Shown: positions 1 to 64,000, counted from the first letter of the stretch. The stretch is DNA of 64,000 nucleotides from an uncultured virus (IMG/VR IMGVR_UViG_3300025603_000008) (IMGVR_UViG_3300025603_000008), one strand, 5' to 3'. The notes: generated from the sequence alone by a model not told the origin. Program-made: numbers and translations.

Positions 1-18
1 TTCCCGATTATCAATGTT

Positions 19-276
19 ATGCCAAACCAATATAGCACCACCGAAAACGAGTGGGACTCTGTTGGAGACCAAATAAGGGCTAAAATCCCAATGAATGACC
101 ACGGTAAATTTCACGGAACCGTGCAAACTTTTTCAAATGGCAGACTCTTAGAGGAACGCCAGTACAAAGACGGAAAAAGTTATGGGGCAGCAGTCTTCTA
201 CGACATCTGCGGAAAACCTATGAATTTACGCATCCTGACAGATGTGGGCAATTTCGCCAACTTTAAATTCTCATAA
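19..276 (+). CDS. hypothetical protein with MORN-variant-like repeats (possibly 5'-truncated by window edge)
   Basis: GKFHGTVQTFSNGRLLEERQYKDGKSYG pattern. Confidence 0.5.
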   Translation: MPNQYSTTENEWDSVGDQIRAKIPMNDHGKFHGTVQTFSNGRLLEERQYKDGKSYGAAVFYDICGKPMNLRILTDVGNFANFKFS

Positions 277-295
277 AAGCATACACTCAAGCGAA

Positions 296-322
296 GAAAC
301 TTTTTTCGTTTATCACCGTATA
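296..322 (+). promoter_or_regulatory. class II ECF-type promoter GAAAC-N16-CGTATA
   Basis: Exact 16-nt spacer. Same motif at 2553, 6959, 9673, 17197, 18579, 31107, 31138, 36136, 39099, 45356, 55813, 61887. Confidence 0.7.
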
Positions 323-340
323 TTGTTATAAAAACCTAGA

Positions 341-802
341 ATGAATTATTACATCCCATTTGTCCTGCTTATTATGATTCTATTATCTTCCTTGATTTAT
401 TCTTTTTTTGAAGATAAATCTAAGAAGAAATCAATTATTTGTGCGGTTGTATCTTTGGGCTCAATATTATTACTGGGCCTGATGAGCATATTTGTGCACC
501 CAATGCTAGAGTCCAGCGCCAGATATAAACTAAGCGGAGAACTTAAAATTACATGGAATCAAGCAGATTCGGAATACTACATCAACCATTTAGGTCAACC
601 CATCAGGCTTAGAGACGCCTGCCCTGAGCAGGTTGGAGACTACATCTCAAAAGACAGAATCAAAGACATTCCATATGTCAGTGTCTATGAAAAAACTTAC
701 ATAAGTCAGTGGGGATTAATTTTATCTAATGAGCCCAAAACTCACTTTGTTCATGGAGCAGATGCAAGAATCAACCAATCAATAAAAGTAGAAATAAAAT
801 GA
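341..802 (+). CDS. 2-TM membrane protein, local paralog family
   Basis: Two N-terminal hydrophobic helices. Architecture shared with 2626 and 4703. Confidence 0.75.
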   Translation: MNYYIPFVLLIMILLSSLIYSFFEDKSKKKSIICAVVSLGSILLLGLMSIFVHPMLESSARYKLSGELKITWNQADSEYYINHLGQPIRLRDACPEQVGDYISKDRIKDIPYVSVYEKTYISQWGLILSNEPKTHFVHGADARINQSIKVEIK

Positions 803-1350
803 TACTCGAAAAAATAACAGAAGAAATTCTATACGGCCCTGCTGTTTTGATTATATCCACTATTCTAATAATAGTGGGAGCTATTATTTATTTTTCAGAT
901 AATCCTTTTCCTTCCTCGTTTAAATCAATGTGGAAGTTTATACCAGTTGTTTCCTTTTTAATAGGAATAGTCGGCGTAGCTGAGTGCATACACTCAGCTT
1001 CAAAAAAGGTTGAAATAAAAAAACGCCCAATCATGCGGATAGAAACTTTTCCTGTGGAGTTTCGCTCTGAAAACAACAAATTGTACGTATTTAAAAACGA
1101 AGCATACACTAAGGTTTCCCAACTAACCTCCGAGTTTGTAGCAAAAGACGACACATTGTTTATCTACCACTATGAAACAATAGGAGCAAAAATGTCTTGG
1201 GGCACAGACAGCTACATAGTCTTAAAAAAGCGACAAAACATTTTCTTGATTGACTCTCTTCAAGCCGTTAACGACAAAATAATGCTGGATATAAACCCTG
1301 CAGGAGGATTTATTGCAAGAAAAGACTCCACAGATAACGAAAATCATTGA
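799..1350 (+). CDS. 2-TM membrane protein
   Basis: Hydrophobic N-terminal helices, ATGA overlap with previous gene. Confidence 0.75.
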   Translation: MILEKITEEILYGPAVLIISTILIIVGAIIYFSDNPFPSSFKSMWKFIPVVSFLIGIVGVAECIHSASKKVEIKKRPIMRIETFPVEFRSENNKLYVFKNEAYTKVSQLTSEFVAKDDTLFIYHYETIGAKMSWGTDSYIVLKKRQNIFLIDSLQAVNDKIMLDINPAGGFIARKDSTDNENH

Positions 1351-1351
1351 C

Positions 1352-1828
1352 ATGACAAACACTTCACAACCCAAAAAGTCAACAGGTAAAGCAATTTGGG
1401 GAGGAATAAAAGATTTCTTCAGATTTCTGTTCTCAATAAAAACTCTTAAAGCAGTGGGTAATGGTATCTCCTGGTTTCTTCGAGGAGTATTCAGAGTTCT
1501 CGGTATAACCTATAAAGTAGGGATGTGGGTGTTCGGAATCATGACAGCGTTGTTCGGTTACGGAGTCTACAGCAGCGTCATGGCAGTCATAGGCATGGAA
1601 GGGTTGATTGTGTTCCCTCTTGCTTGGGGAGTTATCAAACTAGCTTTCTTCATAGCTGTGGCATACGGATGGTTTAGTTTCTGGATGGTCTCTCGACCTT
1701 ACCAAAAAGTTAAAGACATCAAAGAAAAGTCAGACATAGCTTTCACTGTTGGAAAAGCAGCTACTGAGATGGGAGTGAATGCGTACTCTAAATTTAAAGA
1801 AAAGAATAAAGTAAAAACGCCAAAATAG
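1352..1828 (+). CDS. membrane protein
   Basis: ATG right after previous stop, hydrophobic core. Confidence 0.7.
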   Translation: MTNTSQPKKSTGKAIWGGIKDFFRFLFSIKTLKAVGNGISWFLRGVFRVLGITYKVGMWVFGIMTALFGYGVYSSVMAVIGMEGLIVFPLAWGVIKLAFFIAVAYGWFSFWMVSRPYQKVKDIKEKSDIAFTVGKAATEMGVNAYSKFKEKNKVKTPK

Positions 1829-2554
1829 ATGAACAAAAAAGAGACAGCAGATGAGGGTCGAGACCACACCTGGAAGACCGCAGATGGGGCGCTTATTAAG
1901 CTTATAAATATGGATGCGTCTCATGTTCACAACTGTATTGGAATGATTAGAAGACGCGTGCGAAGAGAGATTGAGTCAGTCTTTAAGAACGGAAACGCTT
2001 TAAGAGTAGAAATAGCTGCGGCAGATGCTGTCGCTGTGACTTTGAAATCAATTAAAGGCTCATTAGGCGGAGACTTAGCCATGCAAATAAAGAAAAATAT
2101 TGAAACCGAATACAATAACACTCAGAAAGAAGTAACTGAACAACAGGTTGATGATGCTCTTTTAAATGACAAACCTTACCAGCATTTAACACATGAGATA
2201 AAGTGTCGAGAGCGCGACACCCAAGACAAGATTCAAGAAGCACTCGACAGCACTCCCCAGGAAAACTTTTTTGAATCCAAAGGAAAAGCTCAAATCACTA
2301 AGTTCTCCATGCGTCCAGACAGTTTGCCAATAGTGGCGTGCTGCAATTGCGATAAAGAAATATCCAGAAAAATAAAACAAGGAGATTATGTAGGGATAAA
2401 TGATGACCTCTTTCGTATTACATACATCTCTAGAACAGCTCAATCTGGAACTGGAAACGACTTGCTTGAGTTAACCTTAAATGCTCGAAGAAGCAGTGAA
2501 AAAGAATTGATTTTAAAAGCTTTAAAACCAGGGGAGTCTTACGATATTTATTGA
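1829..2554 (+). CDS. hypothetical protein
   Basis: 241-aa ORF abutting previous gene. Confidence 0.75.
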   Translation: MNKKETADEGRDHTWKTADGALIKLINMDASHVHNCIGMIRRRVRREIESVFKNGNALRVEIAAADAVAVTLKSIKGSLGGDLAMQIKKNIETEYNNTQKEVTEQQVDDALLNDKPYQHLTHEIKCRERDTQDKIQEALDSTPQENFFESKGKAQITKFSMRPDSLPIVACCNCDKEISRKIKQGDYVGINDDLFRITYISRTAQSGTGNDLLELTLNARRSSEKELILKALKPGESYDIY

Positions 2555-2579
2555 AACCTTTTTAGCAATCAAACGTATA
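2553..2579 (+). promoter_or_regulatory. class II ECF-type promoter TGAAAC-N16-CGTATA
   Basis: gaaac-ctttttagcaatcaaa-cgtata upstream of 2626. Confidence 0.7.
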
Positions 2580-2625
2580 CTAATTGAATGCGCAATCAAC
2601 ATAGAGCGTAATTAAAAATATAAAA

Positions 2626-3099
2626 ATGATAGATATCTTTATACCCTTATTAGTGCTTACTTTTTGTGTGATTATCGGCATGAAAATTGGGTTCAATTCT
2701 ACAAATAGAAAAATAATAATTATCGCTGGCTGGTTACTAGCTGTAACATCGCTTTTTACTTTTGTAGCACTATCATCTCGTTGGAGTGCTGTTGCGAATT
2801 ATAATTCGCAACAGTTTGAACTTGTCGAAAAACTCCCTCTGGAATGGAGCAAGTCTCAACAAGCTTATTTCTTTAAACATGATTCGAACTGGAAATCAGC
2901 AGAAGTGTTTATAGATTTTTTTGACGAAAGAATGGTGCAGAAAAACAGCGATTACGATTCTTGCATGGTTTATCAAGTATTCAAACCTCAGGTGTGGGGG
3001 CTTTTCAGCGCAGATTGGTGGGGCAATAAGTTCGAGTATCGACAATCAGAAGACATTCTTCTTATTTCAAGAGAAATGAAAACAATTGAAGTAAAGTGA
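2626..3099 (+). CDS. 2-TM membrane protein, local paralog family
   Basis: Similar layout to 341..802. Confidence 0.75.
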   Translation: MIDIFIPLLVLTFCVIIGMKIGFNSTNRKIIIIAGWLLAVTSLFTFVALSSRWSAVANYNSQQFELVEKLPLEWSKSQQAYFFKHDSNWKSAEVFIDFFDERMVQKNSDYDSCMVYQVFKPQVWGLFSADWWGNKFEYRQSEDILLISREMKTIEVK

Positions 3100-3842
3100 A
3101 AAATAATTCAGAACTAATATCGGTTTACAAAGACACAAAGAATCAGTTTAACGGTGTTCCATGTCTAGCTGAAACTAGAGTTGTTGGTCTTGATGTTTTA
3201 AAAAACTCAGTGATTAGAGTTGAGAATACAGACACCGTATCAGCAATTATTGAGGCCTCAGAAAACAACAAACGCTCCTGCGCCTTAAACATGGCCTCCT
3301 ACAGAAAGCCTGGAGGTGGAGTTGAAAATGGAGCCCAGGCTCAAGAGGAAGCTTTGTTTCGCTGTTCAAACCTCTTTAAAACCATGCTGAAGCCAATGTA
3401 TCCTCTTCAGTCAGGAGAATTCCTTTATTCCAACGATGTAACTTTCGTGAAAGATTTTCACTATAAAAATATCCCGTGGGTAACATCTGATGTTGTGTCG
3501 GTTCCCGCTATCAACTTAAATAGCAAATCATACTACGACCCCTTAGCTGAGAGTTGGGTAGATTGCATCGAGGGAAAGCCTTCAGGATATGAAACCATCA
3601 CAAAAGCGAAAATAAGAGCGATGCTTATTTCTGCAAAAAACTTTGATGTCAAGTGTATGATACTTGGAGCTTGGGGGTGTGGAGTATTTAAAAATAACCC
3701 TGAAGACATGGCTAGAATGTTTAAAGAGGTTTTGATGGATGAAAGCTACGCAACGCTATTTGATGAAGTGGTGTTTCCAATAATTAATGACCACAACTCA
3801 CATGGAAGTAATTATGAGGTTTTTAAATCAATACTGGCATGA
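3096..3842 (+). CDS. TIGR02452/DUF2263-like macrodomain protein (microbial-type PAR glycohydrolase)
   Basis: LNMAS..KPGGGV.NGAQAQEEAL.R.S.L and ILGAWGCGVFKNNP motifs. Confidence 0.85.
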   Translation: MKNNSELISVYKDTKNQFNGVPCLAETRVVGLDVLKNSVIRVENTDTVSAIIEASENNKRSCALNMASYRKPGGGVENGAQAQEEALFRCSNLFKTMLKPMYPLQSGEFLYSNDVTFVKDFHYKNIPWVTSDVVSVPAINLNSKSYYDPLAESWVDCIEGKPSGYETITKAKIRAMLISAKNFDVKCMILGAWGCGVFKNNPEDMARMFKEVLMDESYATLFDEVVFPIINDHNSHGSNYEVFKSILA

Positions 3843-4225
3843 AAAATAGATTAGAAGAGTATGTTAGGGCGATAATTAATGCAGAGCAAACAAAGATGGT
3901 AAAGTCAATATCTTTAGTTGCGATGGTGGTGATTATCATATCTGTATTTTTTGCAATGCTTATTGCGGTTTCCTCCGAACCAGTGATTTTAGGTTCTTCA
4001 ATTATCATAGCCGTTAGCATACTTGCTCTAATACTCCACAACAAATACAGCAAAGAACAAAAAATTGCAGAGCAGAAACGAGATTTACTTCATCCTACCG
4101 ATGGAGAAGAGGGAGCTTTGTTTGTTGCTAAGAAAAAAATAAACGAAATATTTACTGGGACCTTAGACGAGATAATCAAAAGCGTCAGAACCAAAGATGA
4201 CCTAGATGAAAGAGATAGTAATTGA
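3839..4225 (+). CDS. membrane protein
   Basis: Two hydrophobic helices. Confidence 0.7.
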   Translation: MKNRLEEYVRAIINAEQTKMVKSISLVAMVVIIISVFFAMLIAVSSEPVILGSSIIIAVSILALILHNKYSKEQKIAEQKRDLLHPTDGEEGALFVAKKKINEIFTGTLDEIIKSVRTKDDLDERDSN

Positions 4226-4698
4226 ATTAATTGGCCTTGGAGCAGCAATAGTGATTGGGGCATTTATCGCTAGCTGTTTTACGTTTAATAGCAATGAGGG
4301 CATTAAATACATAAATAAATTTATACTTGTACTCATTGCCCCTGCGATTATCAGCATCTTAGTACTTTATATCTTTAAGATGGAGAAAAAAACTCCTAAG
4401 TACGAAGTCGTTAGGAGCCTAAAGGTGGTTGACAAGGTTTATCCTGGATACGTATATGGACTTAATCAATACACAATAAACTTTGATGGTCGAGACATGC
4501 CAGTCGATGCAAGGCTATTATAGTGATTCAGCAGCTGTTAAAGGCGGAGTCAGTATATATAAAAAAGTGCGAACCCCAATATGGGGATTTATTGAAGCTT
4601 ATTACGATGATGATTATATTTTTTCCTTATGCATGACCGAGGAAATTAGTCGTGGTTTAAAAATAGTTGAGGAAATCGAGTTAAAAACTAAAAATTAA
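4206..4698 (+). pseudogene. probable frameshifted 2-TM family member (ORFs 4206..4523 + 4483..4698)
   Basis: Two overlapping ORFs together match the length and layout of 341/2626/4703. Confidence 0.5.
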
Positions 4699-4702
4699 AA
4701 AA

Positions 4703-5161
4703 ATGAATTACTATCTCTTTCATCTAATTTTATTTATTTTTTCAGTTTCTATTTTTATTTTTACTGCTAAAGTAGCAAAATCAGGAACTGACCACCCGTT
4801 AAGTGTTACAACGTTTTTTATAACGGCTTTTGTTGGGATTGCGCCCTTCTTTCTTCAAGAGACTATTTTTAACTTTAGCGAGCCTATTTGCATTAAACAA
4901 ATAGAAAAAGTTAAGATAGATTATTCTTGGAAACAACAAGGGAATACATTCTTTCATAACAAAAAAACTCACAGCATAAAAACCATTATTGACTACAGAA
5001 GAATCGACATAAACAACCCCCCCGATAGTGTTATTGCTTTCGAATATGTTTATGAAAATATCTGGATTATTGAACCATCACAGAGTTTTTTTGTATATTC
5101 GGCGTTTCCAACAAAATACACAACAGAAGGAGCTTGTATAACACATGTAGAGACAAAATGA
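4703..5161 (+). CDS. 2-TM membrane protein, local paralog family
   Basis: MNYY start as in 341, two TM helices. Confidence 0.75.
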   Translation: MNYYLFHLILFIFSVSIFIFTAKVAKSGTDHPLSVTTFFITAFVGIAPFFLQETIFNFSEPICIKQIEKVKIDYSWKQQGNTFFHNKKTHSIKTIIDYRRIDINNPPDSVIAFEYVYENIWIIEPSQSFFVYSAFPTKYTTEGACITHVETK

Positions 5162-5463
5162 AAATTTTAACAAAAAAAATAAAGAAAGTTTTAACGTGGG
5201 AAGACTTTAAAAATGGACTGTCTAGAGCTGGGTTTAATAATGAATCTAATCAGCTTTATCGCCCCGAATGGATGTGCACTAAAACTCATGACGGTGTCTT
5301 TATGCTAGCCGTTCCTGGAGACGAAAACAAAAAATCAATTGTTGGCTCTAATGTGTTAAAAGGCGATATTCACTACGTGTGGTTTTCCGTAAAAGTCGAG
5401 GAGTTTGGTAAAAAAATTAAGTATAACACGAGCCCAGTGTTTCCAGCATCCATGTTAGCATGA
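5158..5463 (+). CDS. hypothetical protein
   Basis: ATGA overlap start. Confidence 0.65.
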   Translation: MKILTKKIKKVLTWEDFKNGLSRAGFNNESNQLYRPEWMCTKTHDGVFMLAVPGDENKKSIVGSNVLKGDIHYVWFSVKVEEFGKKIKYNTSPVFPASMLA

Positions 5464-5505
5464 GAGAAAAAGCATATCTTTGTTTACGAATATAATCGAT
5501 AAAAC

Positions 5506-5958
5506 ATGAAAAATATTATTACTACGCTATTGCTAGGTTTTTTTGCAATTGGACTACAAGCACAAACAAGCCTAGAGTATCCTATGCCGTGTTTTACAAA
5601 CATGCCAACAGGAGACATTTTTTACTCGGTCTCTACCAATAATATTTATCAACATAATAAAGTTGAGCGAATAATTGTAAAGGCAGAAGAAGAGATATTC
5701 TGCTACTGCATTTATTATAAAAACTTCGAGCCAAATTCATACCAGAAATGTCTAGTTGCAGATAGCTCGTGTTCCCCCTCTAGTTTGATTTATCATTATT
5801 CCATCGATGGAGGTTTTTATAGTTCAGATAAAAAAGAAACCCTAGCTTCGGCAAAAGTCGACATGGAAGAAGTATCTGGGTGGGCAATGAAGTTTGACGC
5901 GTACATTAAAGACATGGCCCTTCGCTCTGAAGTTGAAAACCCCTCAGCATCTAAATAG
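5506..5958 (+). CDS. secreted protein (signal peptide)
   Basis: MKNIITTLLLGFFAIGLQAQ. Upstream TATCTTTG Bacteroidota-type -7 box. Confidence 0.7.
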   Translation: MKNIITTLLLGFFAIGLQAQTSLEYPMPCFTNMPTGDIFYSVSTNNIYQHNKVERIIVKAEEEIFCYCIYYKNFEPNSYQKCLVADSSCSPSSLIYHYSIDGGFYSSDKKETLASAKVDMEEVSGWAMKFDAYIKDMALRSEVENPSASK

Positions 5959-6260
5959 TGAAACTTAACAAAAGCATTAGCAAATGTTTCATATCAGTTT
6001 TCTATGAAGACTATATTAAAAACCTGCGCCATCACTCTAGTTTTCAACTTGAAAGAAAAGCCCCCGTATCAATCTTCTATCATTACTCTGGCAATTTTAG
6101 AATTGAACTTAAAAAAGCAACTAGAGATACTAGGTACATGAAGATGAAAATTGTGTATTGCCCTGTTATTCTGGATTCAGACTTCAACGTGAAACAATCC
6201 CTCTTTTTAGTTGGCTATCTATTAAACGTTCCTAATACGCCTATCTTGAGGCATAAATAA
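5958..6260 (+). CDS. hypothetical protein (M[KR]LK-start family)
   Basis: Coupled ORF. Confidence 0.55.
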   Translation: MKLNKSISKCFISVFYEDYIKNLRHHSSFQLERKAPVSIFYHYSGNFRIELKKATRDTRYMKMKIVYCPVILDSDFNVKQSLFLVGYLLNVPNTPILRHK

Positions 6261-6266
6261 TTTTAC

Positions 6267-6659
6267 ATGAATTTTACAAAACAACATTCAGCTCTATCCA
6301 AACTAGTCTTTTATGATGATATTATAGAGCATTTTGAAACCCTAAAAGAGTATCGGGTTTTTGATGAAAGAAGTAGGTATTTTTGGCACAAATCAGGAAC
6401 GCACTTCTTTTTAGTTAAACCCTTAGAAGGCCCTAAACATGCAGAAGTGGAATTGGTTGCATGCAACCAATTCCACTTCTTCAGCTCAACATGGGGACAC
6501 GTAAATCAACACAATAATGTTGTAACTTTCTTATTATCGCCTAGAGGCCCAGAGCCTAAGTTAAACAACTCTATAGATATCATGCCACTTCAAATTTCTG
6601 CACAAGCTCCTGAATCAGCTCCTAGTAAAATCAAAGATATTTTAAGTTTTTTAAGATGA
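6267..6659 (+). CDS. hypothetical protein
   Basis: Coupled ORF. Confidence 0.6.
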   Translation: MNFTKQHSALSKLVFYDDIIEHFETLKEYRVFDERSRYFWHKSGTHFFLVKPLEGPKHAEVELVACNQFHFFSSTWGHVNQHNNVVTFLLSPRGPEPKLNNSIDIMPLQISAQAPESAPSKIKDILSFLR

Positions 6660-6889
6660 ATCTGAAGTCAGAAAATACATTTGAGGAGCTAGCTAAACAA
6701 GCTAATCACTTCAGGCATGAGACGTATAAACTAAGGGATTATATGTTTTTAGTGAGCAGTTGCGAGACAACAGGGGTGCTGTTGAGCAACGATGGTGCTA
6801 GATTAGATATAAGAGCTGATAATAACTGGATTTTCTTAGCGCTTATGGACCAGAGCCAATACCATATTCAACTAAAGCTAAAACAGTGA
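6656..6889 (+). CDS. hypothetical protein (MNLK start)
   Basis: ATGA overlap. Confidence 0.55.
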   Translation: MNLKSENTFEELAKQANHFRHETYKLRDYMFLVSSCETTGVLLSNDGARLDIRADNNWIFLALMDQSQYHIQLKLKQ

Positions 6890-7020
6890 AGCTAGCATTG
6901 GGATAAATACAAACAGAACCCCCGAAAGGGATTGAATGTCCAGATTTTATTAGACGATGAAACTTTTTTACTTACTCTACGTATAATACCCAGGATATAA
7001 AAAGTTTAATAGCAAATATA

Positions 7021-7242
7021 ATGAAAGGGTTTATTGACGTAGAGAAAAGTTTGGAAGAAATTTTGGGAAAAAAAGACGACCGTTATGGAGTTAGTGAGTA
7101 TTGGAAATTTCCTCTAACCATAAACAAGATATCCGCGTCTGTCTCATTGTTAAATGCAAGAAGTGAAAAGAAAGTGGTGCATTTAAAAAACAGAGAAACC
7201 AGAAGTAAGTCTAGTTTTCTCGTTCAATTAACGTGTAAATGA
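7021..7242 (+). CDS. hypothetical protein
   Basis: Downstream of class II promoter 6959-6985. Confidence 0.55.
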   Translation: MKGFIDVEKSLEEILGKKDDRYGVSEYWKFPLTINKISASVSLLNARSEKKVVHLKNRETRSKSSFLVQLTCK

Positions 7243-7469
7243 GACTAAAAGTTCCTGTTCGGATTTATGCAGAAAGCAATAGATATTCTGAAATGTCCAA
7301 ATATGCTTCTCGTTGGAATGGGACGGATTCTGGATGGGTGATGTGTGTAGAAAGCGTTAGAGCTCCTCTTTGGTATATCGCAAAAGCAGTTCCACATACA
7401 AAAGAATTTCCAAATGAAGACCCAATTTTTCTAATAAAACTATGCGGTTCAAAGCCAATGTCGATATAA
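7239..7469 (+). CDS. hypothetical protein (MRLK family)
   Basis: ATGA overlap. Confidence 0.55.
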   Translation: MRLKVPVRIYAESNRYSEMSKYASRWNGTDSGWVMCVESVRAPLWYIAKAVPHTKEFPNEDPIFLIKLCGSKPMSI

Positions 7470-7708
7470 CCCCGCTGGGGATACAAAAACGTTTGCGTCT
7501 CTGCAGTCTGAGAAGCACACCTCGTTGGGGGAGTGGTTTCACATCTCTAATGTTGTGGGGATATGAAATAATTTCTCAAGCAAAGAATGATAAACTTTTT
7601 ATCCATATTACAAATCAAAATTTTATACTCAAAAATAATAAGAATGCGCGGCAAAGACGTACCGCGCAAAACACATTAATCACTCTAGTGTGGAAGGGCT
7701 TTAAATAA
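7442..7708 (+). CDS. hypothetical protein (MRFK start)
   Basis: Overlapping tandem ORF. Confidence 0.5.
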   Translation: MRFKANVDITPLGIQKRLRLCSLRSTPRWGSGFTSLMLWGYEIISQAKNDKLFIHITNQNFILKNNKNARQRRTAQNTLITLVWKGFK

Positions 7709-7825
7709 ATGCTGAAACCTTTTCAGAAACTCTACCCATGTTTTACAATGAATCTAATAAACACAAATCATACAATCGTACATCACAGGAATAATGCCTT
7801 CGGAGCACATGAAACTCGTATTCAA

Positions 7826-8029
7826 ATGAAGCTAAAGAAACCTATGCGCCTTGTCGACCTAGCCAACCTTCCTGGTGTGACCGATTCCAATTTTATGCTT
7901 TCCTGGGTACAGCTAGATAAGCTTTTTTTAAGCATACACAACGGCGATTTAATCATTGCTTGGGACCCGAAAGGCTTTACTGTGGGGCCATTTAGTGATG
8001 GCAAAATAACTCTGCGCCCATGCGTTTGA
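7826..8029 (+). CDS. hypothetical protein (MKLK start)
   Basis: Internal ATG matches family N-terminus. Confidence 0.45.
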   Translation: MKLKKPMRLVDLANLPGVTDSNFMLSWVQLDKLFLSIHNGDLIIAWDPKGFTVGPFSDGKITLRPCV

Positions 8030-8286
8030 AACTCCCAAACCCACCCGACCCAAAAGATTTTTTCAGGCAAAAGTTAATGTTCGAAGTGCATTTGGCGCTG
8101 AAAGACAAGTTCGAACATAAAATAGACTCATTCGAGGACTCCGCAGGAAACTTGTTTTTAGAATCAAAAACCTTAGACATAACCTATCACACGATTAGTG
8201 ACTCTATTGAGTTTATAGCCCGACAAATGGGCCGTGAGGGAAATTTAGCAGGCGAGGCCCTGCTGTTTAGTTTAGAACTAAAATAG
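8020..8286 (+). CDS. hypothetical protein (MRLK family)
   Basis: Overlapping tandem ORF. Confidence 0.55.
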   Translation: MRLKLPNPPDPKDFFRQKLMFEVHLALKDKFEHKIDSFEDSAGNLFLESKTLDITYHTISDSIEFIARQMGREGNLAGEALLFSLELK

Positions 8287-8422
8287 GCGACTAAAGACTG
8301 ACCCCATTCTGGCTAATGTTGGGCACGGAAACACCTGTCACAGCCCCTTAGGGCAATGTTCGCTCCTGGGACGCCCCCTTTTATCATTCTGTGATTTAAA
8401 ACAATCCACCCTATTTAGATAT

Positions 8423-9094
8423 GTGCACATTCGTAAATACATCCGCAATATCCTCTGGGAGCAATTCATCGAGGAAGACTACCCAGCATCGTTCAATATG
8501 GACGAGTTCAAAATGCTGCGTTCGTTTAACGCAAGGATAAACTATTCCCAAGCCAGATTGAAGAGAATATCAAGCGGTTCCTCAAGGATTGTGTATCAAA
8601 TAGATGACGAGCTGGTTTTGAAACTCGCTAGAAACGTAAAGGGTCTGGCGCAAAACGAAGCAGAAGTCACAGCGGCAGAAGACTCCTCCTTACAGACATA
8701 TGGTCTCACTGCGAACATCAAAGAACACAGTCGTGAATTTACTTGGGTGGAAATGGAATTAGCTTCCAGACTCACCGAGAAAAAATTCAAAGCAATCACA
8801 GGCTACCTTTGGACAGATTTCCAGAAAGCCTTGCATGATTATGGATTCAAAGTAAATGGTAGAAAAGGAGAATACCACAACGAGTCTGATTTGGACCCCT
8901 CGATTTATGAAGATATGTGGGAGAACGAATTCACCTACGGAGTATTCGATTACATCGGAAACTTTGCAGTACCCACAAGAGACTTGCAGAGGTTATCTAG
9001 CTGGGGAATCGTGCAAAGAGATGGAGACACAGAGATTGTTATGGTGGATTACGGTCTCACCAAAGATGTGCACTCCGCCCACTACGCCCACTAG
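8423..9094 (+). CDS. protein-kinase-like fold protein, possibly virion-associated
   Basis: SGSSRIVY (Gly loop), VLKLA, DL...SWG, VDYG motifs. IRNILWE N-terminus and upstream TATTTA. Confidence 0.6.
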   Translation: MHIRKYIRNILWEQFIEEDYPASFNMDEFKMLRSFNARINYSQARLKRISSGSSRIVYQIDDELVLKLARNVKGLAQNEAEVTAAEDSSLQTYGLTANIKEHSREFTWVEMELASRLTEKKFKAITGYLWTDFQKALHDYGFKVNGRKGEYHNESDLDPSIYEDMWENEFTYGVFDYIGNFAVPTRDLQRLSSWGIVQRDGDTEIVMVDYGLTKDVHSAHYAH

Positions 9095-9401
9095 GCATGC
9101 TGTTAAAAAAAACCCAGAAGAATTAAAAACAATATTAACATTCAAAAAAAAGTCGGTTCACGCAAATTTTTTTTGAATCTTTTCTATAGTTGTGGTTCCC
9201 AAACCTCCGTTTTTCATTATATTTGAGGAATGCGTTATAAAACCAATCCCCTCTTGGCTCTTCGCGCCAACCTGGAGCCTGAGTGGGTCCAGTTATGAGA
9301 TTCAAAACCTATTTGGCCGATACCATATTGACCGTATGGATTATCGTTTTAAACTCACACCAAGAGCTTGATTTTTAGAAACTTTCTTGCTATCATAGGC
9401 A

Positions 9402-9674
9402 ATGAAAGCAAAGAAAGGAATCAATAAGAATACCGTGTATACGGCGCTGGTTAGAAACGGTTTGGAAGTGATGGTGGTAGGTGGCTCAAGTATGGCAGTT
9501 TTCCACAAAAAAGGAACACCTGAGCAACTGAAATTGGATGACAAACAACACAGATACCGAGTGCATAGGAATGTGGTCGGTAAAGACTGGCGCGGAAGAC
9601 CAAGACTGAATCTTAACCACGTGTTTTCTTTGCAATGGTTTGCAAGTGGAAAAATACCCAAGAGAAGAAAATGA
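9402..9674 (+). CDS. basic hypothetical protein
   Basis: ORF. Confidence 0.55.
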   Translation: MKAKKGINKNTVYTALVRNGLEVMVVGGSSMAVFHKKGTPEQLKLDDKQHRYRVHRNVVGKDWRGRPRLNLNHVFSLQWFASGKIPKRRK

Positions 9675-9705
9675 AACCAATTTAGATTCCCCACGTATAT
9701 TGGTT

Positions 9706-9984
9706 ATGCAATTAAAAACAACCCATAAAGACCTGCCTGGGCACATGCTTGCGTGTGGATTCAAGTGTATACAGGAGATTGATTACAAATCTTTGTTCGA
9801 CTTGGTCCCAGGAAGAGTCAGCCTGTTTGATATATCTCTTCTCGAAGAAGGAAAAAAAAGGTTTTTTAGAACCCAGAGCAGTTCTGGGAGCAGAGCTGAG
9901 CATCAACGATGGATAGGAGTGGCTAGTATAGAAAAACTCAACCAAAATAAAGCTGACCACGCTTTCAAATTGATTTTGGTGTGA
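9706..9984 (+). CDS. hypothetical protein (MQLK start)
   Basis: ATG 6 nt after class II promoter 9673-9699. Confidence 0.55.
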   Translation: MQLKTTHKDLPGHMLACGFKCIQEIDYKSLFDLVPGRVSLFDISLLEEGKKRFFRTQSSSGSRAEHQRWIGVASIEKLNQNKADHAFKLILV

Positions 9985-10175
9985 GACTAAAGGAACCATT
10001 CATGAAAGCATTTCAAAGCCTATCTGGGGAAGTCAGAGATACGATGTTTTTGCTGCCTATAACTCAGCCAGGAAGTCACGACAAAAATGTGTTTGATGTA
10101 AAATTCTATCCAGACAAAAAGTCCTTTAATTGTTTGTTTTTGTTCAGCCGCTTAAATATCAAAAAATGCGACTAA
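9981..10175 (+). CDS. hypothetical protein (MRLK family)
   Basis: GTGA overlap. Confidence 0.5.
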   Translation: MRLKEPFMKAFQSLSGEVRDTMFLLPITQPGSHDKNVFDVKFYPDKKSFNCLFLFSRLNIKKCD

Positions 10176-10480
10176 AAACCAACCGAGACCCAGTTCAAGT
10201 AGTCAACGATTTTTCTGTGTTCAACCCCAAGACGGATGAGTGGGAATCCACAGATAATTGTTTTTTGGACATCAATGGGTACAAAGGCGAGTTTGTTTGT
10301 TACGATTGCTTCACAAGGCTCCAAAATGGAGAAGTGCCAATAGAGATTGTCATATATGCGAAGCCAATTAAAGAGTTTGTGCTCAATAGAGACGGTGATA
10401 TTGCTTACGGTAAATTAGAATGGGGCAAAGCAGGATACAATTTACCTTGCTTGCTGAACGATAGTTTTTTTTGGTGCTGA
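10166..10480 (+). CDS. hypothetical protein (MRLK family)
   Basis: MRLKT start. Confidence 0.55.
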   Translation: MRLKTNRDPVQVVNDFSVFNPKTDEWESTDNCFLDINGYKGEFVCYDCFTRLQNGEVPIEIVIYAKPIKEFVLNRDGDIAYGKLEWGKAGYNLPCLLNDSFFWC

Positions 10481-10631
10481 CAGCGACATTCGCAGTGGGT
10501 CCAAGCGTTCTCCGAGTGGAGTTTGGCCAGGTGCGACCAGATGCCCAAGGAGAAGGGTGGGAGTTATGGACTGGCGGATTCGGGCCGTATCGGCTGCTAA
10601 TACCAACAGATAAAAGATTTTTTCGACCATT

Positions 10632-11201
10632 ATGAAATTTAAAATATCACAAGACCCTATTGAGGTAAGAGAGTATTTAGAGGCCCAAGGATTCTCTTTG
10701 TTTAAAAGAAGAGGAATCGAAAAAAAGAAATGGGGAAGCGAAGGCCGCAGCAACCGCCCTTGGTTCTGGAATCTGACAAACCCAGCTGAGGTATATAGGA
10801 AACCAAAAGGAGAGCTGTGGGAGTTCATCATTGTGGAATACAAGCTGCACTGGGACCAAGAGTACAACTCAAGCGGTGCCAACTGGTCTTATAGACGTGC
10901 CTTTAAAATGAAAGAAGGACTAAAATTCATTGCGGCGGGGTACGCTGGTGCTATTTTGTCGTCATTTAGATTGGAAGCGGGAATATGGTCTTCGGATACA
11001 GGCTGGTCTCCTTTCTGGCACACCTGCTCTATAGGAGAAAACGAGTTTCATGGACGCATAAACCCTCTTTACAATCCCTATAATCCCAAAGATGAAGAGA
11101 AATTTAAACTCGTAAAAAACGCTGAAAAATCACCTTCAATGTGTCGAGCTATTCAAGAAACCAGACAAAACGGTTTGAAGGCCAGAATAATATTCACATG
11201 A
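10632..11201 (+). CDS. hypothetical protein (MKFK start)
   Basis: 189-aa ORF. Confidence 0.65.
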   Translation: MKFKISQDPIEVREYLEAQGFSLFKRRGIEKKKWGSEGRSNRPWFWNLTNPAEVYRKPKGELWEFIIVEYKLHWDQEYNSSGANWSYRRAFKMKEGLKFIAAGYAGAILSSFRLEAGIWSSDTGWSPFWHTCSIGENEFHGRINPLYNPYNPKDEEKFKLVKNAEKSPSMCRAIQETRQNGLKARIIFT

Positions 11202-11272
11202 TATCGATATGAGAATGAAACACTAAAGCTGATGCAGGAGGAGAAAAACATCTGCGGCACAGGTAATCTAAC

Positions 11273-11309
11273 AAAAAAAGGAACCAAGATATCCTGATTC
11301 CTTTTTTTT
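11273..11309. terminator. bidirectional intrinsic terminator
   Basis: A-tract, GGAA(C/T)CA hairpin, T-tract between convergent genes. Confidence 0.65.
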
Positions 11310-11325
11310 AAAAATATGAAACTGA

Positions 11326-11640
11326 TTATCGGGTCGGGGTCGGAACTGGCGCAACAGCCTTTTCAGCCCAAAATATTGCTTTTGCTACAAAGTAACTTAA
11401 ATCTTTTTCAGACTCTAATTTACCCAGAATGTCGTCCTTATTAAGGATTGACTGTACAAAAGAATTAATCAACTCGGCATCATAAGGGTCGCCGATGGCA
11501 ATAATATCCGAAACAGCGTTCGATATTTTGGTGTAAGTAGCTAGATTGTCCTCTGTTTCATCTAAAAAATAAAATCCTAATAAAGCCAATTGTGAAGGTG
11601 TGAAAGATAGCATGTGTTTGTTTTTTCTGTGCAACAACAT
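11326..11640 (-). CDS. hypothetical protein
   Basis: ORF with upstream TATTTA. Confidence 0.6.
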   Translation of the reverse strand: MLLHRKNKHMLSFTPSQLALLGFYFLDETEDNLATYTKISNAVSDIIAIGDPYDAELINSFVQSILNKDDILGKLESEKDLSYFVAKAIFWAEKAVAPVPTPTR

Positions 11641-11684
11641 GTTGCTATCATAAATATTGGAAAAGAATTATATTTACCTCTAAA

Positions 11685-12956
11685 TCAAGGAATGAATTTT
11701 TTTAAAATCCTTTTGTACCATTTTTCTTTTTCAATTAATTTAATACCTTCAGTTTTTGTTAAAGGCGCTGCTTGAATATGTTTATGGAACATATCTGCGA
11801 CTCTATCCAGAGGTAGCTGGTCATAAATGTGAATAGAAGAAGAACACGAAAAACCACATATTTTTCTCAATATGTTTTCCTGTACCAGAGGAACTAAGTT
11901 TGTTATAAAACTCCTCCTTCCAGTGTGAGCTGATATATTATCATACCCCAACTCTTTTCCTAAATCTTTTATACTGCCAGTCAAAGCAGCATTCCTTGTT
12001 ACTCTTATTGGTGAATCTATAATTTCCACAATAGGAGCCAGTATCGGAATGTAAACTTCGTTGTGCGGTAATTTGTTTGTCTTGAAATTGGCGTATCGAT
12101 AATTATCGCCTTTCTTGATGTTGTTGAAAAAATTGTCAAGGTCGCCAATTCTAATACCTGTGAAAGCCATAATCAATAATGCGCTCTTCGCGTTCTTTAA
12201 TCTCTTCGTCTTAGGCTGGTAATCAATTAACACTTTTAGCTGTTTCCAACTCAAATACTCCTTCTTCTCCTGCTGATAACGAATTAAACGACTCCACTTT
12301 GATTTATCAACCAATAACCCCTTAGAGTCTGCTACGTTCCTAAAACGAATCATCGCTTTTTCATGACTCCATAAGGTGTTGTTGGATAAATTGAAATTAT
12401 TCGCGAGCCAGTCAAAAAAATCGCAAAATACATCATATGTGTATTTTTCCCAGTATAATTTCTTCTCTCTGGTTTTTTCAAACTCTTTTAATCTATTAAA
12501 AACTACTACATAACCCGCTTTCGTCGTATCGGCCAAATCTGACGTCTCAATGTGCTTTTGAATGAACAACACCATCCCATTTAATGGTTTTCCGCTTTTG
12601 TCATCCCCTATAAGCCTCCTGTATCTACTCACGACTAGTTCAGGTGTGGTTTTGTAGTGCTCAGACTTAACTTGCCAATAAGCATTAACCATTTGTGTTT
12701 CTAACTCCTTTATGAAATCACTTAATTCGTTCCCAAACTCTTTACAATACTCTAAGGATGGACACTTGCCCTTCTTGTCCCAGTGCTGAGGGAGAATCTG
12801 CTTCCCCGTTAACAGCCTGATACTCCTGTGTTTGACCTCGTCTGTGTCCACATCGACCTCTTTAAATCCTGCATTCAAAGAGATTTGAATCGCTTTTTTA
12901 GGATTCCCTGGAAGGTTTTTTAAGTTTATCTGGGTTAATGGGTTTAAAGAAGCCAT
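11685..12956 (-). CDS. tyrosine recombinase/integrase, Bacteroidota type (arm-binding + SAM-like + catalytic domains)
   Basis: FTGIRIGD, K, HTGRRSF and C-terminal Y motifs. Second His position reads GFS. Start moved to ATG 12956 because TTG 12980 lies in a TATCTTTG -7 promoter box. Confidence 0.85.
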   Translation of the reverse strand: MASLNPLTQINLKNLPGNPKKAIQISLNAGFKEVDVDTDEVKHRSIRLLTGKQILPQHWDKKGKCPSLEYCKEFGNELSDFIKELETQMVNAYWQVKSEHYKTTPELVVSRYRRLIGDDKSGKPLNGMVLFIQKHIETSDLADTTKAGYVVVFNRLKEFEKTREKKLYWEKYTYDVFCDFFDWLANNFNLSNNTLWSHEKAMIRFRNVADSKGLLVDKSKWSRLIRYQQEKKEYLSWKQLKVLIDYQPKTKRLKNAKSALLIMAFTGIRIGDLDNFFNNIKKGDNYRYANFKTNKLPHNEVYIPILAPIVEIIDSPIRVTRNAALTGSIKDLGKELGYDNISAHTGRRSFITNLVPLVQENILRKICGFSCSSSIHIYDQLPLDRVADMFHKHIQAAPLTKTEGIKLIEKEKWYKRILKKFIP

Positions 12957-13078
12957 AGTGTTTTTAAATTTATAACTCAAAGATACAATATAACTCTAAA
13001 GTAGCTGATTTGATTTTTGAAAAATTCTTAAAAAAAATTTTTGATGCCAACGATACGCGAATGCATATAATTTATGTA

Positions 13079-13360
13079 CATCTAAAAACATCTAAAAACA
13101 TCTAAAAGGTTTTAAAAACATTTAAAAGGTTTTTGAGGGCTCACTTACTGGGAATGATTTGTTTTAGGGGGTGTGATTTACTTTGAAAAATTATAGTAAA
13201 AAATTTTAGAGTGGTCGGGGCGGGTTTTTGGGCAACCCCTTGTTTAGCCCCTTATTAATGATACGCCTATTTAAGCCCCTATTTAAGCCCTTAACCCCTA
13301 TATAGACTCCTAGGGTCTTATTTAGGAGATAGTCTCTCTAAAGGTCTAAATAGGGGCTTG
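13079..13360. repeat. structured non-coding locus: 10-bp phased repeats, 12-bp direct repeat, 13-bp inverted repeat
   Basis: tctaaaaaca/tctaaaaaca/tctaaaaggt/tttaaaaaca/tttaaaaggt (13081-13130), ctatttaagccc x2, aagcccctattta 13273-13285 inverted at 13347-13359. Confidence 0.75.
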
Positions 13361-13417
13361 ATTAGTCTATTGTGGCTAACTTCGATTGTGGCTCTCCCGC
13401 TTTATGATTTGAGCGAA

Positions 13418-13612
13418 TTAATGGGTAGGCAAATCCTCCAGTCTTTTCAAAGCTTTTAAGATGGTTACTTTTTGTTCGTGCATATCAAGGATGCTTTCAA
13501 AATTCTTTTGCAAAATTTGCTTTGCATCTGTTTTATTGAAAGCTGAGAATGGTACTGTTGTAGAGCGGTATACTGCTTTTGTTAGTGCGTCATAGAAACC
13601 TGAAAAATCCAT
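13418..13612 (-). CDS. hypothetical protein
   Basis: Preceded by class I motif 13640-13666. Confidence 0.65.
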   Translation of the reverse strand: MDFSGFYDALTKAVYRSTTVPFSAFNKTDAKQILQKNFESILDMHEQKVTILKALKRLEDLPTH

Positions 13613-13676
13613 ATCGTATTGTTTTGCTGTTCTTATTTTATGAGTTGGTTTGCGGGTCTGGGATGAAAAAACAATA

Positions 13677-13895
13677 TTATCTACGACGGTTTTTACTTTT
13701 ACGTCTTTTACACTTCATCTTCGTGTAATCTCCGCCTGCTGCTTTGAACTTTTTGGCGTTTGAACGCGAAGATTTAGCGTTACTTTTCGAGTGTGACTGA
13801 TAGTTAAAGCCTTTTGTTTTGCTTCGTTGTGACGAGCAAGAGGCGAACGAGCAAGCCATTAGGATTGCTACGAAAATAATTAGTAGTTGTTTCAT
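13677..13895 (-). CDS. small lipoprotein with highly basic tail
   Basis: Signal peptide, FASC lipobox, K/R-rich C-terminus. ATG 7 nt from motif. Confidence 0.7.
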   Translation of the reverse strand: MKQLLIIFVAILMACSFASCSSQRSKTKGFNYQSHSKSNAKSSRSNAKKFKAAGGDYTKMKCKRRKSKNRRR

Positions 13896-13934
13896 GCTTA
13901 TTATGAGTTAACTTAATAGATTGGGATGAAAAAA

Positions 13935-14090
13935 TCAATCAAAACAAATTAGGTGTTTTTCGGTTTTTATTCTTGAAGCGAATACGCTAAGTGTTTGCTC
14001 TCCGTTTGTCACAACGTAAAGTATTCCATTTGTGTGTTCGATAGTGCATTTGACCACACCATCTAAATATACTACATTTCCTTTCTTCAT
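13935..14090 (-). CDS. hypothetical protein
   Basis: Start set by motif (ATG 7 nt downstream). Confidence 0.65.
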   Translation of the reverse strand: MKKGNVVYLDGVVKCTIEHTNGILYVVTNGEQTLSVFASRIKTEKHLICFD

Positions 14091-14136
14091 AACCTTTATG
14101 AGTTGGCTTGGTGGGTTGGGATGAAAAATTTCTTTG

Positions 14137-14352
14137 CTAGTTTGAAAATTTACCAGTTGTACAAGCAAGCAACGCTTTGACCCCCGTAAAGAACATTGAT
14201 AGAAAAAACACGAATATGCACACATCTAATCCAAAAGCTTCATTTTCAGGCTTGCATAGCCTACCTAATTGGTAGATAAAGCCTACACCGCCTGCTATTG
14301 TTATTAAAAATGCGACTAAGTTTGGAGTTGTGTTGGTGTTGGTGATTTTCAT
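14137..14352 (-). CDS. small membrane protein
   Basis: Two hydrophobic segments, motif upstream. Confidence 0.65.
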   Translation of the reverse strand: MKITNTNTTPNLVAFLITIAGGVGFIYQLGRLCKPENEAFGLDVCIFVFFLSMFFTGVKALLACTTGKFSN

Positions 14353-14403
14353 GTCTTTGTGTTTGTTACCCTTTATGAGTTCCATTGGTGGAATAGGATG
14401 GAT

Positions 14404-14799
14404 TTACCCTAAGATATTTATTGCTCCTGAATTGTCGGTTTGAATTACGCCATTTTCTTTTTTCCCAGCTTCTGAGTTTGAAGAAGCGAATATTTCCATT
14501 CGCAAGCTTTGAAGGTCTACACCTGAAAGAATGAAAGACTGTGTTTCTCCTTGCAAGTGGTGAAAATATGCACCATTAGGATAAGGTTTTGTAATAGTCA
14601 CTTTTCCCGTTTCGGTATCAATTTGCCCCATTCGGGTGTCAGATTGAATTTTAATCAATTTGGCATTGCCATCTTTGGCAATGGGGTAAACAATAAAACT
14701 CTGCGACTTGCGCATTTTTGGGAATTTAGCAATAATGCTTTTTGTTCCCATTATGTTCCCTTTGATTTTCTCTATCATGTTTCCGTTTGTTGCTTCCAT
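14404..14799 (-). CDS. hypothetical protein (MEATNGN start)
   Basis: Motif-led. N-terminus shared with 14838..15305. Confidence 0.75.
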   Translation of the reverse strand: MEATNGNMIEKIKGNIMGTKSIIAKFPKMRKSQSFIVYPIAKDGNAKLIKIQSDTRMGQIDTETGKVTITKPYPNGAYFHHLQGETQSFILSGVDLQSLRMEIFASSNSEAGKKENGVIQTDNSGAINILG

Positions 14800-14837
14800 G
14801 ACTATTATGAGTTGGCTTGGTGGGTTGGGATGAAAAA

Positions 14838-15305
14838 CTACGACAACAATTTGTCATAGTCAACAATATCTGTGTACTTCAAAACGTTTCTGTGTTCTTT
14901 GAGTGTTTCGACCCATTTTTGGCAAAAGCGTTGAATCGCCTTAAGTACCGCTTCTTCTGTTTTTAATGGTTTTCTAAATGGTATTTTTACGTTTTTCATT
15001 GCCAAATACTTTTCTTTTCGGTCTTCCATGTTTGGTTTTCTGTAGATAACTCCACCACCATTTCCCCCGTACACTTGTGTTTGCAGTTCTAAACTGTTTA
15101 CACTTAACAATAAAGACACGCATTGAGGAAATTGCCCTCTTACACCATTTATTGCATGGTCATTGGCGGCAAACATTATTCTAATGTAAGGCTCTTTGAA
15201 CATATTTGTTCGCTCTGCAACCTCCTTCCAAACTGATTTAGGAAGATTGTTTTTAAGGATGTTGCTAATTTTAATTGCTAAGATATTTCCGTTTGTTGCT
15301 TCCAT
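14838..15305 (-). CDS. hypothetical protein (MEATNGN start)
   Basis: Motif-led. Confidence 0.75.
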   Translation of the reverse strand: MEATNGNILAIKISNILKNNLPKSVWKEVAERTNMFKEPYIRIMFAANDHAINGVRGQFPQCVSLLLSVNSLELQTQVYGGNGGGVIYRKPNMEDRKEKYLAMKNVKIPFRKPLKTEEAVLKAIQRFCQKWVETLKEHRNVLKYTDIVDYDKLLS

Positions 15306-15353
15306 GCTTCTTATGAGTTGAGTTTTCGTTTCAGGATGAAAAATATCAATGCT

Positions 15354-15746
15354 TTATTCAGCACCGATATAATCATTAATTTGTTCCTCTGAAAGTGAAA
15401 TAGCCGCAAACTTTATTGCGGTTTTAAGCTCAGTAAACCCTTCTGCTTGAAGCGTTTTACCGTTTTTGAAGTGTAGGCAATTCATTTCGGGTGCATAGGC
15501 GTGACGCTCTAATTTTACTACTGCGCTTTCAATGTTCTCAACTCGTTTCAGTCGCTTTTCCCCACGTAGCATTTCGCTCTGAAAATCGTACCCTAAAAGC
15601 AAACTTTTTTCAGTAGAAGCTATTTGGTTTGCATCGTCAACGAAGTACATTTTTTTCATTGCTTCGAGCGACTGTTTTTGATACTTACCTTCTGGGCGCA
15701 AGGCTTGAAGTCTTGCGCTGATAATTTCGTGATTTGTTTGTGTCAT
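15354..15746 (-). CDS. hypothetical protein
   Basis: First ATG downstream of motif 15765. Confidence 0.7.
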   Translation of the reverse strand: MTQTNHEIISARLQALRPEGKYQKQSLEAMKKMYFVDDANQIASTEKSLLLGYDFQSEMLRGEKRLKRVENIESAVVKLERHAYAPEMNCLHFKNGKTLQAEGFTELKTAIKFAAISLSEEQINDYIGAE

Positions 15747-15899
15747 GTTGCTTCGTTTTACCTTATGAGTCAATAGAGACTTATGGGATGAAAAAAGAAA
15801 AAACCTTTATTTCTCATCTTGGTTCGGAAATTCGACTCATACGTTATGGAAATGTGTTTTGCAAAAAGAGTCAAAGCAAAAAGGGAATGACCCTTTTTT

Positions 15900-16127
15900 T
15901 TAAATGTTATTGTTTTGACAAAAGTTGTCATAAAAAGCATCATCTTGGGCTTGAATAAAATTTCCCAAAGACTTTGATTCACTTTCGCTTTTGAAACGTG
16001 CTGAATTTGCACTATATACTTTTCGTTCAGATGCGTCATAAAAAACTTCTGTTCCTTTTTTGACTTGAGTGTTTAATTCAGCACACTTGCTTGTGAACTT
16101 TGCGGTAATAAATCGTCCTTTATTCAT
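15900..16127 (-). CDS. hypothetical protein
   Basis: Motif-led, followed by hairpin 15878-15901. Confidence 0.7.
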   Translation of the reverse strand: MNKGRFITAKFTSKCAELNTQVKKGTEVFYDASERKVYSANSARFKSESESKSLGNFIQAQDDAFYDNFCQNNNI

Positions 16128-16170
16128 ACTTTTTATGAGTTGGCTTGGTGGGTTGGGATGAAAAATACTA

Positions 16171-16323
16171 TTAAAGGATAATGCCTAACTCTGCATTCAT
16201 AAGATAGCTATACATTTTAACACCAACTTTTTTAAGTTGTAATCCTTTTTTTTCTGCGAGCCTTAATCTTGTGGCAAAGATTAAATCTTTGCCTACGTTC
16301 TTACTTCTGTAGTTGTATTCCAT
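16171..16323 (-). CDS. hypothetical protein
   Basis: Downstream of motif 16348. Confidence 0.6.
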   Translation of the reverse strand: MEYNYRSKNVGKDLIFATRLRLAEKKGLQLKKVGVKMYSYLMNAELGIIL

Positions 16324-16365
16324 GTTGCGTTGCTTTGTTCTCTTTTCATGAGTCAAGTCAATCCT

Positions 16366-16710
16366 TTAGGATGTAAAAAGTGTAAAATCTTCCTGTGTTT
16401 CTTTTATACATTCAAGCGTTAACTTAGATGTTGAATTTATATTTTCCCAATGTCGTGGGGCTGAACTTCCTTTTTCATCTTCAAAAACAACAAACCAATA
16501 ATAACCACCGTCCCAAAAATGGATGTTTACTGAATTTACCGTATAAATTTTGTTACTGTTCTTTTTTTTGAATTTCTGACCATACAAAGGATGCTCTTCT
16601 ACTCTTCCATTTTTGCCCATTTTTCTGCGTAGGGCGAAGCAGTATAATTCGTCACGATTTCCTGAGCGTGCGCTAAATACTTTTCTGTAGTGTTCACTGT
16701 TAAATGCCAT
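16366..16710 (-). CDS. hypothetical protein
   Basis: Motif-led. Stop lies inside next motif. Confidence 0.7.
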   Translation of the reverse strand: MAFNSEHYRKVFSARSGNRDELYCFALRRKMGKNGRVEEHPLYGQKFKKKNSNKIYTVNSVNIHFWDGGYYWFVVFEDEKGSSAPRHWENINSTSKLTLECIKETQEDFTLFTS

Positions 16711-16735
16711 AACCTCTATGAGTTGGTTTTGTGGA

Positions 16736-17029
16736 TTAGGACGAAAACGTTTTTACTATTTCTGACTTTCCACTTAAATACACATTTCCTTTTCTTGAAA
16801 CTATTTCTGCGCTGCTTGCCCATAGCCAGCCGCATTTATAAGAATTATGTTGTGTTATCTTTTCTTGGGTAATTTCCATAGTTTCACCGCTAATAACTCT
16901 ATCTGAGCCTTCTACTTTTACATTCTCTACGTCTACATTTTTGTATAGACTAGCATACCTTTGTTTGTCTTGGTATGTAAGTTTAAACCCTTTAGATACA
17001 TACTCTTCTATTGCTTTGTTCATGTCCAT
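16736..17029 (-). CDS. hypothetical protein
   Basis: Motif-led. Stop lies inside next motif. Confidence 0.7.
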   Translation of the reverse strand: MDMNKAIEEYVSKGFKLTYQDKQRYASLYKNVDVENVKVEGSDRVISGETMEITQEKITQHNSYKCGWLWASSAEIVSRKGNVYLSGKSEIVKTFSS

Positions 17030-17084
17030 GCTTTTAATGAGTTCGGAATTAAGTCTGGGATGAAAAAAGAAAATTCTTTGTTTC

Positions 17085-17187
17085 TCATCCTGGTTCGGGG
17101 ATTCGACTCATTCCTTGTGGAAAACCGCTTTACTTGGCTTGTTTATTTGTTTCTTTTTTTTCATCCTACTATCGAAAGTTAACTCAT
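17085..17187 (+). ncRNA. conserved double-promoter module, possible short RNA or micro-ORF (copy 1)
   Basis: Motif with TTCGGGGATTCG spacer, then TCCTTGTGGAAAACCG, T-rich tract, second motif 76 bp later. Repeated at 26670, 39207, 54744. Confidence 0.4.
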
Positions 17188-17300
17188 AATAAGCATGAAA
17201 CCAAACGGGCGTTTTCACGTATATTATAAAGAAACCATAAGTTTCTTCAATTAAACCAAAGTTTTTTCGTCCTAACAAAACAAGTCAACTCATAGAAGGC

Positions 17301-17963
17301 ATGGAAGCAAAAAAAATCACTAAAGCACAATTCATCGAAATGATGAAATCGCAAAAAGGCGCAACTTTTTCGGGCTTAACATATCACGTAGACGAAAGCA
17401 AGTCACGAACTATTAACAAGAAGAAAGCACTTCAAAAAACGGTAAATACCGTAGCAACGCTTAATAGCATTTATCAAGCTAAAATCGACCGTATCTTAAC
17501 TGAGAAGGGGTTAAATTTCGATTGGACACCAAATAAAATGACGGGGCGTTCGTATGACGCAAACGACAAAAATCGTTGCATTGTCCACAAAGATAAAAAT
17601 CCTGATATTCAATACCTTTGCTTTGTATCCGAGGCACACAGCAAGCCGCAAACGCAATTGTTTAGCAACGGTCAGCCCGTTGAACGTAAAGATGTTTGGA
17701 ACGCTGACTACATAACCAATTCTGGATTGACGCAAAACGACAAAAAAGCCGCACAAAATTCCATGTTCAACCACGCATTAAAGCAATCGGCAATAGCCGA
17801 AAACGAAGGAAACACCGAACTTGCTAACGAATTACGAACGAAAGCAAACGCCATAGCAAACCTTGAAGAGTTTCAAAAGTTAGAGTTTATGTTTCGCACC
17901 GTTCAAATCGAGAACATTATTGGAGCGCGATTAGGTGGCGAAAGCTACATCATCGAGGGGTAA
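17301..17963 (+). CDS. hypothetical phage protein (duplicated)
   Basis: Motif-led, identical to 18683..19345. Confidence 0.85.
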   Translation: MEAKKITKAQFIEMMKSQKGATFSGLTYHVDESKSRTINKKKALQKTVNTVATLNSIYQAKIDRILTEKGLNFDWTPNKMTGRSYDANDKNRCIVHKDKNPDIQYLCFVSEAHSKPQTQLFSNGQPVERKDVWNADYITNSGLTQNDKKAAQNSMFNHALKQSAIAENEGNTELANELRTKANAIANLEEFQKLEFMFRTVQIENIIGARLGGESYIIEG

Positions 17964-17985
17964 GCTTCCCTAACAAAAAATAGTG

Positions 17986-18019
17986 CAAGGAACGGGCTAG
18001 AAATGGCTCGTTCCTTTTT
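17986..18019. terminator. intrinsic terminator (copy at about 19368-19401)
   Basis: aaggaacgggc-tagaaatg-gctcgttcctt-tt. Confidence 0.7.
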
Positions 18020-18161
18020 GGCTACCTCTCCCTCGTTGGCATGGTTTTCCATAAGGTATGAGTGCAATTGGCGGGTTGGGATGAGAAACCGAACAACAAA
18101 TAAAAGACAAATTTCCATTGATGTAATTCATCCTACTAGCTCTCCCTGACTCATAGATGGT

Positions 18162-18326
18162 ATGATTGATTTATTCTCTACACCACTTTCCAAGACGAAA
18201 ATAAGAAACGGGATATTTGCTTACAAATATTCCAACGGCACTATCAACATAGAGGGTCACAAATACCTTATGTGTTCTATCAAATATGCCGTCAAAGATT
18301 GGAGGGCAAATAATCCAGTCAGATAA
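18162..18326 (+). CDS. 54-aa hypothetical protein (not in ORF track)
   Basis: ATG 7 nt after motif 18128, stop just before identical motif 18328. Confidence 0.7.
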   Translation: MIDLFSTPLSKTKIRNGIFAYKYSNGTINIEGHKYLMCSIKYAVKDWRANNPVR

Positions 18327-18361
18327 TTCATCCTACTAGCTCTCCCTGACTCATAGATGGT

Positions 18362-18571
18362 ATGACGACAGACGAGCAACAAATGATTGAGAAATTCGGA
18401 ACGGAGCAAGTTCACATTGATACCATTCGATTTGGTGACACAGTTATCCACAATGGAGCGATGCGGACTGTAAGCAAAACGTTTATATCGTATGGCGGAT
18501 TTATGGGAACGTCTTTATGGGGTGATTCATACCACTCAGGATATAAGAGTGTCACGAAAGTCAACTCATAA
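18362..18571 (+). CDS. hypothetical protein
   Basis: Motif-led. Ends in ACTCAT half-site at duplication junction. Confidence 0.7.
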   Translation: MTTDEQQMIEKFGTEQVHIDTIRFGDTVIHNGAMRTVSKTFISYGGFMGTSLWGDSYHSGYKSVTKVNS

Positions 18572-19515
18572 TAAGCATGAAACCAAACGGGCGTTTTCAC
18601 GTATATTATAAAGAAACCATAAGTTTCTTCAATTAAACCAAAGTTTTTTCGTCCTAACAAAACAAGTCAACTCATAATAAGCATGGAAGCAAAAAAAATC
18701 ACTAAAGCACAATTCATCGAAATGATGAAATCGCAAAAAGGCGCAACTTTTTCGGGCTTAACATATCACGTAGACGAAAGCAAGTCACGAACTATTAACA
18801 AGAAGAAAGCACTTCAAAAAACGGTAAATACCGTAGCAACGCTTAATAGCATTTATCAAGCTAAAATCGACCGTATCTTAACTGAGAAGGGGTTAAATTT
18901 CGATTGGACACCAAATAAAATGACGGGGCGTTCGTATGACGCAAACGACAAAAATCGTTGCATTGTCCACAAAGATAAAAATCCTGATATTCAATACCTT
19001 TGCTTTGTATCCGAGGCACACAGCAAGCCGCAAACGCAATTGTTTAGCAACGGTCAGCCCGTTGAACGTAAAGATGTTTGGAACGCTGACTACATAACCA
19101 ATTCTGGATTGACGCAAAACGACAAAAAAGCCGCACAAAATTCCATGTTCAACCACGCATTAAAGCAATCGGCAATAGCCGAAAACGAAGGAAACACCGA
19201 ACTTGCTAACGAATTACGAACGAAAGCAAACGCCATAGCAAACCTTGAAGAGTTTCAAAAGTTAGAGTTTATGTTTCGCACCGTTCAAATCGAGAACATT
19301 ATTGGAGCGCGATTAGGTGGCGAAAGCTACATCATCGAGGGGTAAGCTTCCCTAACAAAAAATAGTGCAAGGAACGGGCTAGAAATGGCTCGTTCCTTTT
19401 TGGCTACCTCTCCCTCGTTGGCATGGTTTTCCATAAGGTATGAGTGCAATTGGCGGGTTGGGATGAGAAACCGAACAACAAATAAAAGACAAAATTCCAC
19501 CGTTGTAATTCATCC
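18555..19515 (+). repeat. about 961-bp direct duplication, copy 2
   Basis: See 17173..18133. Confidence 0.9.
18683..19345 (+). CDS. hypothetical phage protein (duplicate)
   Basis: Identical to 17301..17963. Confidence 0.85.
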   Translation: MEAKKITKAQFIEMMKSQKGATFSGLTYHVDESKSRTINKKKALQKTVNTVATLNSIYQAKIDRILTEKGLNFDWTPNKMTGRSYDANDKNRCIVHKDKNPDIQYLCFVSEAHSKPQTQLFSNGQPVERKDVWNADYITNSGLTQNDKKAAQNSMFNHALKQSAIAENEGNTELANELRTKANAIANLEEFQKLEFMFRTVQIENIIGARLGGESYIIEG

Positions 19516-19543
19516 CAACTCTCCCTTTGAACTCATAGAAGGC

Positions 19544-19771
19544 ATGGCGGAAATAAAAGAATGGTATCAAGAAGAATTCCCAACAGATGAATTGGGTGCG
19601 GAAATCAACCCAACAGTAACCTTTGAAGATTTGAAAGAGAATCTACCAAACGTTTACGATTGTTTGGGTGTGAGTGATTCACTTGTAAGAGAAAGAGTTT
19701 TCACTAAACTAGCAAACCTATTAAGTGTGGGTTATGACGAGATTTATTATGAATGGTTGAATAATGATTAA
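19544..19771 (+). CDS. acidic hypothetical protein
   Basis: Start set by motif 19510. Confidence 0.75.
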   Translation: MAEIKEWYQEEFPTDELGAEINPTVTFEDLKENLPNVYDCLGVSDSLVRERVFTKLANLLSVGYDEIYYEWLNND

Positions 19772-19812
19772 AGTTTTTTCATCCCAAAGAAGATAACCAA
19801 CTCATAAAGGGC

Positions 19813-20064
19813 ATGGAAGCAGCAACAGACACATCAGTAAGATTCGGAAGCAAGTTAGCACACGTACAAAAAGCGGGAAACCTCTTGACGTTGACTGACG
19901 ATGCACCAATCAACCAAAGACAAATAATCATTGAATCGGTTAAGCCCGCAGGAGATGCAATCGTAATCAACTTGCCATTTGGTAATTCGTTTCTAATGAA
20001 TTCGGTTCAGTCGCTTGTGGATATTGTGGATTGGGAATGGATGGAAGAAAATGTTATGGATTAA
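19813..20064 (+). CDS. hypothetical protein
   Basis: Motif-led. Confidence 0.75.
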   Translation: MEAATDTSVRFGSKLAHVQKAGNLLTLTDDAPINQRQIIIESVKPAGDAIVINLPFGNSFLMNSVQSLVDIVDWEWMEENVMD

Positions 20065-20099
20065 TTCATCCCAGTAAACAAAACGAACTCATAAAGAGC

Positions 20100-20555
20100 A
20101 TGAAACAAGACGGTATATTTCTCAACGCATTACAACTAGACTTCGAGCAAGGATTCGAAGCGGTTCAAGAATTCTTTCTCAAGATGGGGATTCTTCAAAA
20201 CCTCTTCGAGTTTGACCGAATAGAAGGAGAATGCGACAACCACGCAGTCAACTTATGCTTTTTCCTCAATGGAGACTTTGTATTCGGAATCAATGGAGTA
20301 TATATGTCAGACGATACAATGCCCGTTCAGATTGGTGATGGATTAGACAAGAAAGTTGAAATGAACTTTCATCCATTTGGGGCAATGGGAGGATTCGATG
20401 AAAAGAGATTCGAGTTTGAAGCAAAAGAAGCGAATCATTTGTATCACGCAATCACATTTACATTGCCAGATGAAGAGCTTTTGTCCATGCGAGGGAATCC
20501 ACTGCACACAGCAGTTGAAGTTGTAGACGGAAAGTATAGAACTTTGTGTAATTAA
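20100..20555 (+). CDS. hypothetical protein
   Basis: Start set by motif 20066. Confidence 0.75.
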   Translation: MKQDGIFLNALQLDFEQGFEAVQEFFLKMGILQNLFEFDRIEGECDNHAVNLCFFLNGDFVFGINGVYMSDDTMPVQIGDGLDKKVEMNFHPFGAMGGFDEKRFEFEAKEANHLYHAITFTLPDEELLSMRGNPLHTAVEVVDGKYRTLCN

Positions 20556-20592
20556 ATTTCATCCTAACTCTCCCTTTGAACTCATAAGAAGC

Positions 20593-20913
20593 ATGGAACA
20601 AGATAACCCAGTAACAGACGTAGTATTCAGAGCAGACAAATCAGGAGATTTCAAAGATGTAGTATTTGCCATGCTGCCGCACGAAGTCGATGACCGCAAC
20701 GGACACGTTACAAGTTACCAGCACGTAGGGCAACATAGTTCAGCAAATTACGTTGGCTGCATTGCTGACTCAAGACCAGCAACAGAAGCGGAGTATTCCG
20801 ATTTGAAAGCAGAGATGGAAAACTTGGGTTACAACCTCAACGTGGTTCAAAAGCAGAACACAGATAAATACATTGCATCATGGGATGCAGTACGTAAAAT
20901 GCTTGGTAGTTAA
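20593..20913 (+). CDS. conserved phage protein (Y.HVGQHS motif), paralog of 23409
   Basis: Motif-led, high identity to 23409..23729. Confidence 0.8.
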   Translation: MEQDNPVTDVVFRADKSGDFKDVVFAMLPHEVDDRNGHVTSYQHVGQHSSANYVGCIADSRPATEAEYSDLKAEMENLGYNLNVVQKQNTDKYIASWDAVRKMLGS

Positions 20914-20948
20914 TTCATCCTAACTCTCCCTTGTGACTCATAAGGGGC

Positions 20949-21242
20949 ATGGCAGATACGAACGACTTTAAAGACCCTATCACGGGCAAGATTGATTGGA
21001 AGGCTTACGACAAAGCACACCAACAAGAGCAAATGGATGAATTGGTAGCGATGGGATTTAGACCCAAGCTAACAGAGAATCAAGTGTATGTGATTATGGA
21101 GCCATCAGAGGCTCCAGAGAACTACGCTTGCGATGGAGAAATCTCTCCCTCACAAATGAAAACCAGATGGTTGTCGAGCTTGCAAAGAGCGGGACTGACA
21201 CCACAAGAAATAAAACTAGCTAGGAAGCTGAATGGGATTTGA
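20949..21242 (+). CDS. hypothetical protein
   Basis: Motif-led. Confidence 0.75.
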   Translation: MADTNDFKDPITGKIDWKAYDKAHQQEQMDELVAMGFRPKLTENQVYVIMEPSEAPENYACDGEISPSQMKTRWLSSLQRAGLTPQEIKLARKLNGI

Positions 21243-21282
21243 GAAATCTCATCCTATTCACCCTAGCGCACTCATTGAAATC

Positions 21283-21357
21283 ATGAAAACATTAAAGAGG
21301 ATAGAAGAATGGTTCAACCGCAAATTCGGTTGGTTCTTTCGGAACGGAATGAAATAA
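21283..21357 (+). CDS. 24-aa peptide MKTLKRIEEWFNRKFGWFFRNGMK
   Basis: ATG 7 nt after motif 21249. Confidence 0.55.
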   Translation: MKTLKRIEEWFNRKFGWFFRNGMK

Positions 21358-21475
21358 TCAGTTACAAATTAAAACCGCCACAGCCCGACGTGGAGGAAGA
21401 TGGCACTTCCGCTGTTTATTTTTCATCCCAACTCTCCCTTTGAACTCATTGAGGGTATAACAAAGCAAAGCAACA

Positions 21476-21868
21476 ATGAAAAAACTCAATACACTATTAG
21501 CATTCATGATAGACAACGGAACAAACTTGTCTTACAATGATGCAGGACAAAAGCAATTCGAGAAGTTGTCGAAGGCAGCACTACGTGAATTGGCAGCACA
21601 ACTTCCTTTTACAGAAGTGAAAGTATCTTTCAATAAAGGCGGAATTGCAGTCTCAGGAGACGCCCACTTAATGGGAATGTTTGACAACGGCACGGGCTTG
21701 TACATTACGCTCAGTGAACCATCATTCAGCGGAGGAGCAATGACGTTCTTGTATCGTACCATTACACACATGAAAGACTATTCAGGTGGAATGAACAACT
21801 ACATGAACAACTCAGATATTGAGAATGAAACAGTAGTAAGACGAATCAAAAACCTCTGCCAATTGTAG
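21476..21868 (+). CDS. conserved phage protein (NxGGIAVSGD motif), paralog of 32872
   Basis: Shared motif with 32872..33267. Confidence 0.8.
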   Translation: MKKLNTLLAFMIDNGTNLSYNDAGQKQFEKLSKAALRELAAQLPFTEVKVSFNKGGIAVSGDAHLMGMFDNGTGLYITLSEPSFSGGAMTFLYRTITHMKDYSGGMNNYMNNSDIENETVVRRIKNLCQL

Positions 21869-21911
21869 CAGAGTTTTTCATCCCAACAAGAACAGCCGAC
21901 TCATTAAGGTT

Positions 21912-22256
21912 ATGACAGCAGACAAAATCAAATTAGTAGTGGCAGAAGGTAACACTCTTGGGTACATTCTCCCTCAGTTACCAAACTACCTTTGCATTCT
22001 TCAAGCGAGCATCCTTAAAGGCTCTCGTTTCTCTAATTCGAGTGGTAGTGTCAATTTGCCAAAAGAATGGCGTCTTGCCTCTATAAAGGACTTTGAGGAC
22101 TTCAACTTCAGCATTAAAGGCTACATTGAATGCGGAGACTATGAATTCGACACCTCTTACCAATCAGTAATGGAGAAAGAAGCTAGATTCAAAACAGTCT
22201 GGAACACAACCACAAAGAATTGGGAAACAGATTTCTCACAACCTTTTTTATTCTAA
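21912..22256 (+). CDS. hypothetical protein, paralog of 28653
   Basis: IKLVVA.G.TLGYILP shared. Confidence 0.8.
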   Translation: MTADKIKLVVAEGNTLGYILPQLPNYLCILQASILKGSRFSNSSGSVNLPKEWRLASIKDFEDFNFSIKGYIECGDYEFDTSYQSVMEKEARFKTVWNTTTKNWETDFSQPFLF

Positions 22257-22292
22257 TCTCATCCCAAAGAATACAACCGACTCATAAGAGAC

Positions 22293-23120
22293 ATGGCAGC
22301 AATAGCAGAGCAAACAGTAGAAGATTTTAAGGCATTCGTGAACTCAGATACATTTGAGGATTTCAGAATGCTTTACTATGCAGCAAAAGGAGAATTTCCA
22401 AAGACAGTAGGAGACGTATTGGATGCAATCTCAGATAAGACAATCACACCAAGAGATTTATTTGATGAAAGCTTCAACTCAAAAGGATTCACCGAGGAAC
22501 AAGAAGACTACTGGTTATCCAACCTAGACTTGTTTGATTACGACTGTTATTATCCGCCAGTAGAAAAACAGCTTCAAGCAGATTCGTGTTGGATTAAAGT
22601 CAAAACTGAAACTGGATTCCAATTACACTTGGCAAGAAAAGCCACAAGAAAGTTCAACTTCAACCAATTGGCAACATCAGCCACAATCGCCTATACAAAG
22701 GAATTGAGCAAGATGGACATTTCTGACGAAGGTTCAGCAAAAGTATCCAAGAAGCAACTGGATGCCACGTTCAAGCAAGTTAGAGCAGTTATTGGACTTC
22801 AACCATACGAATTATGGTATTGGAGAACAAAGACCCAAAAAGCATACGTGACTCCAAACGAGTACGAAATAATTGACATCCAAGAGTGGGTTGACTACGT
22901 ACAAGATAAGCACCTCAAAGGCGTGTTGACTGTACGCTCCCTATTCACGGCAAAGAATCAAGACAAGATATTCTATTTGCAATCAAGAGGAATCTCTTTG
23001 GAGGTGGCAAAGATATTCGCCAACCTTGACCAATGTTACTTTGACTTCAACATGGTCTTGGGAATGGATATTGTAAACGAGGAAATGAAGCAAGCTTTCT
23101 CATCCCAATTATCCCTCTGA
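22293..23120 (+). CDS. hypothetical protein with SufBD-like C-terminal motif, paralog of 31549
   Basis: IFYLQSRGISLEVAK. C-terminus SSQLSL encoded by next motif. Confidence 0.8.
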   Translation: MAAIAEQTVEDFKAFVNSDTFEDFRMLYYAAKGEFPKTVGDVLDAISDKTITPRDLFDESFNSKGFTEEQEDYWLSNLDLFDYDCYYPPVEKQLQADSCWIKVKTETGFQLHLARKATRKFNFNQLATSATIAYTKELSKMDISDEGSAKVSKKQLDATFKQVRAVIGLQPYELWYWRTKTQKAYVTPNEYEIIDIQEWVDYVQDKHLKGVLTVRSLFTAKNQDKIFYLQSRGISLEVAKIFANLDQCYFDFNMVLGMDIVNEEMKQAFSSQLSL

Positions 23121-23146
23121 ACTCATAAGGCACAAATCAAAACACA

Positions 23147-23368
23147 ATGGGACTTACAAAAGCACAAAAGCATAACAGAATGATAAATAATACATTCGAT
23201 TTTTATAAAAAACACCAAGCGTCTAAACCATCTAAAATCTTGTATGATAGGTTTTTGGAAATATCCGAAGAAAAATTAGGCATAACAAAAGATGAAGCAG
23301 AGAACAAATATGGACTTTATACCGTAGCCGAATGGGAAAAACTACTAAATCTAGGATGGAACTCTTAA
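23147..23368 (+). CDS. hypothetical protein
   Basis: Motif 23100 upstream. Confidence 0.7.
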   Translation: MGLTKAQKHNRMINNTFDFYKKHQASKPSKILYDRFLEISEEKLGITKDEAENKYGLYTVAEWEKLLNLGWNS

Positions 23369-23408
23369 AGTTTTTCATCCCAACTCTCCCTTTGAACTCA
23401 TAAGAAGC

Positions 23409-23729
23409 ATGGAACAAGATAGAGAAGCAACAGACGTAATTTTCCGAGCAGAAAAATCAGGAGAATTTAAAGGCACAGTGTACGCAATGATGCCACACGA
23501 ATGCAATGACCGCAACGGGAACGTAACGAGTTACCAGCACGTTGGGCAACATTCCTCAGCAAACTACGTTGGCTGCATCGAATCTAGCCGACCAGCGACT
23601 TCGTCAGAATACAAAGATTTGAAAGCTGAATTGGAAGAGCGTGGGTACAACGTGAACGTGGTTAACAAGCAGAATCGAGACAAGTTCGTAGCTAGTTGGG
23701 ATTCAGTATGCAAAAATCTTGGGAGTTAA
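23409..23729 (+). CDS. paralog of 20593
   Basis: Motif-led. Confidence 0.8.
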   Translation: MEQDREATDVIFRAEKSGEFKGTVYAMMPHECNDRNGNVTSYQHVGQHSSANYVGCIESSRPATSSEYKDLKAELEERGYNVNVVNKQNRDKFVASWDSVCKNLGS

Positions 23730-23764
23730 CTCATTCCAAACTCTCCCTTTGACTCATAGGGGGT

Positions 23765-24265
23765 ATGGAAGCAACACGAAAAGTAAATTTAGAAAATTTA
23801 GCCAACTCACTGTTAAAGGAATGGGGGTTAACAAAGAAAGGTTGGGTGTTTGTTTGGGGCAATAAGAAGCGTTCTTTTGGCACTTGCAGACCAAGCAGAA
23901 AAGTGATAGAGTTGCATAGTTTTTTGCTTCCAACAATAAACGACGAAGCGGCAGAGGACACAATACGCCACGAAATCGCCCATGCGCTAGATTTTGAGCA
24001 AAGAGGAAAGTCTGACCATAGTTACAAATGGAAAGCTTGGGCAATTAAAGTTGGTGCTGACCCCACTAGAACAAAGAGCCATGACAACTACGAAGCACTA
24101 GTTGTGAAATCTAACCAAAGCAAGTACAGATTGGTTTGCCCAAATGGGCACGTATTTCCAAGTCACAGAAAAGAGAAGAAAAATAAACGTTCAATAGCTT
24201 GTTGTGTAATTTGCCACAAAGACAACAAAGGTTACATAAAGTTGAAACAAGAGCAAAACTATTAA
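23765..24265 (+). CDS. SprT-like zinc metalloprotease
   Basis: HEIAH, H...WK....VGA, C-terminal Cys knuckles. Confidence 0.85.
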   Translation: MEATRKVNLENLANSLLKEWGLTKKGWVFVWGNKKRSFGTCRPSRKVIELHSFLLPTINDEAAEDTIRHEIAHALDFEQRGKSDHSYKWKAWAIKVGADPTRTKSHDNYEALVVKSNQSKYRLVCPNGHVFPSHRKEKKNKRSIACCVICHKDNKGYIKLKQEQNY

Positions 24266-24269
24266 AGGC

Positions 24270-24422
24270 ATGACAATTCCAGAAGTAAAACAACTTATTG
24301 AAAGCGTATCAACGCATTCGAAAGAATCCATTAGGGGCATAGCATCTAGTTTGCCAATATTCGATGCGTGCAACTTTGTGGTGTGGTTAGAAAAAATGAA
24401 AGGAATAAAAATTGGCATTTAA
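24270..24422 (+). CDS. 50-aa hypothetical protein (not in ORF track)
   Basis: Fills gap, stop abuts motif 24424. Confidence 0.55.
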   Translation: MTIPEVKQLIESVSTHSKESIRGIASSLPIFDACNFVVWLEKMKGIKIGI

Positions 24423-24457
24423 CTCATCCCACTGGCTCTCCCTAACTCATAAAGATT

Positions 24458-24760
24458 ATGAAACAAGAACAAATACAATATGAGATTGAATTCAAAACCA
24501 TCGTCACAGACCCAGACTGTAATCAAACGTGCAAACAGGTAGGCGTGAATGTGTTTGAGTTCGAAGAAGACCGAGAAGTCAATCCAGAAACAAAAGAAGT
24601 TGAACGATTCACTGCGACCATAGACCTGAACGAATACACTCAAAAAGAAATGTTTAAAGACGTAGAAGGGTTCGGATATTCATTCAACGAAATGTGTACA
24701 TGGATTGACGAAGGAAAAAATCTACCATTGATTGCTGAATGTATTTTTGAAATGCTTTAA
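24458..24760 (+). CDS. hypothetical protein
   Basis: Motif-led. Confidence 0.75.
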   Translation: MKQEQIQYEIEFKTIVTDPDCNQTCKQVGVNVFEFEEDREVNPETKEVERFTATIDLNEYTQKEMFKDVEGFGYSFNEMCTWIDEGKNLPLIAECIFEML

Positions 24761-24795
24761 CTCATCCCACTGGCTCTCCCTAACTCATAGAAGGC

Positions 24796-25083
24796 ATGAA
24801 CAAATCAGAACACAGTTACAAAGGACACCCGCTAGAGTTGAAAACAACAACGCTAGTAAAGTGCAATGACGACACGAGGAATCCAGATATAGGTCAGGTC
24901 GAAGCGTGGGTGAAGAAAGGTCACTGTTACTGGGCGAAGAATTTACAAGGCTCAGGTATGTACCAAGACGATGTTGTTATGGACTTGTTTGACAAGAACC
25001 ACAAAGCAGTAATACCAAACGAAACCTATCAAAAGTGGAAGGGAAGCCGCTTTTTCCCACTCGCAACTATTTGCTTAAACTAG
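24796..25083 (+). CDS. hypothetical protein
   Basis: Motif-led. Confidence 0.75.
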   Translation: MNKSEHSYKGHPLELKTTTLVKCNDDTRNPDIGQVEAWVKKGHCYWAKNLQGSGMYQDDVVMDLFDKNHKAVIPNETYQKWKGSRFFPLATICLN

Positions 25084-25087
25084 ACCA

Positions 25088-25387
25088 ATGACACAAGAGA
25101 TAAACGCAGTCATTCAGTTAAAAACCTCTATTGTAGATAGGGCAATAATTAACTCAAAAGTTCATAAATGCTTTGGTGGAAACTTTAAAATCAATTCCAT
25201 TGATGTAAACAAAGGCTTTGTAGAAGCCATTATCAAGATAAACGTCACAACACAAGCGCACGCTTCCCTAGGGAATGTGGAAGTAGTTGAGAATCTTCTG
25301 AAAATCGTTGAAAGGAATCCGTTTATATCAATTGAGAATAAGGTTCTCTCCCTCAGAGAAGAGGCTGAAATTTATGGCAACGTATAA
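25088..25387 (+). CDS. hypothetical protein
   Basis: Coupled ORF. Confidence 0.7.
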   Translation: MTQEINAVIQLKTSIVDRAIINSKVHKCFGGNFKINSIDVNKGFVEAIIKINVTTQAHASLGNVEVVENLLKIVERNPFISIENKVLSLREEAEIYGNV

Positions 25388-25422
25388 TTCATCCTAAAAG
25401 CTATCAATGACTCATAAGAAGC

Positions 25423-25809
25423 ATGGGAAAAAAAACAATATCAAAACGACTTACCAATCAGCAACTTGAAGACCAGTTTATCACTGCCTATGAAGGCGGG
25501 AGTAACCATTGGTGTGGGCTATCAAACGAAGCCTTAGCAGATGCTCGCTCAAAGTACAAATCTGAAATTCGCAACTGTCCATCAGAGTATCTTTGGGATG
25601 CAGTTCTAGCGGGAGAAAGTGTAACCTTCTACGATGCAGAAGACGAAGAGACGACTTGGGTATTGAACTTGGAAAAGGTCGTGGCGGGTACAGAGAAGAT
25701 GTATGAAGACTTCACAGACCATTATGCTGACGCAGCAGCAGACCAAGGAGACGCTTTCACAGCAGACGTATGGCTTCAGCTTTGCCTTTTAGATGATGTT
25801 GTCTATTAA
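25423..25809 (+). CDS. acidic conserved phage protein
   Basis: Motif-led, EGG.N.W...D...AD...Q......VY pattern. Confidence 0.8.
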   Translation: MGKKTISKRLTNQQLEDQFITAYEGGSNHWCGLSNEALADARSKYKSEIRNCPSEYLWDAVLAGESVTFYDAEDEETTWVLNLEKVVAGTEKMYEDFTDHYADAAADQGDAFTADVWLQLCLLDDVVY

Positions 25810-25911
25810 AAGGAAACACTGGCCTGGCTTCTCTCTTATTAACGAGAAGCTAGGCTAGTCTTTCTCATCCTAAAAGCTATCAATAACTCATAAGAAGCAT
25901 AAACAACAGAT

Positions 25912-26253
25912 ATGAAGTTCGATTTTTACATATGCAAAGAAGGAAAAGAGGCGAATACAATTCAAGCAGTCTCTTTTGAGTTCCGAGGAAAACAGCAATG
26001 TTCAAGCGACATACGCAGTTTCATGAGAACAGAAGGTGATACAAGCGTTCATTTTCGTGAAACATCCGATACAAGCTATTTCCAAGATTTGATGGACAAA
26101 ACTGTTAAAAAAATAGGCGATGAAGAAGGGTTCAACGCGAAGGTAACTATTGACATTCCTATCGAAAAAATCACTATTGACCACAAGCCGTTTATGATAT
26201 CTGGAATTTATATCCCAAAAGAACTCATCCCAGCTTTGAAAGCCAACTCATAA
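25912..26253 (+). CDS. hypothetical protein
   Basis: Motif upstream, end encoded by next motif. Confidence 0.7.
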   Translation: MKFDFYICKEGKEANTIQAVSFEFRGKQQCSSDIRSFMRTEGDTSVHFRETSDTSYFQDLMDKTVKKIGDEEGFNAKVTIDIPIEKITIDHKPFMISGIYIPKELIPALKANS

Positions 26254-26313
26254 AGAGTATGGAAGGCAGAGCAGCAAAGCAAGCCGATTCAATGACATCA
26301 AATCTGTAACATC

Positions 26314-26586
26314 ATGAAAGCAACCCTATCCTATTACTTGCATACCTCAATGAATCTTGAATGGGCAAAGCACAATTTCGGAAACAAAGACGCCATTCTT
26401 ACTTTGGATTGTTGCGATAAAGACCAAAACACAATATTGATTCAAACAGTTGTGGAGATTGACCCAGAAAGCCCTTTGGATGCAGTTAATGCCTATAGGG
26501 AAGAGACCGCAGAAGACGTTGACATTTATACGCTCGCATGGCGCGGGCGCAGATTCACAGAAGAAGACGAGGAAGAACTCGCATAA
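26314..26586 (+). CDS. acidic hypothetical protein
   Basis: ORF. Confidence 0.7.
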   Translation: MKATLSYYLHTSMNLEWAKHNFGNKDAILTLDCCDKDQNTILIQTVVEIDPESPLDAVNAYREETAEDVDIYTLAWRGRRFTEEDEEELA

Positions 26587-26799
26587 AGACATTAGTGTTG
26601 CTTCGCTAAAGAAAGCCCTTGTACTGGAGAAATCTGGTTCGGGGCTTTCTAACTTCAGTCATTGTTTTCTCATCCTAGTTCGGGGGTTCGACTCATTCCT
26701 TATGGAAAACCGTTTCATGAAGAGCTTTGTTGGTTGTTTGTTTTTCCATCCTCGAAAGACAAGTTAACTCATAAGAGAAGAACAGCAAACAAAAGCAAC

Positions 26800-27609
26800 A
26801 TGACAAAATCTTCAAAATTAATCCCAACAAAGCCCGTTGTTATTATTGACATGGTAAAAGAGTCTAAAGATTGGGACAAGTTTAAATTTTTATCAGGAAC
26901 AAATCGCGACGTTGACCTGAAAAGAGCGCAAGCAATAGCTGTTTCGATTGCATTGTGGGGCTGGCAAAACTTCTTGACCGTCATAGCAACACGCGCATTT
27001 AGCGACGACGGCAGTCTTGAATACTATATTGTAGATGGACAGCACCGACTTTTTGCGGTAAAACAACTTCGACTTCCTTACAACTATATTATAGTTGAGT
27101 TTGAAAACGAAGACGATGATTCTAAAGAAAATGTTGTCAAGTACATGGCACATTTGAATAGTGTTTCTAAAACATGGTGTCCAATGGAATACGTCAAAGC
27201 CTATTGTTCCTTGAATGACCCAAAATTTCGTGACTACCTTGTATTCGCTGAAACAATGGAACAAAACAGCTTAATCGCTACGACCGTACTTTGTTTGTAC
27301 ACAAGGCTTCAAAGCTTTAAGGCTGCAAGTTCGTTCTACGACGGGGGCTTCACAATCGAAAACAAAAATGAGTCTCGTGAAATGCTTGAATCGCTTTTAG
27401 ACGTTCGTCAATATATTCCTCCATTGGCACGTGTTCAAACTGAGTTTATCGAAATGGTACGCCAGTTGAAATTCAACGGCAAAATCGAAAACTACTCTGA
27501 GGTTGTTACGGCGGTAAAAGGTCGAATGAAGTCAGGTGGAGAAGATTTTCCCGCTGACAAAAAAGAGTTCAAAATATCATTTGGCAAGTTCCTGAAAAAG
27601 ATGTTCTAA
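26800..27609 (+). CDS. ParB/Srx N-terminal (DGQHR) domain protein
   Basis: NR.V...IVDGQHRL.A motif. Start reset downstream of motif 26746. Confidence 0.8.
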   Translation: MTKSSKLIPTKPVVIIDMVKESKDWDKFKFLSGTNRDVDLKRAQAIAVSIALWGWQNFLTVIATRAFSDDGSLEYYIVDGQHRLFAVKQLRLPYNYIIVEFENEDDDSKENVVKYMAHLNSVSKTWCPMEYVKAYCSLNDPKFRDYLVFAETMEQNSLIATTVLCLYTRLQSFKAASSFYDGGFTIENKNESREMLESLLDVRQYIPPLARVQTEFIEMVRQLKFNGKIENYSEVVTAVKGRMKSGGEDFPADKKEFKISFGKFLKKMF

Positions 27610-27685
27610 AATACCCTACGAAAAAGCCTCTCAGAAATGTGGGGCTTTTTTTCATCCTACAAACTCTCCCTAACTCATAAAGGTT

Positions 27686-27832
27686 ATGAAAGAACTGTTA
27701 AACGAGTTGTATATACTGAGGGAAATTGAATTGCTTGGCAAATTAAGCGAGAAGCAAAGCGAAAGATATTTAGAAATCGTTGAGCTATGCAATGTTAACG
27801 ATATCGAAATTCCTTTTGGGATAGAAATATAA
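27686..27832 (+). CDS. 48-aa hypothetical protein (not in ORF track)
   Basis: ATG 7 nt after motif 27652. Confidence 0.65.
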   Translation: MKELLNELYILREIELLGKLSEKQSERYLEIVELCNVNDIEIPFGIEI

Positions 27833-27887
27833 TTCATCCCAACACCAATAGCCGACTCATACAAGTCCACAAGCAAAAAAACAAAAC

Positions 27888-28061
27888 ATGGCTAACAACT
27901 TAAAAGAACTTCACTTGACCGAAGAAGACTTAGAAGCAATCGAACTAAATGCAGGACGAGGAGCGCATCATTCAATGATGAACAACTCTAGTGTAAAAGG
28001 AGGAGCAAGAAAGTCAAAGAAAGCCTACGACCGTAAACGCCAAAAGAAAGAATGGCAATAA
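27888..28061 (+). CDS. 57-aa protein with basic tail KSKKAYDRKRQKK (not in ORF track)
   Basis: Downstream of motif 27834. Confidence 0.65.
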   Translation: MANNLKELHLTEEDLEAIELNAGRGAHHSMMNNSSVKGGARKSKKAYDRKRQKKEWQ

Positions 28062-28157
28062 ACTTTAGGGCTTTTTCATCCTAACAAGAATACGCAACTC
28101 ATACCAATCCAAGACAGTAACAAACGGCATAAGCCAAAACCCTTAAAACCCCTTTAC

Positions 28158-28559
28158 ATGAAAAATTACATTTCAATTATCTTTTGCACCTTCGCCCTTT
28201 TGCTGGCTTCGGTTTCAAGCGCAAGCGAATTAGACCTGAAACAATACGATGCAATTTGCGTTGTCGATTGCGAAGCCTCTAATGGCTTTATAGCAAACGC
28301 CCCTGTGACTTGCCCAATGCCAGTAATGGCTTCGGTTACTAGTCCGAATGTGTTTACACCCGTTAACGCGCCAGTTTACGTGGATTCTGGGAAAGAAAGC
28401 ACCAACGTCCTACTTTTAGAAACGAACTTTACAAAAAAGGGAAAGCGCACAAAAGGAAAGGCAAAGCGAAAGGCAAAGCGAAACCGAAATACGCGAACCA
28501 ATAAAGGCTTGTTTCCTGGGAGCAAAGCACCCCGAAAAAAGTGTGATGCCTACAATTAA
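28158..28559 (+). CDS. signal-peptide protein with basic C-terminus
   Basis: Signal peptide, K/R-rich tail. Confidence 0.7.
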   Translation: MKNYISIIFCTFALLLASVSSASELDLKQYDAICVVDCEASNGFIANAPVTCPMPVMASVTSPNVFTPVNAPVYVDSGKESTNVLLLETNFTKKGKRTKGKAKRKAKRNRNTRTNKGLFPGSKAPRKKCDAYN

Positions 28560-28586
28560 AAAGCTTAGATTGGTATGAGACTAAAG

Positions 28587-28619
28587 AAAAGCCCGTTCAA
28601 TATTGAACGGGCTTTTTTT
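28587..28619 (+). terminator. intrinsic terminator
   Basis: aaaagcccgttcaatattgaacgggcttttttt. Confidence 0.8.
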
Positions 28620-28652
28620 CATCCTACAAACTCTCCCTAACTCATTGGAATT

Positions 28653-28925
28653 ATGGCAACAGACAGAATAAAATTGGTAGTAGCAAAAGGACACACTTTA
28701 GGCTATATTTTACCTGAACTCCCTCGGTTTCTTTGCGTGTTACACACAAGCATTTTAAAGGGGTCTAGTTACTCTTACTGGGCAGGTAGTGTTATGTTGC
28801 CAAAGGATTGGCGATTGGCTTCTCCTGAAGACTTTAATGACTTCAATCACTCTTTTGAAGGGTATGAAGACGATTCAGTATATGAGTTCGACAACTCATC
28901 CCAGCTCTCTCTTTTAACTCATTAG
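28653..28925 (+). CDS. paralog of 21912
   Basis: Motif-led, C-terminus encoded by next motif. Confidence 0.8.
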   Translation: MATDRIKLVVAKGHTLGYILPELPRFLCVLHTSILKGSSYSYWAGSVMLPKDWRLASPEDFNDFNHSFEGYEDDSVYEFDNSSQLSLLTH

Positions 28926-28945
28926 AAGAGAATAACACAAGCACT

Positions 28946-29197
28946 ATGGAAACTACACGAGAATTAGCAAGCGTCAGACTGGGTGAAAACCTACATAAAA
29001 TTGTAAAAGTGGCTTTGATTACTTACAACAAGCAAACGCCTTTCTACAGAAAGTGTAACACCAGAAGTATGCACATTCAAAAAGTTGTGGAACAGTTTTT
29101 CCAAGGCTTTTACAGGGAAGTTCAACTAGAACAACTATCTTTAGAATCAGTGAAAAGCACGAAGGAACACTCTTTTTTTGCACTCCAAGTTGTGTAA
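28946..29197 (+). CDS. hypothetical protein
   Basis: Motif upstream. Confidence 0.7.
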   Translation: METTRELASVRLGENLHKIVKVALITYNKQTPFYRKCNTRSMHIQKVVEQFFQGFYREVQLEQLSLESVKSTKEHSFFALQVV

Positions 29198-29277
29198 TAA
29201 TGTTATGAAATGTAGGGGTGCTAGATACAGGATACATAAAAAAACTGTAAATGAAAGGCTAGTAAATGTGGTAACCG

Positions 29278-29952
29278 AAAGACACAGCCCCTATATATTT
29301 TATACATTGTCAGCATTAGTACGTAAAGAGTGGGTAAAAGACACGTATTAATTGCTTAATTCATCCCAACAAGAGTAACCGACTCATAAGAGGTGTAAAC
29401 AAAAAGAGAAAGCATGGAAGGAGTACAAAATTATAATCACTTGAAGCATTACTTTTTTCATTTAAATTCTCCATACGCATGGGGCATAGGAATGGAAAAC
29501 GCAACGAAAGGTAAACTTTTTGCTGAATTTGAAGAAATTCTTGACTTAACAGGTTTGGAAGTTGTTCAAAAAAGCAATCCGAAATCTACTGGAGGAGCTT
29601 GCCCAATAGCATGGGGAGGCGAGAACTACCTCTATTGTCACCCGATGAGCATTTCAGGGTACTTGACCGAAGAGATGTTTGAGAAGACAAAGCAAGTAAT
29701 TGAAAACTTCCAAAGCAATATATTCTCTGTTCGCTCAATCGAGCAGCATGACGTGAAGCCTTACGGAGTGAAAGATATTCAAAGAAATTTGGAGGAGTAT
29801 AAAAAAAGAATCAAAGACTCATCCCAACAAGAATAACCGACTCATAAGAGTTGTAAACAAAAGACACAGCCCCTATATATTTTATACATTGTCAGCATTA
29901 GTACGTAAAGAGTGGGTAAAAGACACGTATTAATTGTTTAACTCATCCCAAC
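29278..29952 (+). repeat. interleaved duplications around gene 29414 (about 93 bp at 29278/29860, about 43 bp at 29361/29819)
   Basis: Near-identical segments starting or ending at class I motifs. Confidence 0.8.
29414..29836 (+). CDS. hypothetical protein
   Basis: Motif upstream, stop inside next motif. Confidence 0.75.
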   Translation: MEGVQNYNHLKHYFFHLNSPYAWGIGMENATKGKLFAEFEEILDLTGLEVVQKSNPKSTGGACPIAWGGENYLYCHPMSISGYLTEEMFEKTKQVIENFQSNIFSVRSIEQHDVKPYGVKDIQRNLEEYKKRIKDSSQQE

Positions 29953-30017
29953 TCTCCCTCTTGACTCATTGATGATGTGGAAAAAGGAATAAGTTTAATA
30001 AGAAAAAAGATAAAGAA

Positions 30018-30269
30018 ATGTTTATAGAAACAGATGACATTAGCTTTTTGTCTACATTAAAAGAACACAAAGCTAAACAGGTGGTTATACACTATTGTTG
30101 TCAAAATTGCGATGATGAGCAAGTTACTTACGAAGAAGAGGTAACGGAAGAAATGATAAGCGATTTTGAAGAAAAAAAAGAACACATTATAGGGATTCCC
30201 TGTACCTCTTGTGGTGTAAATACTTTATACCTTAAGGAACCTATTATACAAGGAGTTGAATTAATGTAA
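30018..30269 (+). CDS. zinc-ribbon-like protein
   Basis: CQNC...CTSC. Confidence 0.65.
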   Translation: MFIETDDISFLSTLKEHKAKQVVIHYCCQNCDDEQVTYEEEVTEEMISDFEEKKEHIIGIPCTSCGVNTLYLKEPIIQGVELM

Positions 30270-30395
30270 CTCATCCCAACTCTCCCTCTTGACTCATTGA
30301 TGATATGGCAACGGTTTGGCAACGGTTTGGCTATGCACCGCAAAAACATAGCACAGTGTTTAATCTTAGAAAACCATTTATTAAAACACATTCAA

Positions 30396-30662
30396 ATGAA
30401 ATACATCACAATATTAGAAGCAGAAACCACAGAATACCAAAATGTGGGCACTATAACCACAGAAGACATTGGTAATAGATTCAAAGAAGCAATTGAATCT
30501 CACTTTGACGCAACGTTAATTTCTTTTTCATTTGTGGATGAACAAATAAGCAGTTTAGAAGATTGCATATCCGCTTCTCCAATAGATTGTGTCGTAAAAC
30601 TAGACACTGCTGGAGGTGAAACAGATTACACAGTTGAACTATCAGAAACGTGGTTGTTTTAA
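30396..30662 (+). CDS. acidic hypothetical protein
   Basis: ATG after AT-rich leader. Confidence 0.7.
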   Translation: MKYITILEAETTEYQNVGTITTEDIGNRFKEAIESHFDATLISFSFVDEQISSLEDCISASPIDCVVKLDTAGGETDYTVELSETWLF

Positions 30663-30766
30663 AAACTCTTACAAGCAGCTTTGTTGAAAGACCCGAATGC
30701 GTTGAGGAACGAAATGAATGCGTTTTTTTAACTCATCCCAACTCTCCCTCTTGACTCATTGATTAT

Positions 30767-31108
30767 ATGGAACAGTGGAAAAGTATATTAATCAAATTTC
30801 TAAAGCACTTCTATCTTGATTACGAAGAAGATACGGCTGAAGATTATCTTGGAGATATTGAAGTAGAATCTATCCAAACGAAAAACAAATCGGGTGGGTA
30901 CTGCTCGATAACGGGAATGCCTTTTAAATACGACCAACCAGTTTCATTTGCAGACGCATTAAGCGACTTCAAGAACTCTTTGACCCCAGAAGAAACCTTA
31001 GCAATTCATATTGGCTCACGTTCGGAAGAATACCCTGACGTAGAAGAGCACGATGAAGAACGAGAATGTACTACAATAAAAATTGCACTTAATTCATCCC
31101 ACCTTTGA
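30767..31108 (+). CDS. acidic hypothetical protein
   Basis: Motif-led. Confidence 0.7.
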   Translation: MEQWKSILIKFLKHFYLDYEEDTAEDYLGDIEVESIQTKNKSGGYCSITGMPFKYDQPVSFADALSDFKNSLTPEETLAIHIGSRSEEYPDVEEHDEERECTTIKIALNSSHL

Positions 31109-31212
31109 AACAAAACTCATTATAGTTCGTATACTGTTAAACACAGCTAAATATAGTTCGTATACTGTTAAACAATGGCAATATTGCCACCAATCAAATC
31201 AATCAAATTAAT

Positions 31213-31455
31213 ATGAAAAACTTTTTTGGAATTATTTGCCTCATGGCAATTTTACTTTGCTCCTTCGGGGCAAATGCAACCTCTTTAGATACCTCGCCCG
31301 ATGTTGTGATATGCGTGGACAACAGCCTCGATGTTTCATTTAAAGTAGTGGGTGTTCATCCTCTGGTCACTTTAACTTGCTGTGAAACCTCGCCCGATGT
31401 TGTGATATGCGTGGACAACAGCCTCGATGTTTCATTTAAAGTAGTGGGTAGTTAA
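31213..31455 (+). pseudogene. signal-peptide protein truncated by an internal 63-bp duplication
   Basis: TSPDVVICVDNSLDVSFKVVG repeated (31291-31353, 31387-31449) then stop. Confidence 0.55.
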
Positions 31456-31548
31456 ATATAAAAAAGAAGCCAGAACACAAAAACTCTCACAATATCGTGA
31501 GAGTTTTTTTTAACTCATCCCAACTCTCCCTCTTGACTCATTGATGAT

Positions 31549-32379
31549 ATGGAAACAGAAGCACGTACTCAAGCTATAGAAACACTGAAGAGTCTGAATT
31601 CATTTGTTCATTCAGAATGTTTCAAAGATTTTTTCACACTTTACCACCAAAAAACTGGGTTGTTTTTAAAGACAATTGAGCAACTTATTGATGCAATTGC
31701 AAATAAAACCATTACCCCTCAAGATTTATTTGAGGAACGGTTTAATGGTTTTGAGTTTTCTGAACAAGAAGAGGACTATTGGTTAAACAACCTTTCTCTG
31801 TTTGATTACGATGTATATTTTCCACCGTTAGAAAAGCAAGCTCAGTCTGGCGTGTGGATTAAAGTTCGCAACAAAAATGGCTACCAAGTTCACTTCGCAA
31901 AAAAAGCTAGTCGTAAAATTCGTTTTATCGACAACACAGTTGAACTCCTTAGGGAATTTAATGAATTCCTATCAAAATTAGATACTGTAGATAATCCTGG
32001 ATGTGAGGCAAAATCCGATGCTATCCTAAAGAGCGAAGTAAGGCGCAAAATTGGACTACAACCTTATGAATTGTGGTATTGGCGTACAAAGACTCAAAAA
32101 GCTTATGTTACCCCGTCAGAATACGAGGTGGTGGATGTTCAAGAACTAATTGAGAGTGTACAAGATAAATCGCTCAAAGGAATTGTTAGCACACGCTCAT
32201 TATTTACTTCTCAAAACAAAGACAAAATTTATTATTTGAGGTCAAGGGGAGTTTCCGAAAATGTTGCTAAAATCATGGCAAATCTGAATCAATGTTACTT
32301 TGTTGTGAACATTGCAGAAGGAATGGAGCAATTGAATCAACAAGCAATTGATTCCTTCTCATCCCAACTCTCCCTTTAG
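31549..32379 (+). CDS. paralog of 22293 (SufBD-like C-terminal motif)
   Basis: IYYLRSRGVSENVAK, ends SSQLSL. Confidence 0.8.
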   Translation: METEARTQAIETLKSLNSFVHSECFKDFFTLYHQKTGLFLKTIEQLIDAIANKTITPQDLFEERFNGFEFSEQEEDYWLNNLSLFDYDVYFPPLEKQAQSGVWIKVRNKNGYQVHFAKKASRKIRFIDNTVELLREFNEFLSKLDTVDNPGCEAKSDAILKSEVRRKIGLQPYELWYWRTKTQKAYVTPSEYEVVDVQELIESVQDKSLKGIVSTRSLFTSQNKDKIYYLRSRGVSENVAKIMANLNQCYFVVNIAEGMEQLNQQAIDSFSSQLSL

Positions 32380-32407
32380 ACTCATTGATTGCATAAACCT
32401 AGTCATT

Positions 32408-32809
32408 ATGAACAAGAACGAAGAAAATGAATCAAATCGTCTCAACCAATTAATTGAGAGCAATAAAAAGCTGACTTATCAACAACCTGTTTACAACCAA
32501 ACTGTTTACAACCAAACAAAAGGCAATAAAACGGACGATAAACCTTGGGAGAAAATAACAGAAGGGAACGAATTTGACTGCCATATTCAAATCATTGACC
32601 TAGATGGGGTTGAACATAAGTTTTCATTTAAGATGGAATCTGATGGCGACTTTTGGGAAGGTGGTAAAGTTGGCAATATATCCTTTGATTTAAACTACTT
32701 TACAGACGAAGAAGATGTGGAGTTGCACCACATCGGAGTGTACATTCAGCGACTGGATGGTACGTATGATACAATTTTCCCGTTTCTACGTATACCTCTC
32801 AAAGGCTAA
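32408..32809 (+). CDS. hypothetical protein
   Basis: First ATG after motif 32359. Confidence 0.7.
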   Translation: MNKNEENESNRLNQLIESNKKLTYQQPVYNQTVYNQTKGNKTDDKPWEKITEGNEFDCHIQIIDLDGVEHKFSFKMESDGDFWEGGKVGNISFDLNYFTDEEDVELHHIGVYIQRLDGTYDTIFPFLRIPLKG

Positions 32810-32871
32810 TATTTTGAGTTATAAACTCTCCCTTAATCCATCCTAATCTCACAACTTGACTCATTGATAAT

Positions 32872-33267
32872 ATGAAACAACAAACAGCACTTCACAACTT
32901 TATGCGTGTCAACGGCAAAAGCCTTAGTTACAACGCACAGCTTAAAGCGCAGTTCAAAACCTTATCAATGGCTTACTTGCGCAAGCTAAAATCGGAACTT
33001 CAATTCACTGAGTGTAAAGTATCTTTTAATGCAGGCGGAATTGCCGTGTCAGGAGACGCTCATTTAATGGGAATGTTCAGTAACGGAATAGGAGTTTATA
33101 TAACAATAAACGAATCTTGGAATAACAGAAACTCCATGACATTCCTATTTCGCACAATTAAGAATATGAAGGATTATACAGGTGGACCAAATAATTACTT
33201 CAATGATGAACACCTTCAAGGCGAAGTTGTGATGAATAACATTAAGAGCCTTTGTAACGTTTCTTAA
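32872..33267 (+). CDS. paralog of 21476
   Basis: Motif-led. Confidence 0.8.
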   Translation: MKQQTALHNFMRVNGKSLSYNAQLKAQFKTLSMAYLRKLKSELQFTECKVSFNAGGIAVSGDAHLMGMFSNGIGVYITINESWNNRNSMTFLFRTIKNMKDYTGGPNNYFNDEHLQGEVVMNNIKSLCNVS

Positions 33268-33350
33268 TCTAAACTCTCCCCTCAGAAAAAATCCTTACAG
33301 AAATGTAGGGGTTTTTTCATCCCAACTCCCGAACCAAACTCATAAGCATC

Positions 33351-33593
33351 ATGGCAGTAGAATTGAACATAAACGGATACGTGCATTTGACTTTTTTAAA
33401 CAGAAACGAATTTAATACTCCTGTTGACAAGGAAACTGAACAAGGAATCCTCGACAACCTTCAACAAGGTGAATATTTGATTTCTCTTTCAAACAAAACC
33501 GTTATGGACATTAACGATTTACAAAACCCAGTCTATAGATTTGAGATAGATGTAACGGATGCGCTAGATTATGAGTTTGAAACAATAGACTAA
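33351..33593 (+). CDS. hypothetical protein
   Basis: Motif-led. Confidence 0.7.
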   Translation: MAVELNINGYVHLTFLNRNEFNTPVDKETEQGILDNLQQGEYLISLSNKTVMDINDLQNPVYRFEIDVTDALDYEFETID

Positions 33594-33628
33594 CTCATCC
33601 TAAACTCTATTTTTGACTCATTTGTTTT

Positions 33629-33844
33629 ATGGAAGACAGAAACGGTATAGAAATTAAAGACGGTGATATTATTGATATTCACCAAACTGTAAATGGACAA
33701 AATCTATTTGTAGTGTTAACAGTTGAGCCTTTAGATGTTGTTTACAAGTATGACTTAAACAAGAAGTATGAGTATGACAAGCAAGAACTTTTAGAGGTAA
33801 ATGAGTTTGAAAAAGAAATTGAAATTATAGGAACAATTCTTTAG
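33629..33844 (+). CDS. YopX-like protein
   Basis: DRNGIEIKDGDII...EIIGTI resembles YopX motif. Confidence 0.6.
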   Translation: MEDRNGIEIKDGDIIDIHQTVNGQNLFVVLTVEPLDVVYKYDLNKKYEYDKQELLEVNEFEKEIEIIGTIL

Positions 33845-33923
33845 TGAGTTTTTTCATCCTACAAAACAAACAGCACTCATATAGGGTATAACAGCAGAAA
33901 AACAAACCCAACACATAGACATC

Positions 33924-34253
33924 ATGGCACAACCACTAACAGACCTCGTAACGCTTAGATGCGCACTTAACGAAGCAATCATAAAGAAAGCAAAGCAACT
34001 CCAGACACTCTGGGGCAAAGAAAGCGCACACTCAAACCGAACTGCAATACACATTGTTGGCGAAAACAATAAAATCAATATAGAAGGAGCTAGATACCTG
34101 ACGGAGATTAATGCACAATCTCAGAATCTAATTGACAACAAGGGGTACAGCTACAACTACGACAGCATCCCAGTGGAAGATTTGTGTACCATCTTGGACA
34201 ATCAAGAACTTCATTACCAACAAGTCCCTAACAACTTAGAAACAGAAGCATGA
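33924..34253 (+). CDS. hypothetical protein
   Basis: Motif upstream. Confidence 0.7.
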   Translation: MAQPLTDLVTLRCALNEAIIKKAKQLQTLWGKESAHSNRTAIHIVGENNKINIEGARYLTEINAQSQNLIDNKGYSYNYDSIPVEDLCTILDNQELHYQQVPNNLETEA

Positions 34254-34489
34254 AAGCAGGGAGCACAGTTAAAATAGTAGACGACTTTCATGAGTACAAC
34301 TCAAAAGGTAAGTGGGGTGTAAGCTGGAAAGCAGGGGCGCAAGGCACTTATCTAGGACTGGAAGACGTCCGAGGCACAATGAAGGGCGCTATGCTATGTG
34401 GCTCAGAGGCTGCTGGATACTTCAGGTTCAAAGTTCGACCCCAGTTTCTGGAGCTAGTGGAAGAAAAACTCATCCCACAAGACAACTAG
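34250..34489 (+). CDS. hypothetical protein
   Basis: ATGA overlap, stop in next motif. Confidence 0.65.
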   Translation: MKAGSTVKIVDDFHEYNSKGKWGVSWKAGAQGTYLGLEDVRGTMKGAMLCGSEAAGYFRFKVRPQFLELVEEKLIPQDN

Positions 34490-34503
34490 CACTCATATAG
34501 GTT

Positions 34504-35553
34504 ATGACAGCAGAAAAGCAAATCCCAGCCCCAGTAAATCTCACCCTAGCGGAGTTGAACACCTACGACACAATCATCGTAATGTTCTCAGGCGGAAAGG
34601 ATTCTATTGCATCACACCTTCACTTATTACAAATGGGCGTTGACCCTAGCCGCATCGAGCTATGGCATCACGACATTGACGGAAGAGAATCAGGGCGTTT
34701 GTTTGACTGGGAAATCACAAGAGACTATTGCCGCAAGTACGCAGCTGCTTTCAACACACCAATCTATTTCAGCTGGCTGGAAGGCGGCTTCGAACGAGAG
34801 ATGACTCGAATCGAGTCCAAGAAATCTAAGACATGGTTTGAGTACCCTGGAGCCAATGGCGAAATCCTACTGGGGTCTGCTGGAGGAACTAAAGGAAAAC
34901 TCAACACCAGAATGAAGTTCCCCCAGATTGGAGCGGACTTATCCACGCGATGGTGTTCAGCTTATCTCAAGATAGATGTGGCAACCACCGCAATAAGCAA
35001 CCAAGAAAGATTCATCGGAAAGCGCACGCTGGTTGTGACTGGAGAGCGTGGTCAAGAGTCAAGCAATCGAGCATACTATCACATGATGGAGGCTGACCGC
35101 TCAGACAACCGAGGAGGAGCAAGAGTTGACCGATTGGTAGACCACTACCGACCAATACGAGACTGGAGAGAAGAACGAGTTTGGGCAATCATCCAAGAAT
35201 ACCGAGTTAACCCTCACCCTGCCTACAAATTAGGCTTCGGACGCACTTCATGCTTGTTTTGCATCTTCGGAAACCAAGACCAATTCGCAACCGCTAGGTT
35301 CATCTCTCCCCAAGAGGGCGAGAAGCTGGCACAGCTGGAAGAGACCTTCACAGAGTTCCACGGAAAGCGTGTGACGATGAAGCGAAAGGATTCCATCCGA
35401 GAACTTTACGGGAAGGGCGAAGTGTACCCAGCGACGCTAGGAAGCCCAGAGCAAGTGGCTGTTGCCCAGAGTAAGACATTCGATGAAGAGATATTCATTA
35501 ACAACTGGACTCTCCCTGCTGGAGCATACGCAGAGAGCTGCGGCCCTAGTTAA
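34504..35553 (+). CDS. phosphoadenosine phosphosulfate reductase-family (PP-loop) protein
   Basis: FSGGKDS, RWC...LK, GER..ES..R, HPAY..GFGRTSC..C. Confidence 0.85.
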   Translation: MTAEKQIPAPVNLTLAELNTYDTIIVMFSGGKDSIASHLHLLQMGVDPSRIELWHHDIDGRESGRLFDWEITRDYCRKYAAAFNTPIYFSWLEGGFEREMTRIESKKSKTWFEYPGANGEILLGSAGGTKGKLNTRMKFPQIGADLSTRWCSAYLKIDVATTAISNQERFIGKRTLVVTGERGQESSNRAYYHMMEADRSDNRGGARVDRLVDHYRPIRDWREERVWAIIQEYRVNPHPAYKLGFGRTSCLFCIFGNQDQFATARFISPQEGEKLAQLEETFTEFHGKRVTMKRKDSIRELYGKGEVYPATLGSPEQVAVAQSKTFDEEIFINNWTLPAGAYAESCGPS

Positions 35554-35588
35554 GTCATCCCAACTCTCCCTTTAAACTCATGGACATC

Positions 35589-35798
35589 ATGGCACAACCA
35601 CTAATAGAAATAGACGCTGTCCAGACAGCATTACAATCCACGTTCGATGATTATCAGGTTCGACATTCTGTTTATCTAGCAACACTTGGCAAGAGGTGTT
35701 CTGTAAAAGTTGCAGACAATACTGTCCATCCAATCATGAGAAAGATTGTCAAAGAACGCAAGCGAATTTACTGGTGTCTTCTATCCGAAGCTAGTTGA
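35589..35798 (+). CDS. hypothetical protein
   Basis: ATG 7 nt after motif 35555. MAQPL start shared with 33924. Confidence 0.65.
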   Translation: MAQPLIEIDAVQTALQSTFDDYQVRHSVYLATLGKRCSVKVADNTVHPIMRKIVKERKRIYWCLLSEAS

Positions 35799-35802
35799 AT
35801 CA

Positions 35803-35880
35803 AAACTCATCCCAGCGAACAAATCAAACTCATCCCAGCGAACAAATCAAACTCATCCCAGCGAACAAATCAAAACTCAT
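35803..35880 (+). repeat. 23-bp tandem repeat x3 built from the class I motif
   Basis: aaactcatcccagcgaacaaatc x3 + aaaactcat. Confidence 0.9.
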
Positions 35881-35887
35881 TAAAGAC

Positions 35888-36133
35888 ATGGCATATCCAG
35901 AATATACAATTCAGAACGCAATCAACGGAGCAATACAGACCGCAGAAGAAAAGAAGTCCTCTGGGCAGCTTTACTTCACTGGGCAAGATGATTCCGACCA
36001 CGACTGGAGTCAAGGAGACCCAGAGACAGTTCATTCAATCATATCTCTGTATCAAGATGACGACAATGATGATGGAACTTGGGAGACCCAGATACGCGAT
36101 GCTTTGTTCGAAGAATACTCAGAGTACTTCTAA
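35888..36133 (+). CDS. acidic hypothetical protein
   Basis: ATG 7 nt after final ACTCAT. Confidence 0.7.
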   Translation: MAYPEYTIQNAINGAIQTAEEKKSSGQLYFTGQDDSDHDWSQGDPETVHSIISLYQDDDNDDGTWETQIRDALFEEYSEYF

Positions 36134-36424
36134 GCGCAACCATTTTAACGATTTTGCGTATATTTACAACTGAAGTAACTCTGCTTCTGTTGATGAATAC
36201 AGAAGCCGACACAAAGACCGTCTTTTGGCGGGATTTACCATTTTTACAAATTGTTTCTAAACAATCAAAAAGGAAGGCTCGGTGTGGAACTGAGCCTTCT
36301 GCTTTTCATCCTATTTCGTTAACTCGACTCATAAGGGATTCAATCAATTCATTTAAAGCAAAACACTATAGCAAAAATATTGCCCCTTTTTCATCCCAAC
36401 CCCCAAGTTAAACTCATAGAAGTT

Positions 36425-36829
36425 ATGAAAAACATTATCTTACTTATGCTTGCCCTTGTTGCAACAACAACTGCAAGTTCCCAAATTGACTTTATCGCTG
36501 AACTGGACACAAAACTAGACAGTTGCACAATAACTATAGATTACTTTGACGTTGAAGCAGACTCTTTGGTTCACGCTGAAATACATGGCAAAGGCAAGTG
36601 GAACAAATTCAGAATCTATGGAATTGATTGCGAACTTGTAGTCCAAGTTAAAGGTGTTAACGAAGCAGGTGTTTGGCTTTGTAAAACAACAACTTTTAAA
36701 GAGACGAAAAAAAAAGAAGCACCTCGCCTTTTTTCAGCAAAGTTAGGTATGAATAAAGCCGATGCAGATGTAGAACTTATTGATGGTAACATAAAAATCA
36801 CCTTTGTAGAAAGCGTTTTTTGTTATTAA
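36425..36829 (+). CDS. secreted protein (signal peptide)
   Basis: MKNIILLMLALVATTTASSQ, motif-led. Confidence 0.75.
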   Translation: MKNIILLMLALVATTTASSQIDFIAELDTKLDSCTITIDYFDVEADSLVHAEIHGKGKWNKFRIYGIDCELVVQVKGVNEAGVWLCKTTTFKETKKKEAPRLFSAKLGMNKADADVELIDGNIKITFVESVFCY

Positions 36830-37025
36830 AAGATTTCATCCCAACCCTCTTTTTAAACTCATAGAAAGCATGGCAGCAAAGAAAGACATCTTGGAGGAGT
36901 TGAAAAACTTGAAGGGTAATCCATCCTAGCAACCAAATTCAACTCATTGGGAGTATGAAACAAATAGACCTCAGCAAAATAACGTACCTTGTCATCATGG
37001 TAATCGTATTAACCCCAGCACTATA

Positions 37026-37448
37026 ATGGACGTACTCAGACTAGACGGCAACAGCACAACAGACGAAATCAAAGAAGCACTTGAAGGCGAATCCCGTCCG
37101 AAGATTATTGTGATTGTCCCAAGGAGCATGGAAGGACTGAAAGCCTCAATGGTTGCTGTGATGCTACACAAAAGCAACCTTCCTATACTTGCAGGAAATG
37201 TTAACCACGTATCTGACGAAGAATTGTTAAAGTTTTCAGAAGAGAATTCAATCCCAAAACCACGACAAGAAGATTTGATGGCGGCATTGCTTTCAAATGA
37301 AGCATTTAAGATAACGGCACACCCAATACTGGAAGACATCTACATTGACGTTGACCCAAAGCAAAAGAAATTCTCGGATAAAAACAACAAAAACCGACAA
37401 AGACATTTTAACAGAAGTCAGAAACAAAACTTTAAAGGGAAAAGATAA
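37026..37448 (+). CDS. hypothetical protein
   Basis: ORF with basic tail. Confidence 0.7.
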   Translation: MDVLRLDGNSTTDEIKEALEGESRPKIIVIVPRSMEGLKASMVAVMLHKSNLPILAGNVNHVSDEELLKFSEENSIPKPRQEDLMAALLSNEAFKITAHPILEDIYIDVDPKQKKFSDKNNKNRQRHFNRSQKQNFKGKR

Positions 37449-37747
37449 TGGCAATCAAGAAATCAGAAATAGCAATAGGTGTTCGTGTGGTTCTAAACGA
37501 TAAATGGGAACAAAAGTGTCTTGGAGACAAATATCTACAAGACGAGAAGGTTCTGTATATCTCATCTGAAAGACCATACAACGACGTCAAAGGCGACTAT
37601 GTTCATATTGGTGGCGGTTCTCACACAAATAGCGGATATGCTTACTTAGACCAACTGGACTTGGAACACGATTGGAGGACCATCATTCCACAAAAAGAAG
37701 CATACAAAGAAGGGTCCCTAATGCACAAGGGCGCACAGGACCAGTAA
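37448..37747 (+). CDS. hypothetical protein
   Basis: TAATG overlap. Confidence 0.7.
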   Translation: MAIKKSEIAIGVRVVLNDKWEQKCLGDKYLQDEKVLYISSERPYNDVKGDYVHIGGGSHTNSGYAYLDQLDLEHDWRTIIPQKEAYKEGSLMHKGAQDQ

Positions 37748-37779
37748 ATTATACATCCCGACTCTCCCTTTGGACTCAT

Positions 37780-37950
37780 GGTCCACGTAAAGGGCCAGAA
37801 AAGGGCTAAAAAAGCATGGCCTTGGGGCCACAAAGGTCCTCAAAGGCCTATATACACTAGTGATTAAATGGGCCACTATTGGGCCACAAACATATTGGGT
37901 AGGACCTTGCTGGGGAGGACCTTGCTGGGGAGTAGGGTCCTTTCTTTTTT
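37780..37950. other. GC-rich non-coding segment dense in GGNCC/GGCC, with a 15-bp tandem repeat
   Basis: Nine GGNCC plus two further GGCC in about 160 bp, aggaccttgctgggg x2, between two class I motifs. Confidence 0.6.
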
Positions 37951-38246
37951 TCATCCCAACTCTCCCTTTGAACTCATGAATTTTAAACAACGTTTGTATA
38001 AGAACCGTTGCTTTTCGCAATGGATTTTATACGGTGTTACCCTTAGTACGGCAATTAATCACAAAACTTTATTAGTATTCCTTTTGTATTTACAATATAT
38101 TTACTATCTTTGATATATGTTAAACTTAAAAAAAAACAAAATGGATAATTCAAAAACAATGTTCATCGGGGAAAATTGGTATTACTGGAATAATGAAAAA
38201 AAACAATGGATGCCTGAATCTTATAAATTTGAAGAAACTAATTAAT

Positions 38247-38384
38247 ATGCCAAAGACTAAAAAAGTGACAATTACTTTAACAGAAGAACAGCAAGAGCAA
38301 GCAAGAAAGCAAAGCAAGGTTTTGTTTGGGAAAGAAAACATCAGCGGATACGTTGGATACTTGATTGAGAAAGCGCGAACCTAG
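38247..38384 (+). CDS. ribbon-helix-helix-like small regulator
   Basis: KKVTITLTEEQ...ISGYVGYLIEK. Upstream TATCTTTG box at about 38106. Confidence 0.55.
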   Translation: MPKTKKVTITLTEEQQEQARKQSKVLFGKENISGYVGYLIEKART

Positions 38385-38468
38385 TATTAAGGTGGGCGGA
38401 GAATTTGGCACACCTATATTTGTAGATTAAGAACTCATCCCAGCAAACCAACACAACTCATTGACAGC

Positions 38469-39113
38469 ATGAACATAGATATCCAGCCCACCATAAAACT
38501 AGCGACCGACAAAGGAATCAATTTAGCCTTGGACGCATACGACAAACCACTCTACGCAGTTGAGCGGGCAGACGGCACACAGTTCTCTGCTACTTTCGAC
38601 CCTGAACAGCTTGCTGGGTTCTGTCCAAGCAAGACAGTGAGCGAGATGCTTACAGCATGGGAAACAGATTCTACTGGAAAGCTAGAGTTTGTTAAATACA
38701 CCTACGACCCAAGCCTGAAGGTGTTCCCGCTACTGGGGAAATTGATTCCAGTTGTAGCCAAGCAAGACGTTTTTAACTGGTTCAAAAAAGGCGAACAGCT
38801 TCATGTTCAATCAGTTTTGTATGACACAAGACAATTGCTGGTGAATGACATTTGGGGCTGGTTGGAAAATGGTGAAGTTCGCGGAATGATTCGGCGTCCA
38901 TTTAGATTGGCTGAGGATTTGCCAGTCGATACAATCTACGAGCATCCTGATAGCAAAAATAAAGCTATCAAAATGTTTGATGCGGTTTATGCAGAGGTGG
39001 GAACACTTCGATATTTGACCATCGTTTCTAAGATTGGAACACACTCATCTTCACTCCTTCCAAAAGAAATTTCATATTACTTTGACAAAGTTTCATCTGG
39101 AACACGTATGTAG
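38469..39113 (+). CDS. hypothetical protein
   Basis: Motif-led. Confidence 0.75.
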   Translation: MNIDIQPTIKLATDKGINLALDAYDKPLYAVERADGTQFSATFDPEQLAGFCPSKTVSEMLTAWETDSTGKLEFVKYTYDPSLKVFPLLGKLIPVVAKQDVFNWFKKGEQLHVQSVLYDTRQLLVNDIWGWLENGEVRGMIRRPFRLAEDLPVDTIYEHPDSKNKAIKMFDAVYAEVGTLRYLTIVSKIGTHSSSLLPKEISYYFDKVSSGTRM

Positions 39114-39119
39114 TGCTTG

Positions 39120-39180
39120 CGTATAACACCAAGCTAAACATCTGCGACCATAGGGAGTTGTGTTTTAGCGACTGTTATGG
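39120..39180 (+). mobile_element. attC-like (integron cassette recombination site) hairpin
   Basis: GTATAAC-5nt-GCTAAACA...TGTTTTAGC-GACT-GTTATGG, R''-L''...L'-R' layout right after a stop codon. Confidence 0.5.
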
Positions 39181-39316
39181 CACGTTTTAATGTGCCTTTT
39201 TGTTTTTCATCCTAGGTCGGGGATTCGACTCATACCATATGGAAAACCGCTCCTCTTGTTTTGTTTTTTGCTGCTTTGGTTTTCATCCTAGCCTGAACCT
39301 CTGACTCATAAACAGC

Positions 39317-40069
39317 ATGACACAGCAAAGCAACATACGATTCACATTTGGAAATGCAAAACTCTCAAAGGGCACTGCAATCCTTTCACTATTAGCGGGT
39401 CACAATTGCCCAGGGGCTAAAGACTGCAAGTCACAGGTAATTGAGACTCCTGATGGCATGAGAATTCAAGATGGTGAACATACTGAATTTCGATGTTATG
39501 CGGCTTCTATGGAGCTTAGAAGCAAGCCCGCCTATGACTTGCACAAAGCAAACTTTGAAGCACTCAAACAAGCTAGGACGGTCGAGGCAAAGGTTCAAGT
39601 TATTGTTGACGCAATCGAAGCACAGGATATCACAGACTTTAAACGCGTTAGAATTCACTCAAGTGGTGACTTTTTTGTGCAATCTTACTTTGACGCATGG
39701 ATTGAAGTTGCCCGTGCATATCCTGATTTGATTTTCTACGCATACACCAAGTCTCTAAAGTTTTGGGTGCGTAGGTTAGATTCAATTCCTACAAACTTTA
39801 AACTCACGGCTTCATACGGTGGTCATGGCGACAGCCTAATTGAGCAATACAGCCTTAAAGCGGTGACAGTAGTCTACAGCGTAGAAGAAGCTGAAGAAGC
39901 GGGTCTCCCTATAGATAAGGACGATTCGCACGCATGGGCACAAGATGAAAATTTTGCTCAACTGATTCACGGCACGCAGCCCGCAGGCTCAAAGGCAAGC
40001 AAAGCTTATCAAGCCTTGAAGAAAATTGGTATCACGGGGTACGGAAAGGGCAATAAGAAAATTGCCTAA
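39317..40069 (+). CDS. gp88-like (radical-SAM-related) phage protein
   Basis: GNAKL, CPGA..C...CYA, RIHSSGDF, FYAYTKS. Confidence 0.75.
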   Translation: MTQQSNIRFTFGNAKLSKGTAILSLLAGHNCPGAKDCKSQVIETPDGMRIQDGEHTEFRCYAASMELRSKPAYDLHKANFEALKQARTVEAKVQVIVDAIEAQDITDFKRVRIHSSGDFFVQSYFDAWIEVARAYPDLIFYAYTKSLKFWVRRLDSIPTNFKLTASYGGHGDSLIEQYSLKAVTVVYSVEEAEEAGLPIDKDDSHAWAQDENFAQLIHGTQPAGSKASKAYQALKKIGITGYGKGNKKIA

Positions 40070-40107
40070 TTTTCCATCCTCAAACTCTCCCTCAACTCAT
40101 TGAAAAT

Positions 40108-40404
40108 ATGAAAGTAGACATCGTAAAATATTACCCCGACTTAGAAGCTAACCCTTACCCTAAATACCTTTCAGAAGTTCCTGAAGAAGGGTTCGAAGTA
40201 GGCGACCTGCTTTTTGACAAAGCAAACAACGCCATTGGTATGGTATTGGGGTGCATCGACTACAAAGGCGGTGAATTAAGATTGGATTCAGACGGCATGA
40301 GACCAATCGAAGACCTGAGATATGCTAAATTATCCGACGTAAACGAAGATATGCGAAGTCAAACAGGCATTACTTCTGAACTTGCGAAAGAAATCTCATC
40401 CTAA
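40108..40404 (+). CDS. hypothetical protein
   Basis: Motif-led. Confidence 0.7.
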   Translation: MKVDIVKYYPDLEANPYPKYLSEVPEEGFEVGDLLFDKANNAIGMVLGCIDYKGGELRLDSDGMRPIEDLRYAKLSDVNEDMRSQTGITSELAKEISS

Positions 40405-40429
40405 ACTCTCCCTTGAACTCATAAACATC

Positions 40430-40759
40430 ATGGTAACAACTCAAGAACAAAAAGAATTAATGGAAGACCTTTGCGGCACAATCAGGCATCAGGTTATCGG
40501 GGTGAAGAACTCCTACGTAGATGACTACGGACGCTTCGGAAACTTTCAGATTGTCATTAGCAAAGAAAAGCGAGGCAGTTACATCAATGGAAAGAAGCGA
40601 GACTTCAGGGGCATCATGGCAGCAGCCAGAAAGCATATTGAGCAAGTGCCAGGCGCACACTTGAGGAAAAACTCCCTTTACTCCGATGATAAGAACGTAA
40701 TGATGGTCGATATCGACTTCAACAATTACGATGAAAACTCAAACTCTTTCTCATCTTAA
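40430..40759 (+). CDS. hypothetical protein
   Basis: Start set by motif 40396. Confidence 0.7.
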   Translation: MVTTQEQKELMEDLCGTIRHQVIGVKNSYVDDYGRFGNFQIVISKEKRGSYINGKKRDFRGIMAAARKHIEQVPGAHLRKNSLYSDDKNVMMVDIDFNNYDENSNSFSS

Positions 40760-40784
40760 ACTCTCCTTTGAACTCATTAACGGT

Positions 40785-41102
40785 ATGAACACAGAACTAA
40801 TCACATCACTTCAAAAAGAAAACGGTATGAACACAGAACTAATTACATCACTTCAAGAAGAAAACGGTTTTAGCGAGCTTCAAGACCATATTAACACAGG
40901 TATGGCGTGGAAGCTAGAAGGCTCAGTAGGGCGTGCAGCAATGGGCGCAATGAATGCAGGGGCTTGTATGTTAGGAGAAGAGTCTCGCTTTGACTATTAT
41001 GGAAATAAAGTTCCAGCAAGAGAAGAAGTGGAAGCAGGAACAAAAGGAAGCCTGCAGAATGCAGTCGACTTCTGGAGCAATCCTGAAAACTACATGGACT
41101 AA
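40785..41102 (+). CDS. conserved phage protein with duplicated 14-aa N-terminus
   Basis: MNTELITSLQ[KE]ENG x2, IN.G.AW.LEG..GR.A motif. Confidence 0.75.
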   Translation: MNTELITSLQKENGMNTELITSLQEENGFSELQDHINTGMAWKLEGSVGRAAMGAMNAGACMLGEESRFDYYGNKVPAREEVEAGTKGSLQNAVDFWSNPENYMD

Positions 41103-41551
41103 TGGAAGGATTCGAAGGCTGGCTAAACAGCGATAACGTCATAAAGACAGAAGCAGAAGTATACATGACTCAATGCAGCCAGTGTAACATCCCAATGAGT
41201 CTTTTAGAGCTCAAGAAATACTACTTGATGCAATTTATTGAACCATACTTCAAACCTGAGCTGGAACACGTTAAAACGTACTTAAAAGGCGAATACGAAG
41301 TATCTGAGCTTGAACACAGAGTTCAGGAAGCCACTCACAGCTATCTAGACGACGGTTGGGAAGATGAATTTGATGATGAAGAGGAAGCGTATCGGGAAAC
41401 TGGACGCGGGGAAGCTGAGTCAGAAGTGCGGGAAGAAATCCAACAAGACTTGTTGGGGCGAATGAAACTCACTCACCAAGAATATAACGAATTTATAGGC
41501 CAAGAAGTTTGGGACACAATCAATGAAGTGTTTAATTTTCTTGACGCATAA
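41102..41551 (+). CDS. acidic hypothetical protein
   Basis: TAATG overlap. Confidence 0.7.
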   Translation: MEGFEGWLNSDNVIKTEAEVYMTQCSQCNIPMSLLELKKYYLMQFIEPYFKPELEHVKTYLKGEYEVSELEHRVQEATHSYLDDGWEDEFDDEEEAYRETGRGEAESEVREEIQQDLLGRMKLTHQEYNEFIGQEVWDTINEVFNFLDA

Positions 41552-41586
41552 TTCATCCCAAACAACACTCTTAACTCATAAGCAGC

Positions 41587-41817
41587 ATGAATAAGATAGA
41601 AGTAAAACATTTAGAAAACAAAGATATTGACATTGTTGTGGAAGGTAAATCGTATGCAAAGCTGTTAAGAAAAGCAGATATTTCAGAAGGTTATGATATT
41701 ATTTTAGACTTTGAACCCAATGAAGATTTCATTGCCACAGCAGGTTCTTTAATGTATGCAACGTATATCGTAAAAAATCAGATAGAATCTTGTTTTGATT
41801 TAACTTTATCTTTTTGA
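41587..41817 (+). CDS. hypothetical protein
   Basis: Motif-led. Confidence 0.65.
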   Translation: MNKIEVKHLENKDIDIVVEGKSYAKLLRKADISEGYDIILDFEPNEDFIATAGSLMYATYIVKNQIESCFDLTLSF

Positions 41818-42356
41818 TTTTTAGGGTATTCTTTTTGTTTTGAAGAAATGTGTTTATCATCAAAAAAAGGAATTATAAACTTTCTGCTTTTAACCAAAGA
41901 ATAGAAGTCGTTTCTATCTTGAATTCCCATCCCTGAAAATGAGATTTTTCTATTTTGAATTGTTTTTTCTCCTTGAATATATGACCATTCAAAATAATAT
42001 CCTTCTTGTGATTCTTTTTTCTCTCCAAAAATAACAGACTCTTGTTCATACTTAAGACCCATCTCAATAACTTGCTCTTTGCTGATGTTTGGGACAAGCA
42101 AGCTATTTTCCTTCATTTCGTAACTTCCGCCTATTTTTATAAACCCCAACCCCATTGAGTTTATTTGGCTTTTGAGTTGTCTCATTTTAATGCTGTTATC
42201 TTGTGTAGTAGCTTCTTGTCCGTATGGGTTTTCAGCAGTTAAAATTCCAATTGAATCGACACTAGCAACACCACCTTGCATCATATTTCTAACTCTTGAG
42301 AAACCTGACATCTCATCAACTGTTTCTTTTATTATATTCACAATTTCGCTTCTCAT
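41778..42356 (-). CDS. DUF3293-like phage protein, counter-oriented, probable late gene
   Basis: ILTAENP...G.Y...E.S...G.KY.QES pattern, IIKE N-terminus, TATTTA upstream. Confidence 0.65.
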   Translation of the reverse strand: MRSEIVNIIKETVDEMSGFSRVRNMMQGGVASVDSIGILTAENPYGQEATTQDNSIKMRQLKSQINSMGLGFIKIGGSYEMKENSLLVPNISKEQVIEMGLKYEQESVIFGEKKESQEGYYFEWSYIQGEKTIQNRKISFSGMGIQDRNDFYSLVKSRKFIIPFFDDKHISSKQKEYPKNQKDKVKSKQDSI

Positions 42357-42424
42357 TAAAATAAGTTTTTAAATAAATAGAAACCAAAATTCATTCCAAA
42401 CAAAACTCTTAACTCATGAGGAAT

Positions 42425-42715
42425 ATGGAACACTACCTACACTCAGACGACACAGAGGAACTAATTAAATCATTTAAAAAGTTCGACAAGGCGGCAATCA
42501 AGGCGGCAATCATATCGCACTTAGAAGCGAACCCAAAAGACACAATCGAGTACTCCAAGGATTTTTCTTTGGAAGACCAAAAGAAGTATTCAGGAACAGA
42601 CATCCTAGACTTCTATTGCAACAACCCAAAATCTGGTAACCCTTGTAAAATGATATTCAAAGGAGAAAAGACTTTCTACAAGAAACTCATCCCAGACTCT
42701 CCCTTAAACTCATAA
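42425..42715 (+). CDS. hypothetical protein
   Basis: ATG 7 nt after motif 42391. Confidence 0.7.
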   Translation: MEHYLHSDDTEELIKSFKKFDKAAIKAAIISHLEANPKDTIEYSKDFSLEDQKKYSGTDILDFYCNNPKSGNPCKMIFKGEKTFYKKLIPDSPLNS

Positions 42716-42720
42716 GCAGC

Positions 42721-43638
42721 ATGAGCTACGAAATCATTTACGACAAGCAATTTATCAAACTGGAACGCAAAGACCAGCCGACTGTATTCATACCAATGAT
42801 ATACGCAGGCTCAAGCAATTGCTATGACATGGTTTACGACCGAAACGGACGCCAGCGAGAACGACGAGAAAGAAGTTGGTTTTGTTTTGAATTCATTTGT
42901 GGCGGCAATCACTTCGACACACAGGAGTCTATGCTGCAACGTCAACAGGAATTCAGAGACGACAAAGCAATTCAGGACGAAGAATCAATCGCTTTGCACG
43001 GATTGTACGACGATAAGAAATTCGGCTATTGGTCATCATTGGCAATAGGAGGCTCAACAAGAAACACGACTTTTGGTCAGTACCAAGGCGTTGTGAAAAC
43101 AGGGTGCAAGAACGCCTTCACCATTGAGGAGCTTTTTGAAGAAAACATTCACCTTTCAATCTCAACTGGAAGCGACTATTACAGCAAAGACAAATTCGAA
43201 GCTGCAGGATTCAGTTCGTTTTCAGTCACACCCAAGACAACTGAGGAATTCTTTTCTATGCTGGAAGACTTTCTAGCCAAGACACAGCCGCACGGTATCC
43301 CTTGCTTTCTCTCCCTGGACGTAAGCGAAGACAACTTAAAACGATTCAGGAAGAACACCAGACCACAGCGAAGAAAGATTACTACATCGATAGAAACCAG
43401 TCTTTGGTACACAATCGATATTAAAGAGCTAGGTGCGTTTATCAAGTTCACCAGCAGGTCGACTAGATACTCACACACGGATAGTGGTGGACTTAAATTC
43501 ACCGACAAAGCGAAGGCGCTCAAGAAGCTGGAACACGTCAAAAAAGCATTGAGCTGGAGACAGTACACAATCTCCCTGAAAACTCACACAACTCCAACGT
43601 GGATAAATGTGACCAGCTACGAAAAAGTAGAAAACTAA
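42721..43638 (+). CDS. hypothetical protein
   Basis: 305 aa, motif-led. Confidence 0.8.
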   Translation: MSYEIIYDKQFIKLERKDQPTVFIPMIYAGSSNCYDMVYDRNGRQRERRERSWFCFEFICGGNHFDTQESMLQRQQEFRDDKAIQDEESIALHGLYDDKKFGYWSSLAIGGSTRNTTFGQYQGVVKTGCKNAFTIEELFEENIHLSISTGSDYYSKDKFEAAGFSSFSVTPKTTEEFFSMLEDFLAKTQPHGIPCFLSLDVSEDNLKRFRKNTRPQRRKITTSIETSLWYTIDIKELGAFIKFTSRSTRYSHTDSGGLKFTDKAKALKKLEHVKKALSWRQYTISLKTHTTPTWINVTSYEKVEN

Positions 43639-43705
43639 TCCATCCCAGACTCTCCCTTGAACTCATAAGGAGAGAACAACAAAACAACCAAGCAACCAAG
43701 CAATT

Positions 43706-43921
43706 ATGGAAATGACAATCAACACATTCCTTTTTCAAGGCATAAAAGTAAGAGAGTTTACGAATTTAGACCCAGATGTTTCTGGGGTAGAAGTGTATCA
43801 AAACGGCAATCATCTTGGCTCAATTGTAGGAGAGTCCATCCCAGATGAAGAAGATAAAGACGCTACGGCAGGATTCGCCTCTATGTTAGAAGATTGGCTG
43901 GTGGATAATTGTGAAAACTAA
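43706..43921 (+). CDS. acidic hypothetical protein
   Basis: Motif upstream. Confidence 0.7.
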   Translation: MEMTINTFLFQGIKVREFTNLDPDVSGVEVYQNGNHLGSIVGESIPDEEDKDATAGFASMLEDWLVDNCEN

Positions 43922-44378
43922 AACTCATCCCAGCAGGTTAGTTCAACTCATTTAACTTAAATTCAATAAAATGAAAATCTCAAAAATATTCACAATGGGC
44001 ATTAAGATACTACTCCTTTTAGTTTTTCTTGTGGTAGGTCTTGAGCATCTTCTTAATTTTTTTTAATTCATCAGCAACATGAAAGTAATAGATTATCTAG
44101 GAGCAGAAGGTTCTTGCATCGTAATAGAACAGCCTACAGACATTTTTCCATTATTAGATTGGGCGCATAGTCGAATGATAGAAAAACAAGAAAAAGCAAA
44201 AGGAAGCGTCAATGTAGAAAAGTGGAAAAATGCTATAGACTTCTTGGCAAAGCAAATGGAGGAAGCTGAAGCTGAAGGGTTTGGAAGCATGGACAATGTG
44301 GAAGAAATTGATTATTAATTCAATTTGATAATTGTGAAAACTAAAACTCATCCCAGCAGGTTAGTTCAACTCATTTAA
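43904..44378 (+). repeat. 52-bp direct repeat (gene end + class I motif) at 43904 and 44327
   Basis: gataattgtgaaaactaaaactcatcccagcaggttagttcaactcatttaa x2. Confidence 0.85.
44079..44318 (+). CDS. hypothetical protein
   Basis: Between the 52-bp repeats. Confidence 0.65.
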   Translation: MKVIDYLGAEGSCIVIEQPTDIFPLLDWAHSRMIEKQEKAKGSVNVEKWKNAIDFLAKQMEEAEAEGFGSMDNVEEIDY

Positions 44379-44434
44379 GGTATAAAGAAATTAAATTCTA
44401 AATTGCGTCAAAATATTCACTAACCTGTACTCCT

Positions 44435-44626
44435 ATGAAAATTGAACAATTTAATCTAGCAAGGCAAATTCGCGGGTTAATTGACGAAGTGAATACGGCA
44501 AAATCACAATTGCGAAAGATGAAAATCCGTGAAGAGGATGAAGAATTTAACGAGGCTCTTAAACTGGCACAAAGTGCTACAAGCTATTCAATAACTCGTT
44601 TGGAAGAGGATTTTGATAATTTGTAA
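44435..44626 (+). CDS. hypothetical coiled-coil protein
   Basis: ORF. Confidence 0.6.
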   Translation: MKIEQFNLARQIRGLIDEVNTAKSQLRKMKIREEDEEFNEALKLAQSATSYSITRLEEDFDNL

Positions 44627-44691
44627 CACATTGACTAATAAAAAAGATTTTGATAATTTGTAACACATTGACTAATAAAAAAGTTTTGATT

Positions 44692-44856
44692 ATGAATGAA
44701 CACGTAAATTACTTTAATGAGGAAATACAAAGCAAACTCGAACAACTTCCAAGAGCTATAGAAGGCAATTCAAGCAAGAAAGAGTTAAAAAGAATTTGTA
44801 GGGAAATACGAATTTTGAAAGACGCACGAGAGTATTTTCTGTATAACGCTGTTTAA
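44692..44856 (+). CDS. hypothetical protein
   Basis: ATG after a tandem repeat of about 38 bp. Confidence 0.55.
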   Translation: MNEHVNYFNEEIQSKLEQLPRAIEGNSSKKELKRICREIRILKDAREYFLYNAV

Positions 44857-44928
44857 ACTCATCCCAAAAAGAATAATCGACTCATAAACAATATCGGCAT
44901 AAGCCACAGCATTTAATACCTAAAAATA

Positions 44929-45345
44929 ATGGGATATACTCACTATTACACGCTAAAAGAAAAGCCAAACGCATCTAAGTTCAAAGCGTTTAGCGAAGAC
45001 TGCAAAAAGATTGCGGATGACTGCAATAAAAACGGAATAGTTGTCTGCGGTGGCGAAGGCGAAGGCGCACCAGTCATTAATGAGAATGTTGTTGCAATCA
45101 ACGGAGATAAAACAAGAGGTCAAGACCACGAAACGTTTTATGTCTCCACAGATGAAGACGGTTTCAACTTCTGCAAGACTGCTGAAAAAGAGTACGACCC
45201 CGCAGTGACAGCAATGCTAGTTGCGTTGAAGCAACATTACCCTAGTGCGGAAATCTCGTCAGATGGTGAACAGGAGGGTTTCGAAGAAGGAATTGCAATT
45301 TGTGAAAGATTGCTCGGTTACGGCTCTAACTTCAAAGTAGACTGA
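44929..45345 (+). CDS. conserved phage protein (MGYTHY...FNFCKT...YD), distant paralog of 58577
   Basis: Shared pattern with 58577..59158. Confidence 0.8.
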   Translation: MGYTHYYTLKEKPNASKFKAFSEDCKKIADDCNKNGIVVCGGEGEGAPVINENVVAINGDKTRGQDHETFYVSTDEDGFNFCKTAEKEYDPAVTAMLVALKQHYPSAEISSDGEQEGFEEGIAICERLLGYGSNFKVD

Positions 45346-45355
45346 GAGTAACTTG

Positions 45356-45401
45356 GAAACAAAAAACCTTTCTGACCGTATAATTAAAATACGGTCAGAA
45401 A
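45356..45401 (+). promoter_or_regulatory. class II promoter embedded in an inverted repeat upstream of the tRNA
   Basis: gaaac-N16-cgtata, tttctgaccgtat...atacggtcagaaa. Confidence 0.6.
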
Positions 45402-45402
45402 T

Positions 45403-45475
45403 GGCTCTTTAGCTCAGTTGGTTAGAGCAACGGACTTTAAATCCGTGGTCACGAGTTCGAGTCTCGTAGGAGTCA
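45403..45475 (+). tRNA. tRNA with UUA anticodon (ochre suppressor, Lys-like body)
   Basis: GGCTCTT/AGGAGTC acceptor, GCTC/GAGC D stem, ACGGA-CTTTAAA-TCCGT anticodon arm, ACGAG-TTCGAGT-CTCGT T arm. Confidence 0.8.
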
Positions 45476-45518
45476 CAACTTTTTTCATCCAAAACTCTCC
45501 CTTCAACTCATAAGCAGC

Positions 45519-46283
45519 ATGAAAGAAATTAAGCCAGTTAAAGATATAGGATTTTGTGGAGTTGACTCAGGTCAAATTCTGATAGTTGACCCGAAACTGT
45601 TCTCGGAGAACTGGAGTGAAGAAGAATTCCAAGACGAACGAAAGTATATCCACAAGGAAACTGGAGACCGTCTTAACTACCAAGAACACTTTGCCAGCTT
45701 CGCAGCTATTCTTGAACCATACGGCAAAGACATGAATGCAATGATTAAGGCTGAAGAAGTCATGTTGTTGCCACGAACCCCAGCGAAAGAAGTTCTTTCA
45801 TACAATTCTTGCTGCTTAGCAACGCTAGAATCCGCTTTCGGTATACTGGGAGATGGAATAGCAGTAGCAACAAGAACTGGTGTGGGAGATGGAAGTTATC
45901 ACGTGTTTCCTCTGGAGACAAAAGACGGAGTCCAGAAAGGAGTACAAATTGTATTCTTGGAAGAATTCGACATCACGAAAGCCTTGACAGATTGTGAAGG
46001 AGAAATCAAATGCGAGTCTGGAATGATAATGTTTGCAGACCCTTGCTACTCCAGAAGCCAAGAAAATTTAACCCCAGAAGCCATAGCACTCAAAATGAAT
46101 GCTACACGTGGCAAAGGTGCTGCACAACTAAACTACGACAAAGGACACGAAGGGTTAGGTGTGCTTGTAGAAGCGGAAATAGGAAACTATGACGTGTACA
46201 TCCATAAGGAAGAATACATTCCAGAAGGAGACAGTTGGGGCGAAAGAGTATTTGGTGTTGTTCTTGTAAAATCAGAAGATTAA
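45519..46283 (+). CDS. DUF4241-like protein
   Basis: GVDSGQI...DP and G.GDG.Y.V motifs, two repeats. Confidence 0.65.
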   Translation: MKEIKPVKDIGFCGVDSGQILIVDPKLFSENWSEEEFQDERKYIHKETGDRLNYQEHFASFAAILEPYGKDMNAMIKAEEVMLLPRTPAKEVLSYNSCCLATLESAFGILGDGIAVATRTGVGDGSYHVFPLETKDGVQKGVQIVFLEEFDITKALTDCEGEIKCESGMIMFADPCYSRSQENLTPEAIALKMNATRGKGAAQLNYDKGHEGLGVLVEAEIGNYDVYIHKEEYIPEGDSWGERVFGVVLVKSED

Positions 46284-46360
46284 TTCATCCCACAAACTCT
46301 CCCTGACTCATAACTGGCAATGTAAAATGCTTTTTTAATAAACAAATAAAGAAAATAATC

Positions 46361-46798
46361 ATGGGAAGTTTCAGCTGGAATAAAGCAGACAAGCTAACAA
46401 AAATAGAAAATGTGGCTCACGAAAGTCTCTTCAAATTTCTAATACCCAAGGAGTTTGGAGGTGGTTTTATCAAAGACACTTACCAAGACTACGGGCGTTT
46501 AGGTGCAAAAGAAAATGGAATGCCTAAATACGATATGTATGAATTACAAGCCTTTTGGAATAATGCTGAAGGCTTGTTATTTGATGGTGAAAAGCCTTTG
46601 ATGAAAGAGATTGATGAATACACAGAAGACAACAGAATTAAAGGCTTATCTATTGGATGCTACGATGAAGAAATATTGAAGCTAAAATATCCACTAAAAT
46701 TGGTTTCTGAGTCTTACGAAGGTACTTATGAAGATTTGGAAACCTGTAGTTTAGGAGACCCCGACCAAGGTTTTGGCAGTAGGAAACGTAAACTGTAG
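46361..46798 (+). CDS. hypothetical protein
   Basis: ORF. Confidence 0.75.
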   Translation: MGSFSWNKADKLTKIENVAHESLFKFLIPKEFGGGFIKDTYQDYGRLGAKENGMPKYDMYELQAFWNNAEGLLFDGEKPLMKEIDEYTEDNRIKGLSIGCYDEEILKLKYPLKLVSESYEGTYEDLETCSLGDPDQGFGSRKRKL

Positions 46799-46843
46799 AT
46801 AACGCTTTCTCATCCCAACAAAAGAACTCAGCTCATAGAGGAT

Positions 46844-47740
46844 ATGAACACAGCAACGCAAAACATCGACAAAGCTTTTTTGGAAAGCAAATCATTCGAA
46901 TGCCTCACTCAATGGAACGGAGGAAAATATCCCGTGATATGTGAAGCGGCAAGCGGAAACATTGCTCGTATATCTGACAATGTATTCAGTTTTACCCAGT
47001 ATAATTTCTTGCCAACCAGCTTAGACGGCAAAACACCTGCAGATGACATCTTGGACGGACACTTCACATTCTACGTGAATGTCGATACGTTTGAATACTT
47101 AGCTTACAGGAGTGCTGGGTATGCAAACTTCACTTCGGTTACATCAGTTGAATTCAACGGTTTCTACACCAAAGAAGCTTTGCCTGAATTAAGCCGAAAG
47201 CGAATTGAATCTGTTATTGCTCACAAGCTACTGGGAGCTTATTTTCACGACAGCAACGCTGTGAATCAAAATGGTGCAAACCTCATCGAGCCTCAAACTC
47301 CAGAACCAGCTGGAAACAATTTTAATAAAGATATTATGCGTCACCGAGGATTCAAACAATCCTTGATTTGCGATAACCGTGGATATGTCTGGTGTGACTA
47401 CAAGCCTGAAACACTTTGCGATGCTGACCTGCTCGCTTTGTCTACTTTAGACAGTTGGACACCGCCTGAACTCCCTGAATTCCCTGAAGACCTCTTAAAA
47501 TCGCTTAGAAGCAAATTAACTTCTGGTAAAAAAGGAGTGGCTCGCCAAATAGATTTCGAATTCGCTGGTCTCTCCCTGAGTATCGCACACTACATTGACC
47601 CTATCTATGGCAATAGAACATCTTTGGGTACAGCTGAAGATGTGGTGTTATCTGGGATGTCGACCAAGCACTCGCTGACAAAGTTCATTCGACTTATCCC
47701 TGAGATTCTTAGGAATTACTCATCCGACAACCTCAAGTAG
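46844..47740 (+). CDS. hypothetical protein
   Basis: Motif-led, stop in next motif. Confidence 0.8.
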   Translation: MNTATQNIDKAFLESKSFECLTQWNGGKYPVICEAASGNIARISDNVFSFTQYNFLPTSLDGKTPADDILDGHFTFYVNVDTFEYLAYRSAGYANFTSVTSVEFNGFYTKEALPELSRKRIESVIAHKLLGAYFHDSNAVNQNGANLIEPQTPEPAGNNFNKDIMRHRGFKQSLICDNRGYVWCDYKPETLCDADLLALSTLDSWTPPELPEFPEDLLKSLRSKLTSGKKGVARQIDFEFAGLSLSIAHYIDPIYGNRTSLGTAEDVVLSGMSTKHSLTKFIRLIPEILRNYSSDNLK

Positions 47741-47753
47741 ACTCATTGAAGCC

Positions 47754-48044
47754 ATGATAACAAGCGACAGCATAACATATGGAGACAGCGTTTATGGCGG
47801 AAACCAAACCTACTGGCAAAGCGTTCTCTTTGAAGGCAAAGAAGTCGGTGCACTTGCAACCAAGCAAGGTAGCATATTGAAGCCGCTAACGGAATGGCAT
47901 CAGATATGTGTAGAAGATACGCAGGCAAACCAAGACGCCGCTGACAAATGGTACATCTCTGAGGACTTGGGCTTCATTTTCATTGTGTTCTACACTTTGG
48001 ATAAAATGATTTCCTACCTGAACTCATCCCAAAAGCAACCTTAG
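47754..48044 (+). CDS. hypothetical protein
   Basis: Motif-led. Confidence 0.75.
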   Translation: MITSDSITYGDSVYGGNQTYWQSVLFEGKEVGALATKQGSILKPLTEWHQICVEDTQANQDAADKWYISEDLGFIFIVFYTLDKMISYLNSSQKQP

Positions 48045-48057
48045 ACTCATAAACCAC

Positions 48058-48483
48058 ATGGAAGACCTATCAAAAATATTAGATACCTACAAAATACACA
48101 CAGAATTCTACGACAAAAAGCGTATCGCTGTTGAGCGGGCGCAAGCAAGGTTTGAGAAGGCAGGGGCAAAGCTTGGAATCAATACCAACATTGCCACACC
48201 GCTTGCAATCTTAATCAAAGACCGCCTTCAGGGTGACTCTTACGATGCAATGGGCCCTTTTGGTTTATCCAATGAATGCGGAATCAGTGTGAAAAAAGAA
48301 GGCTCAAAAGACAGCATCTTTTATGTAAGCCTCCAGATTGGCGTGGGTGAAGACGGAGAAAGTGTGCTATTGTTCCTAAAAGGCTATGACACACAATGGA
48401 ATAACAGAGAAAAGCTTGTTGACGCCACCGATTGGGACATTGATAAGATAATTGCGTTTAGTGATAATGACTGCAAAATATAA
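48058..48483 (+). CDS. hypothetical protein
   Basis: Motif-led. Confidence 0.75.
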   Translation: MEDLSKILDTYKIHTEFYDKKRIAVERAQARFEKAGAKLGINTNIATPLAILIKDRLQGDSYDAMGPFGLSNECGISVKKEGSKDSIFYVSLQIGVGEDGESVLLFLKGYDTQWNNREKLVDATDWDIDKIIAFSDNDCKI

Positions 48484-48857
48484 ACTCATCCCAGAATTAA
48501 AACCAAACTCATATGCGGGTTCAACTGGGAAGCTAGTTGCGACAAGAATTTGGGAAGGTGGCGACACAATTGACCAAATCACTATCGAAGACGGTGTGGT
48601 CATCGAAGAAACAATCGAACTGTAATTCATCCCAACCCAAAGTAACGGTGAACGTCATAAAATTAGGCACACCGATTCCATCCCACAAACTCTCCCTGAC
48701 TCATAAGCGGTATGAAAAATACAGAAAACATAACTGAGGCACTTAGCATTCCACACGAAATGCTAAACAAAACAATTAATGGGGCTTTTTTGTTAAAATT
48801 AACAAGAACTACTCAGCAACCGTAAAAAACCTTTCTTCATTCATTGATTACATTCAG

Positions 48858-49247
48858 ATGTACTCACATGACCTAGACGAGAGTTTTGGGGAAATTGAAA
48901 AGGATTCTAAAGAAGATTATGATTTCTATAATCACCTATTAGAGGTTATCTGCTATGTAAACGGATTCGCAAAATTTAATACAAATCCGCACCAATTTGT
49001 TGAGTTGAAAAATGAAAAAGAAACAGTTTCCATTAGAACTAAAAGCGGGAAGCTAGTCACTATATGCTTCTCAGAACTCTCTAGGAGCGCAGACGTGGTA
49101 CTTCACAACTCTGGAATGCAATCAATCGACAATGGTTCTCCAGTCCCTCAGTTTGAGGTTATGGGCTTAAAGTGTGGCGAAACTCCTATTAAGTCAACTC
49201 CCGTAACTATAAGTGTTATCCAGTTAGGGAAAAAAATCTCATCTTAA
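48858..49247 (+). CDS. hypothetical protein (possibly frameshifted from start 48712)
   Basis: Motif 48678 points to ATG 48712 in a short upstream ORF. Confidence 0.6.
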   Translation: MYSHDLDESFGEIEKDSKEDYDFYNHLLEVICYVNGFAKFNTNPHQFVELKNEKETVSIRTKSGKLVTICFSELSRSADVVLHNSGMQSIDNGSPVPQFEVMGLKCGETPIKSTPVTISVIQLGKKISS

Positions 49248-49272
49248 ACTCTCCCTTCAACTCATAGAAATC

Positions 49273-49503
49273 ATGGCAAACGAAAAAACATATTACAATC
49301 ACGCATTCGACCTAGGTTTTACAGTAATGTCAACCAGTCCCAATGGTGAAGCAAGCAATGAAGAAATCATGACAGGTCTTCGCAGACGTTTAGCGTCTTT
49401 GGAATCAAACCCTGATGATATTCAGGAATCCGCAAGCTGTTACGACCCCTCGGATGAACCAACCACTCAAGAAGAATACGATAAGTGGAAAAACCAGAAA
49501 TAG
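49273..49503 (+). CDS. hypothetical protein
   Basis: Motif-led. Confidence 0.75.
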   Translation: MANEKTYYNHAFDLGFTVMSTSPNGEASNEEIMTGLRRRLASLESNPDDIQESASCYDPSDEPTTQEEYDKWKNQK

Positions 49504-49540
49504 TTCTCATCTTAAACTCTCCCTTCAACTCATAGAAATC

Positions 49541-49993
49541 ATGACAGATAAAAAATACAAAGTTCATGTGTGCCGTATCGGATACGGACACATCACCACA
49601 ACTATAACAGCGAGTTCACCTGAAGCTGCTGCTGAAGAAGCAATCGATGTAGCAGGGGATACGTCGTTCTCTGACAAAAGCTCGGAGTATCAAGTTGAAT
49701 CAATCACTTGTGTTGAAACTGGTAAAGTCACATCTTTAGTCAAGAACTCAGACCAAATCGTGGCAATGCATAACGAGTTAAAAGAAGAAATCCGTCACTC
49801 TGTAAGAACAGCCCTTGAAGCTCGTGAAGGAAAGCGACTTGAATTCAATGCGGTCTGGGAGGACGAAGCTCACAACGATATTCACGCTGTTTCTATTGAA
49901 CACGGTGTTGAATTTGAAGGAGACGCTTATCCAATATCGGAATTAGGTATTGAAGATTCAATTTATGTATTGAACGAACTAGAAAACAACTAA
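49541..49993 (+). CDS. acidic hypothetical protein
   Basis: Start set by motif 49507. Confidence 0.75.
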   Translation: MTDKKYKVHVCRIGYGHITTTITASSPEAAAEEAIDVAGDTSFSDKSSEYQVESITCVETGKVTSLVKNSDQIVAMHNELKEEIRHSVRTALEAREGKRLEFNAVWEDEAHNDIHAVSIEHGVEFEGDAYPISELGIEDSIYVLNELENN

Positions 49994-50053
49994 GACACCT
50001 TATAGAGCTGGAGCTTAATCCATCCTAGACTCTCCCTTCAACTCATAGAAATT

Positions 50054-50410
50054 ATGGCACACGAAATCACATTCACAGCAGAGCGCGTAAGCGTAAAAGA
50101 AACAATAATCATCTTGTTTAACTGCCAAGTATCATCAGAAATCGAAGACGCGGAGGCGGTGAAATCAGCAATATCTGCAGCCCTTAAACAGTGGGCAAAA
50201 CAGTCCGCTGAAGCCAAGACTACCCTTAATTACACGGAAGGGGGCTTTAATTTCGCAGACCTAGCAACTGTTAACATAGACAACGGCACAGACCTTCTCG
50301 TATTTTTGCGGAAGGAAGGAATCTTTGACATTAAAACTCAAACAATCTCTGGAGAAACAGCCTTTTCACTCGATACCATTCTGATGGGCGGAGATAATCT
50401 CGACGCATGA
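50054..50410 (+). CDS. hypothetical protein
   Basis: Motif-led. Confidence 0.75.
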   Translation: MAHEITFTAERVSVKETIIILFNCQVSSEIEDAEAVKSAISAALKQWAKQSAEAKTTLNYTEGGFNFADLATVNIDNGTDLLVFLRKEGIFDIKTQTISGETAFSLDTILMGGDNLDA

Positions 50411-50485
50411 TAGCGTTCACCAGTAAAAACAAGGAGTGGAAAGTGATTTGGAGTTGTAGCAATCTAAAGGTGAAATGAAAAAAAG

Positions 50486-50557
50486 TCATCCATACGGGGC
50501 TCGAACCCGTGTTAATGCCTTGAAAGGGCATCGTCCTAACCACTAGACGAATGGATG
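50486..50557 (-). tRNA. tRNA-Glu(UUC)
   Basis: CATCCAT/ATGGATG acceptor, ATGCC-CTTTCAA-GGCAT, ACGGG-TTCGAGC-CCCGT. Confidence 0.85.
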
Positions 50558-50558
50558 A

Positions 50559-50635
50559 TGGTACTCCGTGTCGAATTCGAACCGACGTCATCGACTTTGA
50601 AAAAGTCGCATTCTTGACCACTAAACTAACGGAGC
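50559..50635 (-). tRNA. tRNA-Glu(UUC), encoded CCA
   Basis: GCTCCGT/ACGGAGT acceptor, CGACT-TTTTCAA-AGTCG, TTCGAAT loop. Confidence 0.85.
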
Positions 50636-50809
50636 ATATAAAAAAACCAAACACAAAAAAAGCTCTCCCGTTTCTGGAAGAGCTAAAAAAATGATTGTTT
50701 GTATTACATCACATCACAGCACGACCAGTCTCAAGAGTCTCCTCCTGTTCCTGTTCAACTATGTTTGTCATGTTTTTCATCAATCTGTAATTTGTGCCTT
50801 TCGGCGTTG

Positions 50810-50882
50810 TAGCAGGAGCGTGACTCGAACACGCGACCTCTGGGTTATGAGCCCAACGAGCTACCAACTGCTCCATCCTGCA
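50810..50882 (-). tRNA. initiator tRNA-fMet(CAU)
   Basis: 1:72 mismatch, GGG/CCC anticodon stem, CTCATAA loop. Confidence 0.9.
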
Positions 50883-51004
50883 ATGTTTTGCATATCAATA
50901 AATACAAGGCAAAAATAGAAACTACCTTCCATATACACAAGTTTTTTTTAATCTTTTTTAAACTATTATCTCATCCTACTGATTATCAAAGGCTCATACA
51001 TAAT

Positions 51005-51430
51005 ATGAATGCACCAAAAGACGGATATATTTTACCTTTATGGGATGGAAAAGGCTTCTATCGAGCTACAGCTCAAGCCTATTTGAAGCAAACAACTGCG
51101 CTTTCTGTCGAAAACCGCGATGGCAACTGGTACAACCTGAAACAGATTGAAGACTCAATGGTTACCCTGTTCTCATCCCAGCTAAAACAATTAAAAATTA
51201 TGGAAAGAAGTCATCTTCAAAACCTAATTAAAATTAGGAGAGGTTCTTACAAAAAGGGAACGCAAGGACACAAAACTTTAATGTTTTTTAGAAACAGCGA
51301 CACCTACAAATTAACATCACACGAAAAAATAATTAGTTACAATTCAAAAACTGATACTTTTAGTGTAGGTTCGCTTACACTTGCCCATAACGTTAAGGCT
51401 ATGGTTAATAAACTTTACTCATTGGTTTGA
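51005..51430 (+). CDS. hypothetical protein
   Basis: Start set by motif 50971. Confidence 0.65.
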   Translation: MNAPKDGYILPLWDGKGFYRATAQAYLKQTTALSVENRDGNWYNLKQIEDSMVTLFSSQLKQLKIMERSHLQNLIKIRRGSYKKGTQGHKTLMFFRNSDTYKLTSHEKIISYNSKTDTFSVGSLTLAHNVKAMVNKLYSLV

Positions 51431-51449
51431 GATAGTTGAACCTAATTAA

Positions 51450-51845
51450 TGCTAACGTTTAGTATATGGTTTTGTAAGCCACTGCGGAAATTTACAAATT
51501 AAAAACGAAAATTAATTAGGCTTATAAACTATAAACAGTGTTGTATGCCGTTATTTTAAAAGATATGGAACGTAAATTTAATAAAGATGAAATGGTTGGT
51601 TGGAAGTCAAATACGGACTTTACAAAAGAAAATAAAAATAAACCCCCACAAAAAGTTATTGCATACCAAAAATGCATTGACGGAGAAGGTTGGGAATATA
51701 AAATTACAAATTATATGGGGTGGCAAATGCAACACGAATTAGAGCTGAGAGCTTAATGGCATACGGTTAGTGCGCCTACCACAAATGATTGAATTAATCA
51801 CCGACCTAGCTTGGCGCATTAACTATATAAAATGTTGTGTGCCGT
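51450..51845 (+). mobile_element. integron-cassette-like unit: attC-like hairpin, ORF, degenerate attC-like hairpin
   Basis: TGCTAAC...GTAAGCC/GGCTTAT...GTTGTATGCC, ORF, GGCATAC...GTTAGTGCGCC/GGCGCATTAAC...GTTGTGTGCC. Confidence 0.5.
51565..51756 (+). CDS. hypothetical cassette-like protein
   Basis: Between attC-like sites, no class I motif. Confidence 0.6.
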   Translation: MERKFNKDEMVGWKSNTDFTKENKNKPPQKVIAYQKCIDGEGWEYKITNYMGWQMQHELELRA

Positions 51846-51918
51846 TAATTTATAGACATAAAGCAATAACGGACAAAGGATAATTCATCCTAAGTCACAA
51901 ACTAGACTCATAGGAATT

Positions 51919-52137
51919 ATGAAAGAGAAAATTAAATCTATAGCAGCATTTTCGGTAATGGTTATCACGATTGTAATTGCAATTATATTCATGCTATTTT
52001 TTATTTATTCTTTTGCTACATATGTTTCTTCAGGTATAGAAGAAGGGGTTGAGCTTTATGATTTGCATAAAGAGAAAACTGAATTAGAAGTAAAAAAACT
52101 CTTGAATGGTTCACGCAATGGGGAAATGGAGAACTGA
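51919..52137 (+). CDS. single-TM protein
   Basis: Motif-led, hydrophobic helix. Confidence 0.7.
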   Translation: MKEKIKSIAAFSVMVITIVIAIIFMLFFIYSFATYVSSGIEEGVELYDLHKEKTELEVKKLLNGSRNGEMEN

Positions 52138-52351
52138 AAAAAGCGACCACCCAATAGCAAAATTGTTATTAAAAAAAGGATATACTCAATTTGAGTATGG
52201 TGGGAATCAATTTAAAAACCAATATAGTGGTTGGTGGGTTGAGTCTGAGGAACACGAAGAATTAAACGGTAAATTTTTAGGTTGCAATTTGAAAGATTCT
52301 ATTTGGAGTTTAAAAAACACTAACGATATACCTGAAACAAAACCATCCTAA
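52118..52351 (+). CDS. hypothetical protein
   Basis: Overlapping ORF, stop in motif 52343. Confidence 0.65.
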   Translation: MGKWRTEKSDHPIAKLLLKKGYTQFEYGGNQFKNQYSGWWVESEEHEELNGKFLGCNLKDSIWSLKNTNDIPETKPS

Positions 52352-52396
52352 AAACCGAATCCAACTCATACCAAGTGAACCATAAAAAGAGCAGCA

Positions 52397-52852
52397 ATGT
52401 CAGACGAAACGAAACACATGAATTGGGAAGAGTTTGTAGAGAAATTCAAGCCAGTTTTCAATCACATCGAAGCAAAGAGAAATCCCTCTCCAGACCCAGA
52501 AAGTTGCTGCTCAGTCAACGGGCGTATGTTCGAGACCAATTGTGACCAAGAGGACTTCGTAAGAACCCACCCAGAGAATCAAGTGTGGACGGTATTGTTC
52601 AACGACGATAACGAATACGACACATTCCGAGACAACTATACTTGTGAAGATTGCCACGCTCCAGTAGAAGGAGAAGAGGTAGACGAAGAAGACCGTGAGC
52701 AATGTTGTTGTGGAAAATCAGAAGCAAAAGCATTAGAAGCAGGGCTTGAGCCTTACCTCCCAATCGTTAAGGGATACCATTGGGTAAACCGAAATGGATA
52801 CATCGTAACGGAGAAGCCGTGGAATGATGAAACTAATGATGTCCAATACTAA
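52397..52852 (+). CDS. conserved phage protein
   Basis: FET...VWT...GYHWVNR.GY.VTEKPW. Confidence 0.75.
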   Translation: MSDETKHMNWEEFVEKFKPVFNHIEAKRNPSPDPESCCSVNGRMFETNCDQEDFVRTHPENQVWTVLFNDDNEYDTFRDNYTCEDCHAPVEGEEVDEEDREQCCCGKSEAKALEAGLEPYLPIVKGYHWVNRNGYIVTEKPWNDETNDVQY

Positions 52853-52879
52853 AACCATCTAATCAATCACACCAATCAT

Positions 52880-53209
52880 ATGAAAAATAAGTGGCTAGTA
52901 TCCCCAGAAGATGACCTTCTGAAAGTTATGGACATCAATGAGAGTCCAAACGTCGACCAAGAATTCAAAGATATCCTCAATGCGATGTTGCAATCTGAGT
53001 TTGTAGAGGACATTAGTCCTTATGTGTCTGAATTTGCGTTTGGTACTGAGTTTGTCGCCTCTCCCTTCGCTCTCCTAGAAGCAGCAGAAGCTGTTGATAT
53101 GCTGGACAAAGAAGATACACCAGAGAAGCTGGGTTTTATCACAAAACTCAAAAGCCTTGTCAGTTTCTGTGAGGAGCAAAAAGTGAACTACGTGAGATTC
53201 TCAATCTAA
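52880..53209 (+). CDS. acidic hypothetical protein
   Basis: ORF. Confidence 0.7.
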   Translation: MKNKWLVSPEDDLLKVMDINESPNVDQEFKDILNAMLQSEFVEDISPYVSEFAFGTEFVASPFALLEAAEAVDMLDKEDTPEKLGFITKLKSLVSFCEEQKVNYVRFSI

Positions 53210-53268
53210 TTCTCATCCTGAATTTGCGTTCAGACTCATGGGGGGTGTAATCATAAATTATACTCCCC

Positions 53269-53871
53269 ATGAAACTTTTAGAAAAACCCCAATGGTATGC
53301 TCGTGTTAGCGGAACCGTTAAATGTATCAAGAAAGACACAACAGGCACAGCAATGCATTTCCCGCTCAACGTTGGCGGAATCTATCTTAAATCTAAAGAT
53401 GGACAAAGAGACTTTGTTCTCGACCCTTACCAAACAGAATACACCATAGCAGAGAACGGCGACATTGAATTCCAATGCCGACTGGAAAGCGTCCCTGAAG
53501 AGTTTGAAGACTACAAGTTTGACTTGCTCGTTGAAGACATCAGAGAAGCACGTGCTGAATTTTTCAACCCTGTAGATGATGCAGGCGATGGAGTTTACCA
53601 CGATGATACAGGCGAATTCACAATAGAGTTTTACTTTCAAAACGAACCAAGCATCCAAATCAGAGCGTTTCAAGAGGATTCAAGCGACTTCCGCAGGCTT
53701 ATGACGGTTAGGCGAGCTTGGACGCTCCAAGACTACACAGAAGCATACGGAGACGGCGAGTGGGAAACAATCCCAGCCACAGCTGAAGAATGCTGGGAGC
53801 GAATGGATGAACACATCGCCCAGACCTATGACGAAGGATTAATTAAAAATTGCCTGGAAGATGAATGGTAA
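53269..53871 (+). CDS. acidic hypothetical protein
   Basis: Motif 53213 upstream. Confidence 0.75.
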   Translation: MKLLEKPQWYARVSGTVKCIKKDTTGTAMHFPLNVGGIYLKSKDGQRDFVLDPYQTEYTIAENGDIEFQCRLESVPEEFEDYKFDLLVEDIREARAEFFNPVDDAGDGVYHDDTGEFTIEFYFQNEPSIQIRAFQEDSSDFRRLMTVRRAWTLQDYTEAYGDGEWETIPATAEECWERMDEHIAQTYDEGLIKNCLEDEW

Positions 53872-53955
53872 TTTTTCATCCCAGGTTCCCCGCCTGACTC
53901 ATTAGCGATACCCAATACAAACCCAATACAAACCCAATACCTAAATATACTCCCC

Positions 53956-54367
53956 ATGATTAAACAAATGATGATTATCCTCTCGTACAACGAGGAAGAC
54001 CTTAAGGAAGTACATCTTGAAAGCCATGAAGACCTTGAAGAATTGTCTTGCCGTGTCTGAACTGGTCTGGGCAGAACAGTCTGGCGTATCTGTCAGCGAA
54101 GTCCTTATAGAGGACATGGACGCATCCAGCGGCTTCGGAAACATCCACAAGTTAGCAGCATCTGAAAAGAAGATAGCTATCCTATGGGGTCTAATAGACA
54201 TCCAAGATACCTGTAAAGAGAACTATGAAGTGGAACTAACCGACGAACAAGCCTTAGAGGTTCTAGAGATTGTCGACCACAGGCATGACGCATCAATAGG
54301 AATCAACTGGGATGTGCTGGACGTTCATATTCAAACGTACCTCGAAGACCACAACCTTATTAAATAA
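53956..54367 (+). pseudogene. probably frameshifted gene (ATG 53956 frame, then 54017 frame)
   Basis: Leader tatactccccATG shared with 53269. First frame stops at about 54060 while another frame continues. Confidence 0.45.
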
Positions 54368-54384
54368 CCCAACCCCCAATACCC

Positions 54385-54702
54385 ATGAATACTACCAAAC
54401 TCAAAGTCCTCTTGGAGGCACTAAAGAAAAACGTGAATTGTGACTGGCAAGAAAATGACCCAGCAGAAGAATTCCAAGCCCTAGCCGATATGCTGGAGTC
54501 AGCTCTAAGCACAACTGACCGAGACAAAGCCATCGAGCGCCTAGGACATTATGTATCAGAGGATGATGTAGAAGAAGCATACGGCAAACTAACTGCACAA
54601 GCAGAGATTGACGGAAGCGTAAGTGCGGACGACATCATTTGTATCTGGGAGCCGCTGGAATTCAAATACACAGTAGACCAGCTACTCGACGAAGTGCATT
54701 AA
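54385..54702 (+). CDS. acidic hypothetical protein
   Basis: ORF followed by terminator 54711-54744. Confidence 0.7.
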   Translation: MNTTKLKVLLEALKKNVNCDWQENDPAEEFQALADMLESALSTTDRDKAIERLGHYVSEDDVEEAYGKLTAQAEIDGSVSADDIICIWEPLEFKYTVDQLLDEVH

Positions 54703-54864
54703 GAAACCGAAAAGCTCTCAGCAAGAAATTGTTGGGAGCTTTTTCATCCCACATCGGGGGTTCTACTCATTTCTTGTGAAACCATTCAACTCAGGCTTTT
54801 TTTATTTGTTGCTTGATTTTTCATCCTACAGATTTAATGAGACTCATTAAGTATATCATCTAAT

Positions 54865-55140
54865 ATGAAAACTATGAAAAAAGTACAATTAAAAGTTGAA
54901 ATTGAATTCAAAGATTCAGTTTCAGAATCTAAAATATCTGAAATCACAGCTAAAGTAGCAAGAGGTATTGTTTCACAAGCCGTAGACACTTCTGAGGGAC
55001 TTGCACCCGATGATGATGAAACCTATACCGAAATGATTGTGGTTCAGCACGAAAATGGTGTAAAATCAGTTGCAGGAATTTCAATTCAAGGAATTGAAAT
55101 TCTTACTACAGATGAAAACGGAGACGAAAACATCTCCTAA
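54865..55140 (+). CDS. hypothetical protein
   Basis: Motif 54821 upstream. Confidence 0.7.
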   Translation: MKTMKKVQLKVEIEFKDSVSESKISEITAKVARGIVSQAVDTSEGLAPDDDETYTEMIVVQHENGVKSVAGISIQGIEILTTDENGDENIS

Positions 55141-55231
55141 ACAACTTGTCATAATGACAATAAAAAGAGGTGGGTTTTTCATCCCACCAACTCTCCCTCA
55201 CTTATACAAGCCGAACGCAAAATCAAACCAC

Positions 55232-55816
55232 ATGTATAAAGGAATCGAAATTCAGTTTGCAAACCTCAAAACTCTTGAGGGACGAGATGGGCTTATTATC
55301 CAAGCCGACATTAAATATAACGGCAAAAAAATAGCAACCTATCGTGATGATGGACACGGCGGATGTGTAGACATTGACGCTATAGGCTCCATTGACAAAG
55401 ATAAGGATGGAAACCACCAAAAGTCTAAAGCGCTTATCGAGAACCGTGCATTGCTCATTGAGTTACAAGAAGAGTTCGCAAAGCTTCCAAAAGTTAAGTC
55501 TTCACACGCAAGCATTTTATCTGAATTTGAAGACTGCATAGAGTACGCAATGGACGACTTCATCAACGAACGCGAACTGCTCAATGATGCCAAAAAAGGA
55601 ATCTTGACTCAAGAAGCCGAGGGCTCCTCAGGATACTCCATCATCAAATTCAAAGCGGGGTCAATCACGTCAATGCTAAAGAAGTATACAAAGCCACAAG
55701 TTATTCAGCTGCTTGAGAAAAACATTAAGCAGGAAATAGAGGATGATAAGCACATCCTTGCACAAGACTACTACATTTCCATCGGTGTAAATCCCGAAAT
55801 ATTCACCAAAGCGTAA
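55232..55816 (+). CDS. conserved phage protein (DG.GG motif)
   Basis: First ATG after motif 55179. Confidence 0.75.
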   Translation: MYKGIEIQFANLKTLEGRDGLIIQADIKYNGKKIATYRDDGHGGCVDIDAIGSIDKDKDGNHQKSKALIENRALLIELQEEFAKLPKVKSSHASILSEFEDCIEYAMDDFINERELLNDAKKGILTQEAEGSSGYSIIKFKAGSITSMLKKYTKPQVIQLLEKNIKQEIEDDKHILAQDYYISIGVNPEIFTKA

Positions 55817-55878
55817 CCTTTTAGGAATTCAAACGTATATTTAAATTAGTCAATAATCAATCCATAAATTCATTCACC

Positions 55879-56727
55879 ATGAACACAGAAAACACAACAC
55901 CACCTTACAAAAAAGCAGCCCTCAAACCTCTCGACAAGTTTGTCGTTGAAGCAGGGTTCAATGTCCGCCTTGATATGGGTGACATCAAAACCCTTGCTGC
56001 ACAATTGGAAGCAGCTTACGCAAAAGACCCTTATAGCATCCCTGCTATTCGTGGACACAACGGTGCATCAGGAACAGTTATTGTTACTGATGGGCATCGA
56101 AAACTTGCAGCTGCAAAACTCGCAGGAATCCCAACTCTCCCTTACTTGCCGTTCTCCTCAGATATTTTGGAACGAACCGTAGCTATGGCTTCGTTGAACG
56201 CAGGTAAAGATTTGAACGAGATGGAGAAGGCTCGATTGATTCAACGAATCACAACCATCTTGAAAGAACGCAGTCCAAGCATTTCTGAAAAAGAAATTTG
56301 CACTTTCTGTACTGAGTCCATTGGTTGCTCTCAATCATCTTACTACAACTACAAAGCACTCTTGAACGAGAATGTATCTGTGGATGTGCAAGACTTGGTT
56401 GCTGAGGGTAAAGTGTCTTCTACAGTCGTGCGAAACCTTTCAAAGCAAGTGAAAGACCCTGCCGAGTTGACAAAAACAATCTTCGGACTGGTTAAAACTG
56501 CACAAAAAGCTGTTGAATCAGGCACGAAAGCACCCGCAAAAGTGAAGCCGTCCTCAGCTATGAAGGAATTTCAACATCTCCCTGTGAGCAAAAAAATTGA
56601 ACAGTTCGCTGTTGAATTGCTTGACTCTCCCTCAGAAAAAGGACAATTTATCTTGAAAGTTATCACCCAACTTCAAGACAAGGAAACAACTCTTGAGAAA
56701 ATTGTGGCTCAGGTGAATGCGGAGTAA
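55879..56727 (+). CDS. ParB-like protein (ParB N-terminal domain + HTH)
   Basis: GFNVR, VTDGHRKLAAA, LN.GK.L...EKA. Class II promoter at 55813. Confidence 0.8.
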   Translation: MNTENTTPPYKKAALKPLDKFVVEAGFNVRLDMGDIKTLAAQLEAAYAKDPYSIPAIRGHNGASGTVIVTDGHRKLAAAKLAGIPTLPYLPFSSDILERTVAMASLNAGKDLNEMEKARLIQRITTILKERSPSISEKEICTFCTESIGCSQSSYYNYKALLNENVSVDVQDLVAEGKVSSTVVRNLSKQVKDPAELTKTIFGLVKTAQKAVESGTKAPAKVKPSSAMKEFQHLPVSKKIEQFAVELLDSPSEKGQFILKVITQLQDKETTLEKIVAQVNAE

Positions 56728-56742
56728 TCCTTGATGAGTGAA

Positions 56743-56780
56743 AAAAAGAAAGGCTCTACCAAGTAGAGCCTTTCTTTTTT
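56743..56780. terminator. intrinsic terminator
   Basis: aaaaagaaaggctctac-caa-gtagagcctttcttttt. Confidence 0.85.
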
Positions 56781-56866
56781 AAAACAGCAACTCGTCGAAA
56801 AAGCAATATAAATAATGTTAATAACTTTGTTTAAAAGTTAAGAATGTTATACATTTACTTCAGCAA

Positions 56867-57428
56867 GTGAACTACCCACCCACGCCAGAGGCGATGGGAT
56901 GGGCTTCAGGAGTCAGCACTTTGACTAACGTCAACAGTTCGTCCTGATTTTTAAGAGTGTGTTCCCCACTCAAATTATTTTTTAAAGCAAAAGATTTAAT
57001 ATTTATGGAAGCATTTACATCACGGTCAAGAACAGAAGTACACACAGAACAAGTCCATTCACGGTCTTTAAGTGTGAGTTCTTTGTTTATATTTCCACAG
57101 CAAGAGCAAGTTTTACTTGACGGTGCAAAACGTCCTATTCTTAGGATGTTTTTACCATACCAATCAGCTTTGTATTCTAACATAGTTACAAAAGTTGACC
57201 AACTTACATCGGTAATTGCTTGCGCTAAATTGTGGTTCTTAACCATATTACTTACTGCGAGTGTCTCTAAGCAAATCGTTTGGTTCTCACGAATTAACTT
57301 AGTAGATGTTTTGTGCAAAAAATCTTTGCGTTTGTTTACTACCTTCTCATGTAATAAGGCAAGGCGTTGTTTTGTCCGCTTACATCCCATCCACGCAAAA
57401 GCGATGAATGGGTTTTACGCTCCGTTTT
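56867..57428 (-). mobile_element. internally deleted IS200/IS605-family element
   Basis: Subterminal hairpins at both ends (aaacccattcatcgcttttgcgtggatggg and gcccatcccatcgcctctggcgtgggtgggtagTTCAC). TTTAT next to left end. Confidence 0.8.
56872..57390 (-). pseudogene. tnpB: N-terminally truncated TnpB (RuvC-II, zinc finger, RuvC-III only)
   Basis: DFLHKTST, ICLETL.V.NM, SSKTCS.CG...WTC..C...DRDVNASINI. Confidence 0.85.
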
Positions 57429-57443
57429 ATAAAATTGATTATC

Positions 57444-57917
57444 ATGGCAAGAAATGAGAAACAAAATACTTCTAACCCTCTAATAGCGGGAAGGGCTTAC
57501 TTACGACTAAGAGAGAAAGAAGGAGCAAGTGTGCAAGAGATTGCAGAAGCATTTAGGGTTTCAATTCCAGCTGTATACAAATATATGCAATTAGCTGAGT
57601 GCGATGAGGATGTTCAAAACTCTATTGAGAATGGAGATATCACAGCCACAATGGTAATCTCTATTCTTCATAAGCATGATAAGAAAGACGTTTATGTCGA
57701 AGTTAGAAAAGCAGTAGAGGCAAGGAAACTTGAACAGAAAAAGCTAGGGGATAAAGGCATTTCGAAGATGACAGTAAAGCGTCGATTAAAAGAGCTTACA
57801 AAAGAAATTGATGAACAAAACCTTAATTCACCAAAAGCAGTTTTTTTGAAAGAAATAGCTGAGAAACTTATCTCTGGAAATTCTGTTGAAGAGCTGATTG
57901 GCTTAACATTAGTATAA
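57444..57917 (+). CDS. ParB-type HTH domain protein lacking the N-terminal domain
   Basis: A.....L...G.SV.EIA..F.VS...VY.Y..LA......Q..I..G.I, similar to C-half of 55879. Confidence 0.7.
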   Translation: MARNEKQNTSNPLIAGRAYLRLREKEGASVQEIAEAFRVSIPAVYKYMQLAECDEDVQNSIENGDITATMVISILHKHDKKDVYVEVRKAVEARKLEQKKLGDKGISKMTVKRRLKELTKEIDEQNLNSPKAVFLKEIAEKLISGNSVEELIGLTLV

Positions 57918-58123
57918 GAAAATCAGAATGCACTTAAAGGGACAGGAGAAATCTTTGTCCCTTTTTTCGTCCTAAACTTTTATTCCAACTCATAGAAATT
58001 ATGGCAATAGATTATCCAACAAACAAAAAGGTCAAGAAACAAGCTGGGTTATAATGCGAAGCCAAATCGAAAAACAATTAAAATAATTTTCATCCCAGAG
58101 ATGATAGCTAACTCATAAGCACC

Positions 58124-58576
58124 ATGACGAAATTATTAGACCAAGTATTATACGACGATGCAAAAAAGCATTTTGAGAAGAATGGCATCACTGTTACTGC
58201 TGAAAACAAATCGGCTTTGTTCGATATGTATAAAGCTCACAGGTTAGCAGGGCGCGAGATAGAGCGCACGCATGAATACCTTCGAAGCGCTGTGGATGAC
58301 TTTAACCACCCAGACCAAGAGAAAGCAAACATCAAGGCGAATGCCGCCATTGCGATGCTATCAAACGCACTCAATGGCTCAAGCGTCCTTAGTGATGTTT
58401 TCCAAAAGATGTTCCAATACAACACTGGTCACCGAACACTTGACGGAAACGTCATCAACGAGCTGTTTAGTTTAATCAAATTCATCGCTGAAGACGACAA
58501 GCACTTCTATGTTGATGACAGAAATAGACACGTAAAAGAGCTGTGCAAAGACGCAGTTATGCCATTAAATAGCTAA
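58124..58576 (+). CDS. hypothetical protein
   Basis: Motif-led. Confidence 0.75.
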   Translation: MTKLLDQVLYDDAKKHFEKNGITVTAENKSALFDMYKAHRLAGREIERTHEYLRSAVDDFNHPDQEKANIKANAAIAMLSNALNGSSVLSDVFQKMFQYNTGHRTLDGNVINELFSLIKFIAEDDKHFYVDDRNRHVKELCKDAVMPLNS

Positions 58577-59158
58577 ATGAAAAGACGTAACCTAACATAT
58601 TTCATCACTCTGGCTCAAGCCACAGCTGTGTCCCCTGCTCCTATTCAACAGGACGCATGGGATAAGCTTGTGGAAGCGCTTAATGATATTCTTCATCCTC
58701 ACAATACTCCTTTGGATATATGTGGGCAGAGGAATGAAGGCAGAGTACTGCTGGAGGCGAACGCCGTCAGCTTCTCTCCAGTTGACCATGAGGCAGGAGG
58801 AGACTTCTCCCTCAAGAGAGTTGGCAGCAGGATTGTGACAAGAGTCAAATCCAAGTGCGACGAATATGATATTCTCGTTGGAGCCTGCTTGTTAGCTATA
58901 AAAAAATACATTCCACAGGCGACCGTGTCACACACAGGAGGAGTGAAAGCATGGGATGCATCCATTAAGTATTTTCAGTACGCTGTTGATGTCCCTGTTC
59001 CAGTTGTTTACCCAGCTCAAGCAAGAACGGTGTGTATTGATTTCGAATGGGACTCCAGTGCACCTGCCGAAGATTGCGCATCTGTATTGGAGGATATCCG
59101 AGCGTTGCTCGCAGGAACTGCTAAAGGCGTGGTTATTCGATTTGATAAACCAGAATAA
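58577..59158 (+). CDS. distant paralog of 44929
   Basis: ICG..EG......V.F...YD..V.A.L.A.K...P.A.VS. Confidence 0.7.
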   Translation: MKRRNLTYFITLAQATAVSPAPIQQDAWDKLVEALNDILHPHNTPLDICGQRNEGRVLLEANAVSFSPVDHEAGGDFSLKRVGSRIVTRVKSKCDEYDILVGACLLAIKKYIPQATVSHTGGVKAWDASIKYFQYAVDVPVPVVYPAQARTVCIDFEWDSSAPAEDCASVLEDIRALLAGTAKGVVIRFDKPE

Positions 59159-59175
59159 ATTAACCATATTTGGTC

Positions 59176-60180
59176 ATGAATAATATTGATAAATCAAATC
59201 GTCCAAACAAAGAGCTTATAAGAGCCATTGAAGGCCAAGAGCATGCTTATGCGGATAATCATATACTTGGGCCATATGGTTTAGACCTAGCTTTGGTCGA
59301 ATACCAAAGATGTTTGAGCTGGTTCCAAGAGAGGGCGCCTGGAACCTCTCCCCAGAATATCCACATCCACATCCCTGCTCTTTTAGATATCATGTCCAAG
59401 ATAAAGAGCAAAGAGGCTATTCACTCTGAGGAGCTTGAAGAGCTCGCTAGAGAGCTTGTATCTGATTTCTTTGCCTTTCCCCAGGAGAATTTTAAAAGTA
59501 CAAATATCTCCGATGACTTCGACCTGGAAGAAGATACTCTAGCCCCAAAAACTAAAGTGGACAAAGACAAACTTGTAGAACACATTAATAAAAGAATTAT
59601 CTTAAATGCGATTGTGCATGGAGGAGCTGTTAATTGCTGGAAAACAATTCACATGCTGGCTGATGAACATCTAAATAAAATTGACCCTGAATTATCTGGT
59701 TTGTATTCAGATTTTACCGCTATATCATCAATGATGATGTGGCAATCCCCACCTCTCCCTGATTTGCCAGACGATAAAATAAGAGCTTTCTTAACTTCTC
59801 AAAATATAAAGCAAGGACAGAATAAAGTTAGTTTTCAAAAAGATGAACCATATATATCCGCAGAAGCAACATGCTTCCCTGTGTTGTTGCATGAGTTGGT
59901 AAAAGGGGTTTTGGATTTGGTTTCCCTATACGGGATAGACCAGTCTCTTAGTGCTGATGAACAGCAGTACATAATGAATCAAGCAGATAAACACTGGGAT
60001 GAAAGATGGTACTATTTGTTCGGCCCTGGAATCTGGGACATTCTAATGGAAAATGAACAACCAAATTCCACATCCATCGCCGAAATGATGCAAAGTGTAT
60101 CAACAACAAAGTATTCTTCAATTGTAACTTACCTACAAAACTCTTTAGATGATGCCAGAGACGATGCCCCACAGGCCTGA
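59176..60180 (+). CDS. conserved large-phage protein (FP.L.HEL.KG motif)
   Basis: KR.I.NA...G.A, HELVKG, E.W....GP. Confidence 0.75.
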   Translation: MNNIDKSNRPNKELIRAIEGQEHAYADNHILGPYGLDLALVEYQRCLSWFQERAPGTSPQNIHIHIPALLDIMSKIKSKEAIHSEELEELARELVSDFFAFPQENFKSTNISDDFDLEEDTLAPKTKVDKDKLVEHINKRIILNAIVHGGAVNCWKTIHMLADEHLNKIDPELSGLYSDFTAISSMMMWQSPPLPDLPDDKIRAFLTSQNIKQGQNKVSFQKDEPYISAEATCFPVLLHELVKGVLDLVSLYGIDQSLSADEQQYIMNQADKHWDERWYYLFGPGIWDILMENEQPNSTSIAEMMQSVSTTKYSSIVTYLQNSLDDARDDAPQA

Positions 60181-60289
60181 AACCAAGCCTGAAACCAAGC
60201 CTAAAACCAAGCCCTCTCCCTTCAATCCTCCAAAACCTAAAGTGGACCCAACACCAAAAGGAACGTATGCAACGATGCTAATAAAATAA
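60164..60289 (+). CDS. 41-aa Pro/Lys-rich peptide (PETK repeats)
   Basis: MPHRPETKPETKPKTKPSPFNPPKPKVDPTPKG... Confidence 0.5.
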   Translation: MPHRPETKPETKPKTKPSPFNPPKPKVDPTPKGTYATMLIK

Positions 60290-60336
60290 ATAAGAAAATT
60301 TCTCATCCCCTTGACTCTCCCTGACTCATAAGAAAT

Positions 60337-60588
60337 ATGGAAACAAAAGCACAAACCGAATTACAAAAAGCAGTACTCTCCCTAGTTAGAGAGAGGCAAA
60401 AATCATTCAACTTAATAACAGTTGGTGAGCTCAAGACCATACTGAAGAAGCCTATGACCAAGATTGTTGAAGCGGCTGAAGATATGGACCTGTGTGTGAA
60501 CGTTGGAATTAAAACTAATAATGGGCACGGAAATATAGCGAAGCGCGACTGGAGCATCGAGGACTTAGATTATCCATATGCAGATTAA
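60337..60588 (+). CDS. hypothetical protein
   Basis: Motif-led. Confidence 0.7.
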   Translation: METKAQTELQKAVLSLVRERQKSFNLITVGELKTILKKPMTKIVEAAEDMDLCVNVGIKTNNGHGNIAKRDWSIEDLDYPYAD

Positions 60589-60985
60589 GCTGATTATACA
60601 AAAGGTCAATTTGTTTAGTATTGTCGATGGAACAACAGTTGTAGCTAGAATCACAATTGACGACTCACTTGAGTACACTCAGCAAGAGGATATAGAATCC
60701 TTAAAAGAAGGGATAGGTTCTTTGTATCAGGTGGGGCCTGAGGATGTTCAGACAGAATTGGAGTACCAAACTGAACTGCTTCATATGGCTGTAATTCTTG
60801 CTGGTTTGGCAAAACAAACATTTGAAAAATCATCCCAACAAGGAGGAGGCACTCATGAGTTAAAAGAGCAAGCCATTATGAATGGCTTAGCAACAAAGGC
60901 TCATGAAAATGTGTTGACGAAAATTAAGAAGATAAAAAAACTTGAAAAGAACTACGATAAACAAGGGTTCTGGAGAAAGAAATAA
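60578..60985 (+). CDS. hypothetical protein
   Basis: Overlapping ORF containing an internal motif at 60830. Confidence 0.65.
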   Translation: MQIKLIIQKVNLFSIVDGTTVVARITIDDSLEYTQQEDIESLKEGIGSLYQVGPEDVQTELEYQTELLHMAVILAGLAKQTFEKSSQQGGGTHELKEQAIMNGLATKAHENVLTKIKKIKKLEKNYDKQGFWRKK

Positions 60986-61106
60986 GTCACATATTTAATC
61001 TAATCGAGTTTTTCATAATTAGTTTGTATAATTCAAGTATTGTTTATAGATTAGCATTTAGCGACTGATAAAAAGAGAATTAAAACTCATTAATAACCAT
61101 AACAAA

Positions 61107-61730
61107 ATGACGACAATCGCACAAGTCAGAAGACCAAAACAAAAGGAACGCAAAGAAGCGGATGCAAAGTTAATAAGCTTAATGCTTAATGGTTCAAACC
61201 GAGAAAAAGAGCAGGCTTACACTGAGCTTTATAGCAATTACACTTACTTCTTGACCTACTTCTTTAGCAAGTCAGTACAAGACCCGAATTCAGTAGCCGA
61301 CTTGATGATTGAATCCATTGGAAAAGCATTTAAAAACATTCATAAGTTTGATTCTAAATACGCTTTCTCCACGTGGATGCACACAATCGCCACCAACACA
61401 CTCATCGACTTCAAACGCAAACAGAAAATTGAAGTTCAATCCTTTGAGGAGTTGAGTCATTCAGATGATGAAGGAAAAAACTATATTTTTGAAGCAAGGT
61501 CAAATGGTATGCAGCCTGATGAAATTATCGAACGACAGGCTTCTCATGTGGAGTTACACAAGAAAGTAAATAACCTAAGACCTATATACAAAAAGCTTAT
61601 CGAGATGCGCTTCATTCAAGAGCTGTCGTATAAAGAGATTGCCGAATCACTTGGAGCAAGCATTGGCACAGTAAAGGCGCAGATATTTCGCGCTAAAAAT
61701 GCGCTTGCAGTTCAATATGAAAACTGCTAA
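61107..61730 (+). CDS. ECF sigma-70 factor (SigW-like)
   Basis: Region 2 KAFKNIHKFDSKYAFSTWMHTIATN, region 4 LSYKEIAESLGASIGTVKAQIFRAK. Confidence 0.92.
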   Translation: MTTIAQVRRPKQKERKEADAKLISLMLNGSNREKEQAYTELYSNYTYFLTYFFSKSVQDPNSVADLMIESIGKAFKNIHKFDSKYAFSTWMHTIATNTLIDFKRKQKIEVQSFEELSHSDDEGKNYIFEARSNGMQPDEIIERQASHVELHKKVNNLRPIYKKLIEMRFIQELSYKEIAESLGASIGTVKAQIFRAKNALAVQYENC

Positions 61731-62003
61731 TCCAATCTACAAAACCAACAGTGGCTTTGTAAAATGAGATTTGTCTAACAAAATAATACTTAAACTGATA
61801 TGACAAAAAAGTCTCTTTAGAAATAAAGAGACTTTTTTGTTTTGGAATTCCAACGAAACAAATTACATCAAAAGGTTAACTCAGTTGTAACCTTTTGATG
61901 TAATTCTCGTATATTGGAATAAGGTTTTTATTTCAAATGCATTCTCATCCTGAAACCAAAAGCCAACTCATGTAGAGAGAACAACAAAAACGAAAATAGG
62001 ATT

Positions 62004-62903
62004 ATGGAAATGAAGACCACAACAGAAATGCAAGCTACACTTCCTTGGGAAGTTAAGAAAAGAAGTATTGCAGACGCTGAGTCGAATATTATCATTCCAG
62101 GATGGAAACAGCTTGTTAAGGTCGTTCCTGGGCAAGATGCTATCCACGGGAAGTCTTTTCATGTAGCGAAAGACAGTTACTGTCCACCATCTATCGCGGA
62201 ATTCACAGACTATTACCACGAGCTCGCCGCTATCACAGGATTCGAGCCTGCAGGTTTCCAGGAGTGGCACGAAGGTAAAAAAGTTTTTGGATACCTCAAA
62301 AACACAAAAGAGAATTTTGATATTGATGGCAACAATATTGAGGATTATCTCCTTATAGGTGTGGGGTTTGGTGGGAATACATCTTTCTTCGTTGGGTCGG
62401 TTAATCGCTTGATGAGATGTACAAACGAATTCGGAAACATCAACCGAACTTGGAAAATCAGAAATACAATTGGACGTCACCTGAAGACCGAAGAACTTAT
62501 TCAATCATTTGACCAACACATAGCCACAAGAGAGTTGATGTTCGATGCCTTCCGAAAGTTCCAGGAAGTAAAAATTTCTCCAGAACTTGTCACAGCGTGC
62601 AAGCGCCAGTTGCTAGGTATCGGAGAGCAGGATAAGATTGCTGACTTGAGTTCCTACAAACGCAACCGATATCAAGAACTATCAGTTGCAATGAACTCTG
62701 AAATGCAAGAGCTAGGCCAGAACGCTTGGGGTTTGTTTAACGGAGCAACCTGGTACACAACTCACGACCTCAAAAAAGACGAAAGTGACAAGAATATTTT
62801 TGGGAATATCTCTGGAGACCTCAGAAATAGCTTGAACAAAAATGCCTTCGATTTCTGTGCAAAGGTAACACAGGAACAACTGAGAGTTGAGATAGCAATG
62901 TAA
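62004..62903 (+). CDS. DUF932/DUF945-family phage protein
   Basis: LPWEV.K, G.KV, RLMRCTN, AWGLFNGAT.Y.TH. Confidence 0.8.
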   Translation: MEMKTTTEMQATLPWEVKKRSIADAESNIIIPGWKQLVKVVPGQDAIHGKSFHVAKDSYCPPSIAEFTDYYHELAAITGFEPAGFQEWHEGKKVFGYLKNTKENFDIDGNNIEDYLLIGVGFGGNTSFFVGSVNRLMRCTNEFGNINRTWKIRNTIGRHLKTEELIQSFDQHIATRELMFDAFRKFQEVKISPELVTACKRQLLGIGEQDKIADLSSYKRNRYQELSVAMNSEMQELGQNAWGLFNGATWYTTHDLKKDESDKNIFGNISGDLRNSLNKNAFDFCAKVTQEQLRVEIAM

Positions 62904-62954
62904 AAACCAAAATTCTAACATATATAAAGGGGACGTCGAGTTGGCGTCCCCTTT

Positions 62955-63212
62955 ATGTTTTTAAAAATGAATTCTGATTTAGAACTTTTTATTACAATTA
63001 CATCTGAGCTGTCAAAATTGGAGAACACAATTCTAAACGCCTCTATTTGCTCTTGTGGATTAAATCAAAATGATATGTCCTTAGAAGAATTGCATGAAGC
63101 AGCACAAGAGCTTTTTTGGATTGCTAACGACCTTGCTGCAGACGATGACTTCGAACAAGGAATTCTAGAAGAAGTTGAACTCGCATTGGAGCAGTTGTCC
63201 GAACGCCTTTAA
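62955..63212 (+). CDS. acidic hypothetical protein
   Basis: ORF after terminator 62926-62954. Confidence 0.6.
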   Translation: MFLKMNSDLELFITITSELSKLENTILNASICSCGLNQNDMSLEELHEAAQELFWIANDLAADDDFEQGILEEVELALEQLSERL

Positions 63213-63267
63213 TTTTAACTTACTTCTTTTTACAATTAAGTGTATTTTCCAAATCCTATGAGCTCTC

Positions 63268-63843
63268 TTGAGTGTCTGGGATGAAAAAGAATTTGATGAA
63301 ATGAATGAACACTACTTCCAAAGAAGAACAAAACAAATAATGGGGCTGCTGGGTTACATCGGTGGAATCGTTATCTTGGTATATTCAATCTACTTAGGAA
63401 TCACAACAGAATCTCTGGCACACATAAATCTTTCAGCCACAGGTATAGTTGTGTTCTATTTAGCGGATATAATGCTTTCTTCTTATGCTAGAATGGAGCT
63501 ACTGCTTAGAATAATTAAACGCCAGGAAACATTACATCGCCAAAGCCTACAAAATAGAGCACCCATGCCCCCAACGCCAGAGCTTTCTGATAACTCACAG
63601 GAAAATCTTGCAATGAAATTTAATATTTCTCCCGAAGACCTAATAAAGTCTTTTAATGAACTGGGACTTGAAATTCAAAAAGCTATAGAAGCAGAGCAAG
63701 AAGGAAAAACAATTGATGACGTGTCTTTAGAAGAACTTCAGGATATGATGAGTGAAGCAATTAAAAAAGAAGATTATGAAAAAGCATCCTACATACGAAA
63801 TGTTATAGACAAACGAAAAGAGCCACCTGAAAATGCTGACTGA
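63268..63843 (+). CDS. membrane protein with C-terminal UvrB/C (UVR) motif
   Basis: Two TM helices, LEELQ.MM.EAI..EDYEKA..IR. Confidence 0.7.
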   Translation: MSVWDEKEFDEMNEHYFQRRTKQIMGLLGYIGGIVILVYSIYLGITTESLAHINLSATGIVVFYLADIMLSSYARMELLLRIIKRQETLHRQSLQNRAPMPPTPELSDNSQENLAMKFNISPEDLIKSFNELGLEIQKAIEAEQEGKTIDDVSLEELQDMMSEAIKKEDYEKASYIRNVIDKRKEPPENAD

Positions 63844-64000
63844 GATAAAACGTCTTATGTTGAAAAGTATTTTTAAATTAAAATTGGACACTAAAGAATA
63901 AATCGTATATTCATTCTTTAGTGTTAAGTATTTTGAGTTTTTGGTGCGGGTGATTTCCGCAAAAGCAAGTTGTTATTTACTTGTTTTGGTTTAGGTTAAA

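Follow-up and report, generated by a model that had tools for sequence, protein, structure and literature searches.

A repeated promoter-like motif at duplication and cassette-loss junctions in an uncultured salt-lake phage

In an uncultured salt-lake phage (IMG/VR IMGVR_UViG_3300025603_000008), roughly 100 small genes carry the same short motif directly in front of them, and a tyrosine recombinase gene lies at the edge of this array. The locus raises the question of whether genes are shuffled at the motif and, if so, whether the recombinase is responsible. A sequence-only reading of positions 11685-49533 had proposed an integron-analogous promoter-cassette system. We analyzed the whole stretch of 64,000 nucleotides, hereafter the window, together with a metagenome contig and assembled contigs of several runs; all joints, depths, and breaks given for the runs refer to these assembled contigs.

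The motif repeat is real. The window contains 92 copies of the pattern CATCC-N16-CTCAT, where sequence shuffles predict 0.07, and a slightly relaxed pattern yields 100-101 copies (+ strand, 87; - strand, 14). Every copy is oriented like its gene, and the N16 spacing is kept in 86 of the 87 + strand copies and in all 14 of the - strand copies. Between 11685 and 49533 there are 86 copies, and left of 13400 there are none. The leftward array (13640-17062, - strand) comprises 12 copies heading genes. The rightward array (17086-61971, + strand) holds most of the + strand copies, likewise heading genes, and extends far past 49533, where the originally flagged region ended.

From the sequence we infer that the motif is a two-part promoter, in which the boxes TCATCC(C/T)A and ACTCAT(A/T) stand at a fixed spacing. 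An ATG opening an ORF of at least 30 aa lies 7 nt past CTCAT in 51 of 100 copies, at 17-62 nt in 30, and at 2 or 5 nt in 3, and the remaining 16 copies have no such ATG downstream. Because the promoter would lie so near the ATG, about half of its mRNAs are predicted to be leaderless. The probable reader is an ECF-type sigma factor encoded by the phage itself, with both region 2 and region 4 (61107-61730, + strand; Pfam Sigma70_r2, Sigma70_r4_2, and Sigma70_ECF; PHROG 1740), as the same genome combines two boxes at a fixed 16-17 nt spacing with a group 4 sigma gene, the arrangement of ECF-sigma-type promoters. The upstream region of the sigma gene itself contains no motif. A terminator-like hairpin is located just upstream of 13 of 100 motif copies (25 of 2,000 random control positions), and because it adjoins so few, most copies are promoter-only units of about 35 nt.

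The motif copies occupy nearly all of the intergenic space, and the genes between them are mostly unfamiliar: only 12 of 142 ORFs have a Pfam match at E 0.001 or better. For one protein of the window, the best matches come from large cyanomyoviruses, at 45%. In a crude ORF list, 55 of 126 ORFs have their stop codon inside the next motif or at most 15 nt before it. The C-termini SSQLSL (genes 22293 and 31549), IPDSPLNS, IPQDN, and EISS are encoded by the following motif, as had been proposed, but 22293 and 31549 are paralogues with 53% identity. The translations also bear out the first codons shared by unrelated genes, namely MEATNGN in 14404 and 14838 and MAQPL in 33924 and 35589. Five paralogous gene pairs were found, each spanning whole genes, with their order shuffled. 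A paralogous cassette at 20557-20952 (+ strand), consisting of a promoter, a 106-aa gene, and the next promoter, is 77% identical in DNA to 23373-23768.

The duplications inside the array end in or beside motifs. In the largest, of 961 bp, copy 1 (17173-18133, + strand) carries a small ORF, promoter 17268, a gene for 220 aa (17301-17963), and, on the - strand, a promoter with a predicted short transcript, and copy 2 (18555-19515, + strand) is 99.2% identical to it. The sequence-only reading had this duplication start in one motif and end at TCATCC of another. The right ends agree with this description: both stop at GTAATTCATCC of motifs 18129 and 19511, whose spacers diverge beyond that point. 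The left end of copy 1 falls within the spacer of motif 17162, but in copy 2 no more than the 3' half of that motif remains, without TCATCC, so that this copy does not begin with a complete motif. Its left junction is formed by 7 nt (CGAAAGT) that the motif 17162 spacer has in common with gene 18362-18571 at the 3' end of the latter, a microhomology in the non-conserved spacer. An alternative haplotype without copy 2 occurs in runs X7, X12, and X20.

The three further duplications, reported at 29278/29860, 29361/29819, and 43904/44327, are all present. The first two flank gene 29414-29836 (29271-29952, + strand). One is a 100-bp repeat (29271-29370 and 29853-29952, 96% identical) whose left end lies 15 nt past a motif at an AAAGA microhomology and whose right end follows TCATCCCAAC; on the right, both this repeat and the 961-bp duplication thus end in TCATCC or TCATCCCAAC. 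The other is a 44-bp promoter repeat (29361-29404 and 29819-29862, 95% identical) with its left end at TCATCC. The third is a 52-nt identical pair (43904-44378, + strand), which covers a promoter and 16-22 nt upstream.

Neighboring promoters also share their variable spacers. With the two motifs of the 961-bp duplicate left out of the count, 14 adjacent pairs had spacers differing at two or fewer of the 16 positions, against a permutation mean of 1.48, and none of 10,000 permutations reached 14. The identical or near-identical neighbors listed earlier, including 24424=24762, 25389~25865, 49239=49507, and 14098=14807=16135, were all recovered and exceed chance. Two identical promoters (18129 and 18329) enclose a 54-aa gene at 18162-18326 (18124-18365, + strand), and four identical ones (29944, 30272, 30734, and 31516) precede unrelated genes (29939-31559, + strand). 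The genes between spacer-sharing neighbors are not paralogues. In near-identical pairs, the identity tracts end variably, in most cases reaching 0-11 nt leftward and 0-20 nt rightward, and about a third of the roughly 100 copies share 26-40 nt of near-identity. That the identity takes in the variable spacer together with a few adjoining bases suggests exchange between copies of the promoter. A shared spacer is what a homology-dependent crossover predicts; it is not predicted for a recombinase requiring the conserved boxes alone.

The comparison with metagenome contigs, which had been suggested as a check for junctions in the motif, gave a divided answer. Contig Ga0207997_1013015 is collinear with window 29383-25324 (99.7% identical over L232) and lacks 476 bp, which is one promoter+gene unit (25409-25884, + strand; gene 25423-25809, 128 aa); L233 joins window position 25865 to 25424. 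The crossover lies inside TCATCCTAAAAGCTATCAAT, a 20-nt identity of the near-identical motifs 25389 and 25865, and its interval begins at TCATCC. Logan contigs of X7 and X12 start exactly at 25865, yet no 31-mer is repeated there, and an X5 contig reads through. Natural gain or loss of one cassette at the motif is thus documented by a single clean case, in one contig, with contig ends and depth as indirect support. The other part of the answer is a 1,255-bp segment (20125-21379, + strand) missing from part of the natural population. Its joint is present in four of four runs, with complementary depths in X7 and X12, and both junctions fall outside motifs, with a microhomology of 2 nt. A further joint in run X5, 23038->23375, has its right side at the 5' edge or first bases of TCATCC. 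In total, one variant junction is motif-to-motif, two are one-sided at a motif, and one well-supported and one weak junction lie outside motifs.

The duplications, the identical adjacent promoters, and the exact loss of one cassette fit the proposed shuffling of promoter cassettes. The explanation we favor, and consider rather likely, is a leaderless variant of the homology-driven shuffling of promoter-early stem-loops (PeSLs) in T4-type phages. The roughly 100 near-identical promoters would serve as scattered short homologies, or 'linkers', because they fill the intergenic space and a third of them share 26-40 nt. Whole promoter+gene units would be deleted, duplicated, or inserted when two copies undergo general recombination, dependent on homology or microhomology, or slippage during replication. 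Ordinary illegitimate events also occur in the array region. The enzymes may be those of general recombination or slippage; a profile search of the window found no recombination genes of the RecA, RecT, or Erf types, which counts against this explanation.

A rival account would invoke survivorship only. As the motif is almost the sole non-coding DNA, random illegitimate events there spare genes, and selection for intact genes alone would push the surviving junctions into motifs; identical neighboring promoters would then be leftovers of local tandem duplications. The junctions that do not join homologous motifs speak for this account, namely the 7-nt left end of the second 961-bp copy, the left end of the 100-bp repeat, and the 1,255-bp deletion, as do the many stop codons in or close to the next motif. 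It nevertheless appears unlikely to suffice, because the 476-bp loss crosses over within the 20-nt identity of two promoters, non-paralogous genes are flanked by identical promoters, and the identity extends over the variable spacer and a few flanking bases.

The integron-like reading, in which the recombinase or an unrecognized phage protein would cut at TCATCC and excise and re-insert promoter+gene circles, is far less probable. The recombinase does adjoin the array, as had been claimed, at 660 nt from the nearest motif. It is a divergent tyrosine recombinase (11685-12980, - strand; PHROG 216 integrase, E 1.2e-7) that scores 17.5 bits against Pfam PF00589, below the gathering score of 27.1, and finds no match in the PDB by sequence. 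Its true start is probably an ATG about 7 codons into the ORF. The catalytic residues R276, K302, H351-x-x-R354, and Y385 are invariant with four homologues, in an alignment of five sequences only, and the second His (H/W position) is replaced by F. The only hint of a box-specific action is the recurrence of boundaries at the 5' edge or first bases of TCATCC: the 961-bp and 100-bp duplications end there on the right, the 44-bp repeat and the 476-bp interval begin there, and the X5 joint has its right side there. Elsewhere the boundaries fall within the spacer, beyond CTCAT, or clear of motifs, and no position is fixed: breakpoints were seen past TCATCC, past TCATCCCAAC, in the spacer, at 1, 5, or 15-17 nt beyond CTCAT, and at 16-22 nt upstream. 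Neither dyad symmetry nor an inverted repeat is present in the motif, and none of five copies folded as single-stranded DNA forms a hairpin (0 to -1.4 kcal/mol, z-scores from -0.75 to +1.45). A crossover at the boxes would also not predict the shared variable spacers of neighbors.

The surroundings of the recombinase argue against this reading as well. The gene lies at the downstream end of the leftward genes, in the same direction, and has a repeat-rich non-coding gap of its own upstream (12981-13417), a candidate attachment or regulatory site. This gap contains ACATCTAAAA four times in tandem with a 10-bp period and CCCCTATTTA three times with inverted copies, and it holds no motif and no ORF of at least 40 aa. 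The recombinase is not of the IntI type; its homologues carry PF13102, and its relatives are island integrases of Flavobacteriales. In three of three loci examined, the relative has housekeeping genes on one side and an accessory island on the other. Next to the relative in locus L276 is an HTH_17 (Xis-like) gene; such a gene lies about 5 kb off in L278, and none was found in L279. The expected linkage of recombinase and array did not hold in relatives, as no motif-type array surrounds them in 41 loci (564 kb). Judged by these sequence features, the enzyme appears to be an ordinary integrase of the Flavobacteriales island type, which probably acts on the adjoining repeat-rich candidate site and not on promoters.

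In integrons, IntI and the array are divergent and separated by attI and Pc. Promoterless cassettes carry at their 3' end the attC site, an imperfect palindrome with a fixed crossover position, which folds when single-stranded. The phage array shares with them single-gene units split by a repeated element, a nearby tyrosine recombinase, and the gain or loss of single units. It differs in that the repeat stands at the 5' end of the unit as its promoter, lacks an attC-like hairpin or dyad and a fixed crossover point, and runs in both directions over at least 50 kb, with a Bacteroidota island-type integrase in place of IntI. If true, the integron-like reading would describe a phage-borne, promoter-based counterpart of the integron; nothing ties the neighboring integrase to the shuffling, and its involvement is not supported.

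An assembly artefact, in which repeated promoters misled the assemblers into apparent duplications and cassette loss, is very improbable: Logan contigs do break at almost every promoter pair sharing at least 31 nt, and the JGI contig begins inside a repeated promoter, but the 961-bp stretch has 1.2-1.9 times the flanking depth in four of four runs, all four cover the copy 1 left junction at full depth, the two copies differ at 8 positions, and the 476-bp junction, where two further runs branch, cannot confuse k-mers of 23 or more because it shares only 20+15 nt.

Leaderless middle and late transcripts are a feature of the Thermus phage phiYS40, whose promoters abut start codons as the putative promoters do here. 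The host group and promoter sequence differ, and we know of no claim of cassette shuffling for phiYS40.

The Botstein-Campbell view of modular evolution, with conserved 'linker' sequences and moron accretion, is discussed in PMC2839356. As presented there, it shares with the phage array short conserved intergenic exchange points for self-expressed single-gene modules; in the array, the linker is a single promoter that one genome repeats about 100 times, and the evidence is within-population variants here and the comparison of lambdoid phages there.

The closest parallel is offered by the PeSLs described in the T4-type phages RB49/phi1, T4/PST, and KVP40/nt-1 (Arbiol et al. 2010, PMC2839356; Comeau et al. 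2014, PMC4122927). According to PMC2839356, homologous exchange between cassettes is the proposed mechanism, which targets gains and losses to gene boundaries; its authors likened the cassettes to integrons and noted that no recombinase was known. In both systems, many small genes, most of them ORFans, are each preceded by a copy of one conserved promoter cassette. The RB49 gene ORF192, which lies between two PeSL cassettes in one genome and is replaced by a single cassette in the other (PMC2839356), shows the same two-versus-one arrangement as cassette 25409-25884. Relative to the PeSLs described there, the motif is not sigma-70-like, its TCATCC / ACTCAT pair is probably read by an ECF-type sigma factor, and about half of the genes would be leaderless. 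PeSLs are composites of about 100 bp with promoter and stem-loop, whereas the copies here are mostly promoter-only. This phage encodes an integrase and ParB-like genes, and Pfam and PHROG searches found no T4 core gene in the window. With these differences, the duplication, gain, and loss of genes at the repeats appear to resemble those of phage T4 relatives.

The motif CATCC-N16-CTCAT was found in 92 copies from about 13.6 kb to the window end, against 0.07 predicted by shuffled sequences, in phage-like DNA detected in 20 metagenome runs (2017-2019) of salt-lake origin. A relaxed pattern gave 100-101 copies, 87 on the plus strand and 14 on the minus strand; no copy lies left of 13400 in the scanned window, and all copies have the orientation of the downstream gene. 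The consensus comprises TttTCATCC(c/t)A and then aACTCATA, separated by about 13 variable bases. In 51 of 100 copies, the ATG of an ORF of at least 30 aa begins 7 nt past CTCAT; the distance is 17-62 nt in 30 copies and 2 or 5 nt in three, and 16 have no ATG. From a crude list of 126 ORFs, 55 have a stop codon that falls within the following motif or no more than 15 nt ahead of it, so the motif represents nearly the whole intergenic space. The CTCTCC spacer type occurs in 31 of 98 copies (about one third), and hence many pairs have 26-40 nt in common. The literature search returned no paper naming this motif. At 35808-35880 (+), three overlapping copies form a 23-nt tandem, in which the ACTCAT box of one copy starts the (C)TCATCC of the next because TCAT is contained in both boxes.

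Due to the rigid two-box spacing, the T-rich stretch ahead of the first box, and the gap of 6-7 nt between the second box and the ATG, the motif fits a promoter of the ECF-sigma kind, with predicted transcripts beginning at the A of the start codon or beside it. Roughly half of all mRNAs would thus be leaderless. The window encodes an ECF-type sigma factor (61107-61727; Sigma70_r2, r4_2, and ECF domains), which may be linked to the motif; no motif copy was found upstream of the sigma gene itself. A special class of promoters carries the conserved G+C-rich spacer GGTTCGGGGATTCGA, followed by ATGGAAAACCG and then by a short T-rich or hairpin-ended stretch. These were located at 15806-15925, 17077-17196, 26662-26781, 39199-39318, and 54736-54855 on the plus strand and at 17973-18092 and 19355-19474 on the minus strand. 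A normal promoter lies about 76 nt further on in four of the six aligned copies, and one special-class promoter opposes the direction of the leftward genes. These elements may produce small RNAs, encode very short hydrophobic peptides, or act as insulators. The region 1-11640 forms a module of this element under a different regulation, with about 28 densely packed small ORFs, mainly on the plus strand, and without any motif copy. Family matches are nearly absent there, restricted to a PARG-like domain (3096-3839) and phrog_4301 (8423-9091).

The five sequence observations behind the proposal of an integron-like promoter-shuffling system were all borne out on re-check. The 961-bp duplication was confirmed, with copies 99.2% identical and a depth exceeding that of the flanks 1.2-1.9-fold in all four salt-lake metagenome runs compared (X5, X7, X12, and X20). 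Both right ends fall at GTAATTCATCC, beyond which the two promoters diverge. On the left, copy 1 ends within the spacer of motif 17162, and copy 2 retains the 3' half of that motif and nothing more of it; as the alternative haplotype described below shows, the left end of copy 2 is a 7-nt microhomology, CGAAAGT, which the end of gene 18362-18571 shares with the spacer of that motif, a part that is not conserved. The claimed 100-bp, 44-bp, and 52-bp repeats are present to within a few bases, with the 100-bp repeat bounded on its left by an AAAGA microhomology located 15 nt past a motif. The peptides named as C-termini written by the next motif, or as N-termini shared by unrelated genes, were likewise found in the ORFs.

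Neighboring genes had been said to carry matching motifs, and this was tested by permutation. Excluding the two motif copies within the 961-bp duplicate, 14 adjacent pairs differ at no more than 2 of 16 spacer positions against 1.48 expected, and none of the 10,000 permutations reached 14 pairs. An all-against-all protein comparison resulted in five whole-gene paralogous pairs (17301/18683, 20593/23409, 21476/32872, 21912/28653, and 22293/31549), the last three in shuffled order. The duplicated and polymorphic genes had no functional match in Pfam (E up to 1) or in the protein atlas. Gene 31213-31455 contains a perfect 63-nt direct repeat (31291-31353/31387-31449), and in run X5 a different sequence replaces 31151-31453.

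The clearest natural variant was observed at 25409-25884. A 3,587-bp contig from a JGI metagenome, retrieved as the two pieces L232 and L233, belongs to the same phage as the window; L232 shows 99.7% identity over 1,053 bp, and both pieces are collinear with window 29383-25324. This contig lacks the 476 bp of 25409-25884, a stretch that takes in gene 25423-25809 together with the 3' portion of the promoter before it (25389) and the 5' portion of the one after it (25865). The contig carries the first promoter's left flank, then 20 common nucleotides, TCATCCTAAAAGCTATCAAT, and after these the second promoter's diagnostic base and right flank, which places the crossover inside the motif. Although this site contains no repeated 31-mer, the Logan contigs of X7 and X12 start exactly at 25865 and the X5 contig continues through, which fits two coexisting forms. 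Depth, a single figure per contig, dips at 25.4-25.9 kb and is consistent with absence of the cassette from about 50% of genomes in X7, 25% in X12, 80% in X20, and 0% in X5.

This is the one clean case of a natural gain or loss with its junction in the motif. Other variants argue against such junctions: the left ends of two duplications fall in microhomologies, and the joint 20124->21380, linked in the contigs of all four runs, has both ends outside motifs with 2 nt in common. The shorter side of this joint is 28 letters, slightly below the caution line of the tool; in X7 and X12, its depth plus that of the skipped contig equals the flanking depth. An alternative haplotype was present in X7 and X12 and faintly in X20. 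From 18561 it passes through 10 non-window letters, enters a third copy of the promoter found at 18129 and 18329, and continues at 19667, which indicates that gene 18362-18571 once had its own stop ahead of a promoter. Two weak joints, 28845->31173 (side of 22) and 23038->23375, were each seen in one run and are not firm. The only backward joint, 26712->18555, was rejected as an excised circle since copy 1 of the 961-bp duplication accounts for it; rare circles are undetectable in contigs. Just past promoter 37952, several alternative continuations occur at 37996-38051 in X5 and X20 contigs, where the X5 depth is 73 and that of the surroundings about 16; the site may be hypervariable, or its sequence may be common to other elements. 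At 21790, all four runs carry, at full depth, 12 letters that the window lacks, ATGAACAACTAC.

The further claim, that the tyrosine recombinase runs an integron-like system on the promoters, was not supported. By its sequence, ORF 11685-12980 (-) does encode a tyrosine recombinase, although a divergent one. It matched PHROG 216 integrase (E 1.2e-7), its Pfam PF00589 score was under the cut-off, and no PDB match was obtained by sequence. R276, K302, H351-x-x-R354, and Y385 align with four homologues (25-28% identity), and the H/W position is F. This gene has the orientation of the leftward genes and is located downstream of them, across a 437-nt gap whose own direct and inverted repeats make it look like a typical attachment or control region. 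The motif has no inverted repeat, and none of five copies showed single-strand folding. The identity tracts of 36 near-identical motif pairs have scattered ends, and the duplications end at varied motif positions, so there is no single crossover point. These features speak against action of the recombinase on the promoters. In addition, a crossover needing only the conserved boxes would not equalize the variable spacers of neighbors; identical neighboring spacers would be expected from homology-dependent exchange.

The proposed linkage of recombinase and array was also absent from relatives, as no motif array occurs near them in 41 loci totaling 564 kb. These relatives (21-30% identity) were found in Flavobacteriales genomes, mostly Crocinitomicaceae and Fluviicola. 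In all three loci examined, the relative has housekeeping genes on one side and an accessory island on the other. An HTH_17 gene adjoins the recombinase relative in locus L276 and lies about 5 kb off in L278; none was found at L279. The islands of L278 and L279 contain defence genes, CBASS-like in the former and one SMC/AbiEii-like in the latter. Among the Flavobacteriales loci (L263-L288), relatives occur two to three times per single MAG, frequently near contig ends, and none of 16 loci had tRNA genes adjoining them.

With one clean natural case and strong statistical clustering, promoter-cassette shuffling has modest support. The promoters would act as about 100 short homologies, and exchange between two copies would delete, duplicate, or insert a promoter+gene unit, leaving a functional promoter ahead of the next gene. 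Illegitimate events would run in parallel, and selection for intact genes would increase the apparent clustering of junctions at motifs. Arbiol et al. proposed the same mechanism for the promoter-early stem-loops (PeSLs) of T4-type phages, likened these to integrons, and remarked that no recombinase was known (PMC2839356; PMC4122927). There, RB49 ORF192 shows the same pattern as the loss of 25409-25884 (PMC2839356). The window differs from the PeSL system in its promoter type, in the roughly half of its mRNAs predicted to be leaderless, in the terminator hairpin adjoining only 13 of 100 motif copies, and in the integrase and ParB-like genes of the phage.

In the search for relatives of the phage, window 1-12000 had no match among phage records, and no contig with more than one motif was found in IMG/VR or in species genomes. 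Single matches numbered 17 at the correct spacing and 61 at a spacing one base longer, used as a chance control. Among the 115 loci listed in the metagenome scan, one contig came from the same phage. At 45403-45476 (+), ARAGORN predicted a tRNA with anticodon TTA, which would decode the stop codon TAA; its anticodon loop looks regular, and its 3' end lies 9 nt ahead of a promoter copy. Recoding of TAA left no clear sign, as read-through extends many frames but other codes do likewise, and none of the alternative codes tried extends ORFs in a recoding-like manner. Two tRNA-Glu(TTC) and one tRNA-Met lie at 50485-50882 (-), within the rightward array. At 56872-57387 (-), 171 C-terminal residues of a TnpB/Cas12f-like protein (OrfB_IS605 and TNB domains), flanked by two ParB-like genes on the opposite strand (55879-56724 and 57408-57914), look like an IS remnant.

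The phage is probably temperate and probably infects Bacteroidota. The finding extends promoter-mediated modular shuffling, previously described for T4-type phages, to an unrelated phage with another promoter type. Variants with and without the cassette occur in a natural population sampled across several years. The system is also a clean test, set up by nature, of whether accessory-gene turnover can be sustained by short regulatory repeats with no dedicated recombinase.
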